A DNA stretch of 64,000 nucleotides from Chiloscyllium plagiosum. Lineage: Eukaryota. A program made the position numbers and the translations under genes. Below the pieces are notes generated by a model. The model made no database searches. It saw only the letters and a program-made list of their open reading frames with translations, and was not told the DNA's origin. Below are positions 1 to 64,000 of the stretch, in pieces (the first letter of the stretch is position 1; each line of letters opens with the position of its first letter). Location: contig NC_057719.1 of the NCBI RefSeq assembly GCF_004010195.1, forward strand, positions 40,405,323 through 40,469,322. Reading direction: 5' to 3'.

Positions 1-280
1 GGTGCCCTAATTGAGCTTTCACGTCTCATCTTTACATTAGCCTCCTTCTGATTGACGAGAGATTCAACTTCTTTAGTAAACCACGGTTCCCTCGCTTGAC
101 CACTTCCTCCCGGCCTGACAGATACATACTTAGCAAGGACATGCATTAGCTGTTCCTTGAATAATCTCCATATTTCAATTGTTGCCATCCCCTGCAGTTT
201 CCTTTCCAACCCTATGCATCCTAAATCTTGCCTAATTGCATCATAATTGCCTTACGCCCCCCCCCGGTCTCTAACTCTTG
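1..280 (-). mobile_element. CR1-like LINE ORF2 fragment
   Basis: Reverse strand resembles the EN-RT linker of the other CR1 copies; decayed. Confidence 0.5.
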
Positions 281-589
281 CTTGATTATCTGAGCGAGGC
301 AGGTGGAGAGTGTTTTGTTCGGATAACTGTTCTGATTGTAAATAAAGAAAGCATTCTCAAGTGTAAATGGAACCCCATGACACACAGTCTCAGCCAGAAC
401 CACTGACTCATGTATTACACCAGTCAACTTGATCAAATCAAAACAAGGGCATTTATAATGAGTGAGAATTTTGAAATGCTTAAAATAGATTGAATTGTTC
501 CATGACTTAAATGAATATATTTTAAAGAAATGTTAAAGTGAATTGGAGCTTCCCAGATAACTCAGAACATTTGTAAGTGCAGTCCTGTT

Positions 590-1110
590 CCTTTAACACC
601 AAAAAGAAGTGGACGCTTTGGAGAGGGTGCACAGAAGGTTTACGAGGATGTTGCCTGGTATAGAAGGTACTAGCTATGAAGAAAGGTTGAGTAAGTTAGG
701 TTTATTTTTTTTTGATAAAAGGAGATTGAGGGGGGACCTGATTGAGGTTTATAAAATCATGAAGGGTATAGACAGGGTGGATAGAGACAAGCTTTTTCCC
801 AGGGTGAAGGATTCAATAACGAGAAGTCACACTTTCAAGGTGAGAGGTGAAAGGTTTAAGGGGGATACACGGGGCAAGTACTTCACACAGAGGGTGGTGG
901 GCGTTTGGAACGCGTTGCCAGCAGAGGTGGTTGAGGTGGGCACGGTAGATTAATTTAAGATCCGTCTGGATAAATGCATGAGTAGATGGGGAGTAGAGGG
1001 ATACAGATGCTTAAGAATTGACCGACAGGTTTAGACAGTACATTTGGATTGGCTCAGGCTTGGAGGGCTGAAGGGCCTGTTCCTGGCTGTAAATTTTTTT
1101 TGTTTTTGTT
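590..1110 (+). mobile_element. CR1 (HER1-like) LINE 3' end
   Basis: ORF 609-953 [14 protein letters not shown]...YEERL...RRLRGDLIEVYKIM...FTQRVVGVWNALP, the CR1 ORF2 C-terminus, followed by the 3' UTR hairpin. Confidence 0.88.
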
Positions 1111-1324
1111 ATGATATGTGTTGCAATACCTCAAACTGAGTCTCTGTGTGCTACAGTAAACTTTCTCAAAGAGTTTTTCAATTGCATTTTTTTTGTAAGA
1201 AGTACCCAGATGCTAAATTGAATTTGTCCTGCATCGTTGGAAAATGGGCTTCCCATTTTGAACACAAACAATTATACCTGTACCTTGTTACTTTCACTCT
1301 TATCCGGAATCATCTTTGCAATCC

Positions 1325-1760
1325 TTACCTCTACATCCCTGGAACTTTTCAGAGGCCTATAGAAAACACCCAACAGGATGACCTCACCTTCCCTGTTTCT
1401 AACCTCAACTCATGCTACCTCAGTCGACAAGTTCTCATCAAACGTCCTTTCTGCCACCGTAATGCTGTCCTTGACTAACAATGCCAAACCTCCCCTTCTT
1501 TTACCACCTTCCCTGTACTTACTGAAACATCTAAACCCTGGAACCTGCAACAACCATTCCTGTCCATTTTTTATCCATGTCTTTGAAATGGCCACAATGT
1601 CGAAGTCCCAGATACATGCTACAAGTTCATCTACTTATTCCGGATTCTCCTGATGTTTAAGTAGACACACTTAAAGCCATTTTCCTGCGACCTTGAAACC
1701 CTATTTATGACCTCACTACTCTCAACCTCTAGTACTCTGGAGCAAAAATTCGGGTTTCCA
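1325..1760 (-). mobile_element. CR1 LINE APE endonuclease fragment
   Basis: AISKTWIKNGQEWLLQVPGFRCF...REGGKRRGGLALLVK. Confidence 0.8.
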
Positions 1761-3307
1761 TGAAAAATATATTGCTTCAAGAATACTCACCTGGAGATAG
1801 AAGCGCCGTGGCCAACATGAAAAGTGAAAGGTAATGTCAAATCAAAGGGAGAGGCTTGATATTAGGAATCTCCCAGGCGTAATCTATGATCTCCAGGATG
1901 TGGAACACATTACCACTCTCACTTGGACCTGAACACCAACTTGTGCCACTGAACCTTGTATCGGTCTAAAATGGCTGCTATCACACTTCCAACGGGACCA
2001 CTCTGCTGTGGATAGAGCTGCGTAGTGTGACACAGATGGCATTGGGTTCAGGACACAGATGCAGTGGGCCGAATGGGAGGTGAAGGGGCCTGAGTCTCTG
2101 CAGAATTTGGCAGCTAGTGAATGGGAAGTAGGGAGAAAGTGGGGAGCCCAAAGTTGTCCAATACAGCACCTATGATTTGAGAAATATCAAGCACACTATG
2201 TCCACTGCTAGTTATCCATTATGTGAATTTAAGAATGCAAGATTGATGTTTAAAAGTTGACCCAGGCCCCTTATTAAATAAGTTTCCACTAGTTACAACA
2301 GTCTGTGGAACATCTAGAGAGTATTATGATTCATGTGTTCATCTTGGTAATGGTGACACTAATAATCATCTTTTAATGTGCTAAGAAACTCATTACTGTA
2401 CATGATGAAACTAACAAGTGGTGTGTAGTTTCTAGAGTAATTTTTGATGATTAAAAGTTGGGTTGCTCTCAGGTACTAAACTAGATACTCTGATTAGAAA
2501 TGCTATGATAAATCCATTTCAACTGCATAAACAGGACTAAATCATTCTCAAATTTACCAAACATTTCTAACAATCTTTTAAAAATAACATTCCAAAGCAC
2601 TGACCGATTCTGTTGGTTCACAGAAGATGTTAATTTCGATTAGCAAATGAATTGGAGCACAACCCTGGCCAAAAAAAGGTACTTAAAATTATTGCTACTT
2701 TGAAGGTTTCCTGTTTCTGAATTACTGATTGCACCAACATCTGAGTGTTTTAGCAGTTAGTCAAATACATAACATTAAGTAAATGTGGTCAAGAAAAGGT
2801 GCTTGCATGCTTATCCATCCTTGATGTTGATATTGTTTTGAAGATATTTATTGCTCATTCTGGTTCAATGCAACTGAGAACCTTGATAAGCAGTTTTGCC
2901 TTGTTAACGCTGGAGTTATTATTAAAACCAGATGGATGAAGAATGCCCTGAAAGAATGTTAAATGGCAGTTCATTTTAGCATGAGAAGATTATCTATCAT
3001 TTTCAATTCACTAATAGTTAAAATTTTGGCACATGGAAATATAGGGAGAGGTTCTGAAGTTGTTCCATTTGGCCTCATTTAATTGATGTGTAAGTCCCAA
3101 ATAGAAGAACGCACTCTGTTTACCGATTCCTGTGTTTTGAAAAATTGAGTTCAGATTTTGAAACCGCTGGCAGCTTAATTTGCACACTATGGGATGGTCC
3201 AGGTAATTTTTTTTTTGTCCAGTGACCTCCATTATGTAATCATATCTGCTTATGCTGAGATTAATTTCACTGTTTAATCTTAACGAGTTTTCATTTTGTC
3301 ATTGCAG

Positions 3308-3529
3308 CTTGTTGATCTCATTGAAAATAACTCCGTAGTCATCGTACGAGGTGCAACGGGCAGTGGTAAGAGTACACAACTGCCTCAGTATATTCTTGAA
3401 TACTATTTAAAGAAACCTGCATTCTGCAATATTGTTGTAACCCAGCCACGAAAAATTGGAGCAATCAGTATTGCACGCTGGATCTGCAAAGAACGTTGTT
3501 TGTCAATAGGAGGCTTGGTTGGATATCAG
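3308..3529 (+). CDS. TDRD9: TDRD9 exon (222 nt): LVDLIENNSVVIVRGATGSGKSTQLPQYIL...GGLVGYQ, motifs I/Ia
   Basis: ttgcag| acceptor, |gtatgt donor, phase 0/0, Walker A. Confidence 0.96.
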
Positions 3530-3877
3530 GTATGTTGATTCTGCCACTTGTAAAGGTTACACTTTAACCTTTACAATTCTTTATGATGCTCATAATATTA
3601 TCTTTGAAAGTTTTTTCCAATGTGACTGATTAGTGTTAACAACTATTGTGTTAGTGGCTTTGAATATATTTTATATTCTCTATTCTGCCAAAAGTGTTTG
3701 ATTTTTTTATCTTCTCCATTTTTTTTTAATAAAGTGCAACTTTAAGAATAAACACATGTGTTTGACACCTTGGATTTTTCTTTACAAGGGAGAAATTTAA
3801 TCCAAAATTCTAATTTATTTAAATTCCTTAACTGGAAATGAGGATTTTCATTAGCACATCTTCAGAATAATTGAGTC

Positions 3878-4726
3878 AGAGTAGGTCAGGTAGCATTCAT
3901 GGAGAGAGAGACCCAGGTGACATTTTGAGTATAGGTGACTCTCAGAGCTGACATTAAGTGTGGAAAAGGCAACATTTATGAAATAGTGGGAGGTTTGGGG
4001 GGTGGGTTGGAAAACTGGGGGTGTGCTCAAGGAATGGAGTCCATGGTCTCTGGGACACGTTAGTCCATTCCTCGACCACCAACATCACATCTCCTTCCCA
4101 TGGCAACTTCTCATGTAACTGTAGAAGATGCAACACTTGCCCCTTCACCTCCTCCCTGCTTACCATCCAGGAACCTTAAGTGTTTCCAGGTAAAGCAGCA
4201 TTTCACCTGTACCACCTCCAACCTGGTCTGTTGCTGGACCCAGTATGGCCTACTCTACAATAGAGAAACCAAATGTAGACTGGGTGACCACTTTGCAGAA
4301 CACCGTCAGTATGTACACAAGCGTGACCTCAACCTTCCTGTAGCCGGTCATGTTAACACAGCATTCTGCTCGCATGCCCACTTGTCTGTCCTCTACATGC
4401 TGCAATGCTCCAGAGGATCATAGTGCAAATTGGAGGGACAACATCTCATCTTCAAACTAGGTATCTCACAACCTTCTGGACTTAATATTGAATTCAATAC
4501 CTACAGATTGTGAACCCAGTCACGTTTTTGTCCTTTTCTTATAGCTTTGCTTGTTGCATTCTCCATCCCCATGAGCACACCCCCAGTTTTCCAACCCACC
4601 CCCCAAACCTCTCACTATTTCATAAATGTTGCCTTTTCCACACTTAATGTCAGCTCTGATGAGAGTCACCTATACTAAAAATGTTAGCTGGGTCTCTCTT
4701 TCCATGAATGCTACCTGACCTGCTCT
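3878..4726 (+). mobile_element. Penelope-like element fragment (GIY-YIG remnant) bounded by inverted ~165 bp pLTR arms
   Basis: 4100-4500 LLYNRETKCRLGDHFAEH...PVAGH; 3878-4040 is the reverse complement of 4561-4726. Confidence 0.8.
4651..4690 (+). ncRNA. Degenerate minimal hammerhead ribozyme motif
   Basis: CAGCT-CTGATGA-GAGT(cacctat)ACT-aaaaa-TGTT-AGCTG; stem I CAGCT/AGCTG; GAAAC decayed. Confidence 0.6.
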
Positions 4727-6117
4727 ATCCCTTCGCCCCACTCCAGTGGGACTGTGTATCCTCTACATTTAGACATTGTTTTATCATTCTCACTTTCCAG
4801 TCACTTAATCTGTAGAACATAGAACATAGAAGAATACAGCGCAGTACATTTACCCCCACTGTACTATCAGTACTCTTTTTCCCTCTGCACTGCGCTCCCC
4901 TCCCCCTCTCCCCCCACCCTTACAAAAAATAAATGCTGCGCCTTCTGTGGGCTGGAGTAGTGCTGAAACTGTGTCCACTTATGTTGCAGGCAGTGCAGTA
5001 TCCTGAGAGCTAAAGATACTTGAGATATTTTTGACAGCCACTCAGTGAATATAAGTGTGTAAATAATGAGGGGATCGGCTCCCATATGAGGGGGTTGTAT
5101 GAGTCATGTGAGAGAGCCAGATATACACGAATATTCCCTGGTGGGCAGTGGGTCTGCTCGAGATCAGAGTGAAAGGAATTGGGTCAAGTATGGGTAGTGG
5201 TTGTGGGAATCAGGTATGGGAAGTTGAATCAGGTTAGATCAAAGTGGGATTCATAGGGATATGGGGAATCTGGTTTGATAGTATGTGGAAGGGTTTGATG
5301 ACAGTTAGTCAGAAGTCTTGCTGTGGGGTCTGTCCTCAGTGCAGACATCAGAGTGTCTATGGATGGTCAGGAAATATTTTTGTGGGGGAGACTGCAGTTT
5401 TATAGTTTGGGTTAAAACAGGTTTTCATCTCTAAACTTTCCTGGCTAACTATTCAGAGATAAGTGAATTTGATCCATCTGAAGTCTCCAACTCTAAATTG
5501 GAGTTGGGACATGTACAGAGGTTTTCAGGACAAAAGCCTATAGGAAGCTACAGAAGTTTCTGTCGGTTCAACTTTGTTGAATTTTCCATGTGATCCTCAA
5601 GTGCAACTCCAGTTTATGATTTGGTAACAATTACCTTTCCAGCAAAAGATCTGGGCTCTTACTATTATATTATTAAAATTTCTGTGGCTGATGTTGAAGA
5701 CAAATTAATCATGGATGGAATAGTCATTTCAACTGATGATATGACTACACAAGTCAGATCCCAGTCCAAAATCTGACTTGATAGAAGTTTTGTTTTGGTT
5801 TTGCTATGTGTCTTTCACCGAAATGCAAATATGCAAAGCTGCAGGTTTGTTTTAAACAATGAAACATATGTTTATTTCGCAAAAAATAGTGAAGATAAAA
5901 TATAATAAACTAAACTATTTCACAGAGGTAATTTCCTTCTCTTTCATGTTTATAAAACTTAATTTAATTGTGGCGTCATTTCCCATCTTGAGAATCTGAG
6001 CTTCTTCCAGCACCTTTTATACAATTGGGCTTAGACTTTTGAAACTTAATATCACTCTGCTAAACAAAGTTTAAGAGGCATTTAGACAAACACAAATGAC
6101 AAGCAAAGAAAAGAGGG

Positions 6118-6216
6118 AACAAAACAGAAATTGCAGGAAAAGCTCAACAGGTCTGGCAGCACCTGTGAAGAGAAATCAGAGTTAACATTTTGGGTCTGGT
6201 GACCCTTCCTCAGTTC
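6118..6216 (-). mobile_element. PLE-terminus-derived short insert with degenerate hammerhead
   Basis: Reverse complement: CTGAGGA-A-GGGTC(acca)GACCC-aAAAtGTT-AACT followed by the ctgatttctct...gctgccagacctg tail. Confidence 0.7.
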
Positions 6217-6421
6217 TGGGTCAAAAATTAATTTTGAGTAAAATAGGACAATTGAAATTCCAGTGGCACAGAAGAAATGTTTCATAGAAATTGTATGTAT
6301 CATTGTGTTGGCATGTTGCATCAGTTTAAAAGTAGATATCAGTTAATGCACCTAATTCATTTTTCTTTTATTATTACTGTTATTACTTTGAATAATTTCA
6401 TGTTTTTTGTTGTTGAAATAG

Positions 6422-6544
6422 GTTGGATTAGAAAAAGAAGTTGGTGCAGACACTCAACTAACTTACATGACAACAGGCGTTCTGCTTCAAAAAATTGTTA
6501 ATGCAAAATGCCTGACTGAATTTACACACATCTTCATTGATGAA
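6422..6544 (+). CDS. TDRD9: TDRD9 exon (123 nt): VGLEKEVGADTQLTYMTTGVLLQKIVNAKCLTEFTHIFIDE
   Basis: aaatag| and |gtagga, phase 0/0; ends with DE of DEVH. Confidence 0.95.
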
Positions 6545-7989
6545 GTAGGATATTTTCCATCAACTTTCTCATCATTAAATGTTGAGGCTTGATTTAACCA
6601 AAAAATCATTCCTAAGATCTTTGTGTATTTATTACCAGTCCCTAATTGCTATTGAGGCTGGTGGGCAGCCCCCTTAAAGTGAAGTCCATATGATGTCTGC
6701 ACATATACAATATAGTTAAGAGGTTGTGAAGGCCAGTTCATTGCATTATTTTAAGATAGAGTTCTTGATTGTTAAAGGGACCAAAGGTTATGGGGAGAAG
6801 GCAGGAGAATGGGGTTGAGAAACTTATCAGCCATGATTGAATGATAGAGCAAACTCAGTGGACCAAATGGTTTCTTTTCTGCTCCATTGTCTTCTGGTAT
6901 GTCAATGCTGAGGGGGAAGTGAATATTTAATATATATTGAATGGACAAACTTAGAAAGTGGGTTGCTTTGTTCTGGATAATGATGAGCTTTTTTGACTTA
7001 GCTAGGTATCAAAATGTAATGTTTTATGGCTGGAGGATAGGTTCTTGGGAGTCATGAGCAGAGTGGCCTCTAAGTTTCTTGCTGGCTGCTCAGGCCTCCG
7101 AGGTGTGTACTAGCGACATCCGGAACTGACTGTGCCATGATTGGCAAGTTGATGCTATTTTGTGTGTGTGTGGAGCGTTGGAGCTGCTGTGCACACAAGT
7201 AACGTGTAATTGAAAGTGAGAGTTTAATCCTTTGTTTCCTTTTAGACCAGATTGGACTCAGATTAATTTGTTTAAACTCAGTTTGCACGCCTGGGAGACG
7301 TACATATCCAAAAATGGCATACAGCTCAAGTAATGATTGCAAGAACAAGGCTTTTATACAATTTATGCAGATAACAGGCTTCCAATCAAAATATTACGCA
7401 TTTACTCACCCATATCTCTATCTAATCATGTTCGCAAAGTTTACGTTTCATGTTAGTGTACCTGACTATGTTATCAAATCATTCTACATGTTCACATCTC
7501 CTTACTGCAGTAGGTACCTGACTATTACCAAGAAACTGAAACTGCTTTCCCCTTTCACACCCTCCTATTACATATGCTGTCTATTTTCTCTTTTAGAGGT
7601 AACATTGGTCAGGAGGTGAAATTCCCACCACAGTTCACAGCCTTAGACATTAAGTAGATGGATCAATTATGCTGTTTGCCTGAATGGTTCCCTTAACTTT
7701 TTGTACTATTTGATTATGAGTGTCACCATTAAATAAAGCATTTGTTGCTCAACCTTAATTGCCTGTGAGAAGGAGATAATGAGGTAAAAACAAAGACTGC
7801 AGATGCTGGAAACCAGATTCTGGATTAGTGGTGCTGGAAAAGCACGGTTCAGGCAGCATCCAAGGAGCAATTCAGCTGGGGTATTTTCTCTACCTTTTGA
7901 TCCTGGAGATTGAGGTTCAAGTCCTATCTGCTCCACAGGTGTGTTAAAGCATCTCTGAACAGAAGGGGGATTTAGTAATGGAATGTGAC

Positions 7990-9630
7990 GAAATGGCGAG
8001 GCATTGAATAGGTATTTTGTGTCGCTCTTCGCACTGGAGGACATGAATAACATGCCAGAAATTGACAAAGAGATGAAGGTAGGTGAGAACCTGGAAACAA
8101 TCATCATCACGAAGGAGATAGTGTTGGGCAGGCTAATGGACCTAAAGGTAGACAAGTCTCCTGGCACTGATGGAATACATCCCAGGGTGCTAAAAGTAAT
8201 GGTAGGAGAAATAACAAATGCACTTGTGGTAATTTTTCAAAATTCACTGAACTCTGGGGCAGTTCCAGCGGATTGAAAAACAGCCACTGTTGAAAAAGGA
8301 AGATAGACAAAAGATGGGGAATTATATACCAGTTGGCTTAGCTTCTATAGTGGGGAAAATGTTTGAGTCTATTATCAAGGAAGAAATAGCAAGGCATCGA
8401 GATAGAAATTGTCCGGTTGGGCAGACACAGCATAGGTCCATGAAGGAACAGGTCATGCGTAACTAATCTTTTGGAATTCTGTGAAGACATTACAAGTATG
8501 GTGGACACTGGGGACCCAGTAGATGTAGTGTATCTAGATTTCCAAAAGAAATTTGACAAGGTGCCGCACAGAAAGCTGTTGCCTAAGAAAAAGATGCTAG
8601 GCGTTATGGGCAGTGTCTTAGCAAGGATAGAGGATTGGTTAACCAACAGGAAGCAAAGTGTGGGAATAAATAAATGCTATTCTGGTTGACAATCAGTGAC
8701 TAGTGGTGTGCCTCAGGTATCAGTCTTGGGACTGCAATTAGAGATGATTTGGAGTTGGTGACCACATGTAGTGTAACCATCTAAGATGCATGGTAGAGTA
8801 AAGTGTGCAGAGGACTGTGAAGTCTTGCAAAGGGATGTAGACAGTAGTGGGCAAAGGTCTGACAGATGGATCACAGTATTAATAAATGTGAAGTCATCCA
8901 TTTTGGTAGGAATAACAGTAAAAATGACTATTACTTAATGGTAAGAAATTGCAGCACACTGCTGTGCAGAATCACAGAAGGTAAGTCTGCAGGTGCAACA
9001 GTTAATTAAGAAAGCAAATGGAATTTTGTCCTTCATTGTGTTGAGTTTAGAAACAGGGAGGTTGTGTTGCAGCTATATCGGGTGCTGGTGAAACCACACT
9101 TGGAGATTTGGTTGCCTTACTTTGGGAAAGGATTACTGGCACTGGAGGGGGTGTAAAGGAGATTCACTAGGTTGATTCTGGAGTTGTGAGGGTTGGCTTA
9201 TGAGGAGAGACTGAGTAGACTGGGATTATATTCATTGGAATTCAGAAGAATTTTGTAGAAACATAAAATTATGAAGAGAATAGATAAGATCGAAGTAGAG
9301 AGGATGTTTCCACTGGTGGGTGAAACTAGGTTAAGAGGCATAGCCTCAAAATTAGGGGGAGCAGCTTAGGACGGAATTGAGAAGCAACGTCTTCACCCAG
9401 AGATTTGTGAATCTATGGAATTCCTTACCTAATGAAGTGGTTGAGGCTTCCTGAGTAAATGTTCTTAAAGTTAAGATTTTTTGAACAGTAAAAGAATTAA
9501 AGGTTATAGTGAGAGAGTGGGTAAGTGGAGCTGAGGCCACGAAAATATCAACCATGATCACCTTGAATAGCGGAGCAGGCTTCAAAGTCCAGGTGGCCTG
9601 CTCCTGCTCCTAGTTTTCATCTTATGTTCT
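7990..9630 (+). mobile_element. CR1 LINE ORF2/RT plus 3' UTR, decayed
   Basis: KVDKSPGTDGIHPRVLK; VDVVYLDFQKKFDKVPH; 3' tail ggcctgctcctgctcctagttt. Confidence 0.9.
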
Positions 9631-10014
9631 TATTTACTACAAAATATCTGCAACCAGTGATTGTGGGATATTTGTGCAACTGGAGCTCTGAATCCATTTT
9701 TGGGAGCTGCCCAGTCTAGCCCTAAATGTGTTCCAGGGATTTTCTCTGTTATGTCAAGCAAACTCAGTTCAATGTAGGAAACACTTGTTAGGGTGGTAGT
9801 TAACATTCGGAATGAAACAGATATCAACTGAGATTTCCTCTCCTGTTACTGCTCAGTCTGGCTTGATGTTTGTCAAAAGGATTAGACATGGATGAGACTT
9901 TGGAAAGTTGTTGTATTTGTGAGCCAAGCAAGAGTCTGCAGTTTCTAGGAAATTGGGTGTGAAAGTTTGGCGTGGGAAAGCAAATTAAACCAATTTCCTG
10001 AACTCTCGAAAAGC

Positions 10015-11410
10015 TCCTTATAAGGTGGTGAGGACAAGCCAGGGAACTATAGATCAGTGAGCCTGATGTTGGTGGTGGGCAAGTTATTGAAGGGAATCCT
10101 GAGAGACAGGATGTACATGTATTTGGAAAGGCAAGGACTGATTAGGATTAGTCAACATGGCTTTGTGCATGGGAAATGGTGTTTCTCAAACTTGATGGAG
10201 TTTTGTAAAGAAGCAACAAAGAGGATTGATGAGGGCAAAGCAGTAGATGTGATCTATATCGACTTGAGTAAGGCGTTTGACAAGCTTTCCCATGGGAGAC
10301 TGGTTAGCAAGGTTAGATCTCACAAAACACAGAGAGACTTAGTCTTTCGGATACAGAACTGGCACAAAGGCAGAGGGTAGTGGTGGAGGGTTGTCTTTCA
10401 GACTGGAGGCCTGTGACCAGTGGAGTGCTGCAAGGATCGGTGCTGGGTCCACTACTTTTCATCATTTATATGAATGATTTGGATGTGCGCATAAGAGGTA
10501 TTGTTATTACGTTTGCAGATGACACCAAATTTGGAGATGTAGTGGACAGCAAAAAAGGGTTACTTCGGATTACAACGGGGTCTTGATCGGATGGGCCAAT
10601 GGGCTGAGAAGTGGCAAATGGAGTTTAATTTAGATAAATGTGAGGTGCTGCATTTTGGAAAAGCAAATCTTAGCAGGACTTATACACTTAATGATAAGGT
10701 CCTGGGGAGTGTTGCTAAACAAAGAGACCTTGGAGTGCACGTTCATAGCTCCTTGAAAGTAGAGTCACAGGTAGATAGGATTTTTGGTATGATTTCCTTT
10801 ATTGGTCAGAGTATTGAGTACAGGAGTTGGGATGTCATGTTGTGGCTATACAGGATATTGGTTAGGCCACTGTTGGAATATTGCATGCAGTTCTGGTCTC
10901 CTTCCTATTGAAAAGATGTTGTGAAACTTGAAAGGGTTCAGGAAAGATTTACAAGGATGTTGCCAGGGTTGGAGGATTTGAGCTATAGGGAGAGGCTGAA
11001 CAGGCTGGGGCTATTTTCCCTGGAGCGTCGGAGGCTGAGGGGTGACCTTTATCGAGGTTTACAAAATTGAGGGGCATGGATTGGATAAATAGGCAGAGCC
11101 ATTTCCCTGGGTTGAGGGGGTCCATAACCAGAGGGTATAGGTTTAGGGTGAGAGGGGAAAGATATAAAAGCGATCTAAGGGACAACTTTTTCACGCAGAG
11201 GGTGGTATGTGTATGGAATGAGCTGCAGAGGAAGTGGTGGAGGTAAGTACAATTGCAACATTTAAAAGGCATCTGGATGGGTATGTGAATAGGAAGGATT
11301 TGGAGAGATGTGGGCCGTGTGCTGGCAGGTGGGACTAGATTGGGTTGGGATATCTGGTTGGCATGGATGGGTTGGACCGAAGGATCTGTTTCCGTGCTGT
11401 GCATCTCTGA
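10015..11410 (+). mobile_element. CR1 LINE RT plus 3' end
   Basis: SQHGF, DVIYIDLSKAFDK, VTSGVLQGSVLGPLLF, FADDTK, LVRPLLEYC with stops and frameshifts. Confidence 0.92.
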
Positions 11411-11580
11411 CTTTGACTCGAAGTTGTACATGTTCTAGGATTATGACTATATCTGATCTTTGGGTTCAAATGATAATTGGAAAAAGATGACATTTTGTGA
11501 ATAATTGTGAAGATTTCATAAAACTGACATATAAAACAGGAAAAATGAGCAGCTTCTGTACTTATTGTCATCATGTTCAG

Positions 11581-11661
11581 GTCCACGAACGCACTGAAGA
11601 AATGGATTTTCTGTTGCTGGTTGTCCGTAAGCTACTCCGTACAAATTCACGGTTTGTTAAG
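11581..11661 (+). CDS. TDRD9: TDRD9 exon (81 nt): VHERTEEMDFLLLVVRKLLRTNSRFVK
   Basis: gttcag| and |gtgagt; completes DEVH. Confidence 0.95.
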
Positions 11662-12429
11662 GTGAGTCTTTCATAAAATGCCTAAACAGATTCCTTCAAT
11701 GATTACCACCTACACAAAGATATTTACAATTTTATCTGTGCAATATCTAGTGCAAAAGTGTAGCACATTTCATTCTTTGTTGTAAAGCATGTTATATGTG
11801 CTATGAATGAGTTGCTCAGGCCATGTGAGGAACTAAAGAAACATGTAATTGTTGGGGCTTATATTTGTTATATGTTTGGAGTTTGGTCAGTTTGGTGACA
11901 TTTGACAATTCCTTACAATACTGTGGTGTTATATTTTGTTCAGTGGTAGCACTTCTGCCTCGTATCAGAGCATTGTTGGATCTCACCTCATTATGAAGTG
12001 TTGCACATGTCATCTAGGTCAGTCTGTCCCAAATTATTTTTCAGTGTAACCCCATTTTAACACTTGAGAATCAACCTAACGTCAGGCACCAAAAAAAAGC
12101 ACTGTAGCATTCAGTGTATAATTACTGATGTTTCTACATTGCAGATCAATATGTAATACATGATATCAGTAGGAAAATGTATTTTAGTTTACTGGGTCAA
12201 AAGATGATTTCATATTCTTATGTAGGCTTTAGCCATGCTGTTCACAATCCTGGTGATAGATGACTCAGTGCTGTGTTGCCCATTGCCCTCTATAAAGATG
12301 GCACTTGTTCGTCTGGGCATGTCAGCAGGGGAAATCTGTCAGCTGTCTCCCTGTTCAGCACAAACACAAGACCAGTAGCTACTTATTTGGGGTTGTGCCC
12401 TAAATGTGAAGCCTCTCTGTCCATCCTCC

Positions 12430-12745
12430 ATGCTGTCCTCTGCCATGAGAACGGACCTCTATGTCACAGAAGCCAAACACCAACTCTCCAACACCACATC
12501 CTACCTCCCCTTTGCCCACAACCCCACTGGACTCTATCAGGCCAAAATCACCTGCACTGTCCATGTCCTCATTGCCTCCGGTGATTTCCCCTCCACTGTC
12601 TCCAAACTCATGGTCTCCCAGCCCGATACTGTCCAGTTCTACCTGCTCCCCAATATCCACAAGCCCAACTACCCTGGCCCACTGAACTCCTACCTCGACT
12701 CCATCCTCTTTCCCTTAGTTCAGGCACTTCCCTACCTACATCACT
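12430..12745 (+). mobile_element. Penelope-like RT N-terminal fragment
   Basis: DLYVTEAKHQLSNTTSYLP...FYLLPNIHKPNYPG...SYLDSILFPLVQ. Confidence 0.75.
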
Positions 12746-13356
12746 TAATGAGGCATTAAGTGAATGCAATTTTTTTCCCATGCGATTCCTTCTTAGTTTT
12801 CCCTATCCTTTGTCTCCAAACTATAAAAGAAACCTCATTGGAGTTTCAGTTTCTAACATGACATTTAAACTACCTCCTTGCAGAGATGCACCTTTTTTAT
12901 GGTATAATTCAGGTACAGGTCAGCATGGATAGGCATAAAATTAACATGGAAATCTATATATTTATAAATATTGATGCTATAACTTGCTGTTGCTAAAGGT
13001 CTATAGAAATAGGAGCATGCATAGGCCACTTAAATTCTTGAGCATGCTCTGCCGTTTAGCTGGAGCATCGCTGATATTCTACCATGACACCATTTCTTGC
13101 TGTATCCCAATTTCCTTTCAGTATCTAGAAATCTATTGATCTGTCTTGAGTATACTCAGTCTCCACGGACCTCTGCATTGATCTGGATTCAAAACAAGAA
13201 AGGACAACCTAAACCAATAATTTATTTACCATAATGCATTGATTGGATGGCATCTGGAGTGCTTATGTACTTATAGTGTTTCAAAATGTTTTTGTTTTAA
13301 TTTTGATAAATTCATGGTAGTTTTCACTTTGAAAAGTGTTTGTTAAATTCTCACAG

Positions 13357-13521
13357 GTGATTCTAATGTCTGCTACAATTAATTGCATGGAATTTGCAGA
13401 CTACTTTGCAGTACCATTCCGAAAGACCCTGACCCCTGCCTATGTATTTGAGGTAGATGGAGTCCCATACAGCATTGATGAATATTATCTTGATGATCTC
13501 AAAGAGCTGATCCATTTCCAG
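13357..13521 (+). CDS. TDRD9: TDRD9 exon (165 nt): VILMSATINCMEFADYF...YYLDDLKELIHFQ, motif III
   Basis: tcacag| and |gtgaga, phase 0/0. Confidence 0.95.
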
Positions 13522-14859
13522 GTGAGATGGTTTTTAATAAATTTTTGCAAAATTAAGCTTTTTTTTGGATTTTCTGAAAAATAGAAATCAAGACAGAAGT
13601 GCATATTTGAAATTTTATGTTCAACTTTCATGACTTTGGAGAATTTGTATGTTTTAATGTTCTCCAGAGTTAAGGATAGCTTTTATTCTAATAATCCAAT
13701 TGCCCTTTGTGGGGCACAGGCAGGAATTATTTTTTTTTCCCTTGGTAGAGTGATCAGTGACCAGGGTTGGGGAGAGGAGGTTTAGAGGGGACGTGAGGAT
13801 AAGTTTTTTTTAAACTATTCAGAGTTGGAACGCATCACCTGTAAGGGTGGTACAGGCAGAAACACTCATGACATTTAAGTCGTCTTGAGATGTGCGTTTG
13901 TGATGCCAGTGCGCACAAGGCTCTGGGCCAAGTGCTGGACAATGGGAATAGAATAGTTAGGTAGTTGTTTTTAATGTACGTAGACTTGATGGGCCCCAAA
14001 TGTCTTTTCCCCGAATATCTCTAATGCTGAGAGAAATCAACAGACAGCAGGTCCTGGCAAGTTAAAATGATCACCCCAACAACCTTGTGGACAAGGGGAC
14101 ATTGATCTTCCTTCTCAGATTTCCCCTTGACCCTTAATAGCAATATTTTATTTTTGTGTTTGTTCACATGTGTATACGGGAAGTGTTAAAATTCTAACGA
14201 GTAGAGACACATGTCAGTAGTTCATAATTGTTCACCTAGTGTTCCATCTTTTCATTATTTTTCCAAAAGTAATTCTTAAGTACAGAAAGCTGGTCCATGC
14301 TTTCTATCAATCAGGGTGTAAAAAACATAAGTTGGGGAATTTTGTGTACTTCTCATAAAAGCTTTAACTAGTGATTAGTTAGGAAATCGTGGGCCTTGAT
14401 TTCCAGTACACAGTTCCAGTGAGATATAACAAGTGTTAAAAGTGTGTGTGTTGACATTTAGAGGGGATCGCATCAATGTGCATCATCTGGCTAAAGCTGA
14501 TGTATTTATTGGCCAATCACGGAACGTCTTTTTTCGCTTTCTTTGTTTTCTACATAGTTTTTCTCTCCACTGTTGCTGCTAGACCTGCATTGTTTCTTGA
14601 GCACTTTGTGTATTTATTTCAGGTCTCCGGCATCCACATATTTTGCTTTCATCATTCAATTTGTGTTTGTTGCCTCTTCCAATGTAGAAGAAGAAATTGG
14701 TTAGAAATTGTTGTCTCTTAAAGTATAAGTAGTGAGGATGAGGCGCCCTTTGATATACGAAGAAAGAGGGTTGAGAACGAAAGTTCGTATGTCATGGATT
14801 TGAATAATGTCAGTTGACAACAAATATCTTGAGCTTGAGTTAAAAAAAAACAGAGTCAT

Positions 14860-15975
14860 GTAAACATAGTTGCACATCATGGAAACAGATATTTCGGTCC
14901 AACTCGTCTATGCCGACCAGATATCCTAAATTAATCTAGTCCCATTTGCCAACATTTGGCCCATATCCCTCTAAACCCTTCCTATTCATATACTTATCCA
15001 GGTAACTTTTTAAATGTTGTTATTGTACCAGCATCCACCACTTCCTTTGGCTGTTAGTTTGAGACATGCACCATCCTCTGCATGAAAATATTGCCCCTTA
15101 GGTCTCTTTTTAAATCTTTCCCCTCTCACCTTAAGCCTTTGCCATCTAGTTTTGGACTCCTCCACCCCAGGGAAAAGACCATGGCTATTCACCCTATCCA
15201 TGCTCCTCATGGTTTTATAGACCTCTACACGGTGACCCCTTGGCCTCTGATGCTCCACAAAAAACAGCCCCAGCCTATTCAGCCTCTCCCTATAGCTCAA
15301 ACCCTCCAACACCAGCAACATCCTTGTAAATCTTTTCTGAACCATTTCAAGTTTCACAATATCTTCCCTATAGCCAGGAGACCAGATTTGTACTCAGTAT
15401 TCCAAAGTACCCTAATCAATGTCCTGTAGTCAATGCACTAACCAATTAAGGCAAGCATACCAAATGCCGCCTTCACTATTCTCCGTACCTGCAATTCACT
15501 TTCAAGGAGCCATGAACCTGCACTCCAAGGTCTCTTTGCTCAGCAACACTCGCCAGGACCTTTCCATTAAGTGTACAAGTCCTGCCCTGATTTGCCTTTC
15601 CGAAACACAGCACCTCACATTCATCTAAATCAAATTCCATCTGCCACTCAGCCCATTGGCCGATCTGATCAAGATCCTAGGCAAAAGTGAGAACTGCAGA
15701 TGCTGGAGATCAGAGTCAAGATTAGAGTGGTGCTGGAAAAACACAGCAGGTCAGGCAGCATCCGAGGACTAGGAAAATTGATGTTTTGGGCAAAAGCCCT
15801 TCATCACGAATGAGGTGTTGTGCTTTGTGGTAATCTTCTTTGCTGAGCACTGTAGCTCCAATTTTGATGTCATCTGCAGACTTACTAACTATACCTCCTA
15901 TGTTCACATTCAAATCGTTTATGTAAATGACTAAAAGCAATGGTCCCAGCACTGATCCTTGTGGTACAACGCCAT
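14860..15975 (-). mobile_element. CR1 LINE 3' portion, interrupted by a PLE terminal insert at ~15679-15815
   Basis: KLEMVQKRFTRML...[25 protein letters not shown]...ADD. Confidence 0.85.
15679..15815 (-). mobile_element. PLE-terminus-derived short insert with degenerate hammerhead
   Basis: Reverse complement: gTGATGA-A-GGGC(tttt)GCCC-aAAACaTC followed by the gatgctgcctgacctgctg...ctccagcatctgcag tail. Confidence 0.8.
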
Positions 15976-16429
15976 TGTAGTTGGGGAAAAAAATATAAAG
16001 GCTTTAGAATGGGAAGAGGCAATTTAGCCAGATATGGCAATCTTTGTAGCTTGATCATGATCATGAACATTCACAGGAGGTCCATGAGCAGAATTGGTCA
16101 CGAATAAAGGGAGGGATCACCTGGACTATCAACTATTGTAATTTGCTTAAAAATGATTGTGGCTGCTATTTGGGATTTTGGCTATGGTAACAGTTGAGAA
16201 TCTAAAGTTCACCTTAGTGGCCTTGCAATGGTTCCTGCACCTGACTGCAATCCTTTGAAGATAGTATTGTCATGTAATGATTGTATCACTGGATTGTATG
16301 GAGTGATATTGCAGAGAAAATTATGCCATAATGTCAGTTTGATCATCTGTATACAGCTTTAATGTGATCAGTAAATAAAAATTCAGATCATTATAGGGCC
16401 TTGAGACTGTCAAATTATTATTTATAGCA

Positions 16430-16660
16430 AACTGGTTCGCTGATGTCCTTTCGGGAAAGTGCAATTATCATCCTTATTTGATCTGTCTTAACCTTGCCTT
16501 TATTACCATCCTAATGTGCTTTACAGTTGACTTTGAATCAAACTGGCAAACTGCATCGATCTGGGACCAAAATTGCCACCACTTTTTCAAGAGGAATTGG
16601 GGATATGCGATAAATAAGTAATAGTATTTCCAGTAATGTCTACATCTCATGAATTTATTT
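16430..16660 (+). mobile_element. Deu-type SINE remnant (SacSINE1-like)
   Basis: ctggttcgctgatgtcctttcgggaa core and ccaccactttttcaagaggaattgggga tail, shared with 46400-46525 and 62740-62850. Confidence 0.5.
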
Positions 16661-16740
16661 TATTAAAAGAAGTTTTCTTGCATTACTTTGTTAGTGCTTT
16701 CCAGATATGGAATGATTGTTTTATTCTGTTTAATTCCTAG

Positions 16741-16844
16741 ATTTCACCTTCATTTTGTAATGAACCAAAAATCCTGCCTGAAGTCTATAACACAGCAGTA
16801 ACTCTGATCCTCTACTTTGATGAGCTAGAAAATAAAGAAAATGG
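16741..16844 (+). CDS. TDRD9: TDRD9 exon (104 nt): ISPSFCNEPKILPEVYNTAVTLILYFDELENKEN(G)
   Basis: tcctag| and |gtaagt, phase 0/2, frame compatible with neighbours. Confidence 0.9.
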
Positions 16845-17939
16845 GTAAGTGACAAACAAAGAGTTACATTTTAATTTCATTATCAGGGACAAAACACAAG
16901 TAGATGAGACTTCGAATTTTGTGCTGATCGGACTAGTGGCCAAAGAAGGATTGAGCCAACTACTATACACTGAATGTAGTCACAACTCCTCCTGGTTAGA
17001 TAGAAGCAAAGTGTATGGAACATGGATAGTACGGTAGTCAGGCTGCATCACTGCTATACCTGTGATATTAAAGAAGTCAAAATGTTTTGTTATCTAGTTG
17101 TCAGTTTAAAAGGTGCAGACGCATGGTGTTTTTTTGTGCCTTTATTAATAACTTATTGTTCTAATTAAGAATTATGAGGTAATTTTCAGCAATTTGCTCA
17201 CCTTCTCTTTGTAAATGAGCTTCAGTGCTTTGCCAGGTACTTTAACATTTTGCAGAGAATCATAATCTTTATTGGAATTTAAAGGCATAATGTCTAAAGT
17301 GTGATATTGAATTAGATCCCCAGTATGTGTCTCCAAATTTTCTTTCCATAATGGCTGGCAGAGGCATAAACAAACATCTGATTTGATGTTGCTGGTTTTA
17401 CATTTATCACTCAATATCAAAGTTACAATGTAAATTATCCAAAAGGATCACAGCAGGCAGTCACAGAGCATCACAGTCTTAGTGCTAAATGTGAAAAAAT
17501 GGACTGCTTCTCACTATTGATTGTTCTACAAAAAGACACAGATTTTAAAAAATGAATATGACACACAGTAAATTTGCTGAGTTCAAGTTGGCAGCAAGGT
17601 ACCCCTCACCACATTATTTGTACACCTGGAAATCTTGAGTACGCTTTGGCAATTTTTCCTTCCATCCCTTTTGGTTGCATTTTCAGGTCAGTAATTGTGG
17701 CAGCTGAGGTACTTTGCTGACACATTGATTTGGACAATGTAAGATATTAAAAATTTGAAGGGGTGAGGGTAACCTTTTTGTCTTCTGTGTATATCTATAT
17801 CAGTTACTTAACAATGTTAGTGTTCTGAACATTATCGGTTGTGTTTGTATTGAGACTGGAAAAGATCTCCCAAATGTTTTGATTGCACTTTAGTTGTGTT
17901 TATCCATATATTTCTGCTAATAGTTGAATTTTTTCAAAC

Positions 17940-18365
17940 TTGGGACTGGACGGTTGAAGTTATAAGGAGAGGCTGGATAGAGTGGGATGTTTCTCACTGT
18001 AATGTAGAGGTTTGAGGGGTGGCCTTAAGGAGGATTATAAAATCATGAGCATGTATCAGGTGTGTAGCAAAGGTCTTTTACCTAGAGTAAGGGAGTTCAA
18101 AACTATTTTTAAGGTGAGAGAAATTTAAAAGGGACCTGAGGGATAGCTTTTTCATTGAGGGTGGTCCATTTATGGAATGAACTGCCAAAGGATATGGTGG
18201 ATGCAGTATAGTTACACCATTTAAAAGACATTTGGACAGGAACATGACTAGGAAAGGTTTAGAGGGATGGGGCCAAATCTAGGTAAATGGGACTAATTTA
18301 GTTTGGGAAACCTGGTCAGCATGGACGAGTTCGACTGAAGGATCTGTTTCCGGACTATAGGACTT
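17940..18365 (+). mobile_element. CR1 LINE 3' end
   Basis: Same 3' UTR as 11000-11410. Confidence 0.8.
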
Positions 18366-18481
18366 TATGCAGTATTTTAGGTGTTCTACTTGTGTATCCC
18401 CCAAAATTAAGTAAGCATTTCATGATAAAGTTAATGTTGAAGCAAATTTTCATACAATTTTGTTAACTCTGATTTTAATAG

Positions 18482-18531
18482 ATCAACAGGAATGAACTTG
18501 AACCGTGGCAGTGTATTGGTATTTTTGCCAG
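18482..18531 (+). CDS. TDRD9: TDRD9 exon (50 nt): (G)STGMNLNRGSVLVFLP(G), motif IV
   Basis: taatag| and |gtaatg, phase 2/1. Confidence 0.88.
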
Positions 18532-19479
18532 GTAATGTTTAAAAATTGTTCTAATGTTCAACAATATCATTTGAACAAGGGTGCCAAACATATTTCAGTT
18601 AACATGTTCAGCTCAGACTTATTCGTTTCAGTCAAACTGGTGAAACTAGTCGATTACGTGAGCAGAAGACTTTGCATCATGAAAATCCATCTCTTACTTC
18701 CGGGTTCAGAGTAACTCAGAACTAACAGAGCAGCAATGAAGGCAGCTACTCGACAAAGAACTTGTTCTGTAACATCAAGAAAATGTGACATGGCTGCTGT
18801 TTTTCTGATTTGAACAGAACCTCATTAAGTTAATGCCTTACGCTGCTTTCCAAGAGTGTGAGAATACCTTCGTATTCATTATAAACCCTAAAAACCCAAA
18901 GCAGCACCACTGATATTTGCCCAATCTTCGGCTTGTGGTTGTTGTCAGAGTTATTTTAAGTGCAGACTTGCTCTTGACTTACTAAATAGAATATTTGTAT
19001 TAGCAGAAATTGCAAACTTTCCTGGTCTAACTTGGCTTTGTTTTGTGCTGTAAGTACACTGGAGGTCCATTTTAATATGATTTAACATCCTGTGACGACT
19101 AATTATGGGGGGAGTGTGTGTTACAGCTCCCAAAAGTAGATCGTCATCATCAAAATCTTGGTTTTCCTAATTAAAGTGGTGAGAAAATAGGTGTTTTCTT
19201 ATTAATATGGTGTAGTTGTAAAGTGGTTTCATTTTTTGGATCTCTGTATTTGCACTGTAAAGGCCTTTGTAATATTAAGTCTTGAATATCTTTTCAAAAG
19301 CAAAAGTGCTGCAAATTACTTGGCAAATTTAAAGTGATTTTGTTTTTGTTTTCTTGTACATAGATATCAGATATACAATATAGCTACAATTAGGATATAT
19401 ACTTTGTTCAGATTTTGCGTTAATACATTTTCTCCCAGATACTTCGTCTGTGCTCACCTCTAATGTGTCCTATTTTTAG

Positions 19480-19534
19480 GCCTGGCAGAAATAAATTACC
19501 TGCATGAAGTCCTCACCTCCATGGTTCAGAAGAG
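19480..19534 (+). CDS. TDRD9: TDRD9 exon (55 nt): (G)LAEINYLHEVLTSMVQK(R)
   Basis: ttttag| and |gtatgg, phase 1/2. Confidence 0.92.
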
Positions 19535-20389
19535 GTATGGCATTGTTATTGACGTACAATGCAAGAGAGCAAATTCTTTGATAATGTATTGGTTTACTGA
19601 CTCCTGGTTGCTCAGCATCTGCTTTCCTCCTGCCATTGAGGTCGCTTGAGCAGTTTTTCTCCCTTCACAGCTGTATATAAAAGCATGTTACCATAAATCT
19701 GATTCACTGAAAAACAGTTTGTGTGTAATTTTGTTGAATTTGAAAGTTGGTGCATTTTCCACTGTAATTGAGCAGTCCAGTCTTTCTTATTAAGCCCACG
19801 GTTGCAACTTATTACTTGAATTATTTCTGGAGAGTTTTCAAGTTAATAAACGGGGATTGTCAAAATGTCAATATCTTACAATACTGAATGATGCTATTCA
19901 GCCTGTTACATTGTTCTCGCTCTTAGACAGCAATTAATGCAATTTGTATTCTGTTTTGCCCATAACACTGCAGTTTTTTTCTGGAAATCTCTCGTATTAT
20001 GAATTCTTCCTTCTAAAGAAGGTGCATTTTGAAAATAAATACTCTAAATGCTCATTAAAAATGTGTGTTTTGAAAAGAATGTTGCAAGCAACTTAGCATT
20101 TTTAATAAATAGTAAGTAATCAAGTGCAACCAATCTGAGTTCCATCACCATGTGTATATGTTAAATACAAATGTCAACATTTACCTATAAGAAATATTAT
20201 GGTTTGTACGTGGCACTTTGACAGACGTTGTTAACTTAATGTAGTAGAGTTTAGTGGTTCTGGTTGTTTGTCTGACATGATGGAGAATAAGATGTTTTTT
20301 GTCTATACTTAAGTAGGAGTAAGGGTACAATAAAAGCAAAGGTCTATATTCTGCTCAATTAAGCTATGTCTGAAGAGCTCCTAAATAAC

Positions 20390-21920
20390 TGTGTGCAGGA
20401 GGTGCCTCTAGCTGGAGCAACCCAAGCCCTGAGTTTTGGAGCTTGAGTAGGAGTGGGGTAGGCATTCATGAGTTGGGAGGTTCATTGGTCGTCCATGTGA
20501 CCTTGCAACTTATGTGTAGGCATAGAGGGGATAGGTGACCACCAGACAAATGAATGGGACCAAGCGGGTAGTGAGGGCATCCCTTGAATACATTTAATTT
20601 TCAAACTAGTTTTGGAATCAAAGCCAGACTATTATTTAAATGATAAGATGACTCCAAAAAGTTCAGCAGAGGGATTTGGATGCAATTGTTCAAGAAACAG
20701 AATGTTAGCATGAAGCTATAACATTTGATTGACAAGGCATTATTGCTGGGCGGTTGGAGGTTAAAAATGGGAAGTTCTGTTGCAGCTGTACAGGCTTTTG
20801 GTGAGGTCGCACATACAGTACTGTGTACAGCTTTAGTGGCTATATTTGAGAGAGAAAATACAGGTGTTGGTGGCACTTCATAAGAAATTCACTAGGCTGG
20901 TTCCTGAGATGAAGAGGTTGACTTATCAAAAATGGCTGGACAGTTATTATGGAAGTTTAGCAGAATGAGAGGTGACCTTATTGAAACACAAGATTCTGAG
21001 GAGGGGTTGACAAATATTGCGAAGATGCTTTTCTCCCCAAGTTGAGGAACTTTGAGGAAGTTTCTCTTCCAAGTTGAGGAACCTTGAACTAGGAGACATA
21101 GATAAAGAATAAGGGGACATTTATTTAAAGATGCTTCTTTTCTGAGTGTAATGTCTATTTGAATTCTTGATCCTGAGTTGGGGAGGCTAGATCACTGAAA
21201 GTATTTAACAAAGACATCAGTAGATTTTTGAAATATCAGGAATTAAGGACTATGAGAAATGGCAAAATTAATGCATGGGCAGACGAGCTATAATTTGACG
21301 GAATGGTGGGACAGGCTTGAGGAGTTGAATGGCATACACCTGTTGCTTGTATTCTTATGAAAGACTGGTAAGATTGGTAATTCACCATTCCTGATTGCAT
21401 GATACTCAGATGAGATAGAGCCGGGGACAGAAGAGAGGAGTTTGCAGTATCAATCAAGAAATCAGTTATAGCCATGAGGAGAGGTGATAGCTTGAAAGGA
21501 ACATACATTAGTCATAATATTAGAAGTAAAAAAAGCCAAAATGGGCAAGCACTCTTGGGTGTGTACTCCTGGCCTCCAAAACAGTCAAGTGTAAGAAAGG
21601 GTACGAGTAATAAGCCAATCATGTTATGGGGATTTTACTTATCCAAATATTAATTGAGTAGGTTTAGTGACCATAATTCACTTAGATTGGCAATAGTTAT
21701 AGAAAAGGTTAAGGGTAGGCCAAGACTCAAAGTTATAAACTGAGCAAAAGCTGATTTTTACCAAGATAAGGTATGAATTGGCTCAAATTGATTGAGCAGC
21801 TACTTGTAGATAAGACTGTCACAGCAGTGCTCCCACTGCATTCAAGGAGGAAATAGGTCTGAATAAGGATGGGCCAGAATCAAAGTTCTAAACTGAGTAA
21901 AAACTAACTTTAATAAGGTA
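20390..21920 (+). mobile_element. Old CR1 fragments (ORF1, 3' end and EN-linker pieces)
   Basis: Highly decayed similarity to the other CR1 copies. Confidence 0.55.
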
Positions 21921-22184
21921 AGATTCAACTTGGATATCATACCAACATCTGACACCATACTCGCCAGCTTCCTGAGGAGGATAAAATTTCCCTCCTCCAA
22001 AACTTCAGTGCCAGGATTGGAAAGGAGTCAGAAATTACAACTCCAAAGGGATTCTCCTACTTAACAACTGTGCAGTATGCTAGCTGGTCATGACTACTTG
22101 GATGCAGTCTTGATCACAACACTGGCACGTGATCTACTACATCATCATTCAATCCCAAGGCAAAAGGAATGTTCTCTATCAAAG

Positions 22185-22309
22185 TGATGAAGGGCTTTTG
22201 CCCGAAACATCAATTTTCCTGCTCTGCGGATGCTGTCTGACCTGCTGCGCTTTTTCAGCGCCACACTCTCGACTCTGATCTCCAACATCTGCAGTACTCG
22301 CTTTTGCCT
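22185..22309 (+). mobile_element. PLE-terminus-derived short insert with hammerhead remnant
   Basis: TGATGA-A-GGGC(tttt)GCCC-GAAAC-aTC plus family tail. Confidence 0.8.
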
Positions 22310-22948
22310 GAAGACCAGTGCAGATGACCCCTGGACAGATCACTAGCTCATCTGTTCCTGTATGTCTATTAAATGCCACTAGAAGTGGCTGAAAACAAAG
22401 AAATAATTCAGAAGAAAAGCTCAATGTTGAGCCACTTCACGAGCGAAGCAGAGTAGTGAACTTCCAACAATGTCTTCACTAAAATTTCCAGAATTGATTT
22501 TAATAGAATAAAGGTAATCTGGAAAGAGCTGAAGATTGTAATTGTCTCATTCGGCGAAGAAGCCATCAGCTACTAAGCAGGAAATACCAAGACTGGTTTG
22601 ATGAGAATGACCACATGATCTAAGAGGCCATTGACAAGAAGAGAAAAGCTCTTTGCTTCACTGGTGATATCATTTTGCCAAATATAAAGAGGAAAACTCA
22701 TCAAACAGCAAAGGTGCCATTAGAAAGAAGAATTAGAGAACTAGTAGTGGATTGAGAAAGCAAAGGAGCTGCAACTCCTAGCTGACGAGCATAACACCTG
22801 AGGCTTTTTTAGTGCCACCAAGACAATATAAGGACCCAAAACACTTGGCCTCAAACTGGTATTTTGAGACTTTTGAGAGAAAACATCAGCCTTCGATGGA
22901 AAGGACACTTTAAAGAACTTGTAAACCACATTACAATAACAGATGAGG

Positions 22949-23040
22949 GCTGAAAATGTGTTGCTGGAAAAGCAGCAGGTCAGGCAGCATCCAAGGAGCA
23001 GGAGAATTGACGTTTCGGGCATTAGCCCTTCTTCAGGAAG
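22949..23040 (-). mobile_element. PLE-terminus-derived short insert
   Basis: Family tail plus hammerhead; gatgagg on both flanks (22942-22948, 23041-23047) may be a TSD. Confidence 0.75.
23005..23040 (-). ncRNA. Minimal hammerhead ribozyme motif with intact core
   Basis: Reverse complement: CTGAAGA-A-GGGC(taat)GCCC-GAAAC-GTC. Confidence 0.72.
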
Positions 23041-24699
23041 GATGAGGACGTGTTTGAGGAAATCCCCCAAATCCCATAATGTGGCAGAAGTCAAAGCCAC
23101 CACTAAACACGTGAAGAATGGAAAAGCCATCAAAGTGGGCAGGATTCCATTGACGAAGCAGAGCTTACCTGTCATTTCGATTAAATGCTGATAAAAATCT
23201 TTGACAATGAAGAAATCCCTGATCTTGGGGATGCTGTCATAACTACTGTCTTCAAGAAGGAGACAAAGTAGACTGTGGAAATAACCTGCAGAATCTCCCT
23301 ATTCCCGATCAGTGGGAACGTCATCACCTGAATTTGTTAGGTGCCTTTACCCAATCTTTGAGGAAATTCTTCCTGAAAGTCAGTGCGGGGCACTTCTGAC
23401 TGATCCGTGGAACTATGACCATAATGTTCCGTGTTCAGCAACTCCAAGAGACATGGCAGGAACAGCACCAACCACTCTACATGGCCTCCTTCAACTGAAC
23501 CATGGCTCTTGACTCACTCAATCAGGAAATGCTATGGAAGATCCTGTCAAAGACCAGCAGTCCAGTGAAATTCATCAATGTACTCTCTCTTCCATGACTC
23601 TGTCAGTGATAGTCCTCACTGGCGGTAATGTGACAGAATTCTTTTGAGGTCAATACAGTAGTCACATAGGGATGGGTAATGGCCGCCATCATTTTCTCTA
23701 TCTTCTTTGCCTCCATTTTTCATCTTGTCGAAAACACGTTTCCTGTGATGTGGACCTTGTCCACAGGATGGATGGAAAACCTTTCAGCCTCAACCAGTTG
23801 AATCTTGAGAGAAATGATCATTTGTGGAGCTACATATGCAGATGACCATGTCATTTGTGTTTTTGGAACAGAATCCTCAAACCTCACTTAACACTTTTAG
23901 GAATGCACTGAAATTGAAGCCACTCCAGGTCAAGTTCCAGTTCACCCGCCCATTAAGATTAACGGAGAAATCCTCTCAAATATGGAATGTTTCCCCTACC
24001 TGGGAAGACCCATTTCATCTAACACTGATATCAATGCAGAGATCGAACGCCACATCGTTGCCTTTGGATTCCTAAGATTGAGTCTTCTTGATGACCCTGA
24101 CATCCATACTGATGCTGAGATCCTTGTTTATGAGGCAGTCATCCTTCTGACTCCTTTGTTTCACTCTGAAATTTATACTTTGTATAGATGCTGCCTCAAA
24201 GCCCTTGAAGTAGTATCAATGCTATTTTGAGATGGATTCTTGATATGAACGCGGCGGACAGATGTATTAACATCGAAACCCTTGAAGGAGGCAATAGCAT
24301 CAACAATGAGATCATGATCATCAGAAACCAACTCTGCTGGGCTGGCTTCATGCTTTGTATGCCTAAGTTCCTGACTGCCAAAGTAAATGCTTGCCAGCTT
24401 AAGGAAATCACTTAAGAAGAAAACAGTCAAGCATTTTGAGGGCTCCTTGAAGGCTTCCATGAAGAAATGCAACTTGGATGTCAATGTGTGAGACACCTTC
24501 ATTCAACAGAAACCATCTTGGAAGGATCTCATTTATGAAGGGACCCAATTCTCTGAGAACATCTATCACCGAAAGAAAGTACGGAAAGGGAATGACTTAT
24601 GACTCTATGAAATGCCAATGTTCCTGAGACCAAGGACCAGTGCCAACTCCTGGAAACTCCTGCCAATGAGCGATTTAGAGCTACAGCTTGAAAATCTGG

Positions 24700-25312
24700 T
24701 CCATAAGACCATAAGACATATGAGTGGAAGCAAGGCCATTTGGCCTATCGAGTCCACTCTGCCATTTAATTGTGGCTGATGGGCGATTCAATTCTACTTA
24801 CCCGCACTCTCCCTGTAGACTTAATTCCTTGCGAGATCAAGAATTTATCAATCTCTGCCTTGAAGACACTCAAAGTCCCAGTCTCCACTGCGCTCCGTGG
24901 CAATGAATTCCACAGGCCCAATACACTCTGGCTGAAGAAAGGTCTCCTCATTTCCGTTCTAAGTTGACCCCCTCTAATTTTAGTCTTCCCGCCCAACAGA
25001 AGCAATTTCCTAGCGTCCACCCTGTCTAAGCCATGCATTATCTTATAAGTTTCTATTAGGTCTCCCCTCCATCTACTAAACTCCAATGAATAAATCCCAG
25101 GATCCTCAGCCGTTCATCATATGTTAGGCCTACCATTCCAGGGATCATCCGTGTGCATCTCGGCTGGACATGCTCCAGTATCAGAATGTCCTTCCTGAGG
25201 TGTGCGGCCCAAAATTGGACACAGTATTCTAAATGAGGCCTAACTAGAGCTTTATAAAGTCTCAGAAGCACATCGCTGCTTTTGTATTCTAATCTTCTTG
25301 AGATGAATAAAC
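24700..25312 (-). mobile_element. CR1 LINE 3' end
   Basis: LYKALVRPHLEYCVQFW; RGDLIETYKIM; LWNSLP; (ccataaga)n tail at 24701-24720. Confidence 0.9.
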
Positions 25313-26160
25313 CACACAATGACCTGGAGCCTGTGACCAATGACATGGAGTTACCTTGGTGGACAATCATATTCAGTCATGGATAATTGCAGATGAGTGA
25401 CCATTATTCACTTAAATTGATAGTTATGGAAAAGGATAAAGATGGGCCTAAAATTCAAGGTCTAAACTGAGCAGAGGTTAATTTTACTAAGGTGACTTAT
25501 GATTTTACTCAAATGGACTGTCAGCAGCTACTTGTAAATGAAACTGTATCACAGCAGTGGGAGGCATTCAAGGAAAAAATAGCGAGAGTGCAAGGCACTC
25601 TTTCAAAAAAAATAAGAATGGGACCAAGATCAGAGAACCCTGAATGTCAAGTACCATAAAGGTTAGAATTAAGAAAGTAAGAGCTTATGGCAGATACCCA
25701 GGTCTCAATCTTGTACAGTTCATGAAGGAGTATAAAAAGTACAAGGAAGAATTTAAAACAATATTGTGAAAGTGAAGAGAATACATGGGAAAATCTCTTC
25801 CAGGTTTTAAATGTAAAAAGAACATGAGAGCAACTTTAGGGATCATAGCAATAACTTGCAAACTAACTGGACATGAAGAAATTCAGATATATACATCAGA
25901 GGGGGTACTTGACCCTCAGCTCTGAAGCTTGCCCCTTGCTCTGAAGAACCTCTATGTTGTTTTAGACTAAGCACCATCACCATGGCCCAGAAACACACAG
26001 ACAAATCTCCTGTTATCCATGGAAATTGCCATTTGTCAACCTGTCATGACCATCTTGTGATCTCTCATACACTTGCAGGCTGCTTGGGAAGACTTCATTT
26101 GTAGGGTGCACTAGCAAATTGTATTGAAAGGCAGCTTCCTGGGCACTTTGCAAGCAGGGC

Positions 26161-26628
26161 TGAAATCCCTGGTGGTGTGGTCAGTTTGGAGGTGGCATAA
26201 ATGACGACGGATGATACGATGTATATGGAGGTTGGTGGGGTGGTAGTCCGCAAGTAGGCGGCCTGTCTCCCCAATATATCCGCAAGTAGGCGGCCTCTCT
26301 GGGACACCCGGACCAACCAACCCAACCACCCCGTGGCTCAACACTTCAACTCCCCCTCCCACCTGACCTCTCTGCCCCCACCCCCACTCCGGCCTATCAC
26401 CCTCACCTTGACTTCCTTCCAACTATTGCATTTCCAACGCCCCTCCCCCAAGTCCCTCCTCCCTACCTTTTTTCTTAGACTGCTGGGCACACTTTCCTCA
26501 TTCCTGAAGAAGGGCTCATGCCCGAAACGTTGATTCTCCTGCTCCTTGGATGCTGCCTGACCTGCTGCACTTTTCCAGCAACACATTTTCAGCCCTGATC
26601 TCCAGCATCTGTAGTCCTCACTTTTTCC
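26161..26628 (+). mobile_element. Rearranged Penelope-like insertion with 17-bp TSD
   Basis: cactttgcaagcagggc at 26144-26160 and 26629-26645; GIY-YIG pieces on both strands; pLTR with hammerhead. Confidence 0.88.
26500..26535 (+). ncRNA. Minimal hammerhead ribozyme motif with intact core (sense to TDRD9)
   Basis: CTGAAGA-A-GGGC(tcat)GCCC-GAAAC-GTT. Confidence 0.72.
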
Positions 26629-27259
26629 CACTTTGCAAGCAGGGCCAGGCAACCAATTCATGGATTGGACCAGGCTGTAGCACTTGCACATTTCACACCT
26701 ACCTGGATAGTCCTACCATCATGTTGTGCTAGATAGAACGATCATATGACTTGGCTACTTAGCTTGCTGGTTAGCTGTCCTCAGTCAAGGTGTTTGCATC
26801 TTGCTGTATGGCAGTGCTGTTTGGCATCTGGAGCATGTAATTGCAGTTTGTATGGCAAACACACTACTTCTATTGGACTTTGGGACATGGCAGCCTGCTT
26901 AGTGCGGATGCAGGTCTCAGCAAAGTCTATGCAATGGCCTGTAATGGATTCCCATTACAGTAAGTCAATGGCATCCTCTGATTCCACTCCAGCAGATTGG
27001 CCGCAGACTGGCATCTGGTTGGAGTGTTATTGGTCAGGGAGTTGGTACTTCTGCAGTCTGGGAGTGGGTCAGTCAGTTCCAAGGCTCTATAGCAGTAAGA
27101 CTGTGGGATAGGGTTAATGTGGTCAAGGCAATGTACAGTCATCAGTCAGGGGTTTGGGCACTTGCTGTTTGCTTAGGTCGCTCATGGTGTCTATATCGCC
27201 TGTCTAGAGAGACTAAGGGGATGACGGGTGGGGGAGACAAGGCAGGCCCCATGGGAGAT

Positions 27260-29450
27260 TCATCCATGTCATGAGCTTCCAGGTGGAAGAATGCATGACC
27301 ACACCTGGTATGGTCTCCTCATGCCAGTAGCTGGGGGAAAATTGTGCAGTGTGGGCTCATGTGGAAGAGTTGGGTATGACCCTGGGGAAGTGTGAAGCCC
27401 ATTGCATTTATAAGAAGGGGACTTGGATTGTTGAGGGTTTAACGACACATAGAGGCTGACGTTTGGAAGCTGCTGGTCAAAAGTTGCTCATTGTCCCATT
27501 GCATCATGTTGGATATCAAAGATTGTACATTGGGGAAGCAAATGGCAGTGAACACATTCTGAATTGTTGGGGATACTTGACCTGTGTGTAATGGAGCTGT
27601 AAGGCCCACTGTAAAGAGAAGCAGTATTACACTGTATAGACCAGTGGTTTCCCTAATACATTGGCCTCCAATATGCTGTGCACCTTCCTGTCACAGATAT
27701 CACTGACTCATTCATACTATTTGGAGACAGGGAAGGAATAGGGATGGTCTAGGAAGAGGGCAGTGGTTTCTCTAAGACCCATTACCCTGTAAATACTGTG
27801 TTTCTCTTGTTCATCGATGCTGCAGCAGGCTGCCAACACAAATATCAATCTGTGTTACATCCTATGTGACCATAAAGTAATGCATGATGTTGGCACAGTT
27901 ACATTCAGGGCTGTGGAAAGACAAACAGCCAAATGTAAACCAGTGCTATTTTGAGACAAAACGTCAAATAATATGCAGTCCATGGTCATCCATGCAACCC
28001 AAGTGTCTTCTGCATGTTCTCTCTTTCTTCCTTCCCATTACAACTTAGCTACCTACTTCCTGATTCTACAACTGAGGTTGAGAGAGCTTGCTTAGCCGTT
28101 GAGTCTATTGGCTTAGGAGGTTTATGTCTGCTAGCCCAGACATGTCTAAGGCTGTCTTATCAGATAAGTTAGACTCTCCTCGGTGTGAACTTCTAAGAGT
28201 TGCAAGGGCACAGGCAAGATAAAGAACCCAATTACATAAAATGTGTCCTGAGTAGAGACTTCTGAGGGGCCTGTGTATGGTACCCTCTCTGGCTGATTGC
28301 TTCCTTTGCACTGCACTCCCTCCTTGTGAGGGAGGAGCACTTGAAGTGCTTGCCAGGACCCCCGCATTGACGCATATCTTTGGTCTTCAGAACCAATGTC
28401 TGGGGCAGGAAATCGCAAATGTGTGTGTACCTCTCCAGGAGATCTGGAGGTGCTGGATCTGGTTCTCCATGGCAGCTGCCAACCTGTTCCTGGAGGCAGT
28501 CGGGTATTGCATGACTGTATCACATATCTACGCTGCTGTGGCTTGAACAATGTGGGCCATTGTATTTCACATCCCTGCCTGGTCCTGTTCCTCCTTTTGC
28601 ATGTGGATAAGGTTCCTGATGGCTGATACTATGGGCTTCTCACCTACCTGGGACTGAGTAGTCCTCCAAATACCAGCGGCCTGGGACATTTCTTCCTTGG
28701 CCAGCTGCTGAGCTGTTGTAATGAGATTATGCACTCTGTTTGTAAAGCTGAAATTCCAACCAGTGTGTTGCTGTTTGGATGCCTTTGTATTACCACTGCA
28801 GTACCTGAGGTCGAAGAGGTAGCTTCTTTGGGATTGGGCCGTTTCACTACATTGGTGGTGGCGATGCTGGTGGTGTGTGCAATTCAAACAAAAGCATTGT
28901 AGCCAGTAGTTAGAAATGGTGTGCAATGAGTGACCCTATCGGTGGAGTTACTTTGGGATTTGCGGTCTCACGAAAGCCAGAGTTCTTTCCTTGTAGATGA
29001 TTAGTGAGCCTCAAGTTGGGCACCCCTTCTGGCTGTTTCTGCCCTGCTGTGGACTGTTTTCTCCAGTAATAAAAGAAAAGGAAGGATAGGTGAAATGAAA
29101 GTGGGTTAAACTGCTTTTAAATCTAGCACAAAGGTGAGGTATTTTGAGGGAATGAATATTCAGACAGAGGCCAGTCAGGATTTGTGGTGTGGGAGGTTAG
29201 CAATGTTGAGAGCAATTGAGGGAAGAAGTAAGGAATGGTAGGTATTTCAGAGACCGAATCTTGGGAGGTGTATGCAATAGCAGATAGAACCCTGGTACAC
29301 AGATGGCACTGACTTGGATGGTAACCTCAGACTAGATTGCCAGGTCTAGTGGCGTGGCTCTTACAGCAAGAGAGCCCCTCTCTTCTGCACTAACCACCTG
29401 TGCCTATCAGAGGATCATGGTGCCATCTTCCTGTTCTCAGAAAATGTTCT
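27260..29450 (-). mobile_element. Probable decayed PIF/Harbinger DNA transposon (Myb-like plus transposase remnants)
   Basis: Reverse strand: KMAP*SSD (~APRFSD) near 29430, EVTIQVSAICVP near 29330, FTAICFPNVQ near 27550, INAMGF near 27410, frameshifted PGS-HD near 27280. Confidence 0.4.
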
Positions 29451-29976
29451 TGACTGAGCAGGCCAGCTTAGAAATGCCAGGGCACATCTGGATGCATCAT
29501 GACCATTAAGATGGCAGAGGTGCAAGAGGTACTGGTCATTTAAATCGATATCCACTAGAGCGACAAGTTCTATGAACTGTGTGTGGTAAGATAGGGATAG
29601 AATCAGATGGATGCCATTGGGTCAGGTGTAAATAGTTACTGTATAGTGTGTGTTAACAAATGGCAAGAAACCTCACAAAGCCTTACAGCAAATTATACTC
29701 CAAAAGTCTTGTTGCAATAGCCAAAGTCATGTGAAATTTAGTTGCTGAGATAGGAAATTTTCAACATTGGTTGAGGCATCTCTGCTCATCTTGTTTGTGC
29801 TACCTGAAAAGCAGTTAGAAGCTCTAATTTCAACCCTGGCTCATTCTGTAGTACCTTACTATATCAGTAAACAAACAACAGTTTGTAGATCTTTTGTCGC
29901 ATTGTTGAAAATTTAGCTACACTTACATTATATTTTAATCTTTTTAATGGGTAAAATAGAGATCTCCCCATCACCT

Positions 29977-31737
29977 AGGCAAAAGTGAGTACTGCAGATA
30001 CTGGAGATTAGAGTCAAGAGTGTGCTACTGGAAAAGCACAGTAGGCTAGGCAGCATCCAAGGAGCAAGAAAATCGACGTGTTGGGCAAAAGCTTTTCATC
30101 AGGAATGAAGCTCCGGGATAGAGAGAGATAAATCGAAGGGTGGTGGGGCTGGGGAGAAGGTAGCTGACAGTGCAATAGGTGGACGGAGGTGGGGTAATGG
30201 TGATAGGACAGAGTGAAGGGTGGAGCGGCTAGGTGGGAAGGAAGATGGAAAGGTAGGATAGGTCATGAGGGTGGTGCCGAGTTGGAAGATTGGAACTCTG
30301 GTAAGGTGGGGAGCGGGGAAATGAGGAAACTGGTGAAATCAACATTGATGCCAGGGGGTCGGAAGGTCCCAAGGCAGAAGATGAAGCTTTCTTCCTCCAG
30401 GCATTGGGTGGTAAGGGAGTGGCAATGGAGGAGGCCCAGGACCTGCATGTAAGTAGACAATAGGTGCAGGAGTAGGCCAATCTGCCCTTCGAGCCAGCAC
30501 CACCATTCATTATGATCATGGCTGATCATCCTCAATCAGTGTCCTGTTCGTGCCTTGTCCCCATAACCTTTGATTCCGCTATTCTTATGCAACTCTTTCT
30601 TGAATGTATCCAGCGACTTGGCCTCAACAGCCTTCTGGGACAGAGCATTCCATACACCCACAACTCTCTGGATGAAGAAGTTTCTCCTCAACTCTGTTCT
30701 AAGTGGCCTACCCCTTATTTTTAAACTATGTCCTCTGGTTCGGGATTCACCCATCAGCGGAAACATGCTTCCTGTCTCCAGAGTGTCCAATCCTTTAATA
30801 ATCTTATGTCTCAATCAGATCCCCTGTCAGCCTTCTAAACTCAAGTGTATACAAGCCCAGTCGCTCTAATCTTTCAGCGTAAGGTAGTCCCTCCATTCCG
30901 GGAATTTACCTCATGTCCTTGGCTGGGTGGGTGGGGGAGTTGAAGTGTTCGACCACGGGGCGGTGGGGTTAATTGGTGCGGGTGTCCCGGAGATTTTCTT
31001 TGAAGCGCTCTGCAAGTAGGCACCCTGTCTCCCCAATGTAGAGGAGACCGCATCGGGAGCAACGGATACAATAAATGACGTGTGGAAGTGCAGGTGAAAC
31101 TTTGGATGTGGAAGGATCCTTTGGGGCCTTGGACGGAGGTGAGGGGGGAGGTGTGAGTGCAGGTTTTGCAATTCCTGCGGTGGCAGGGGAAGGTATTGGG
31201 TGGAGAAGGTGGATTGTTAGGGGGCGTGGACCTTACAAGTGCTCGCGGACGGAACGGTCTTTATGGAAAGCAAATAGGGGTGGGGAGGGAAATATATCTC
31301 TGGTGGTGGGGTCCGTTTGTAGGTGGTGGAAATGGCGGAGGATGATGCGATGTATCTGGATGTTGGTGGTTGGAAGGTGAGGACCGGGGCATTCTGTCCT
31401 TGTTGCGGTTGGGGGAGTAGGGTTCAAGGGCGGACTTGCGGGAAATAGATGAGATATGCTAGAGGGCATCATCAACCATGTGGGAGGGGAAATTGTGGTC
31501 TTTGTAGAAGAGGGCAATCTGGTGTGTTCTGTGTTGGAACTGGTCTTCCTGGGAGCAGATGCGAAGGAGGCGGAGGAATTGGGAATAAGGGATAACATTT
31601 TTGTAGGAGGCAGGGTGGGAAGAGGTGTAATCCAGGTAGCTGTGGGAGTTGTTGGGTTTGTAGAAAATGTCAGTGTTGAGTCGGTCACCGTTGATGGAGA
31701 TGGAGAGGCCCAGGAAGGGGCGAACAATATCAGATGG
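29977..31737 (-). mobile_element. 5'-truncated Penelope-like element (RT C-terminus, GIY-YIG, pLTR), interrupted by CR1
   Basis: PFLGLSISINGDRLNTDIFYKPNNSHSYLDYTSSHP...IPYSQFLRLLRICS; 14-bp TSD tctcc(c/a)atcacct-type with one mismatch at 29963-29976 and 31738-31751; hammerhead remnant ~30075-30102. Confidence 0.9.
30451..30911 (-). mobile_element. CR1 LINE 3' end nested in the Penelope element
   Basis: RRNFFIQRVVGVWNAL; catgt duplicated at 30446-30450 and 30912-30916. Confidence 0.88.
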
Positions 31738-31927
31738 TCTCCCAATCACCTGTCAACATATTGAGATTCTGCTGTTGCAAATTTCTGCAATAAGTATAAA
31801 CTAGCTATGAGTACTGAAACTTTATTAATTGCTTAATTCAAAAGTATGACTGTACCAAAATTAAGAACCTTTTTTAGAATGCATTCTTATCAATTAAAAA
31901 AAACTAAAAATGACGTTTTAATTGTAG

Positions 31928-32012
31928 GCTACATGTATATCCACTACATTCAAGTGTGACCTTAGAAGAACAAAGTAATGCGTTCCTGACCCCTGTGCCT
32001 GGCTATAGAAAG
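31928..32012 (+). CDS. TDRD9: TDRD9 exon (85 nt): (R)LHVYPLHSSVTLEEQSNAFLTPVPGYRK
   Basis: ttgtag| and |gtgaga, phase 2/0; PLHS motif. Confidence 0.95.
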
Positions 32013-32929
32013 GTGAGAGTATCATAGAAAGTGCTTGTAAAACACTCCATTTGAATAATTCTCCAGTGATACTTGACTTGCTTTTGTGACTCATTAGGAG
32101 TTTAGCAATCATCTTAAGCTTTTCTAATGCAATAGCAAGATGTGTTTTTTTTAGTTAAGTTTCTTCTGGTAAACATTGCAGTAATGTACTGAATTTTGAA
32201 TAAAAATAGCTTCTCATTGTTAAATAAGTCAACAGCAGTGGAGGTCCATAAATATGTTCAGTTCAGATAATGAACTGCTGGTCAATCTTGCTAAATGAAG
32301 GTACTTGTAGATCAATCACAAAATGTGGATAGACATCTTATTCTTAAGAGTGACATGAAAATGCATTTTCTGAAGTTCTGGTTTGCTTGAGGTGCACTGT
32401 GCACGTCATAGGAACAAATCCTGGTGAAATCTGAGGTGTGTTAGAACAGTTTGGAAACTATGACTCTGAATTGTGCCTAAACTGCTGTTCAGTCAGTCCT
32501 GCAGAAAGTAGGTCTTGCCGATATGGCAAGGGGAATGTACAGCAATTAGCAGAGTTGCTAATTTTCTTGCAATTTTTTACACCATTGAAATAAACCAAAA
32601 GATAGAAAGTTATTAACTGTTTTAAAACTGCTTCAGGTATTTTCCAGATGCATGTCATCACATACATCATGTAGATGTTGCCAGCTTTACTACTTTATAC
32701 ATGTATTGCAATATCCTGATATGTGGATTAAGTAGTTGGCCCCTTCGTCTGTGTGTTCACTGCATTAACTTCAGAGGTAATGGGTAGATTACAGAATCAT
32801 TGTAAGATTACCATGGGTCATTTGTAGAGAGGGTCTTGGAGTAGAGTCCTGAAAAATTCCTCTGTAGTGCTTGCTGAAATGGCAGACTTATTTGCTTTCA
32901 TTAGCTCTGGACCTGATTATTCCAGTCTG

Positions 32930-33370
32930 CTGCTAGGTTGCGTCCCATCTCCTACACCCATAAACTTCACCTTTGTGATAACTGACCTGCTTTGGGTTTC
33001 AGTTGAGTTATGCCTCAATTTTTAAAATTTCATCTTGTTTTCAAAGCCTCCCATAGGCTTTTCTTTCTTTATCTCTGTTACCTCCTCTGAGATAGCTGGG
33101 CTCCTCAGTTCTGGTCTTTTGCCTTCCTGATTTTAATGCAACACTGTTGGCAATGGTCAACATCAGTTTTCAAGGATGTATGCTCTGAATCTCTCTCTGT
33201 AAAACTTTCTCCATCCCTCCCCCTTTTTCTGCTTTCAGAAACCCCTTAAAACCGATACTTTGCCTTATGTTTTTGATCCTCTGCCCTGTTGTCTCCTGAT
33301 ACGTTTTGGTGTTGAATTTTATTTGGTAGTCCACTTTGTGCTTTGGGATGCTTTACTTCATTAAACATCA
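32930..33370 (+). mobile_element. L2-like LINE 3' remnant
   Basis: Decayed tttaaaatttcatcttgttttcaaagcc...ctctgaatctctct...cttaaaacc...ttgggatg pattern. Confidence 0.45.
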
Positions 33371-33592
33371 CAGCTATTGTTATTTTCTTCACAAGAATAG
33401 ACTCTGAGATGTATTGTGGATTTAAAATCAAATCATTGTTCTATTATGCATCAAATTTATTTTCTCATATAGTGCCTTTTTTGTGCTTGGTTATTTTATG
33501 TCTCAAGAATGGCATAGAAGTAAGGACTTTGTAATTTGTTCATTTTAATATTTCATATTAGTTGTTATTGATTCTGTTTCCCTTAAAAATAG

Positions 33593-33650
33593 ATTATTTT
33601 GTCAACAAATATCGCTGAGAGCTCTGTCACAGTTTCAGATGTTAAATATG
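33593..33650 (+). CDS. TDRD9: TDRD9 exon (58 nt): IILSTNIAESSVTVSDVKY(V), motif V
   Basis: aaatag| and |gtaagc, phase 0/1. Confidence 0.95.
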
Positions 33651-34559
33651 GTAAGCCTTTGTTATTTTGTCCTACTTAAGATAATATTCACTGTTTATAA
33701 CTAACCTATTACCATTTTGCTATTCAAGTTGCGTAATAAGCTTGTAAAATGACAATTGCAAGAATGCTTGTTTGAATTTGGAGAGCAGCTGGACAAAGTA
33801 AAGCAAGGAGATGGGTGAGTGAGGGGAATCTTCAAGGTGAAACTCTTGGAAAAATATCATCTTGTTTTCATATATCATTTAAGTAAAATTGACTGTTTTG
33901 GTTTAACTTTCAGTAACGAAAGTTAAAAAGGTAGCTAGATGATGGTGTTTTCTTCGGCTGTAGCAGAGCTGATCACCTGAGTCTCGGATAGTATAAATCC
34001 ATTAGTCTGCCACTTCCATAGAGTGGAGCTGGGAATTTGATTAGGTGAGATGAAAGGCAATGATCGGGAAAGATACTGATTGATGAGTAACTGGTAAGCT
34101 ATTCTGCTCACAACAAGTAATTAATCAAGTTCAGTTCCAGTTAGCCAGCTCATTTGAGTATAATTTGACTCCTGTGATATGTGGGAAGTAATGGACACCC
34201 CACATAACCTTACCAAACATATCAGCAGACATTTCTCCAGCTGTAAAAGATTGAGCTCTGGAGTTTGAAACTTGAGTAGCAACTAGAGTCACTTTGCTTT
34301 TGTGAAGCAAAGACTTAGACAGACAGCACTGCTAAGGAGGCGGTTTGGAGCTTGCAGAGAAAGTGGGAACAGGTGACAATTGGGTAGTCTGAGGGAATTA
34401 AGTAGCTAATACAGGAGTCCTTTGAGTTACTCGTGCATGCTAACTGGTTTTTCTTTTGGATACTGATGAAGATGGTGGTTCCGTACCAAGTCCGTGGCAG
34501 CAGAGGTGGCTTAGCTGAACAGAAAGGGAAAAAGAAGATTAGTGATGGGAAATTAATGT

Positions 34560-35830
34560 TAATTGTAGGGTCCTGGGGAATGTCGTCGAACAGATACCAA
34601 AGGGTGCAGGTGCATAGTTCCTTGAAAGTTGCATCACAGGTAGGCAGGCATTTGGCATGCTTGCCTACATCGCCCAGGCCCATTGAGTATAGGGATTGGA
34701 GGTCCTTAATTAGTGGTGTTCTGCATGGATCCATACTGGGACCTCTGCTGTTTGTGATGTATATAAATGACTTGGATGAAAATGTAGATTGGTGAGTTCG
34801 TAAGTTTGCAGATGACAAAGATTTGTGGAGTTATGGCTAGTATAGAAGGTTGTCAACGGATACAGCGGGACATAGATCAGTTGCAGATATGGCAGATGCA
34901 GTATAATGTGGGTAAATCTGAGGTGCTGCACTTTTCGAGATCAAATGTTAAAGGAAAGTACACAGTTGATGGCAGGACCCTGAACAGCTTTGTTGTGTAG
35001 AGGGATCTTTGGGTTCAAGTCCGTAACTCCCTGAACCTAGCCACACAAGTGGATAGGGTGGTAAAGCTGATGTATGGCATGCATGTCTTTATTGGTTCGG
35101 GAATTGAGTACAACAGTCAAGATATCATGTTGCAGCTTTAAGAACTTTTGGATGAGGCCAGACTGTTAGTATTGCATTCAAGTCTGGTTGCCACATTACA
35201 GGAAGGATGCGAGGTTTTGGAGAAGGTGCAGAAGAGGCTTATCAGGATGCTGCCTGGATTAGACAGTATGAACTATAAGGAGAGGCTGAAAAACTTGGGT
35301 GTTTTCTCTGGAGCAGCGATGGCTGAGAGGAGACTTGATAGAAGTCTATAAGATTTGAGGTGCAGAGATAGGGTTGACATTCAGGATCTTGTACGCCCCC
35401 CCACCCTCCAGAGTTGAAATGTCTAAAGCTAGGAGGCATGCATTAAGGTGAGAAGGGGGAAAGTACAAAGGGAATGTGAGGGAAAGTTTTTTTTTACACA
35501 GATTGGTCAGAGTGTGGAGTATGCTGCCGGGGTTGTGATGGAGGCACATACAAAAGAGTCATTGAAGGGGCTTTTACGTAAGCACATGAGTATGCAGGGA
35601 ATGGAGGGATATGGTCCAAGAAGAGGCAGAAGGAATTAGTTTAATTTGGCATCATGCTTGGCACAACAATGTGGGCCGAAGGGACAATTCCTATGCTGTT
35701 CAATTCTATATTCTATGTCATGTTGCGGTTGTGCAGGATGTTGGTGAATCCACTTTTGGCATACTGTAAAGTTCTGGTCACCATGCTATAGGAATGACAT
35801 TATTAATTGGAAAGGGTGCAGGAGAAATTT
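34560..35830 (+). mobile_element. CR1 LINE RT/3' fragments
   Basis: SGVLHGSILGPLLFVMYINDLD; LEKVQKRLIRMLPG. Confidence 0.85.
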
Positions 35831-35871
35831 AGTCAGTAGAGCTTACAGCACCGAAACAAACCCTTTGGTCA

Positions 35872-35947
35872 TATGAACCTTCCAGCTCAGCGAGCAAACC
35901 TACATCCAAAACTTCATCCTGAGCTACAGATCTTTCAAAACTTGCTG
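35872..35947 (+). mobile_element. 3' tail of second Penelope-like family, inserted in a minus-strand CR1 tail
   Basis: Matches 38490-38560 (atgaaccttcca...cagcgagcaa.cct...ctgagctaca). Confidence 0.7.
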
Positions 35948-37107
35948 ATCTAGTCCCGTTTCCTAGCATTTGGCCCATATTCCTCTAAATCCTTCCTATT
36001 CACTTACCCATCTAGATGCCTTTTAAATGTTGTAATGTTCTTTAGCCTGTTCCCCTCGATCCGACTCCCTTCTCTGGCTCTTTATCCCATTCCCTCAATT
36101 TGTCTCCCCTCTGGTTCTTTAACCTGTTTCCCTTGATAAGTCATCCCTCTCTGTGCACCCCACTCTCCTGCCACTGGGAAGATTTCCATCCTCACCTACT
36201 CGATTGAATCCCTATGTTGTGATTCTAAGCACCGCGATTCAATCCCACCTTTCCAAGAGAACGATCCTGGCTTCTCTCAGTCTCTCCCCTCAAACTAAAG
36301 GCTCGAATATCAGAGGGAGGGTGACCTCATTTGAACACTTGCCACTTCCTTTAAAATTTGTTCTGCTCCCATCTCAAAGGGGCACACGTTCAACAGAGTG
36401 AGCTAAACCGAGGCAAATGGCAACCGTGAATGAAATGCGACTGTAGGCAAACTGCCCCTTCCACATGTCCTGTGTCTCTTCTTTGAACTGCTGTCAACAC
36501 ACTCACATCCTCCCTTCAATAAAGAAGCCAATACCACACTATACTCCGCATATCATCTCAAGACAGTTTGGGGTATATTTATCATGCCAGATCTTGCCCC
36601 ACACAACTGACTGCTGCGTTTCCCAAGTCGTCATCAAAAAACAGTTCTGATGCCTGCTACATACTTCCAGGTGTACTAGGCATTAATATCTCGTCAATTA
36701 CATTGTAATTATGTGAAGATTAATGATCGATATTAATTGTCCTTGAGCACATGTGAACAAAGGAAGGCTGGGAGACTGGGGCTGTTGGATGTGAGCTGCA
36801 AGACTGAGGAAATCAGTGAACTTTCACCACAAAGAGAGTGTGTGTCAAAGCGGAGGAGATCGAGCCCTTGTAGGAAGTGCAGTCTCACCATGGCCAAGCA
36901 CTTAAAGACTGAATACCAAGAGGGACTGTAATGTTTAACTTTTAACTTTGTTCCTTATTCCTTTTGTTCTTAAGTTTTTGTACCCAGTTACTTGTACCTA
37001 AGGCAGCACTATGCGTGGCTTTTCACTGTACTCCTGTAAACTTGAGTATGTGACATTAAATTCTAAATCAAAATTAAACTGTACTCATAAAATCCATTGA
37101 ACCCCAA

Positions 37108-37430
37108 CAGTGTGGAAGCAGGCCGTTCAGTCCATTGAGTCCATACCAACCTCCGAAGAGCATCCCACCCAAACCCATCCCCCCTGCCCTGTCCCTGCCT
37201 TTCCCATGCATAACCGACCTAGCCTGCACATCCTTGGACGTTATGGGCTATTTAACATGACCAATCCACGTAATCTGCACATCTTTGGGCTGTGGAAGGA
37301 TACTGGAGGAAACGCACGCAGACGCAGGGAGAGTATGTAGGCTCTACACAGACAGCTACCCGAGGCTGCAATCAAATCCAGGTCCCTGGCACTGTGCTGC
37401 AGCAGTGCTAACCACTGAGATGCTGTGCCA
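37108..37430 (-). mobile_element. tRNA-derived V-SINE (HE1-like)
   Basis: Reverse complement: ctcagtggttagcactgctg (A box), decayed B box, ctgtgtagag...tctccctgcgtctgcgtgcgtttcctcc V-domain and CR1-type tail. Confidence 0.8.
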
Positions 37431-38164
37431 GCCCTTTGTTTTTAGCTAGGATTCTATTAATTCAGGTTGGTAGTGGATTGCAAGGAAAGCAATTTGTGGA
37501 ATGTCTGAGATTTTTTTTGTTTTTGGAGCAGCTAGTGGTGAAGCCCCTAGGCAACAGGCAATACTGGATTTTGTGTTATTCGATGAGGCAGACTTGATGA
37601 GGGAGTTTAAAGTGAAGGAACCCTTAGGAGAAATGATCATAACATGATTGAATTTACTCTGTAATTTGAGAGGGAGAAGATAAGATCAGAGGTAACAGTA
37701 TTACAGTTGAATAAAGGCAACTACAGAGGCATTAGGGAAGGGCTGAGTAAAATTAACTTGGAGAGGAGCCTAGCAGGAAAGACAGTGGAACAGCAATGGC
37801 AGAAGTTTCTGGGAGTAATTCAGGAGACACAGCAGAGATTCAGCCCGAGGAAAAAGTAGTATGGTATAGGGAGGATGAGGCAACCATGGCTGACTAGGGA
37901 AGGCTGGGATAGCATAAAAGCAAAAGAGAAAGAATGTAATGTGGCAAAGGGCAGTGGGATGCCAGCTTGGAAGCTTGCAAAGACCAACAAGAGGATAACA
38001 AAAAAAAAGATAAGTAGAGAAAGGATTAAATTTGCTGGTAAGCTAGACGATAATGTAAAGGAAGACTGATTGAGTTTCTTCAGATCTGTAAAGGGCAAAA
38101 GAGGCAAAAGTGGACATTGGGCCCTGGGAAATGATGCTGGAAATATAGTAGTCTTTTTGTGGAA

Positions 38165-38562
38165 AGCCATGACCCTCTCACTAGTATCCACACATACAGA
38201 TGAGGAAGGACACCACTTCGACTGGGACAACACATCCATCCTAGGACAAGCCAAACAAAGACATGCACGAGAATTCCGAGAAGCATGCATTCCAACCGGA
38301 ACTCTATCAACAAACACATTGAGTTGGACCCCAACTACCACCCCCTGAGAAAAGGAACAGGAAGTGTCTTCACCACAGGAAATGACATCACCAACCCAAA
38401 CGTATAAATAGAAAGCAGGAATTTTCAGCATTGCTTCGCCTGAGGCCCACTGAAGATGTTACCTTGTAGGGTAACAAAACGTCTGGAAATGAACCTTCCA
38501 ATTCAGCGAGCAAGCCTATATCCAAAACCTCCACCTGAGCTACAAGTCTGCTCAAACCTTGA
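38165..38562 (+). mobile_element. Penelope/Poseidon-type 3' end (GIY-YIG C-terminus plus pLTR)
   Basis: SLVSTHTDEEGHHFDWDNTSILGQAKQRHAREF...SINKHIELDPNY. Confidence 0.82.
38447..38486 (+). ncRNA. Minimal hammerhead motif, second family (G12>A)
   Basis: CCA-CTGAAGA-T-GTTACC(ttgtag)GGTAAC-aAAAC-GTC-TGG. Confidence 0.68.
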
Positions 38563-38962
38563 CAAGGCTCAGTGTTGGGACCAAAACTTATCATTTTATA
38601 CATTAAGGATCCAGCTGAAGGAACTGAGGGCTTTTTGGCTAAATTTGCAGATGATACAAGATTGATAGTGGGGGACAGATAGCATCGAGGAAACGGGGAG
38701 GCTGCGGAAAGATTTGGACAGGTTAGGAGAGTGGAAATGGCAGATGGAGTACAATGTGAGAAAAGTCTGAGGTCATGCGCTTTGGTAGGAAGAATAGAGG
38801 CATGGACTATTTTCTAAATGGGGAGAAAATTCAGAAGTTTGAAGTGCAAAGAGACTAGTCCTGGATTCAGATAAAATCCAAGTCAGGGATGCAATATGAA
38901 TCGATCAGTAAGAGCTGGAAGAATTTGTCTTTGGGCAGTACTATTCACAACCACCTTGAATT

Positions 38963-39505
38963 AGACCGTAAGACATAGGAGCAGAAGTTAGGCCATTCAG
39001 ACCATTGGGTCTGCTCTGCCATTCAATCATGGCTAATACGTTTCTCAATCCCATTCTCCCATTTTTTTACCCCATAATCCTTGATCCCCATCATACTCAA
39101 GAACCTATCTCAGTCTTAAATATACTCAATGACCTGGCCTCCACAGCCTTCTGTGGCAATAAATTCCATAGAGCATCACACTCTGGTTAAAGAAGTTTCA
39201 ACCTTATCGCCATTGAGAAAGGTCCTGGCTTTACTTTAAGGTAGTGTCCTCAGGTCCTAGTCACTCCTACCAATGAAATATCTTCCTAACATCCATTCTG
39301 TCCAGGCCAGTCAATATTTTGTATGCTTCAGTTAGAACACCCTCTCATTTATGAGGCCCAAAACTGCACACAATACTCAAAATGTGATCTGACAAAAGCA
39401 CATCCCTGCTTTTGTATTCAAGTCCTTTCAAAATAACATCACTGCATTTGTCTTCCTAACTACTGACTCAATCTGCAAGTTTACCTTGAGAGAATCCTGG
39501 ACTAG
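38963..39505 (-). mobile_element. CR1 LINE 3' portion (inverted relative to 37450-38868)
   Basis: Tail gaccgtaagacataggagcag; continues the CR1 sequence that stops at 38868. Confidence 0.8.
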
Positions 39506-39599
39506 AATTCCGAGAAGCATGCATTCCAACCGGAACTCTATCAACAAACACATTGAGTTGGACCCCAACTACCACCCCCTGAGAAAAGGAACTGAATGC

Positions 39600-40055
39600 C
39601 AAGGGCACATTTACAGGATGTTTCCAAGAATGGAGGGTTTGAATTATGGAGATAAGTTTGGACTTTTTACTATGGCACGTGGGAGGTTGAGGGATGACCT
39701 TAGAGAGATTTATAACATTGAGGGGCACAGATAGTTTGAGTCGGCAAGACCTTTTTCCTCAGGTTGTGGAGTTCAAAATTGGAGGACATAATTTTAGGGT
39801 AAGAGGAGAAAGATTTAAATGGGACCTGAGGGGCAACGTTTTCGCACATAGTGGTTCGTATGTGGAATGAACTATGAGGAAGTGATGGGTGCAGGTACAC
39901 TTACGACATTTAAGATGTTTTGACAGGCACATGAATGGGAAAGATTCAGAGGTATATGGGCCAAACCTAGGCAAATGGGGCTAGCTTAGTTCGGGAAACC
40001 TGGTCAATATGGACAAGTTGGATTGAAAGGTCTGTTTCCAAGCTGTATAACTCTG
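39600..40055 (+). mobile_element. CR1 LINE 3' end
   Basis: Same 3' UTR family as 11000-11410. Confidence 0.82.
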
Positions 40056-40069
40056 TCTCTACATAATTT

Positions 40070-40310
40070 TGTTTGTTAGGGGAACAAAATGGAATGATAG
40101 ATGAGTAGGTTGCCTCCCTGGTGCCAGGGCTCACAATGCCATTGAGCTGCTGTGACACATTATCCTCGGAAATTTGAATAACCAAAGCTCATGGTCGACA
40201 TTAGTTACAGCAATGTGAATTGACAGAGCGTTGAGGTCCTGAAAACAGATTTAGACACTTCGGAAAGAAGTGAAAAACCAGGACCTCAAAAGCAGCCACC
40301 TGAAGATTAT
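40070..40310 (+). mobile_element. CR1 ORF1 SGNH-esterase remnant
   Basis: tgcctccctggtgccagg (CLPGAR) ... aaaaccaggacctcaaaa (KTRTSK). Confidence 0.6.
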
Positions 40311-40365
40311 AAAATAAAACTAAGCAATGCAGCTGTGGGAGATCTGAAACATTAACAGAAATTGC

Positions 40366-40542
40366 TGGAGAAACTCAGCAGGTCTGGCAGCATCTATGGG
40401 AAGAAAGCAAAGTTAACGTTCCGAGTCAGACTCTTCATCTTCATCCTCCCATGAAGATTCTTTTTCATGAAGAGTCACTGGACTCTAAACAATAATTCTG
40501 CTTCCTTCCCATAGATGCTGCCAGATCTGCTGAGTTTCTTCA
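40366..40542. repeat. Inverted pair of PLE hammerhead tails (~75 bp arms, ~28 bp spacer)
   Basis: 40366-40438 is near reverse complement of 40467-40542. Confidence 0.82.
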
Positions 40543-41189
40543 CGTTGTTTTCATTTCAAGATCATTTTCAGTTTCATGTGTTAGTCACTGTAGGACTAGC
40601 GGGATTGAATAATGTGTTATGACCAGGTGAGGAATGATCTGCTCTGGTCTCTTTATTCCCTCTGTCAGGTGGAACAAATACTTAATTTAAATTGAAGTAT
40701 GATAGCTGCATATTAAAAAGAACTTAGTTAATCAGATTAACAATAAAGAAGAGGCAATTCCAAGGTTTTCTTCAGTGAAAGAGTATGGAGTTTTATTATC
40801 AATTAAACCTGAGAAAAACAGGCCATCAACATTAAAAAAAGAAGTTGGGAAGAAGGGTATCTGCTGCACATAATAAGAGCAAATACAGTTATCCCTTGGG
40901 TTGAGAAATGAAAAGACCTGAGTCCAGTTATTTATTTGTTGTCTTGTTTTCTCTTAGTGGTGAAACTGCAGATGTCCTAGAATTCTCAGTGAATAGTTCG
41001 TGTGCCAAGTTTCTTTTCACTAGCTAACTTGAGGGAGATTGAGTGAGAGAGAGCAAGAAGGAAAGAAGCACTTTCAGTATTCGTATTATTAACAGTACAT
41101 GATGCTTCATATTTGTTGCTCAAAGATTGCTGTTGATAAACTGTTTATTGTGATACACCCAAGCTTGTGGATAACAGAACGAGGTAGGA

Positions 41190-41820
41190 ATGTGAGTTGA
41201 GGCAAATGCAAGGAGGTTTTAAAGGGATTTGGACAGATGAAGTGGTTGGGCAAGAACATGGCAGATAAAATATAATGCAATTAAGTGTGAAGTTATCCAC
41301 TTAGGTGGAAAAAAAAATGGCAGATTATTTCTTAAATGATAAGAGGTTGGGAAGTGTTGATGTCTAAAAAGACCTGGATGTCTTTGTTCATGACTAAATA
41401 CAACCGTGAAACTGCAGGAAGCAATTCGGAAATCAATTTGTATGTTGGCCATTAACACAGGGGATTTCAGTACAGGGGTAAAGATGTCTTAATATAGTCT
41501 GAATCTTGGTAATACCACATCTGGAGTGTTATGTATAGTTTTGGTCATCTTATCAAAATATGGTGAAGGAGCACAATGGGAGTTCCCAAACTAACCACTG
41601 GGCTGGTGGAATTGCTTTAAGAGGTGCGATGGAAGAAAAGCAACCTATATTCTTGAAAATTGACAAGAATAAGAGGTGAGCACATTAAAATATACAAAGT
41701 TTCTATAGGGTGTGACAAGGTGAATGTGGATAGGACGTTTCCGCTAACTGGGAAGTTTTGACGTAAGGGGTATAGCCTCAGAGTAAAAGGTAAACAATTT
41801 AAGATTGAGATGAGGATTCA
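41190..41820 (+). mobile_element. Old CR1 RT-3' fragment
   Basis: Decayed gatttggacag...tggcagat...aagtgtgaagttatccac...ccacatctggagtg. Confidence 0.7.
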
Positions 41821-43223
41821 CCAGTCTCTTCACTCTGAAGCTAAAAGTCTTTTAGCCTGCTTGCTCTGACTGTTTCTTATTTGAGAATGGAAAGAATAAT
41901 TAATTGTGGAAACTATCTTACTTTTTGGAGGAGGATGAGGTTATATTTGTCATCCTAATTAATGCATTTATTTCTGGATCATTCTGGAAAAAAACTAAAT
42001 TTTGTTTTGCAAATGATTCATAGTGTTTGTGGAGTAACTTAAAGATTTTACACACTTTTCTGACCTAATGCAAGTTCAATACAAGAAGCATAGGATTGAG
42101 CAGGGGAAGTGGCCAAAAGTTGGATTCATTTATTCACAGGAATAAAGAAGGTTAACTACAATTGTCAGGTTTTGATGCGGCTATATTTGGAGTGCTCTGT
42201 CCCCTTTTGATCTCCATATTTTAGCAGCAATACATGTATTGCTCGATTTATGAACAGATTGGGCTGGAGGCGTGGAGCGACTGAGAGCTGGAATGGAGTG
42301 GGCTGGAGGCCTGGAGTGGAATAAGGACAATTGTTCGACTGGGGTCTGGCATAGGTGGTCAGCAGCTTGCGAGGTCGGACAAACTATGTGTTGTATCTAA
42401 GATTTGTACTTGGGTACTTTTGTATCTCATGGCTCCATGACAGGCAACATTATAAACCTTCATTGTACTCCTGTACCTCTGTACTTGAGTACACATAACA
42501 GTGAAGGATATTCTATTCTATCTGAAGGATTCTGAACTTCTAACAATAAATCTGAACTTCCAATAACTGGATAGTACAAAACATTTGCTTTGATGCATTT
42601 ACGGTATCAACGTACACACAACACTATTGATTGAATGTAACTTAAACTTTAAGCCACCAAATGGGAGACACTCAACTTATTTTTAGCACAACCTGAAAAA
42701 CATATTTGGCATTCATTATGATATGCTTCAGGCAGACATTAGGCAGTCCAAAGTAATTGTTAACTCAAAGATTTTCTACTGTGGTTATTTTTTCTTAATA
42801 TGGCAATTTCTAATCCTGGTATTGTCCTTGGTGAGAATATTACTGAAGGGCCACCCTCTTGAGCAAGGTAAAGTTAATCTAAATTTGCTTTAATTCCTCA
42901 GTAGTTTGATCTTTCGATCAGAATATGAGCTTCTAGCCATTTTCTGGCTGAAATGAAAAAATTCTTCTTGTAAATATTTATGAATCTTCATTTTCCTCTA
43001 CTTCCGAGTTTTGAATATATTTAAGGTAGAAGTACACGGAGATGTGGTATCTTGGAACTGAGGGATATGGGAACAGGTTGAAAATGTTCAAACTGAAGTT
43101 CAGCCATAATTGTATTGAATATTGAAGCATATGGCCTGCTCCAGCTGTTGGGTTCTTATGTTTGTCCAACAATCTAATTACTATTTGTTCCAACAACATT
43201 GTTTTTCTTCCTCAAAATATTAG

Positions 43224-43328
43224 TGGTAGACTTCTGTTTAACTCGTCATCTCGTTTGTGATGAAGACACAAACTACCAAAGTCTTCGTTTGAGCTGGGCT
43301 TCAAAGATGAGTTGTAACCAGAGGAAAG
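43224..43328 (+). CDS. TDRD9: TDRD9 exon (105 nt): (V)VDFCLTRHLVCDEDTNYQSLRLSWASKMSCNQRK(G)
   Basis: tattag| and |gtaggg, phase 1/1. Confidence 0.95.
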
Positions 43329-43895
43329 GTAGGGAAAGAAAACTGTCCAGTTTGAATTTTTTGTTGCATGTTTTGAATGATTTGAGGAGGAAAATGCACA
43401 AATTTCAGTTTTGGGGTCTTCATTTTTCCACATATATGTATTGGTAACTGCTTTAATTGTAGAGTTAATAGATAACATAACTAATTCCATTCAAACTTCT
43501 CTGTCACGTAGATATAGTTTGCTTGCATGATTTGTAACTGGTTTGGATTTTAGTATGTGGTGAACTACATTTGAATCACTAAAATAGGTCATGTATTTGG
43601 GTCGGCTTATGATATTTTCATTTTGAGGAATTATTATTCACTAGGACATGATTAGAATTCTCTTGAGATAGTTAACTTTATAATATCCCATGATATTACC
43701 AGGCAGGTAGATCCTTTGGCATCTCTAAAAGAGCAATAAATTTAATAAAGAAATATTAAGTGTGGAATTGGTCTGTTTACAAGATGAACTTGAAATTCTG
43801 TTATCCGAATTCTGTAACCTGTAGTTAGAACATGTAAAACAAAATTTCTTCATTTCTTTCTTTTTAAAGCAAGATTTTATATATATCTTGAATAG

Positions 43896-43993
43896 GCCGT
43901 GCTGGTCGTGTTTCAAAAGGATACTGTTATCGGTTGGTAACGTGTGATTTCTGGACACATTGCATTCCTGATCATGCAGTACCAGAGATGCAG
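43896..43993 (+). CDS. TDRD9: TDRD9 exon (98 nt): (G)RAGRVSKGYCYRLVTCDFWTHCIPDHAVPEMQ, motif VI
   Basis: gaatag| and |gtatta, phase 1/0. Confidence 0.95.
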
Positions 43994-44679
43994 GTATTAA
44001 CTTTTATTTCCAAAAATCATTCCTGCATATCTGTTTTCACTTTCAATGAGACTAATTTAAACACTCTTGGTTTCGTTAACTGTTTGATCCATTTAACAAA
44101 AATATTTTTAATGATCATTTTTCAGGAGAATTCATTTGAAATTTCCATTATCTGAAGTATTGCGTAAAATACATTAAATACAAATCAGACATATAAAGGT
44201 ATATTTTCATATTTTTTAAACACAAAAATGAGGTCAAAATCTTTTTTCTTGCACTTACCAGTATTTCAAGAAAGAAGCCAAACTTAGAAAGGAAGCAGCT
44301 ATTTGTACAGTGTGATCACACATTTAAACCCTTTTCATTGAAGAAACGATTATGGAGTTAGCCAATCTTTGCTGCAGTCCTGTGACAGCACCTGGTTTGC
44401 ATGTAATCAGCTGACTGCATGTCTATGCCAACTATAGTCTAATCAGTTGAAAACATATAAATTGTTTCTTCTAAGTTGGTTTTCTTGTCCTTTAGCCTTG
44501 ATGTTGGCAGAATAAAAAGCATCAATTTCATGTCTCATGTTAGCATTGTTTATACTCTGTACTATAAAGCAATTAATTGTACACTAGTTAGTAAAGTCTG
44601 AAAAAACTTATTCAAACTAGATAGCTTTTTGACTTAAGTTTTAAGGTATAGTAAAGAGAAACTTTTTTTTATTTCTTAG

Positions 44680-44811
44680 CGCTGCCCATTAGGCAGCACT
44701 GTACTGAAAGTCAAATTACTGGACATGGGAGAACCAAGAGCATTGTTGGCTTCTGCTTTATCTCCACCCAATTTGAAAGACATTGAACGTACAGTCCTAC
44801 TACTGAAAGAG
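44680..44811 (+). CDS. TDRD9: TDRD9 exon (132 nt): RCPLGSTVLKVKLLDMGEPRALLASALSPPNLKDIERTVLLLKE; GC donor
   Basis: tcttag| acceptor; ends GAG|gcaagt, phase 0/0. Confidence 0.9.
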
Positions 44812-44939
44812 GCAAGTCATTGAAGAGTGCATAAAAAACTGACCTTTTTGTAATGAACTTTAAGTAATCATATATATGTAAAATATTACCTTAAGTGGCA
44901 AAAGGCACTAACAACAATTCTCTGTCTTCCTGTATAAAG

Positions 44940-45102
44940 GTGGGAGCACTTTCTATTGAAATAAAAGGAATAGATAATCCATACGACGGAGATCTAACTT
45001 TCTTAGGAAAAGTATTGGCATATTTGCCTGTGGACCTCCACTTAGGGAAACTTATAGTCCTAGGACATGTGTTTGGCTGTTTAGAGGAGTGCCTAATTAT
45101 TG
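44940..45102 (+). CDS. TDRD9: TDRD9 exon (163 nt): VGALSIEIKGIDNPYDGDLTFLGKVLAYLPVDLHLGKLIVLGHVFGCLEECLII(A), HA2 region
   Basis: ataaag| and |gtaagc, phase 0/1. Confidence 0.95.
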
Positions 45103-45221
45103 GTAAGCATATAGAAAAAAATGTAGAATATTCACTTAAAATTTTAAAAAATGAATTCCAGGTAATAAAACTTTGACAAACTTTCTGAAGTTAGTTCTAA
45201 AAATTGCAATTTTCATTCCAG

Positions 45222-45285
45222 CTGCTGCTCTTTCGCTGAAGAACTTTTTTGCAGTGCCTTTCAAGCAGCATCTTGAAGGATATCG
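45222..45285 (+). CDS. TDRD9: TDRD9 exon (64 nt): (A)AALSLKNFFAVPFKQHLEGY(R)
   Basis: ttccag| and |gtaaag, phase 1/2. Confidence 0.93.
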
Positions 45286-45924
45286 GTAAAGTTGATTTTA
45301 CGTTGGTTGGTTGGGGCAGGATGAAAAGCAGAGGGAAAGATGATGAATCCAATAGAATGTTACTTAATGCACTTGGTCCTCTTCTTCTGGAAATCTGCAG
45401 GAAATCCCCACTGGCCGTAAACAGAACGGTCACCTTTGTCTGTTTCCTCTTCAATCTTCCCCAGTCTCCTCTCAAACTCCACTTGTCTATGAGACCTCCC
45501 CCTCCTGCTTCAACTTTATTTCCTCCAAATTGCTGACGAACCACCCCCTCACGTCAATAATGGCTTGAGAGTTAATGGTTTTCTGTCCTCAGTTCATGAC
45601 CCCCTCACCATCAAATTTGTCGTCACCAAATCTCTCCTCAAAACAAAATTCTTTCCTTGCAAACCACTGCCTTTTGTTATATTATGTGAAATGTCCCTTT
45701 CTTTCGAAAGTCCTTTAATGTGCTGTTTCCAAAACCAATATCATTTTTCTCAGAAGTTGATGTAATCCTTTCATTCAGTTTCCCTGTGCCACAGGATGGT
45801 ACACCCTCTTCCTCCTCATCTCTCAACTTTCTGCAGTCTTTGACATGGTTGAGTCCACATCTACCTCTAAAATTTCTCAACATTGTCCAGTTGGATGGAA
45901 CTGCTTGATTGACAGTCCTGTCTG

Positions 45925-46230
45925 TCACAGTTGAGATGGGAATTCTTGGTTGAGGAAAATGGAAGACATATCTGAAGCACGGTCATTGAAAGTAACAGCA
46001 TTGGAACAAATGCAATGAAAATGGTGAAACAGGAAGAATGGAGAAGAGTACTTACAGAAGTCATGATGTGAGGAAGTGCTCTGGGTTGTTGTGAGAGTTG
46101 ATAAGCTTAAAATGAACATTAGTAGACAGTTTGTGTTCAGAAGTGAAGACTGAGAAGTTAAGAAAGAGAAGGCAATAATCAACAAAAGGTAAGAGATGCA
46201 TGAGGATCTAACACTAATGTTAGGGATTCC
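45925..46230 (-). mobile_element. Penelope-like RT C-terminal remnant
   Basis: PFFLFHHFHCICSNAVTFNDRASDMSSIFLNQEFPS, homologous to the 31459-31749 peptide. Confidence 0.65.
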
Positions 46231-47852
46231 ATTTCTTAGGTGAGTTATTGAACCTGTCTCCTGAGGTGGATCTGAAAGAGTCCATGACACTATTTTGAAG
46301 TTTAACAGGTGAACTGTCTAGCCAGTATTTCTTCCTATCTGCTCTTTCTGAACTTGCCAGGATTTTGAGCAAATCCATCATATCATGCTCAACAGACAGC
46401 ACATGGACTGCAGCAATTCAAGGAGGCAGCTCACCACCACCACGTTCTCAATGGAAACTAGGGACAGACAATAAACATTTGATCAGCCAGTGATGCCCAC
46501 AATCAGCAAGTGAATGAAAAAAAGAACCTTCATCCAGATAAGGGTTTGCAATATCCACAGGTATAGTGAACCACAAGTCTTTCAATGGTCTGACTCCATG
46601 TGAATTTGGAGGACTGGGCCATATCTTGTCTTCCCATTATGGAGGCAGGTGGCTTGGGAGTTCAGGTGTAGGCTTGCAATATACAGCAGGTGCTGTAAGA
46701 ATCAGATTCCAGCCACCATTTTTGCAACTTCATAGATACTCTTTTTCATGAAAATCAAGTCTGATGTATGATGAGCAAATTTCAAAATTGTGCCCAGCAC
46801 ACACAATCTAGTTCATTATACATCAAATAAAGTAGTAGCTCCCACTTATGAGTAACCTCACTATATACCATTCTCCATAAGCAATCATTCATCATGTTGT
46901 TTACTGTCATTCAATCAATTTGTTAACCATGCTGCCAATGTTTATCTAAAGGCTTTTGCTGACAAACATATTTTTGACTTCAGAAGATGCTTTCAGGAGT
47001 TTGCATATGCCACGCATTGCAGGGCTCATTTTTTTTTCTCTTCAAGGGCTCCCCTTGAAATTTCATAAGGGATACTTTTATTATTTTCAGTTTCAGTATT
47101 GCTAACAATTTGTAGACCCTCTCCATCCCCTTTTTGCAGTCCCTTGTGCCCCCCACCCACACATTTTGCATTTTGCAGCCTGTGTCCTTGATCAATGTCC
47201 TTGATCTCACTTTCGCGCTTCTGTCAGCAGCAAGTTTGAAATGCAATGAGCATGTGATTGGAGCTCCTGACTGTTTTACTTGATTTTATTTACTCGGGAG
47301 ACCTTTCTGATTTGTTGACATTGTGAATGAATTGTCCCAAGTGAACTGTGGGGATTTCGGGAACAAATTTGCCCATTGTCCCAATGTATTGAGTGTTGAT
47401 CAATTACATTTTCCTTAACTTGCATTGTTACTATATCAGAAAACTCCAATCGCTTTTGTTTTAGCTAGATTATACTATTGGATACGGGGAACTTCTGTGC
47501 ATTTTACGTGTTCAGTTGAAGCAATCCATATTCTTCTCAGTTACACAATTTTGGGAAATATATTAATTTCAAGCACATATTTTAGAGCAGGTTTGAGCTG
47601 TTCACGTAAAATTTTAATATTGTTGCATCAGACCATATGCAATTTGATCACTATGTTTTTCATTTTGGTCAGTGGAAGGAAAATTCACTAAATATTTTCA
47701 GAATTGTAAATGTTGAGGTTGCACAACTGATAAACGTGGACATTTTCACTAAAATGCAAACCTCAATTTACATTTGATGGAATTTTAATGTGTAAATTTG
47801 TATTGTGCTTATCTTGGAATTTCATGTTTAAATTATAATTCTATATGTGCAG

Positions 47853-47916
47853 GAATAAAATGGAGTATTCAGATGGAACTTTAAGTGATTGTATAGCACT
47901 TGTGAATGCTTTCAAG
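47853..47916 (+). CDS. TDRD9: TDRD9 exon (64 nt): (R)NKMEYSDGTLSDCIALVNAFK
   Basis: gtgcag| and |gtaaaa, phase 2/0; SDC motif. Confidence 0.92.
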
Positions 47917-48139
47917 GTAAAAAAAAATTTGGAAAATTTATATATCTGCAACTGTGTAATATTTGTTACTATTAAAGCGGTTAGTAATGATGTTTTGCAG
48001 TAATTTAGTAATTGCTCTCAACTAGCTTAACACCTTTCAAAGATTAGTTAAACCCTTAAGATTTGTATTTCATATTATCCCCTTTGTAATAGTAGAGCTC
48101 AAATTAGTTGAGAAGAGTTATCATGAAAAATTAAAAATT

Positions 48140-48336
48140 TAGTTAGCTTGGTTGGTTGGACGGATAGTTTGTGATGCGGAATGACGTCAACAGTATGGGT
48201 TCAATTTCTGCACCTGCTGGGGTGACAATGAAGGACTCACCTTCTCAACCTTTCCCTCATATTGAACTGTCACCAGTCGTCTCTCCCTCTCTCTCATGAG
48301 AGAGCAGTCTCATGGTCTGGTAAGACTATGGTGATT
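48140..48336 (+). mobile_element. tRNA-derived SINE
   Basis: gttagcttggttgg A-box-like and ggttcaatttc B-box-like head plus unrelated body. Confidence 0.55.
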
Positions 48337-48798
48337 TTTTCCTTGTTTCAGAATCTGTATTATACATATCAAAATAAATCTCTGGTTCAAATTGTTGAAA
48401 TTTATTTTTGGGTGAGGAGAACATTACAGTGGACTTCACTCTCTCAGGTATGGAAAAAATGTAGGTTTGAGTTCACATTCCTGATCAATGTGCAGTTGTT
48501 CTGTAGCAAGTACACATAATTTGTCAAAAAAGTGAGTATATTATTGGCTTTGACCATTGATCCTGTCCTTTTAAGGTTGATTAGCTTAACTTCAAGGCTC
48601 TAACAAACATTGATTAAGTAACTACTTGCTCAGCCCTTCAATTCTCCATGGCTTCTCTCCCCCTGGAGTCTCAATTGCAGAGATACCAACTCTTATCGCT
48701 TCTTCTGAATCTGTTTTGTGTGTTCTGCGACTTTGAGCATTATAAGACTAAGGTGCAATTGTTTGATGAGTATTTTGTGTGATTTTGTTTTCTCACAG

Positions 48799-48843
48799 GC
48801 ATGGCGTACATGCAGAGAACAAGGACAGCTGAGATTTCCCAGG
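48799..48843 (+). CDS. TDRD9: TDRD9 exon (45 nt): AWRTCREQGQLRFPR
   Basis: tcacag| and |gttcgt (weaker donor), phase 0/0. Confidence 0.88.
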
Positions 48844-49099
48844 GTTCGTTATTGCATGTTTACTCTTTCAAAAATAATTAGCATCCAAGTGTTTGAGAGT
48901 TATTTGTTCATTCATTGACAATGAAATGCAGCACTTCAAACCTTACATTATAATTGATCAATGCTTTCTTTACAAAGTCAAATGCTTTCAGACTAAGGCG
49001 ATGCATACTCATTTTGTTCAGGTTTTAATTCAGTACATTATGAGACAGTTACAAGCTGCAGATAACTTGTATATATACTTGATGGTCATACAAACAGAA

Positions 49100-49690
49100 A
49101 ATATGAGCTAGGGTAGCCATTTGGCCCATTTGAGCATGCTCTGCTATTCAGCATGATGATGGCTGATCATCCAATTCAGTACCGTGTTCCGCTTTCTCCT
49201 CATACCCATTTGTCCCTTTAGCACTAAGAACCATAACTCCTCCTTGAAACCATTCAGTGTTTTTGGCCTCGACCTGTTTCTGTGGCAGAGAATTTCATAG
49301 CTTCACGACTCTGGGTGAAGAAATATCTCCTCATTTTAGTCCTAAATAGCCTACCCCTATCCTTAGACTTTGACTCCTGGTTCTAGACTCTTCAGTCATC
49401 AGGAACATCTTTCCTGCATTTACCCTGTTAGAATTGTATAGGTTTCTTTGAGCTCTCACCTCATTCTTTTAAATATAAGCGGAAATAGTCCTAATCAATC
49501 TCGTGCCTCTTTATATATCAGTCCTGCCATCCCAGGAATCAGTATGGTGAACCTTTGTTGCTCTCTCTCTGCAGCAAGAGTATTCTTCATCAGATAAAAA
49601 TGATGAAAACTACACACACCAGATGTGGTTTCACAAAGACTCTGTACAACTGCAGTCCGACGTCACTGCTTCTGTATTTGAATCCTATTG
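49100..49690 (-). mobile_element. CR1 LINE 3' end
   Basis: Same family as 30451-30911; LQLYRVFVKPHL. Confidence 0.82.
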
Positions 49691-49889
49691 CTATGGTGTC
49701 ATATTTTTGTAATTGACTGTCTCCACCAAATATAGTATCTATGACTTCCCCTTGATATTCATCTGTACTGTTATGTAAAGTATCCCACCATCTTTTGATC
49801 AGTAATAATAAAACTGGATATTTGTAGAAAGTGATGACCGCAGATGCTGGAGAGTCAGAGTCAAAAAGTGTGGCGCTGGAAAAAGCAAA

Positions 49890-50925
49890 GCAGGAAATAA
49901 TCAATGACTTTATCAACAAATGTGTGGAGGACTGCAGACCGAGGAAGTCAATCCGGGTGTTCCCCAACAGGAGAACTTGGATGAACCAGGGCATACAGAA
50001 CCTGCTAAAAACCAGACATGAGGCCTTCAGATCAGGAGACCCACTCAAATATAAACAAGCCAAGTATGACCTTTGCAGAACCATTAAGACAGCCAAAGAC
50101 CAATACCAACCCAAACTAGAGACTCAGGCAAATACCCGGTGACTATGGCAAGGACTGAATGACATCACAAGTTCTAAAAAGAGACAATGCAAGATAGCAG
50201 ATGATGACACATCCCTCCCAGATTGTCTCAACGTCTTCTATGCTTTGAGCAGAATTTCAGTGGGAAAGTAACGCCTATTCCCACAAGTCCTGACGAACCT
50301 ATCCTGACAGTCACAGCATCAGAGGTCAGATCAGTTTTCCTTCGTATGAATCCAAGGAAAGCGATGGAACCAGACAAAATACCAGGCTGTGTACTCAGAG
50401 CATGCGCAGATCACCTGGCAGAAGTCTTCTCGGACATCATCAACTTCTCCCTGCAGCAGGCCACTGTCCCTGCCTGTTTCAAGAGGGCCAACATCATCCC
50501 TCTGCCTAAGAAGGCTCATGGACATGTCTCAATGACTACCACCCAGTGGCCTTAACTTCAGTGGTTATGAAGTGCTTTGAAAGGCTGGTCATGGCATTAA
50601 TCAATTCCAGCCTCCCTGCTACTCTTGACCCACTCCAATTTGCCTATCTAACCAACAGATCCACATCAGATGCCATATCATTTGTCCTTCACTCCTCCCT
50701 AGAACATCTTGACACCAAGAACAGCTACGTAAGAATCCTGCTCATTGACTACAGTTCAGCCTTTAACACTATTATCCCCTCAAGACTGATTACTAAACTT
50801 AGTGTTCTCTGACTAAGCAACTGGATCCTCAGTTTCCTGACCCACAGGCCGTAATCAGTGAAGATTGGGGGCAATATGTCATCCTCAGTAACACTCAACA
50901 CTGGAGCCCCCGAGGGGTGCGTGTT
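49890..50925 (+). mobile_element. Rex1/Babar-clade LINE RT fragment
   Basis: [26 protein letters not shown]...LDPLQFAY...NRSTSDAI...[17 protein letters not shown]. Confidence 0.88.
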
Positions 50926-51125
50926 CAGAGTGAGTACCTGGAACATGCCACCAGAGGAGGTGGTCAAAGCAAGCACAATAGCAGCAGTCAAGAAACCTTG
51001 GACGAATACATGACTAGGAAAGGAATAGAAGGATACAGTTGCTGTAAGTGAAAACAGTTTTAGTATGTAAGGTTAGTGCAGGCTTGGAGGGCTGAAGGGC
51101 TTGTTTTTGCACTGTATTTTTCTTT
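50926..51125 (+). mobile_element. CR1 LINE 3' tail
   Basis: cctggaacatgccaccagaggaggtgg...ggcttggagggctgaagggc. Confidence 0.7.
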
Positions 51126-51340
51126 GTCTGAATTGTCCACTCTGCCATGCGATCTCCGCCATTGAGAGGATGAGCAGCAGGATTGTGGGAGCAAAGTGAC
51201 CTCCAAGTTGTCATCTTAATCAAAATGCATCCTGATTTGAACATCCTTTGTCCTTATTTGATCACACTTCTATAATTGCCATGACAGCACCACCAGCATA
51301 TTGGCGGTGTAGTGAAAGAGAGTATGCAAAAGAAAGATTT

Positions 51341-51902
51341 CCTCTACATTGGGGAGACAGGCCGCCTACTTGCGGAACGTTTCAGAGAACACCTCTGGGA
51401 CACCCGCACCAACCAACCCAACCGTCCCGTGGCTGAACACTTTAACTCCCCCTCCCACTCCGCCAAGGACATGCAGGTCCTTGGCCGCCTCCATCGCCAG
51501 ACCATGGCAACACGACGCCTGGAGGAAGAGCGCCTCATCTTCCGCCTAGGAACCCTCCAACCACAAGGGATGAATGCAGATTTCTCCAGCTTCCTCATTT
51601 CCCCTCCCCCCACCTTATCTCAGTCCCAACCCTCGGACTCAGTACCGCCTTCTTGACCTACAATCATCTTCCCGACCTCTCCGCCCCCACCCACTCTCCG
51701 GCCTATCACTCTCACCTTAACTTCCTTCCACCTATCGCATTCCCAACACCCCTCCCCCAAGTCCCTCCTCCCTGCCTTTTATCTTAGCCTCCTTGGCACA
51801 CCTTCCTCATTCCTGAAGAAGGGCTTAAGCCCGAAATGTCGATTCTCCTGCTCCTTGGATGCTGCCTGACCTGCTGCGCTTTTCTAGCAACACATTTTTC
51901 AG
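51341..51902 (+). mobile_element. Penelope-like 3' end (GIY-YIG endonuclease plus pLTR), little decayed
   Basis: LYIGETGRLLAERFREHLWDTRTNQPNRPVAEHFNSPSH...RRLEEERLIFRLGTLQPQGMNADF; possible imperfect TSD aaaagaa..attt. Confidence 0.92.
51809..51844 (+). ncRNA. Minimal hammerhead motif (C15.2>T)
   Basis: CTGAAGA-A-GGGC(ttaa)GCCC-GAAAt-GTC. Confidence 0.68.
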
Positions 51903-52730
51903 AAAAGAAGTATTTTAAAAGCTTCATGCAATCCCAATCTAAGACTGTGTATTTTCAGACCGTTTGTTTTATTCACCTTGAATGAAGAAAGTGTGAGATA
52001 ATCAGTGGAGATTGGAGTGATTATGGAATTGTCCAAACAATTTGTATTTGAAGACACACTGAAGATGTATAAGGAATACTTAAAACTGCATCATCTTTAT
52101 CACCAATGTTCTCTCTTGTAATGTACATTAGCGGCAGCTGCTTAGATTCTAATTCATGTTTTTAATAAAATTGAAGGACAGGTATTATTGAAAAATGTCC
52201 ATTCTTCATTGATCTTGATACTACAGTGCAGTTATTGTTATATCCAGTACTATTTTATCTTATGAAAATTTTCAAGGTAGACCAGAACATGCTTGTTTTC
52301 ATTTCTTCACTTCAGAGTTTTGCTGTTGTTGGCTGCTGTCAGTTGGTCAGTTCTATTCTTCAACCTTAGAGTTTGACTTCCGGTGTATTATTTGAAAAAC
52401 TATCCTTACAAGTTGATAATTGTGTAGCTGTATGATTTTATTTGGCTACATTTGTTATGAATAGTTGTTAAAATTGAATGAGATTCATAAAAATCATCAC
52501 TCTTGAAATAACTGGACCATAATGAATTTTATTGGGTCATTCCAACTTGGATGCTTCATAAGACAATTCATAAAAAATGTACAGCTTTGTTTAACTGATT
52601 TCAACTCTTGGCATTATTGACTTTTGTTCATATTTCAACATTTTGATTTTGTGTCTCAATATTAAGTTTTGCCCTTTGTAAATTGATGTATTGTGCACCT
52701 ATTCTTACCATTGTTATTGATATGACACAG

Positions 52731-52784
52731 GCTGAGTTAGAATGGGGAAAGTCAAATTACATCCAGATAAAAAGAATTAAAGAG
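52731..52784 (+). CDS. TDRD9: TDRD9 exon (54 nt): AELEWGKSNYIQIKRIKE
   Basis: acacag| and |gtgagt, phase 0/0. Confidence 0.93.
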
Positions 52785-55108
52785 GTGAGTTTATTGTCAA
52801 GGACTAATATATAACAACAAAGACTGTTAATGTTTAACAATTACCTGGTAGCTGTAATATTCCATTCCCATAGCTGTACTTCTCTTCACAATTTCAAGGA
52901 GTTGTTCACATGTCTGTTTTCTTCAATTGCAAGTTTCCTGAAATTACTAAAATGTATTCAAGAACTTCACAATTGCAATATTCTTCTTCATCAGTATACA
53001 TCTCCATAGGGAGAAATAATTCATGAAGCTAATAGTGAAGTGAATTTAATGTCATTTTGCCTGTGAGCCATTTCTTGCTGTAAGTCTGACACTGCAGTAA
53101 TGAATTGAAGAAGTGGGGATCTGCTCATAGGATTTTTTTAAAGGAATTTGTCTCTTGTGTATTTGGCTGAAGTTCGAACAAAGTAAGGTTTGAGAACTAT
53201 TGTAACAAGAATGGAAATGGTGTAACACACAGAAGTGGTTCATTATTTTAGTCTAAGTTATTGAAGGACCTGGGTAGCAGAAGTGCAGTAAACTTCTGCA
53301 GATTACGTAATTAATTATAGCACAGAGGACCATTGATTCTAACATATCTGTGCCAGCTCTCCACTGAGCAGTTTCTCTAGCCCCTCTCTCCTTCCTTTTC
53401 CAGTGACCTAGCAAAGTTTGTTCTTCAGCTAATCAATAAATTCTTTTTGAGAAACCTTGATTCTGCCTTCACCATATTGTCAGGCAGTGCACTCCAGTTG
53501 CTAACTTCTTGCTGCATTAAAACAAACATTCCTCCCATTTTTCCTTTGCTGCTTTTGACACTTACCTTTTAAATATGTACCCTTTGGTCTCAACCTACCA
53601 TTAAAAATGATTTCTCCTCTCTTCTCTGCAAAGTTCGTTTTTATTTTGAACATCTTCATTCATTTCTTAATCTTCTCCTTCAAGGAGTACAGCTACAACT
53701 TCTGCAATCTGCCCATGAAGTTGACTTACAGGATCCCTAGAGACATAATCATGATTCTTTTCTGCACTTTTTCAAATGTCTTCACATGACTCCACAGCTG
53801 TTTTTTGAGGTCATGCCAAATGAATCGAATTGGCTGAAGGCTGACATCTGTTATATGTCTGCCCAGTCCACCAACTTTTCGATGTTATCTTGAGTTTTGT
53901 CACGATGTTATTCACAATGCATTTTGTGTCATCTTCACACTTTGATGTTGTGCAGTTTATGATCTGGAACTCCATTTTGTAACTTTCTCCAGTTGGAAGT
54001 GCAGCTATTTACCAGCGCTCTGTTTTCTGTCTGTGAGTCAGGTTTGTTTCCATACTGGTATAATTGCCATTGTTACATCGGCGCTAACTTGACAGACATA
54101 CCAATTATGTGACATTTCTTCAACTCTTTTTGTCAATCCTTTTATCTTCTCAACCTTCTGTGATAACTTATCAAACTCTAAAAGGTTTGCCTTTAATAGT
54201 TATTAGGCAGGCTTTTGTTAATTAATCTACATTTGTCAAAATGATTGTTAATTCTGCCCTAGTATTGTTTCCAAAAGCTTTTCCATCAACAAGATTAAAC
54301 TCTCATGGCAATAGTTGGCTGGGCTTATAGTTTTAACCTTTTTTGAACAAGGTTGACATTATTTATTGTTTTCCTGTCCTTTGACCCAACCCCTTTATCC
54401 AAGGAGCATCAGAAAATTATGGTCATTGTCTGTAAATTGCAGCCATCTCTAAGATGCAGGTGATGTGGAACTGGTGAGCTTATCAGCTTCAAGTTTAACC
54501 AGCCTATAAAAGACTTTCTCATCCCCAATTTTTAACATAGCTAGCATCTCAGCTACCTCCTCTTTTGAATTGACTCTGGGCAGCATTTTCCTTGCTAAAT
54601 ACAGGAGTGAAGTACTCATTTAGTACTCACATTATGCTCACATTCAGCCTCTCTGTTTACATCTTCTTTTAGGACCTTTCCTGTTTCCCAAATATGTATG
54701 ATTTATATGTTGAAAGAAAATTGAGATTGTCTTTCATAAGCGTTGTCTATCTTTTTGTACTTTTTCTATTTCCACTCATTACTGTTTTTCATATTCTCTT
54801 CAAAGTTTTATATTCTGCCCGATTCTGAATTACAGAATAATCTAACATCTGTCTTGTCTGCTTTATTTTCATTATCCAGGGAGTTCTGGCTAAATGTGTT
54901 TGAAAGACAGATCATTACTCTTGTTGTTTTGTCTGTCAGTTTTTGTTTTCCATTTCTGGGTTGGATAGTCTGCCATCTGATTGATCTTGCCCCTCACCTG
55001 ATTGATTATTCTTTCTTCTAGATAAAATAGCGAAGACCTGTGGTAATTATATGATTTCAAAACTAGGTAGGGTTTGCAGCGTAGGATTTCAAAAGAAGAA
55101 ATTAATTA

Positions 55109-55181
55109 AGTTCTGAAAAAGGGTTATTGGACCTGAGACATTAGCTCTGATTTCTCTCCACAGATGCTGCAGACCTGCTGA
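55109..55181 (+). mobile_element. Degenerate PLE hammerhead-tail insert
   Basis: agttctgaaaaagggttattggacctgagacattagctctgatttctctccacagatgctgc. Confidence 0.65.
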
Positions 55182-55239
55182 AATGTAATGTTTTTCAACA
55201 TGAATTCCAATTAATTCATTTTTGACTGGTTCCTCCTAG

Positions 55240-55356
55240 GTGGCACAGTTGTATGAGGAATTGAAAGAACGTGTCCAATGTTTTAATATGTGTGTTGATC
55301 ACCCCAGTGGGTGTACAAATGAAGAGTATGTACATAAACAAAGATTCATTCTGCAG
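55240..55356 (+). CDS. TDRD9: TDRD9 exon (117 nt): VAQLYEELKERVQCFNMCVDHPSGCTNEEYVHKQRFILQ
   Basis: tcctag| and |gtactg, phase 0/0. Confidence 0.94.
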
Positions 55357-55599
55357 GTACTGTTTTGTTTTTTTCCATGTTTCTATTTTCAAAACTTTTC
55401 AAGTTTTACATCTTACCTAAATATTGACCAAATTTTACAACAGCCTGATGTGATGTGTGCACCTGTTATTCAATAGAGGTATCCTGGTCCCTTCCTTGTA
55501 TGACTGGTCTGGTAAAAGACAGAAAGAGACTCTGCCCCTTACGCACCCAGCATGAAGTTCCTGCAGAGGCCAGGTCCTTGCACATTGACAGCAAGGAGG

Positions 55600-55920
55600 A
55601 CTGGGAGCAGGAATAGATCATGTGGAACAACATTTTGCTATGCTTTAATTATGATCGTGGCTGATCTGATTGTGGTCTTTGGGTCACTTTTTTTTTGTTC
55701 TCCACCCTCCTCCCCCACACACCCTCATGTCTCTCCTACAAGGGCAAGCACCCTCTCGGCAATTACCCTGTAAAGTCCCCTCTGGACCTTATATGTTTCA
55801 ATAAGATCACCTCTGAACGTTTTGTGAAGTGCAGAGTCAAGGGCCAATCTGTTCAACCTTGCTACATAACTTGAGCATTTTATCCTCTGAAAGAACCAAG
55901 CAAACCTCTGAACCGCTAAC
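55600..55920 (-). mobile_element. CR1 LINE 3' remnant
   Basis: FRGDLIETYKV. Confidence 0.7.
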
Positions 55921-56096
55921 ACAATTCCTCTTCAAACAAACTTTTATTTTAATGCATTGATGCACTTTGAGCATCTGTTTTTGAAGACCCCTATTTAGGT
56001 ATCTACTTGCCCGAGTGAATAGACGTGAGTTTTAAAAATTAGAGTTGCCTGCTTTAACTTGTGCTTTGTTTATATTGCAATGTAATTTTTCCATAG

Positions 56097-56204
56097 GTTG
56101 TCCTGGCTGGAGCTTTTTACCCCAATTATTTTACATTTGGTCCAGTCTCTGAAGAAATTGCAATGAAAGAGCTGGCTAGAAAAGACTACAAAACTACAGT
56201 AGTG
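56097..56204 (+). CDS. TDRD9: TDRD9 exon (108 nt): VVLAGAFYPNYFTFGPVSEEIAMKELARKDYKTTVV
   Basis: ccatag| and |gtatgt, phase 0/0; AGAFYPNY motif. Confidence 0.95.
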
Positions 56205-56350
56205 GTATGTAGGCATGACTTGGGAGAATTTTGGTTATGCTTCATTGATTTTTTTGGTATAAAAACTCTGGCATATTTGTTGGAGAATACAGACCAAAAT
56301 GCTATATTGGCACATGCTTAATTGTAAATGCTTTGTTCGGTTTAAATGTC

Positions 56351-56545
56351 AAAAAGTGCAGAGCTGGAAAAACACAGCGGGTCAGGCAGCATCTGAGGAG
56401 CGGGAGCGTCGACGCTTTGGGCATAAGCGAAGGGTTTATGCCCAAAACATTGATTCTCCTGCTCGTCGAATGCTGTCTGACCTGTATGGTTCCAGCTCTG
56501 CACTTTTTGCCTCTGATCTCCAGCATCTGCAGTCCTCACTTTCTC
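56351..56545. repeat. Fold-back pair of PLE hammerhead tails (~78 bp arms, few-nt spacer)
   Basis: aaaaagtgcagagctggaa...ttgggcataagc versus gtttatgcccaa...ttccagctctgcacttttt. Confidence 0.85.
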
Positions 56546-56888
56546 TTGAGTTTAAATATCTACATGTAGAGTAATTATTATTTTTTAAATAAAAACTCTT
56601 GACAAATAAAATATTTCAAAAACTTCATTGAATTGTAAACCTTACTTTGAAAGAATTAAAAATAGCCACTTCCATGATTCAAATGAAAAAAATTCAGCAG
56701 TATCATGCTCAATTATAAACATTGGTTTGAGGTGGTCATGCTCAAAATCCTGGTTCTGTTTTGTTTTTATACTTGCTTTTCACTGTCATGAAACAATTCT
56801 CTTCCTTTAGTTTAAATTTCTGAAACATTTGTGTCAGTGTTGTGAATATTAGAACCATCTCTTGTATGTTATATTAGGCACTAAAAAT

Positions 56889-57017
56889 TCCTGAAGAAGG
56901 GCTTATGCCCAAAACGTCGATTCTCCTGTTCCTTTGATGCTGCCTGACCTGCTGCGCTTTTCCAGCAACACATTTTTAAGCTCTGATCTCCAGCATCTGC
57001 AGTCCTCACTTTCTCCT
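56889..57017 (+). mobile_element. 129-bp hammerhead-containing PLE-terminus insert with 9-bp TSD
   Basis: actaaaaat at 56880-56888 and 57018-57026; CTGAAGA-A-GGGC(ttat)GCCC-aAAAC-GTC. Confidence 0.88.
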
Positions 57018-57074
57018 ACTAAAAATGTATTGTTTTGGTTTAAACATAAAATGAATTACAGTTGAACAATTACC

Positions 57075-57112
57075 AGTTCTGAGGAAAGGTCACTTGACCC
57101 GAAACATTAACT
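57075..57112 (+). ncRNA. Minimal hammerhead motif
   Basis: AGTT-CTGAGGA-A-aGGTC(actt)GACCc-GAAAC-aTT-AACT; stem I AGTT/AACT. Confidence 0.65.
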
Positions 57113-57139
57113 CTGATTTCTCTCCACAGATGCTTTTGG

Positions 57140-57253
57140 AGCTTTCGGAGCGCTGCTCCTCCACAACCGTCTGATGAAGGAGCGGTGCTCTGAAAACTAG
57201 TATTTCCAATTAAACCTGAGGGCTATAACCTGGTGTTGTGTGATTTTTAACTT
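57140..57253 (+). mobile_element. Third-family hammerhead-bearing short element with inverted 5' copy
   Basis: CTGATGA-A-GGAGC(ggt)GCTCt-GAAA-acTA at 57171-57199; 57140-57160 is the reverse complement aggagcagcgctccgaaagct. Confidence 0.7.
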
Positions 57254-58482
57254 TGTTTTCTTATGCTCTTTGTGCTTATAAAAGCCATGCTTGTTTTGAT
57301 GAAAAGGTGAAAACAGGCATTGAATGGCTGCTATCCAGGTATGACATGCCCGTTGCAATTGTAGTTTTAGCAACTTCGGTCTTAGTACATATTTTTCGAA
57401 TCAGCCTCATAATATATTTTAATCAAAAATGTTATGAGGCCTCTGAAATAGGTAGGTCTTGAGGACAGTTCTCCTGGCTCAGAGGTAGGGATATTGCCAC
57501 AGTACCACAAATGGCCGAATTCTTATCTTCATTGATAAATGCTGTAATTTGAAATAGGCTGCACTTGAAGGCATAGTACTTGTGCTGATTGGTTGGAAGT
57601 TTTCTGAGCGCAGGTGGGTTTTACTCATCCAGTTCGACCAGGATGGTTTGGGAACCAAGAGACAAGAACATAGCGGCACTGAAAGTCCTGGTAGAGGGCT
57701 TTCAAAGAGAGTAATCAGTGGTGTTATGAAGGAGAGTCATTGGACTTGAAATTTTAACTCTTTCCAGCTTCTTTCCAGCTGCTGTCAGACCTTTCTGGTT
57801 TTGTTCCAGATCTCTAGCATCTGGAGTATTTTGCCTAATTTCAGCTCCTTTGTATCATGGTCTTTATATATCATGTACTCTTAGTAGTGAATGTCCAACT
57901 CCTTGTCTTATCCCTTTGTTTTGAAGCAGTGGGTACTGCTGTGCTATGGTCTCCTACCTTTCTCCACTTCTTGCAGTTTGCAGGTCTATAGGAAGACACC
58001 ATTGACCAAGTGTTTATTGTTCCTGGTGAATCTAGAAGGACTCCCAGTCCACAAGTTAATCCTTGTAGAAGATTTCTAGGATAGCTATGGACAGTTCTTA
58101 TGAACTCTTGACATTGTATTCCAGTAAGTCTCCTCATATGTTTCAAAAGACTGCTTCAAACCTGCAGCAACAAGTCCACAGGGAAAATAGACAAGGTCGA
58201 TGTCAATCCTTGCAATGACTTGTTCACTCCTTAAATCATTGGTTGTTGTTAGGTGAGGGTGATCTGCCAACAGCTATTTATTAAGTGTACATCTGTGTTA
58301 ATAAGTACAAACAGACAATTCAAGTTGCAACCCGCCTGTCAACAATTCTACGTAGAAATTAATGATAAAATGTTTGTCTCAAATAAGAATTAAACCTTCA
58401 CTTGTATTTCAGAATGAGTACCATAGCCACCATCCTGTCAATTTTGTTGGAGGAACTAAAATCTGATATCATTGTGCTGTAG

Positions 58483-58583
58483 GTGAGGAATGTCCCACCT
58501 TATGGATTCCTATACTACCAACAGTTGCTATCTCTGTTCAGGCAGTGTGGTCAAATCAGAGCTCTTTCATTTGATGGTTCAAA
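58483..58583 (+). CDS. TDRD9: TDRD9 exon (101 nt): VRNVPPYGFLYYQQLLSLFRQCGQIRALSFDGS(K), RRM-like segment
   Basis: ctgtag| and |gtaagt, phase 0/2. Confidence 0.94.
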
Positions 58584-59029
58584 GTAAGTTGAATTTGGTT
58601 TGCTGATAACTTCATTAACGTGTTTAAATGAACTTTGACTCAATACATTGGGTGGGTTCTCAGCTTTATTGTAACAATGCTAATGTTTAGATTTGTTTTC
58701 TGACCTATCCAAAATGCTTTGAATGTTCAAGGAAATTTACATCAATAAAATAGAAATTCAAATGACAAAAAGCCTTCATTCAGAAGATAAAGGGGGGATT
58801 GTGAGAGGCAAAGTAAATTTGTGATTTCACTGTTGATCTCATTAAGAAAATGTCAGTGTTTGTACTGTTTATATAAATATAATATTAGTGTAGTCATTGA
58901 TGTTAACTTTAAGTATTGGTGCTGTGATACTGCAGGAGTTCTTCTTCCAGTAAAGTAATATGTCACTACCTTATCCACAGCTGAATTCAGAAGCAAAGGG
59001 TTCTCCTCTATTTACTGCTGGGTTGAGTT

Positions 59030-59370
59030 ATAAGATCATAAGATGTAAGAGTGGAAGTAAGCCATTAGGTCCATTGATGTCTGCTCTGTCACTCAATGAG
59101 ATCATGGCTGATATGATAATCCTTGCCTTCACTTTCTTTATCCCATAAACCTTACAGATTAAAAATCTGTTTATCTCAGTCTTGAATGTACTTAATGACC
59201 CAGCCTGAACGGCCCTCTGTAGTAAAGAATTCCATAGACTCATTGCTCTCTGAGAGAAATTTCTCCTCATCTCTGACTTAAATAGATGACCCCTTACTCT
59301 GACATTATGCCCTCTGTCCTTGGACTCTCCCACAAGAGGAGCCAACCTTTGTATCAACCCTGTCAAACTG
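59030..59370 (-). mobile_element. CR1 LINE 3' end
   Basis: MRRNFSQRAMSLWNSL...FKTEINRFL. Confidence 0.82.
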
Positions 59371-61503
59371 AACTTAAGGAGACAAAGAAAAACCACGTCA
59401 GGAGGCCAAAGTCAGTGATAGTCCCAAAGACTGGGATAATTTCATGTTGCAGCACTGGAGGACAAAAAGATGATCGAGATACAAAATTAACTATGAGAGC
59501 AAACTGAGAGCAGGCCTGTACTTTCCCCCTTCTTGCGTACCCTCTAATTAAGTAAAAGCCCTAGTTATTCAGTTTGCCGGGACACTAAGATGATTCAGGA
59601 TAGCTATTTGTGCGAAGTTGTTTGTAATACTATTTTCTGAATGAAGTCTGAATGGAATTGCTAATCCAAGCTGTTCACCCTAATCTCAGTTTACCCAGCT
59701 GCTCTAATTTTGATGTTTTTACATTTTTTATGGTTCCTTAATCAGAATTATCTTACTGATGCCAAGAAATTCTGTAAGTGCTTACAGCTTAGCAGCAGGC
59801 ATGCCCTGGCAATGAACTACAACTGTAAACAATATAGTACTTCCATAACACAATGCTCAACAAATGCAACTCCTTGATCAACTCCACATCTTGTCACCGT
59901 GGAAATGGAGAGTTCAGTCATTACATATATATAATGCAATGTTATCTAACAATGTTTTTCTTAAAAAAAAACAAATTCTTCCAATTTACTAGGAGTAAGA
60001 CAGACTTATCGGAAGAGATGTTTCTTGTGACATGGGTACCTTCAATCAGTGTGGTCAACCAGTTTGTAAAACATTGTGCTCGAAAGACTACAGAAAATTA
60101 TCAAAGCTATCATCTAGCTGAGGGAATTTTTCATGTAATTTGTACAATTCCCTCAAATCATAATGGCAGACCTAAAATGATGCACTCCAATGGTCTTCAC
60201 ACTTCATTTTCGTAGTTTGCTAGTTATCTATTCCTGCTGAGGGCAGAGTTTTCTATATGAAGACATTTTTGTTTCTTGGATTTCAACCAGTATTGCCTGA
60301 CTTGAATTTTGAATATCGTGTATAAAAGCCAAGGATTTGGAAGTATTGATGGATCCTCAGATGTTTGTTTACAAGTATTAAAAGCTTTAAGACAATGTGG
60401 TGAGGAATCCTGTTGTTGAAAAGCCTTTAATTGGAAGATTTGTGTAGACAAATTGCATGAAATTCTCTTCAGTGCGGAGCAACCAATGGTCAGTGATCTC
60501 AAAATATATGAAATGCAGTGGAACAAGTCAGAATGCACATGTTATACTAGTACAACTGTACCTGTCTTTAGATGTAACACACATGAATAAACATGTACAG
60601 CATGACAGTAAATAATGTGCCGATAGCATTCTAACGTATATATGCTTTATTTAAAACTTTGGGCTGTTGATAATAGATAAAACCATTTTAGTAACCATTA
60701 TTCTGTTGGAAGAATGATCTAAACAAACTTAAACTGTTCAGATTCTTTTGGCAAAGACCAGAGAATTAAACTTGGGGTTGACAACTATAAATTGTCAGTT
60801 TCAAATCTTTTACTCTGGTGTTCCAACCAAGGCTCTCATCCAACCACTTTAAGATAAAATGAAACAAAAACTTTTTCCACTTGTCATGATGACCAGTTAA
60901 ATAGATTATCTTCTTGTTTTAAATAAAAAAAATCTATCAACCTGCTTTCTTAATGAACAATTGAATTTATTCTCAAAACAAAATCTATTCATTAAAGATG
61001 TAGTCATTGATTAATGAATACAATTAGTAATATTTATCCCTTTAAATGTTCCCAATAGCACAGCCACAGTCTTCAGAAAAACAGGCAAAATAAAATCTCT
61101 GTAGAGATTGACATTTTGAAAAGAATGGTTCATCGGCCAAAAGATAAAGTACAGGATATTATGGAGTTTGTTGCAGTGGTTGGCCAGCACAAACGATCAA
61201 GTCACTAATCGCTCATGTTTTGTCTCTGAAGTATTGCAGATACAGCTTACTCAGGAAGTCCAACTGGAGATGTTCTTTCAATTTCTCTTTCAAAATATGA
61301 AGTAGGTTCCACTTCCACTAGGTTTACTTTTCAGAAATAGGCATGGTCAGCTGGGCAGTTTGTTCATAGTAAGCTTTCCTCCAACTCACCTTGTTATAAG
61401 TGGCGGGGTGGTGGGGGGTGGAATTTTGCCAACTCCATTAGATAACATAAGAATCTCTCCAAGTCAGTTCAAATAAACAGTTTATACAGCAGTATAAAAA
61501 CCA

Positions 61504-61596
61504 AGTCCTGAGCAAGGGTCACCAGACCCGAAACGTTAACTTTGATTTCTCTTTACAGATGCTGCCGGACCTGCTGAGCTTTTCCAGCAACTTCTG
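61504..61596 (+). mobile_element. PLE-terminus insert with hammerhead motif (G8>C)
   Basis: CTGAGcA-A-GGGTC(acca)GACCC-GAAAC-GTT-AACT plus tail. Confidence 0.78.
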
Positions 61597-62070
61597 AATT
61601 AATGTCTACAGCAGTACTTTCCAACCATTTTACACTGTGACCCTAACATTGAGGCTTGAAAACAGTTGCAACCCCTTGAAAGTATATAAGAGTGGTGTGA
61701 GAGGCTGCAAAGCAGGGGACAGTGGGAGCATAGCAGTTATAGTTGTTTGAGTGACCATTGCTGGCTGAGAACTTGGGACTCCAGAATTTCAGCTCGCAAC
61801 CCAAATCGACTCCCACATTTGAAAACCCTGGTCTTCTGAAAAGCAAGCAATTATCACTATTTAAATGATTTCTAGGCAATCATGTTTTGAAAAATCTCAA
61901 CTGCCCACCATAAACTTCTTTTAAAAAAAACTCTCCAGATATGTTGGTAAGACTTGAAAAAAATTCCTTTGCCATTTTCCTTCAAAACCTAACTCCTCCA
62001 AGTGACATTAAATATAAAATGCTTTTGTAAATGCTGTTACCTAACAAACATTTTTTTCAATGAAAAATAG

Positions 62071-62244
62071 GGGCTTTATTGAATTTGTGCAAAATCCAAT
62101 AAAAAGAGCACAGATCCATCCTGCAGTATACATGGCACTGAAGATGGCCCATCAACGTATTCCCTTGCAGTTAAAGGTTCATTCTGTGGAGGAGATTGAG
62201 TTATTGATCCAAGGACAACCTAGTTCAGGCTTGCGGAGTCCAAG
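62071..62244 (+). CDS. TDRD9: TDRD9 exon (174 nt): (K)GFIEFVQNPIKRAQIHPAVYMALKMAHQRIPLQLKVHSVEEIELLIQGQPSSGLRSP(R)
   Basis: aaatag| and |gtaata, phase 2/2. Confidence 0.9.
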
Positions 62245-63044
62245 GTAATACCTTATTTGGGTGATAAAGGAATAAATAATGTATATTTTGGCTGAGTTTT
62301 GAAAATTGCAATATTGAGAAAGGCGTACACAATATTTTTTGATGGTAGGTTTGTGGCAAACTCTGATATCATGCTGATCAGTGGAGAGCCTGCACCTTCT
62401 GTTCTGTTACTGCATTGGTATTAATTCTTTTGATCAGGGTGTAGAACTGCGGAGGAAAAATGAAGCATACTTTCTGTTTTCTACAATTTTGTGGTATTTT
62501 CTTGACAGAAAGAAATTTGTTCAAATATTTGACTGGCAATCTAGGTAGCAACACTACAGCAGAATTTTTTATTTGGAGCTGTGGTCACCACAGCCAGTGA
62601 GTGGAAGACCGGTTTTGTTTTTTATTTCTTGAAAATTCTGAAATGAACCATCAAATGATGCAGTCGGAGGAGCCATGAGAAATATGACAGAAATCCTATG
62701 TTTTAAAATAAAAACTCCAGAACTGCAGAGGCAGGCTTTTTAAAAATTCATTCATCGGATGTCAGCATGGCTAGCTCAGCCAAAAGTTATTGTCCATCCC
62801 TAGTAGCCCTTGAGAAGCTAGAGGTGAACTGTTTTTTTTTGAATAGCTGCATTTCATGTGCTCCAAAACATCATGTAGCAGTATAGAATATCTGGGGAAG
62901 AAGTAGCCATATGAAAGATCGAAGGGAAAGCCTTACCAATGTTTGGAATCATACTGACCATAAAGGAAAATAGTAGTAGTTTCGAAAATTGTTCATCACA
63001 GTCCCAGAACATATTTGCGGGGGTTTCGCGAGTTGATATTTCCT

Positions 63045-63335
63045 TACCAACCTGTTCAGAGATATTATTATGCATTTCTAGAATAGGTGAGATTTGATCC
63101 CAGGCCTCCTGGCTGCAAACTAGAGATCAGTAGGTGGAACTTGGAACTCATGCTTTCCTACCCAGAGGTTGGGGACAATAGCACTGTCGTGAGAGCCATG
63201 ATCTGTTTGTCAGTGTAGATACCTTCCTAAACAACCTGTTCGGACATGTTATGACAACTGTCTGGAGCAGGTGGGACTAGAACCCAGACCTCCTGGTTCA
63301 GAGGTAGACACACATACCAGTATGCCTCAAGAGCT
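63045..63335 (-). mobile_element. Cluster of 2-3 short tRNA-derived SINE copies
   Basis: Reverse complement unit gctcttg...tggta...ctacctctg...gggttctagtcccacctgctccaga...gaacagg; related copies at ~7875-7962 (+) and ~57425-57518 (-). Confidence 0.6.
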
Positions 63336-63344
63336 GCTTACCAT

Positions 63345-63730
63345 TTCTCAGGGTACTTACTGATCTATCCTCAACCATCTTTAGCTGCTTCATCAATGAA
63401 CTTCCTTCCATCATAAGGTCAGAAATTTGCTGAACATTGTGCAATGTTCAGCATTCATAACTCTGCAGATACTGAAGTAGTCTTGGCCATATGCAGCAAG
63501 AGTTGGATAACATTCAGACTTAGGCGATAAATAACAAGGAACATTCATGCCACACAAGGAAAAAGCAATTTCCATCTCCAACAACAGAGAATCAAACCAT
63601 ATTGCCTTACCTTTAATGACATTAACTAACTGATTTCCCCCACTCTCAACACCCTGGGAGCTTTCATTAACGAGAAACTGAATCAGATTGCCTTTTAAAC
63701 ACTGAAGTTACAAGAGCAGGCCAGCTACTA
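63345..63730 (+). mobile_element. CR1/L2-group LINE RT remnant
   Basis: ccatctttagctgcttcatcaatgaacttcc...tttgctga, decayed RT core. Confidence 0.55.
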
Positions 63731-63763
63731 GACTGAGACAAATAAGTCATCACCTGACTTGCA

Positions 63764-63863
63764 GCCTGGTCTCTTGGTGGCTTGTGGTGGGTCTTGGCCT
63801 AGTCTGTTGGTGGCTTGTGGCTCATCCCAGCCTGGTCTCGCGACAACTCGTGGCGGTGTCTTG
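63764..63863. repeat. Degenerate 33-34 bp tandem repeat, 3 units
   Basis: gcctggtctcttggtggcttgtggtgggtcttg / gcctagtctgttggtggcttgtggctcatccca / gcctggtctcgcgacaactcgtggcggtgtcttg. Confidence 0.7.
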
Positions 63864-64000
63864 GCTCGGCGTGTGAGTGGATCCTGCCTGGGTACTGGGG
63901 TTGATTGAAATGGTGTAGCTTCAGCAGCAGCGACGGTATCTGCAGTGGGGCTGTCGAGGGAAGAGCAAGGTAAGTGAAGGACTCATCAAAGCCTGTTTTA

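Follow-up and report, generated by a model that had tools for sequence, protein, structure and literature searches.

Minimal hammerhead relics of Penelope-like terminal repeats in TDRD9 introns of Chiloscyllium plagiosum, and a probable origin of the short copies

The TDRD9 locus and its Penelope-like remnants

The window analysed is a stretch of 64,000 nt on the forward strand of Chiloscyllium plagiosum contig NC_057719.1 (positions 40,405,323-40,469,322, assembly GCF_004010195.1), and all coordinates given here refer to it. It carries part of TDRD9, a transposon-silencing gene on the + strand (Table 1). An earlier note on this DNA had listed 19 positions with hammerhead motifs from Penelope-like terminal repeats (pLTRs) in the introns of this gene. 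This location was confirmed. Homologous sequence lies at, or within about 35 nt of, 19 of the 19 positions, and the mapped exons, which lack only TDRD9 residues about 668-685, were overlapped by 0 motifs.

Penelope-type endonuclease and reverse transcriptase (RT) fragments directly upstream of five motifs, a pLTR with an optional tail giving two 3' end classes about 37 nt apart, and 47 inverted pairs were found. It is virtually certain that the motifs are what is left of pLTRs from Penelope-like elements of the Neptune and Poseidon types, which are of a known kind. Family N1 shows the Neptune architecture of RT, CX2-5CxxC linker and C-terminal GIY-YIG domain at 30969-31752(-) and 51285-51653(+); the linker was recognised by inspection, the Pfam matches (GIY-YIG, E 0.008 and 0.045; RVT_1, E 0.038) all fall below the curated cut-offs, and the clade was assigned from this architecture. 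In family P2, of the Penelope/Poseidon clade, GIY-YIG follows the RT thumb directly with no zinc-finger linker, as read by inspection from translations of loci L139 and L140. Family P1 had 0 open reading frames in the 1.2 kb upstream of two long copies, and its end architecture is Penelope-like. An intact source element was not found: in 7/7 loci fetched the longest frames were runs of N, and the longest real coding stretch among them was a few hundred residues.

One exact family pattern has 87,506 genomic matches, and extrapolation gives about 250,000 strict motifs genome-wide. pLTR pieces cover the shark genome at the same density as TDRD9. Strict motifs numbered 4 in the window against 4.5 expected, and 7 against 8.2 over the mapped gene span; Neptune tails were about evenly split between sense and antisense, with 6 and 6 in the window and 10 and 12 over the gene. 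On these counts, enrichment in TDRD9 and a sense bias were rejected. Over the gene span, P2 tails numbered 9 (3.0 expected) and P1 tails 0 (5.7 expected), deviations that were given no weight because the copies occur in clusters (for P1, a variance of 0.91 at a mean of 0.47 per 10 kb) and several comparisons were made.

Table 1. Features of the window, with core positions and changes
Positions	Strand	Feature	Details
3305..62245	+	TDRD9 coding exons (residues 129-852 of best match) and introns	gene extends past both window ends
3878..4039	-	N2 (Neptune-type) pLTR, inverted	deletion in core at 3945; CATAAAT 31 nt above predicted +1
4064..4726	+	GIY-YIG-like fragment (4064-4423; by inspection, no Pfam match), then N2 pLTR (4561-4726)	core 4656, stem II degenerate; head-to-head with 3878-4039
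6123..6221	-	short N2 copy	core 6213, G12 to A
15676..15815	-	short older N1 copy, long tail	core 15807, C3 and G12 changed
22184..22309	+	short older N1 copy beginning at core	C3 lost, palindrome broken
22941..23045	-	young N1 copy, antisense to TDRD9	core 23036 intact, stem I lost
26258..26632	+	young N1 copy and endonuclease remnant	predicted +1 26500, core 26504, cut predicted after 26531; tail of the family ending near 26589 and 26628; no other sense copy retains core, palindrome and part of stem I together
29974..31752	-	Neptune element remnant	RT thumb (31459-31752) and, at 30969-31232, GIY-YIG with CX4CxxC linker; DNA of other retroelements in between; pLTR with degenerate core at 30102
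38070..38561	+	P2 (Poseidon-type): endonuclease C-terminus, TATAAAT	core 38450, G12 to A
40316..40560	.	head-to-head N2 pair, folds into long hairpin	degenerate cores near 40441(-), 40467(+)
51285..51902	+	young N1 remnant: GIY-YIG (51285-51653), 3' untranslated stretch, short tail	core 51813 intact; palindrome contains a wobble
55104..55181	+	short degenerate N2 copy	core 55113, an exon starts about 60 nt downstream
56345..56545	.	head-to-head older N1 pair	CTGANGA lost at junction; one tail short, other long; 8-nt shared flank
56887..57020	+	young N1 copy, begins exactly at predicted +1	long tail, G12 to A; shared flank of 9 nt, taking in copy's first bases
57068..57134	+	N2 copy, truncated by next insertion	core 57079, G10.1 changed
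57140..57255	+	P1 copy and short inverted stub	core 57171 intact, AGCT palindrome broken
57726..57800	+	additional N2 copy, degenerate	absent from the earlier note's list
61500..61605	+	short N2 copy	core 61508, G8 to C, 10-nt target duplication

Integrity and structure of the ribozyme motifs

With a strict minimal-hammerhead descriptor the window gave 4 matches, compared with a mean of 0.17 (maximum 1) in 30 dinucleotide shuffles. Thus, the 19 listed motifs are present far above chance, but only 4 of them pass the strict test. CTGANGA and GAAA are both exact and in register at only five sites (23036-, 26504+, 51813+, 57079+ and 57171+), one of which, 57079, fails the strict test through a change of G10.1 to A, and core, palindrome and part of stem I are retained together only at 26504. 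The core, described earlier as fixed, is therefore not so in the window copies: it is degenerate at 3945(-), 4656, 40441(-)/40467, 55113 and 30102(-), and at 56400(-)/56430(+) CTGANGA was lost at a fold-back junction. The copy at 23036(-), proposed in the earlier note for cleavage assays, lies antisense to TDRD9, and all of its stem I pairs are gone.

At the family level the proposed structure fared better. CUGANGA and GAAA boxes with an N-U-H cut triplet are present, as are the extra nucleotide after A9 and the loopless ACGT or AGCT stem III, whose 15.2/16.2 palindrome is paired in 9/10 representatives. Covariation of stems I and II was upheld on hand-picked natural copies. For stem I and G10.1-C11.1, in an alignment of 12 such copies with P1 left out, 93.3% of cells were paired (66.7% when shuffled) and 17 two-sided changes were counted (5.9 when shuffled; 0/500 shuffles), and slid controls reached at most 41.7%. 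Stem II pairs 1-3 were paired in 10/10 representatives, most of which had been chosen partly for stem II pairing. In the commonest family, stem I consists of only 2 bp, a U-U mismatch and an A-U pair. An energy model places the predicted active dimer 3 to 25 kcal/mol above the best fold. RNAalifold returned no consensus structure, since loops that differ in length were out of register, and MAFFT displaced P1 by one column; pairs were therefore counted on named columns and by script. An Rfam search of the window gave no hammerhead at E up to 10, so that the claim that annotation misses these relics holds for Rfam.

Among 48 young copies genome-wide (3 skipped), no selection on the core was seen, and decay was equal in catalytic core (8/480) and tail (27/1296; Fisher p 0.70). 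Judged by the covariation, the ribozyme appears to have been under selection in the source elements, but not in the window copies.

Ends of the short copies and their probable origin

Most copies are short (90-130 nt), and these favour two positions for the 3' end and, for the 5' end, a single zone at the 5' edge of the ribozyme. The 5' ends of young N1, older N1, P1 and P2 copies were mapped from the tail and hence are not conditioned on the ribozyme; the 3' end positions of young copies from this mapping read one base too high. Among young N1 copies, 55/80 begin in a hot zone at -13..+11 and 3/80 at the cut site (+24..+32). The corresponding numbers are 46/92 and 9/92 for older N1 and 28/56 and 3/56 for P1, and P2 is without a hot zone (4/22). 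The zone is about 25 nt wide and not a single base. A splice acceptor as its cause was dropped, since the short copies share no upstream exon-like sequence. In public sequencing runs the best-supported 5' loose end is window position 26500, the predicted +1.

Genome-wide, the base before the predicted +1 A is G in 6,882 matches, compared with 6,001 for A plus T, which corresponds to 53% G where about 25% is expected. One position downstream, G was counted by eye in 16 of the first 100 matches listed (about 29% expected). In L1 and SVA, an untemplated G is the recognised mark of cap copying, according to the accessible text of PMC4859970. The signal is weaker in a 1.35 Mb sample, where G precedes only 4/13 distinct copies scored by eye as starting at -4. 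From 30 G-preceded loci, 14 were fold-backs, and in the other 16 the G lay clearly outside the target duplication in 3 only and inside it in 2. A TATA-like word was seen by eye 29-31 nt above the A in 7/30 N2 loci, namely those with element-like upstream sequence, and window copies 3945 and 4656 also have such a word above the predicted +1; in N1, the dominant family, a canonical TATA box is absent.

Starts at the cut site are rare. Only 420 matches begin there with two non-element bases, and roughly 30 of the first 100 listed are microhomology fold-backs. A search for T-runs directly adjoining the young N1 cut site yielded 15 matches; 10 of these were decayed ribozymes, and no U6 was detected by Rfam in any of the 15. 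The one informative run of raw single-cell reads, from a library unsuited to the purpose, showed no start, end or cut-site peak and had reads from both strands. Taken together, we consider it quite probable that most copies derive from a capped, uncut RNA template. Against this reading, the transcription start in Drosophila virilis is reported to lie more than 100 nt upstream of the ribozyme and to be separated from it by an intron (accessible text of PMC2377424 and PMC4209133).

The head-to-head pairs bear on how the copies were inserted. Unlike tails, one long and one short, were found in 45/47 pairs (30/31 N1, 15/16 P1), whereas solo copies split 56 to 54 between the tail classes, and 24/31 N1 pairs share one 9-17 nt flank, i.e. 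one target duplication. No description of this long-plus-short pairing within a single target duplication was found in the literature searched.

The best explanation overall, which we regard as probable, is that the copies are decaying pLTR pieces, most of them likely copied from a capped, uncut 5' leader. The ribozyme would be the first thing transcribed, with the transcription start lying 4 nt upstream of the core in Neptune-type elements and about 8 nt upstream in P1. The enzyme of the element would make a staggered double cut in the target and start reverse transcription at either of two internal sites, which lie about 90 and 127 nt downstream from the core. Synthesis would proceed as far as the cap, opposite which a G would often be added. 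Both cut strands would be primed, one per start site, and the two cDNAs joined head to head by short microhomologies. Without the upstream promoter, short copies are presumably dead on arrival. This priming of both strands is fairly probable. The anole Poseidon protein is reported to cut and extend both strands in vitro, to use two internal start sites and to accept uncut RNA; however, the start sites did not differ between strands in that study, which counts against the double-priming scheme (both from the accessible text of PMC11167929).

A more far-reaching scheme, which we put forward tentatively and think somewhat doubtful, is a retrovirus-like, strong-stop-like cycle anchored in the target. 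Here, a dimeric enzyme would hold two RNAs, possibly paired via the 4-nt palindrome of the hammerhead, and both cut strands would be primed at the two fixed internal sites and extended to the cap. Only then would the cDNA jump to the repeat at the RNA 3' end, and the coding region be copied. The +1 ribozyme might act as a switch gated by protein, either removing the cap from the RNA or defining the 3' repeat. If this were true, roughly one million shark stubs would be failed jumps and a fossil record of the cycle.

It is unlikely that the hot zone was made by the element endonuclease, or by repair, as longer cDNAs were resolved at a favoured sequence or a hairpin prone to fold-back, and not by an RNA end. 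The anole enzyme is reported to prefer ATT, the N1 sequence at -4 (PMC11167929, accessible text), numerous junctions form perfect or nearly perfect palindromes with microhomology, and self-priming has been proposed for rotifer copies (PMC3846280, accessible text). However, N2 (AGTT, AGCT) and P1 have no ATT there and show the same start zone in short copies. A G excess at one position only and the TATA spacing are not predicted by such an origin, and fold-back of a single cDNA predicts like tails, whereas unlike tails were observed.

It is very unlikely that the short units form a non-autonomous family of their own, similar to retrozymes or SINEs, and multiply via ribozyme-cut or circular RNA. 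Copy numbers are very high, and animal retrozymes are described as pLTR-derived and as present in one chondrichthyan (10.64898/2026.07.22.740005, accessible text). Against this, the window holds no tandem array and the sampled copies are dispersed; copies are not circularly permuted and rarely start at the cut site. Moreover, long copies joined to endonuclease sequence carry identical subfamily variants, and promoter-like words lie outside the short unit.

Least probable is that sense copies cut or regulate TDRD9 pre-mRNA and thereby affect transposon silencing: 3 strict motifs are sense, 26504 retains core and palindrome, and the anole ribozyme reportedly cuts with its own protein bound (PMC11167929, accessible text), which makes feedback on TDRD9 conceivable, but enrichment and strand bias are absent, decay is neutral, stem I is only 2-bp, 26504 is predicted to misfold in its own flanks, intact sense partners are 25 kb apart, and such motifs are described as cleaving poorly even as dimers (PMC4209133, accessible text). 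The link to a transposon-silencing gene suggested earlier was thus not sustained; a TDRD9-specific role is very probably lacking, and the copies are unlikely to cut TDRD9 pre-mRNA appreciably.

Comparison with known systems

The ribozyme finding as such is ordinary: both the kind of ribozyme and the transposon class that carries it are known, and it is unrelated to the host gene. Its value lies in tens of thousands of young, clean insertions, which bear on the ribozyme role, the inverted ends and the one-sided tail of Penelope-like elements. These insertions predict the transcription start to the base, most of them were likely made from uncut RNA, and they would link the two start sites seen in vitro with the two strands of a single cut. 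Their sharply fixed ends hint, in a way that can be tested, at the insertion mechanism of this poorly understood class. The comparisons below refer to the accessible text of the sources.

Minimal hammerheads in the pLTRs of metazoans (Cervera & De la Pena 2014, PMC4209133) are, like those of the shark, type I with a loopless palindromic helix III, an extra base between 9 and 10.1, G10.1-C11.1 and a U3-A8 core variant. They also occur as several families per genome, mostly as single truncated copies and with some opposite-strand pairs. The shark count (87,506 for one pattern, about 250,000 in all) is far above that of the other vertebrates in this source, with about 4,000 in coelacanth and 9,000 in Xenopus, although the descriptors differ. 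Sharks are not named in its accessible text, and the commonest shark family has a 2-bp stem I.

With described Neptune and Penelope/Poseidon elements (10.1101/2021.04.23.441226, PMC3846280) the shark elements share the C-terminal GIY-YIG, the Neptune zinc-finger linker, heavy 5' truncation, an inverted 5' copy, target duplications, a 30-40 bp tail on one end, and TATA- and Inr-like words in the pLTR. In contrast to these, the commonest shark insertion has no coding sequence at all, its 5' ends pile up at the ribozyme edge with an extra G, and the one-long-one-short rule has been counted (45/47).

Non-LTR retrozymes (10.64898/2026.07.22.740005) are likewise short, non-coding and pLTR-derived with a type I hammerhead, but they are tandem repeats, whereas the shark copies are dispersed, single or head-to-head, and do not start at the cut site. 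The anole Poseidon element PAc (Frangieh et al. 2024, PMC11167929) shares two internal starts, use of both strands and an uncut template, and its protein is predicted to be dimeric. Unlike that biochemistry, the shark copies are a genomic record, mainly of the Neptune clade, in which start sites are anti-correlated within one event and the ribozyme apparently lies at the transcript +1.

Motif abundance, host gene and decay

Homologous sequence was found near all 19 positions at which the earlier note had placed minimal hammerhead motifs (19/19), but the strict descriptor (CTGANGA, an optional base, four stem II pairs, GAAA and N-N-T-H) matched at only 4 sites in the window, against 0.17 in shuffled sequences, and both boxes (CTGANGA and GAAA) were intact in five window copies; the observation was partly confirmed. 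The intronic location held. TDRD9 exons were placed on the + strand at 3305-62245 by mapping the best protein match of the exon translation (a Chiloscyllium plagiosum TDRD9 entry, 96%), no motif overlapped a mapped exon, and the gene extends past both window ends. A tie to the TDRD9 pre-mRNA was not borne out. The strict motifs in the window (3 sense, 1 antisense) compare with 4.5 expected and those over the gene span (7; 3 sense, 4 antisense) with 8.2, and tails of the Neptune-type terminal repeats (pLTRs) split 6/6 between sense and antisense in the window and 10/12 in the gene span. Because motif density matches expectation and the strands are about balanced, the host gene is a coincidence.

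In a sample of 140 genomic 10-kb stretches, taken at round coordinates (1,353,049 bases without N), 96 strict motifs were counted, or 71 per Mb, which extrapolates to about 250,000 genome-wide; for tails, the extrapolated number is about one million relics. One exact pattern of the Neptune-type family N1 had 87,506 genomic matches and its reversed control none, one of family N2 had 604, and the 5' half of a further family, P1, had 30,416. This kind of ribozyme and element is already known; the host is new and the number very large. No paper on shark Penelope hammerheads, a ribozyme at +1 or cap-marked pLTR copies was found in a search short on subscription papers and supplements.

The proposed covariation of the stems was borne out at the family level, where the fold stays paired with compensatory changes, and the families were therefore selected for the hammerhead fold. 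Among 48 young copies, CpG sites (C11.1-G12, 15.2-16.2, H17-N1.1), which make up many of the losses, differed in 13/288 cells, other core positions in 8/480 and the tail in 27/1296; thus, inserted copies decay neutrally. Only 26504(+) has kept core, palindrome and 2-bp stem I in the window, and within its own flanks another fold is predicted. When ten representatives of the families were folded as dimers in an energy model without tertiary contacts, the active double-hammerhead arrangement came out 3 to 25 kcal/mol less stable than the best fold; these unfavourable predictions are in line with the low activity that the available text of PMC4209133 reports for minimal hammerheads of Penelope-like elements.

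Ends of the copies and head-to-head pairs

As a mechanistic record, the copies are of moderate interest. They were found via the tail and extended upstream, leaving out window copies and those with N at the junction. The 5' ends of N1 fell at -13 to +11 from C3 in 55/80 young and 46/92 older copies, near the predicted cut site in 3/80 and 9/92, and upstream beyond -20 in 18/80 and 15/92. For P1, 28/56 lay in this hot zone and 3/56 at the cut site; for P2, a Penelope/Poseidon-type family, only 4/22 lay in the zone. Genome-wide, starts after one non-element base gave 12,883 matches at -4 and 12,544 at -3, whereas cut-site starts after two such bases gave only 420, with filters unequal between these counts by a factor of about two to three. 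A limited test on young N1 copies did not show U6 sequence joined to the cut site. The 3' ends form two classes about 37 nt apart, corresponding to short and long tails. In reads and contigs over 26340-26680, the best 5' loose end was 26500 and the 3' loose ends were 26589-26593 and 26628, in agreement with the end classes of the copies.

One short-tailed and one long-tailed arm were present in 30/31 N1 and 15/16 P1 head-to-head pairs. Since the arms are unlike, solo N1 copies split evenly between tail classes (56 to 54) and 24/31 N1 pairs have 9-17 nt of flank in common, each pair is most likely one event. The two strands of a staggered cut would each be primed, at different start sites, and their cDNAs would then be joined near the 5' end of the RNA. 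The one-sided tail and inverted pLTRs were already described for Penelope-like elements (10.1101/2021.04.23.441226, PMC3846280, as far as their available text goes); added here are the count of unlike-tailed pairs and the link to the cap.

Two window pairs are predicted to fold as hairpins in the TDRD9 pre-mRNA and might possibly be editing or small-RNA substrates. Many other RT-encoding LINE-like fragments, probably CR1- and L2/RTE-like, lie in the window, among them those tabulated below.

Head-to-head pairs and other repeats in the window
Feature	Position	Strand	Observation
Head-to-head pair	56345-56545		predicted hairpin, about -113 kcal/mol; ~140 nt below an exon
Head-to-head pair	40316-40560		predicted hairpin, about -117 kcal/mol
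Head-to-head pair	3878-4726
Tail without ribozyme	7782-7870	-
Tail without ribozyme	35855-35950	+
Tail without ribozyme	49826-49894	-
Insertion cluster	56887-57255		three insertions of three families in 370 nt; N2 copy cut off by P1 copy
LINE-like fragment	597-953
LINE-like fragment	9258-11412		RVT_1 (Pfam) at 10024-10377
LINE-like fragment	14845-15961
LINE-like fragment	34559-35372
LINE-like fragment	50208-50812		RVT_1 (Pfam) at 50510-50809

Probable transcription start and cap

We infer that the ribozyme opens the transcript, which would start at the A at -4, and that capped, uncut RNA was the template of most insertions. This A lies within a word that resembles the initiator consensus YYANWYY. 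In 7/30 N2 loci with unlike intervening sequences, and also in two window copies, it is preceded at 29-31 nt by a TATA-like word; in P1, TATAAAT stands 30-32 nt upstream of an A at -8, and N1 has only TTTATCT at about -32. The base preceding the -4 A was G in 6,882 matches versus A plus T in 6,001, twice the share expected at 40% GC; one base downstream, G was without excess (16/100 among the matches listed). Copied caps in L1 and SVA are marked by an untemplated G, according to the available text of PMC4859970. Against a copied cap, the G share was weaker in our own sample than genome-wide. Of a separate set of 30 G-preceded loci, 14 were fold-backs, and the G lay clearly outside the target duplication in only 3 and inside it in 2. 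At junctions with T replacing the +1 A, G preceded the T in about 13/38 among the matches listed, which may reflect a cap G followed by a misreading of the first base, or else a fold-back. An RNA start of the element was not observed in public reads over 26340-26680. Two copies continue beyond the long tail into common sequence, in which an ATG follows after about 38 nt, consistent with a tail inside the 5' leader.

Element families and known systems

The motifs at 4656, 26504, 30102(-), 38450 and 51813 are preceded by fragments of endonuclease and RT sequence. The family names N1, N2, P1 and P2 were coined for this analysis. N1 carries a CX4CxxC linker, of the type defining the Neptune clade (10.1101/2021.04.23.441226, available text), with weak Pfam support below cut-off. 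N2 has a tail motif in common with N1 and is therefore probably also Neptune. P1 has the same, Penelope-like end architecture, and no reading frame was found within 1.2 kb upstream of two long copies. AATAAA or ATTAAA occurs about 6 nt past the predicted cut site in P1 (window 57205-57215 and sample copies) and AATAAA close to the short-tail end in one N1 subfamily; these words are possible polyadenylation signals.

In P2, the thumb is directly joined to GIY-YIG, as in Penelope/Poseidon. In an N2 subfamily (sample loci L049, L068, L088, L168:4819-4861 and L184), the core pair C3-G8 is replaced by a compensated U3-A8, a variant reported from Schistosoma; its pattern matched 8 times in the sample, and at least 6 of these matches are real. 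The extra base is A in N1, N2 and P1 and U in P2 (window 38450-38470 and sample copies), where A9-U-G10.1 reads ATG and matches anole Poseidon, whose frame begins at stem II. Uncut RNA as template, which the shark copies suggest, was seen in vitro for the anole system, as the available text of PMC11167929 describes.
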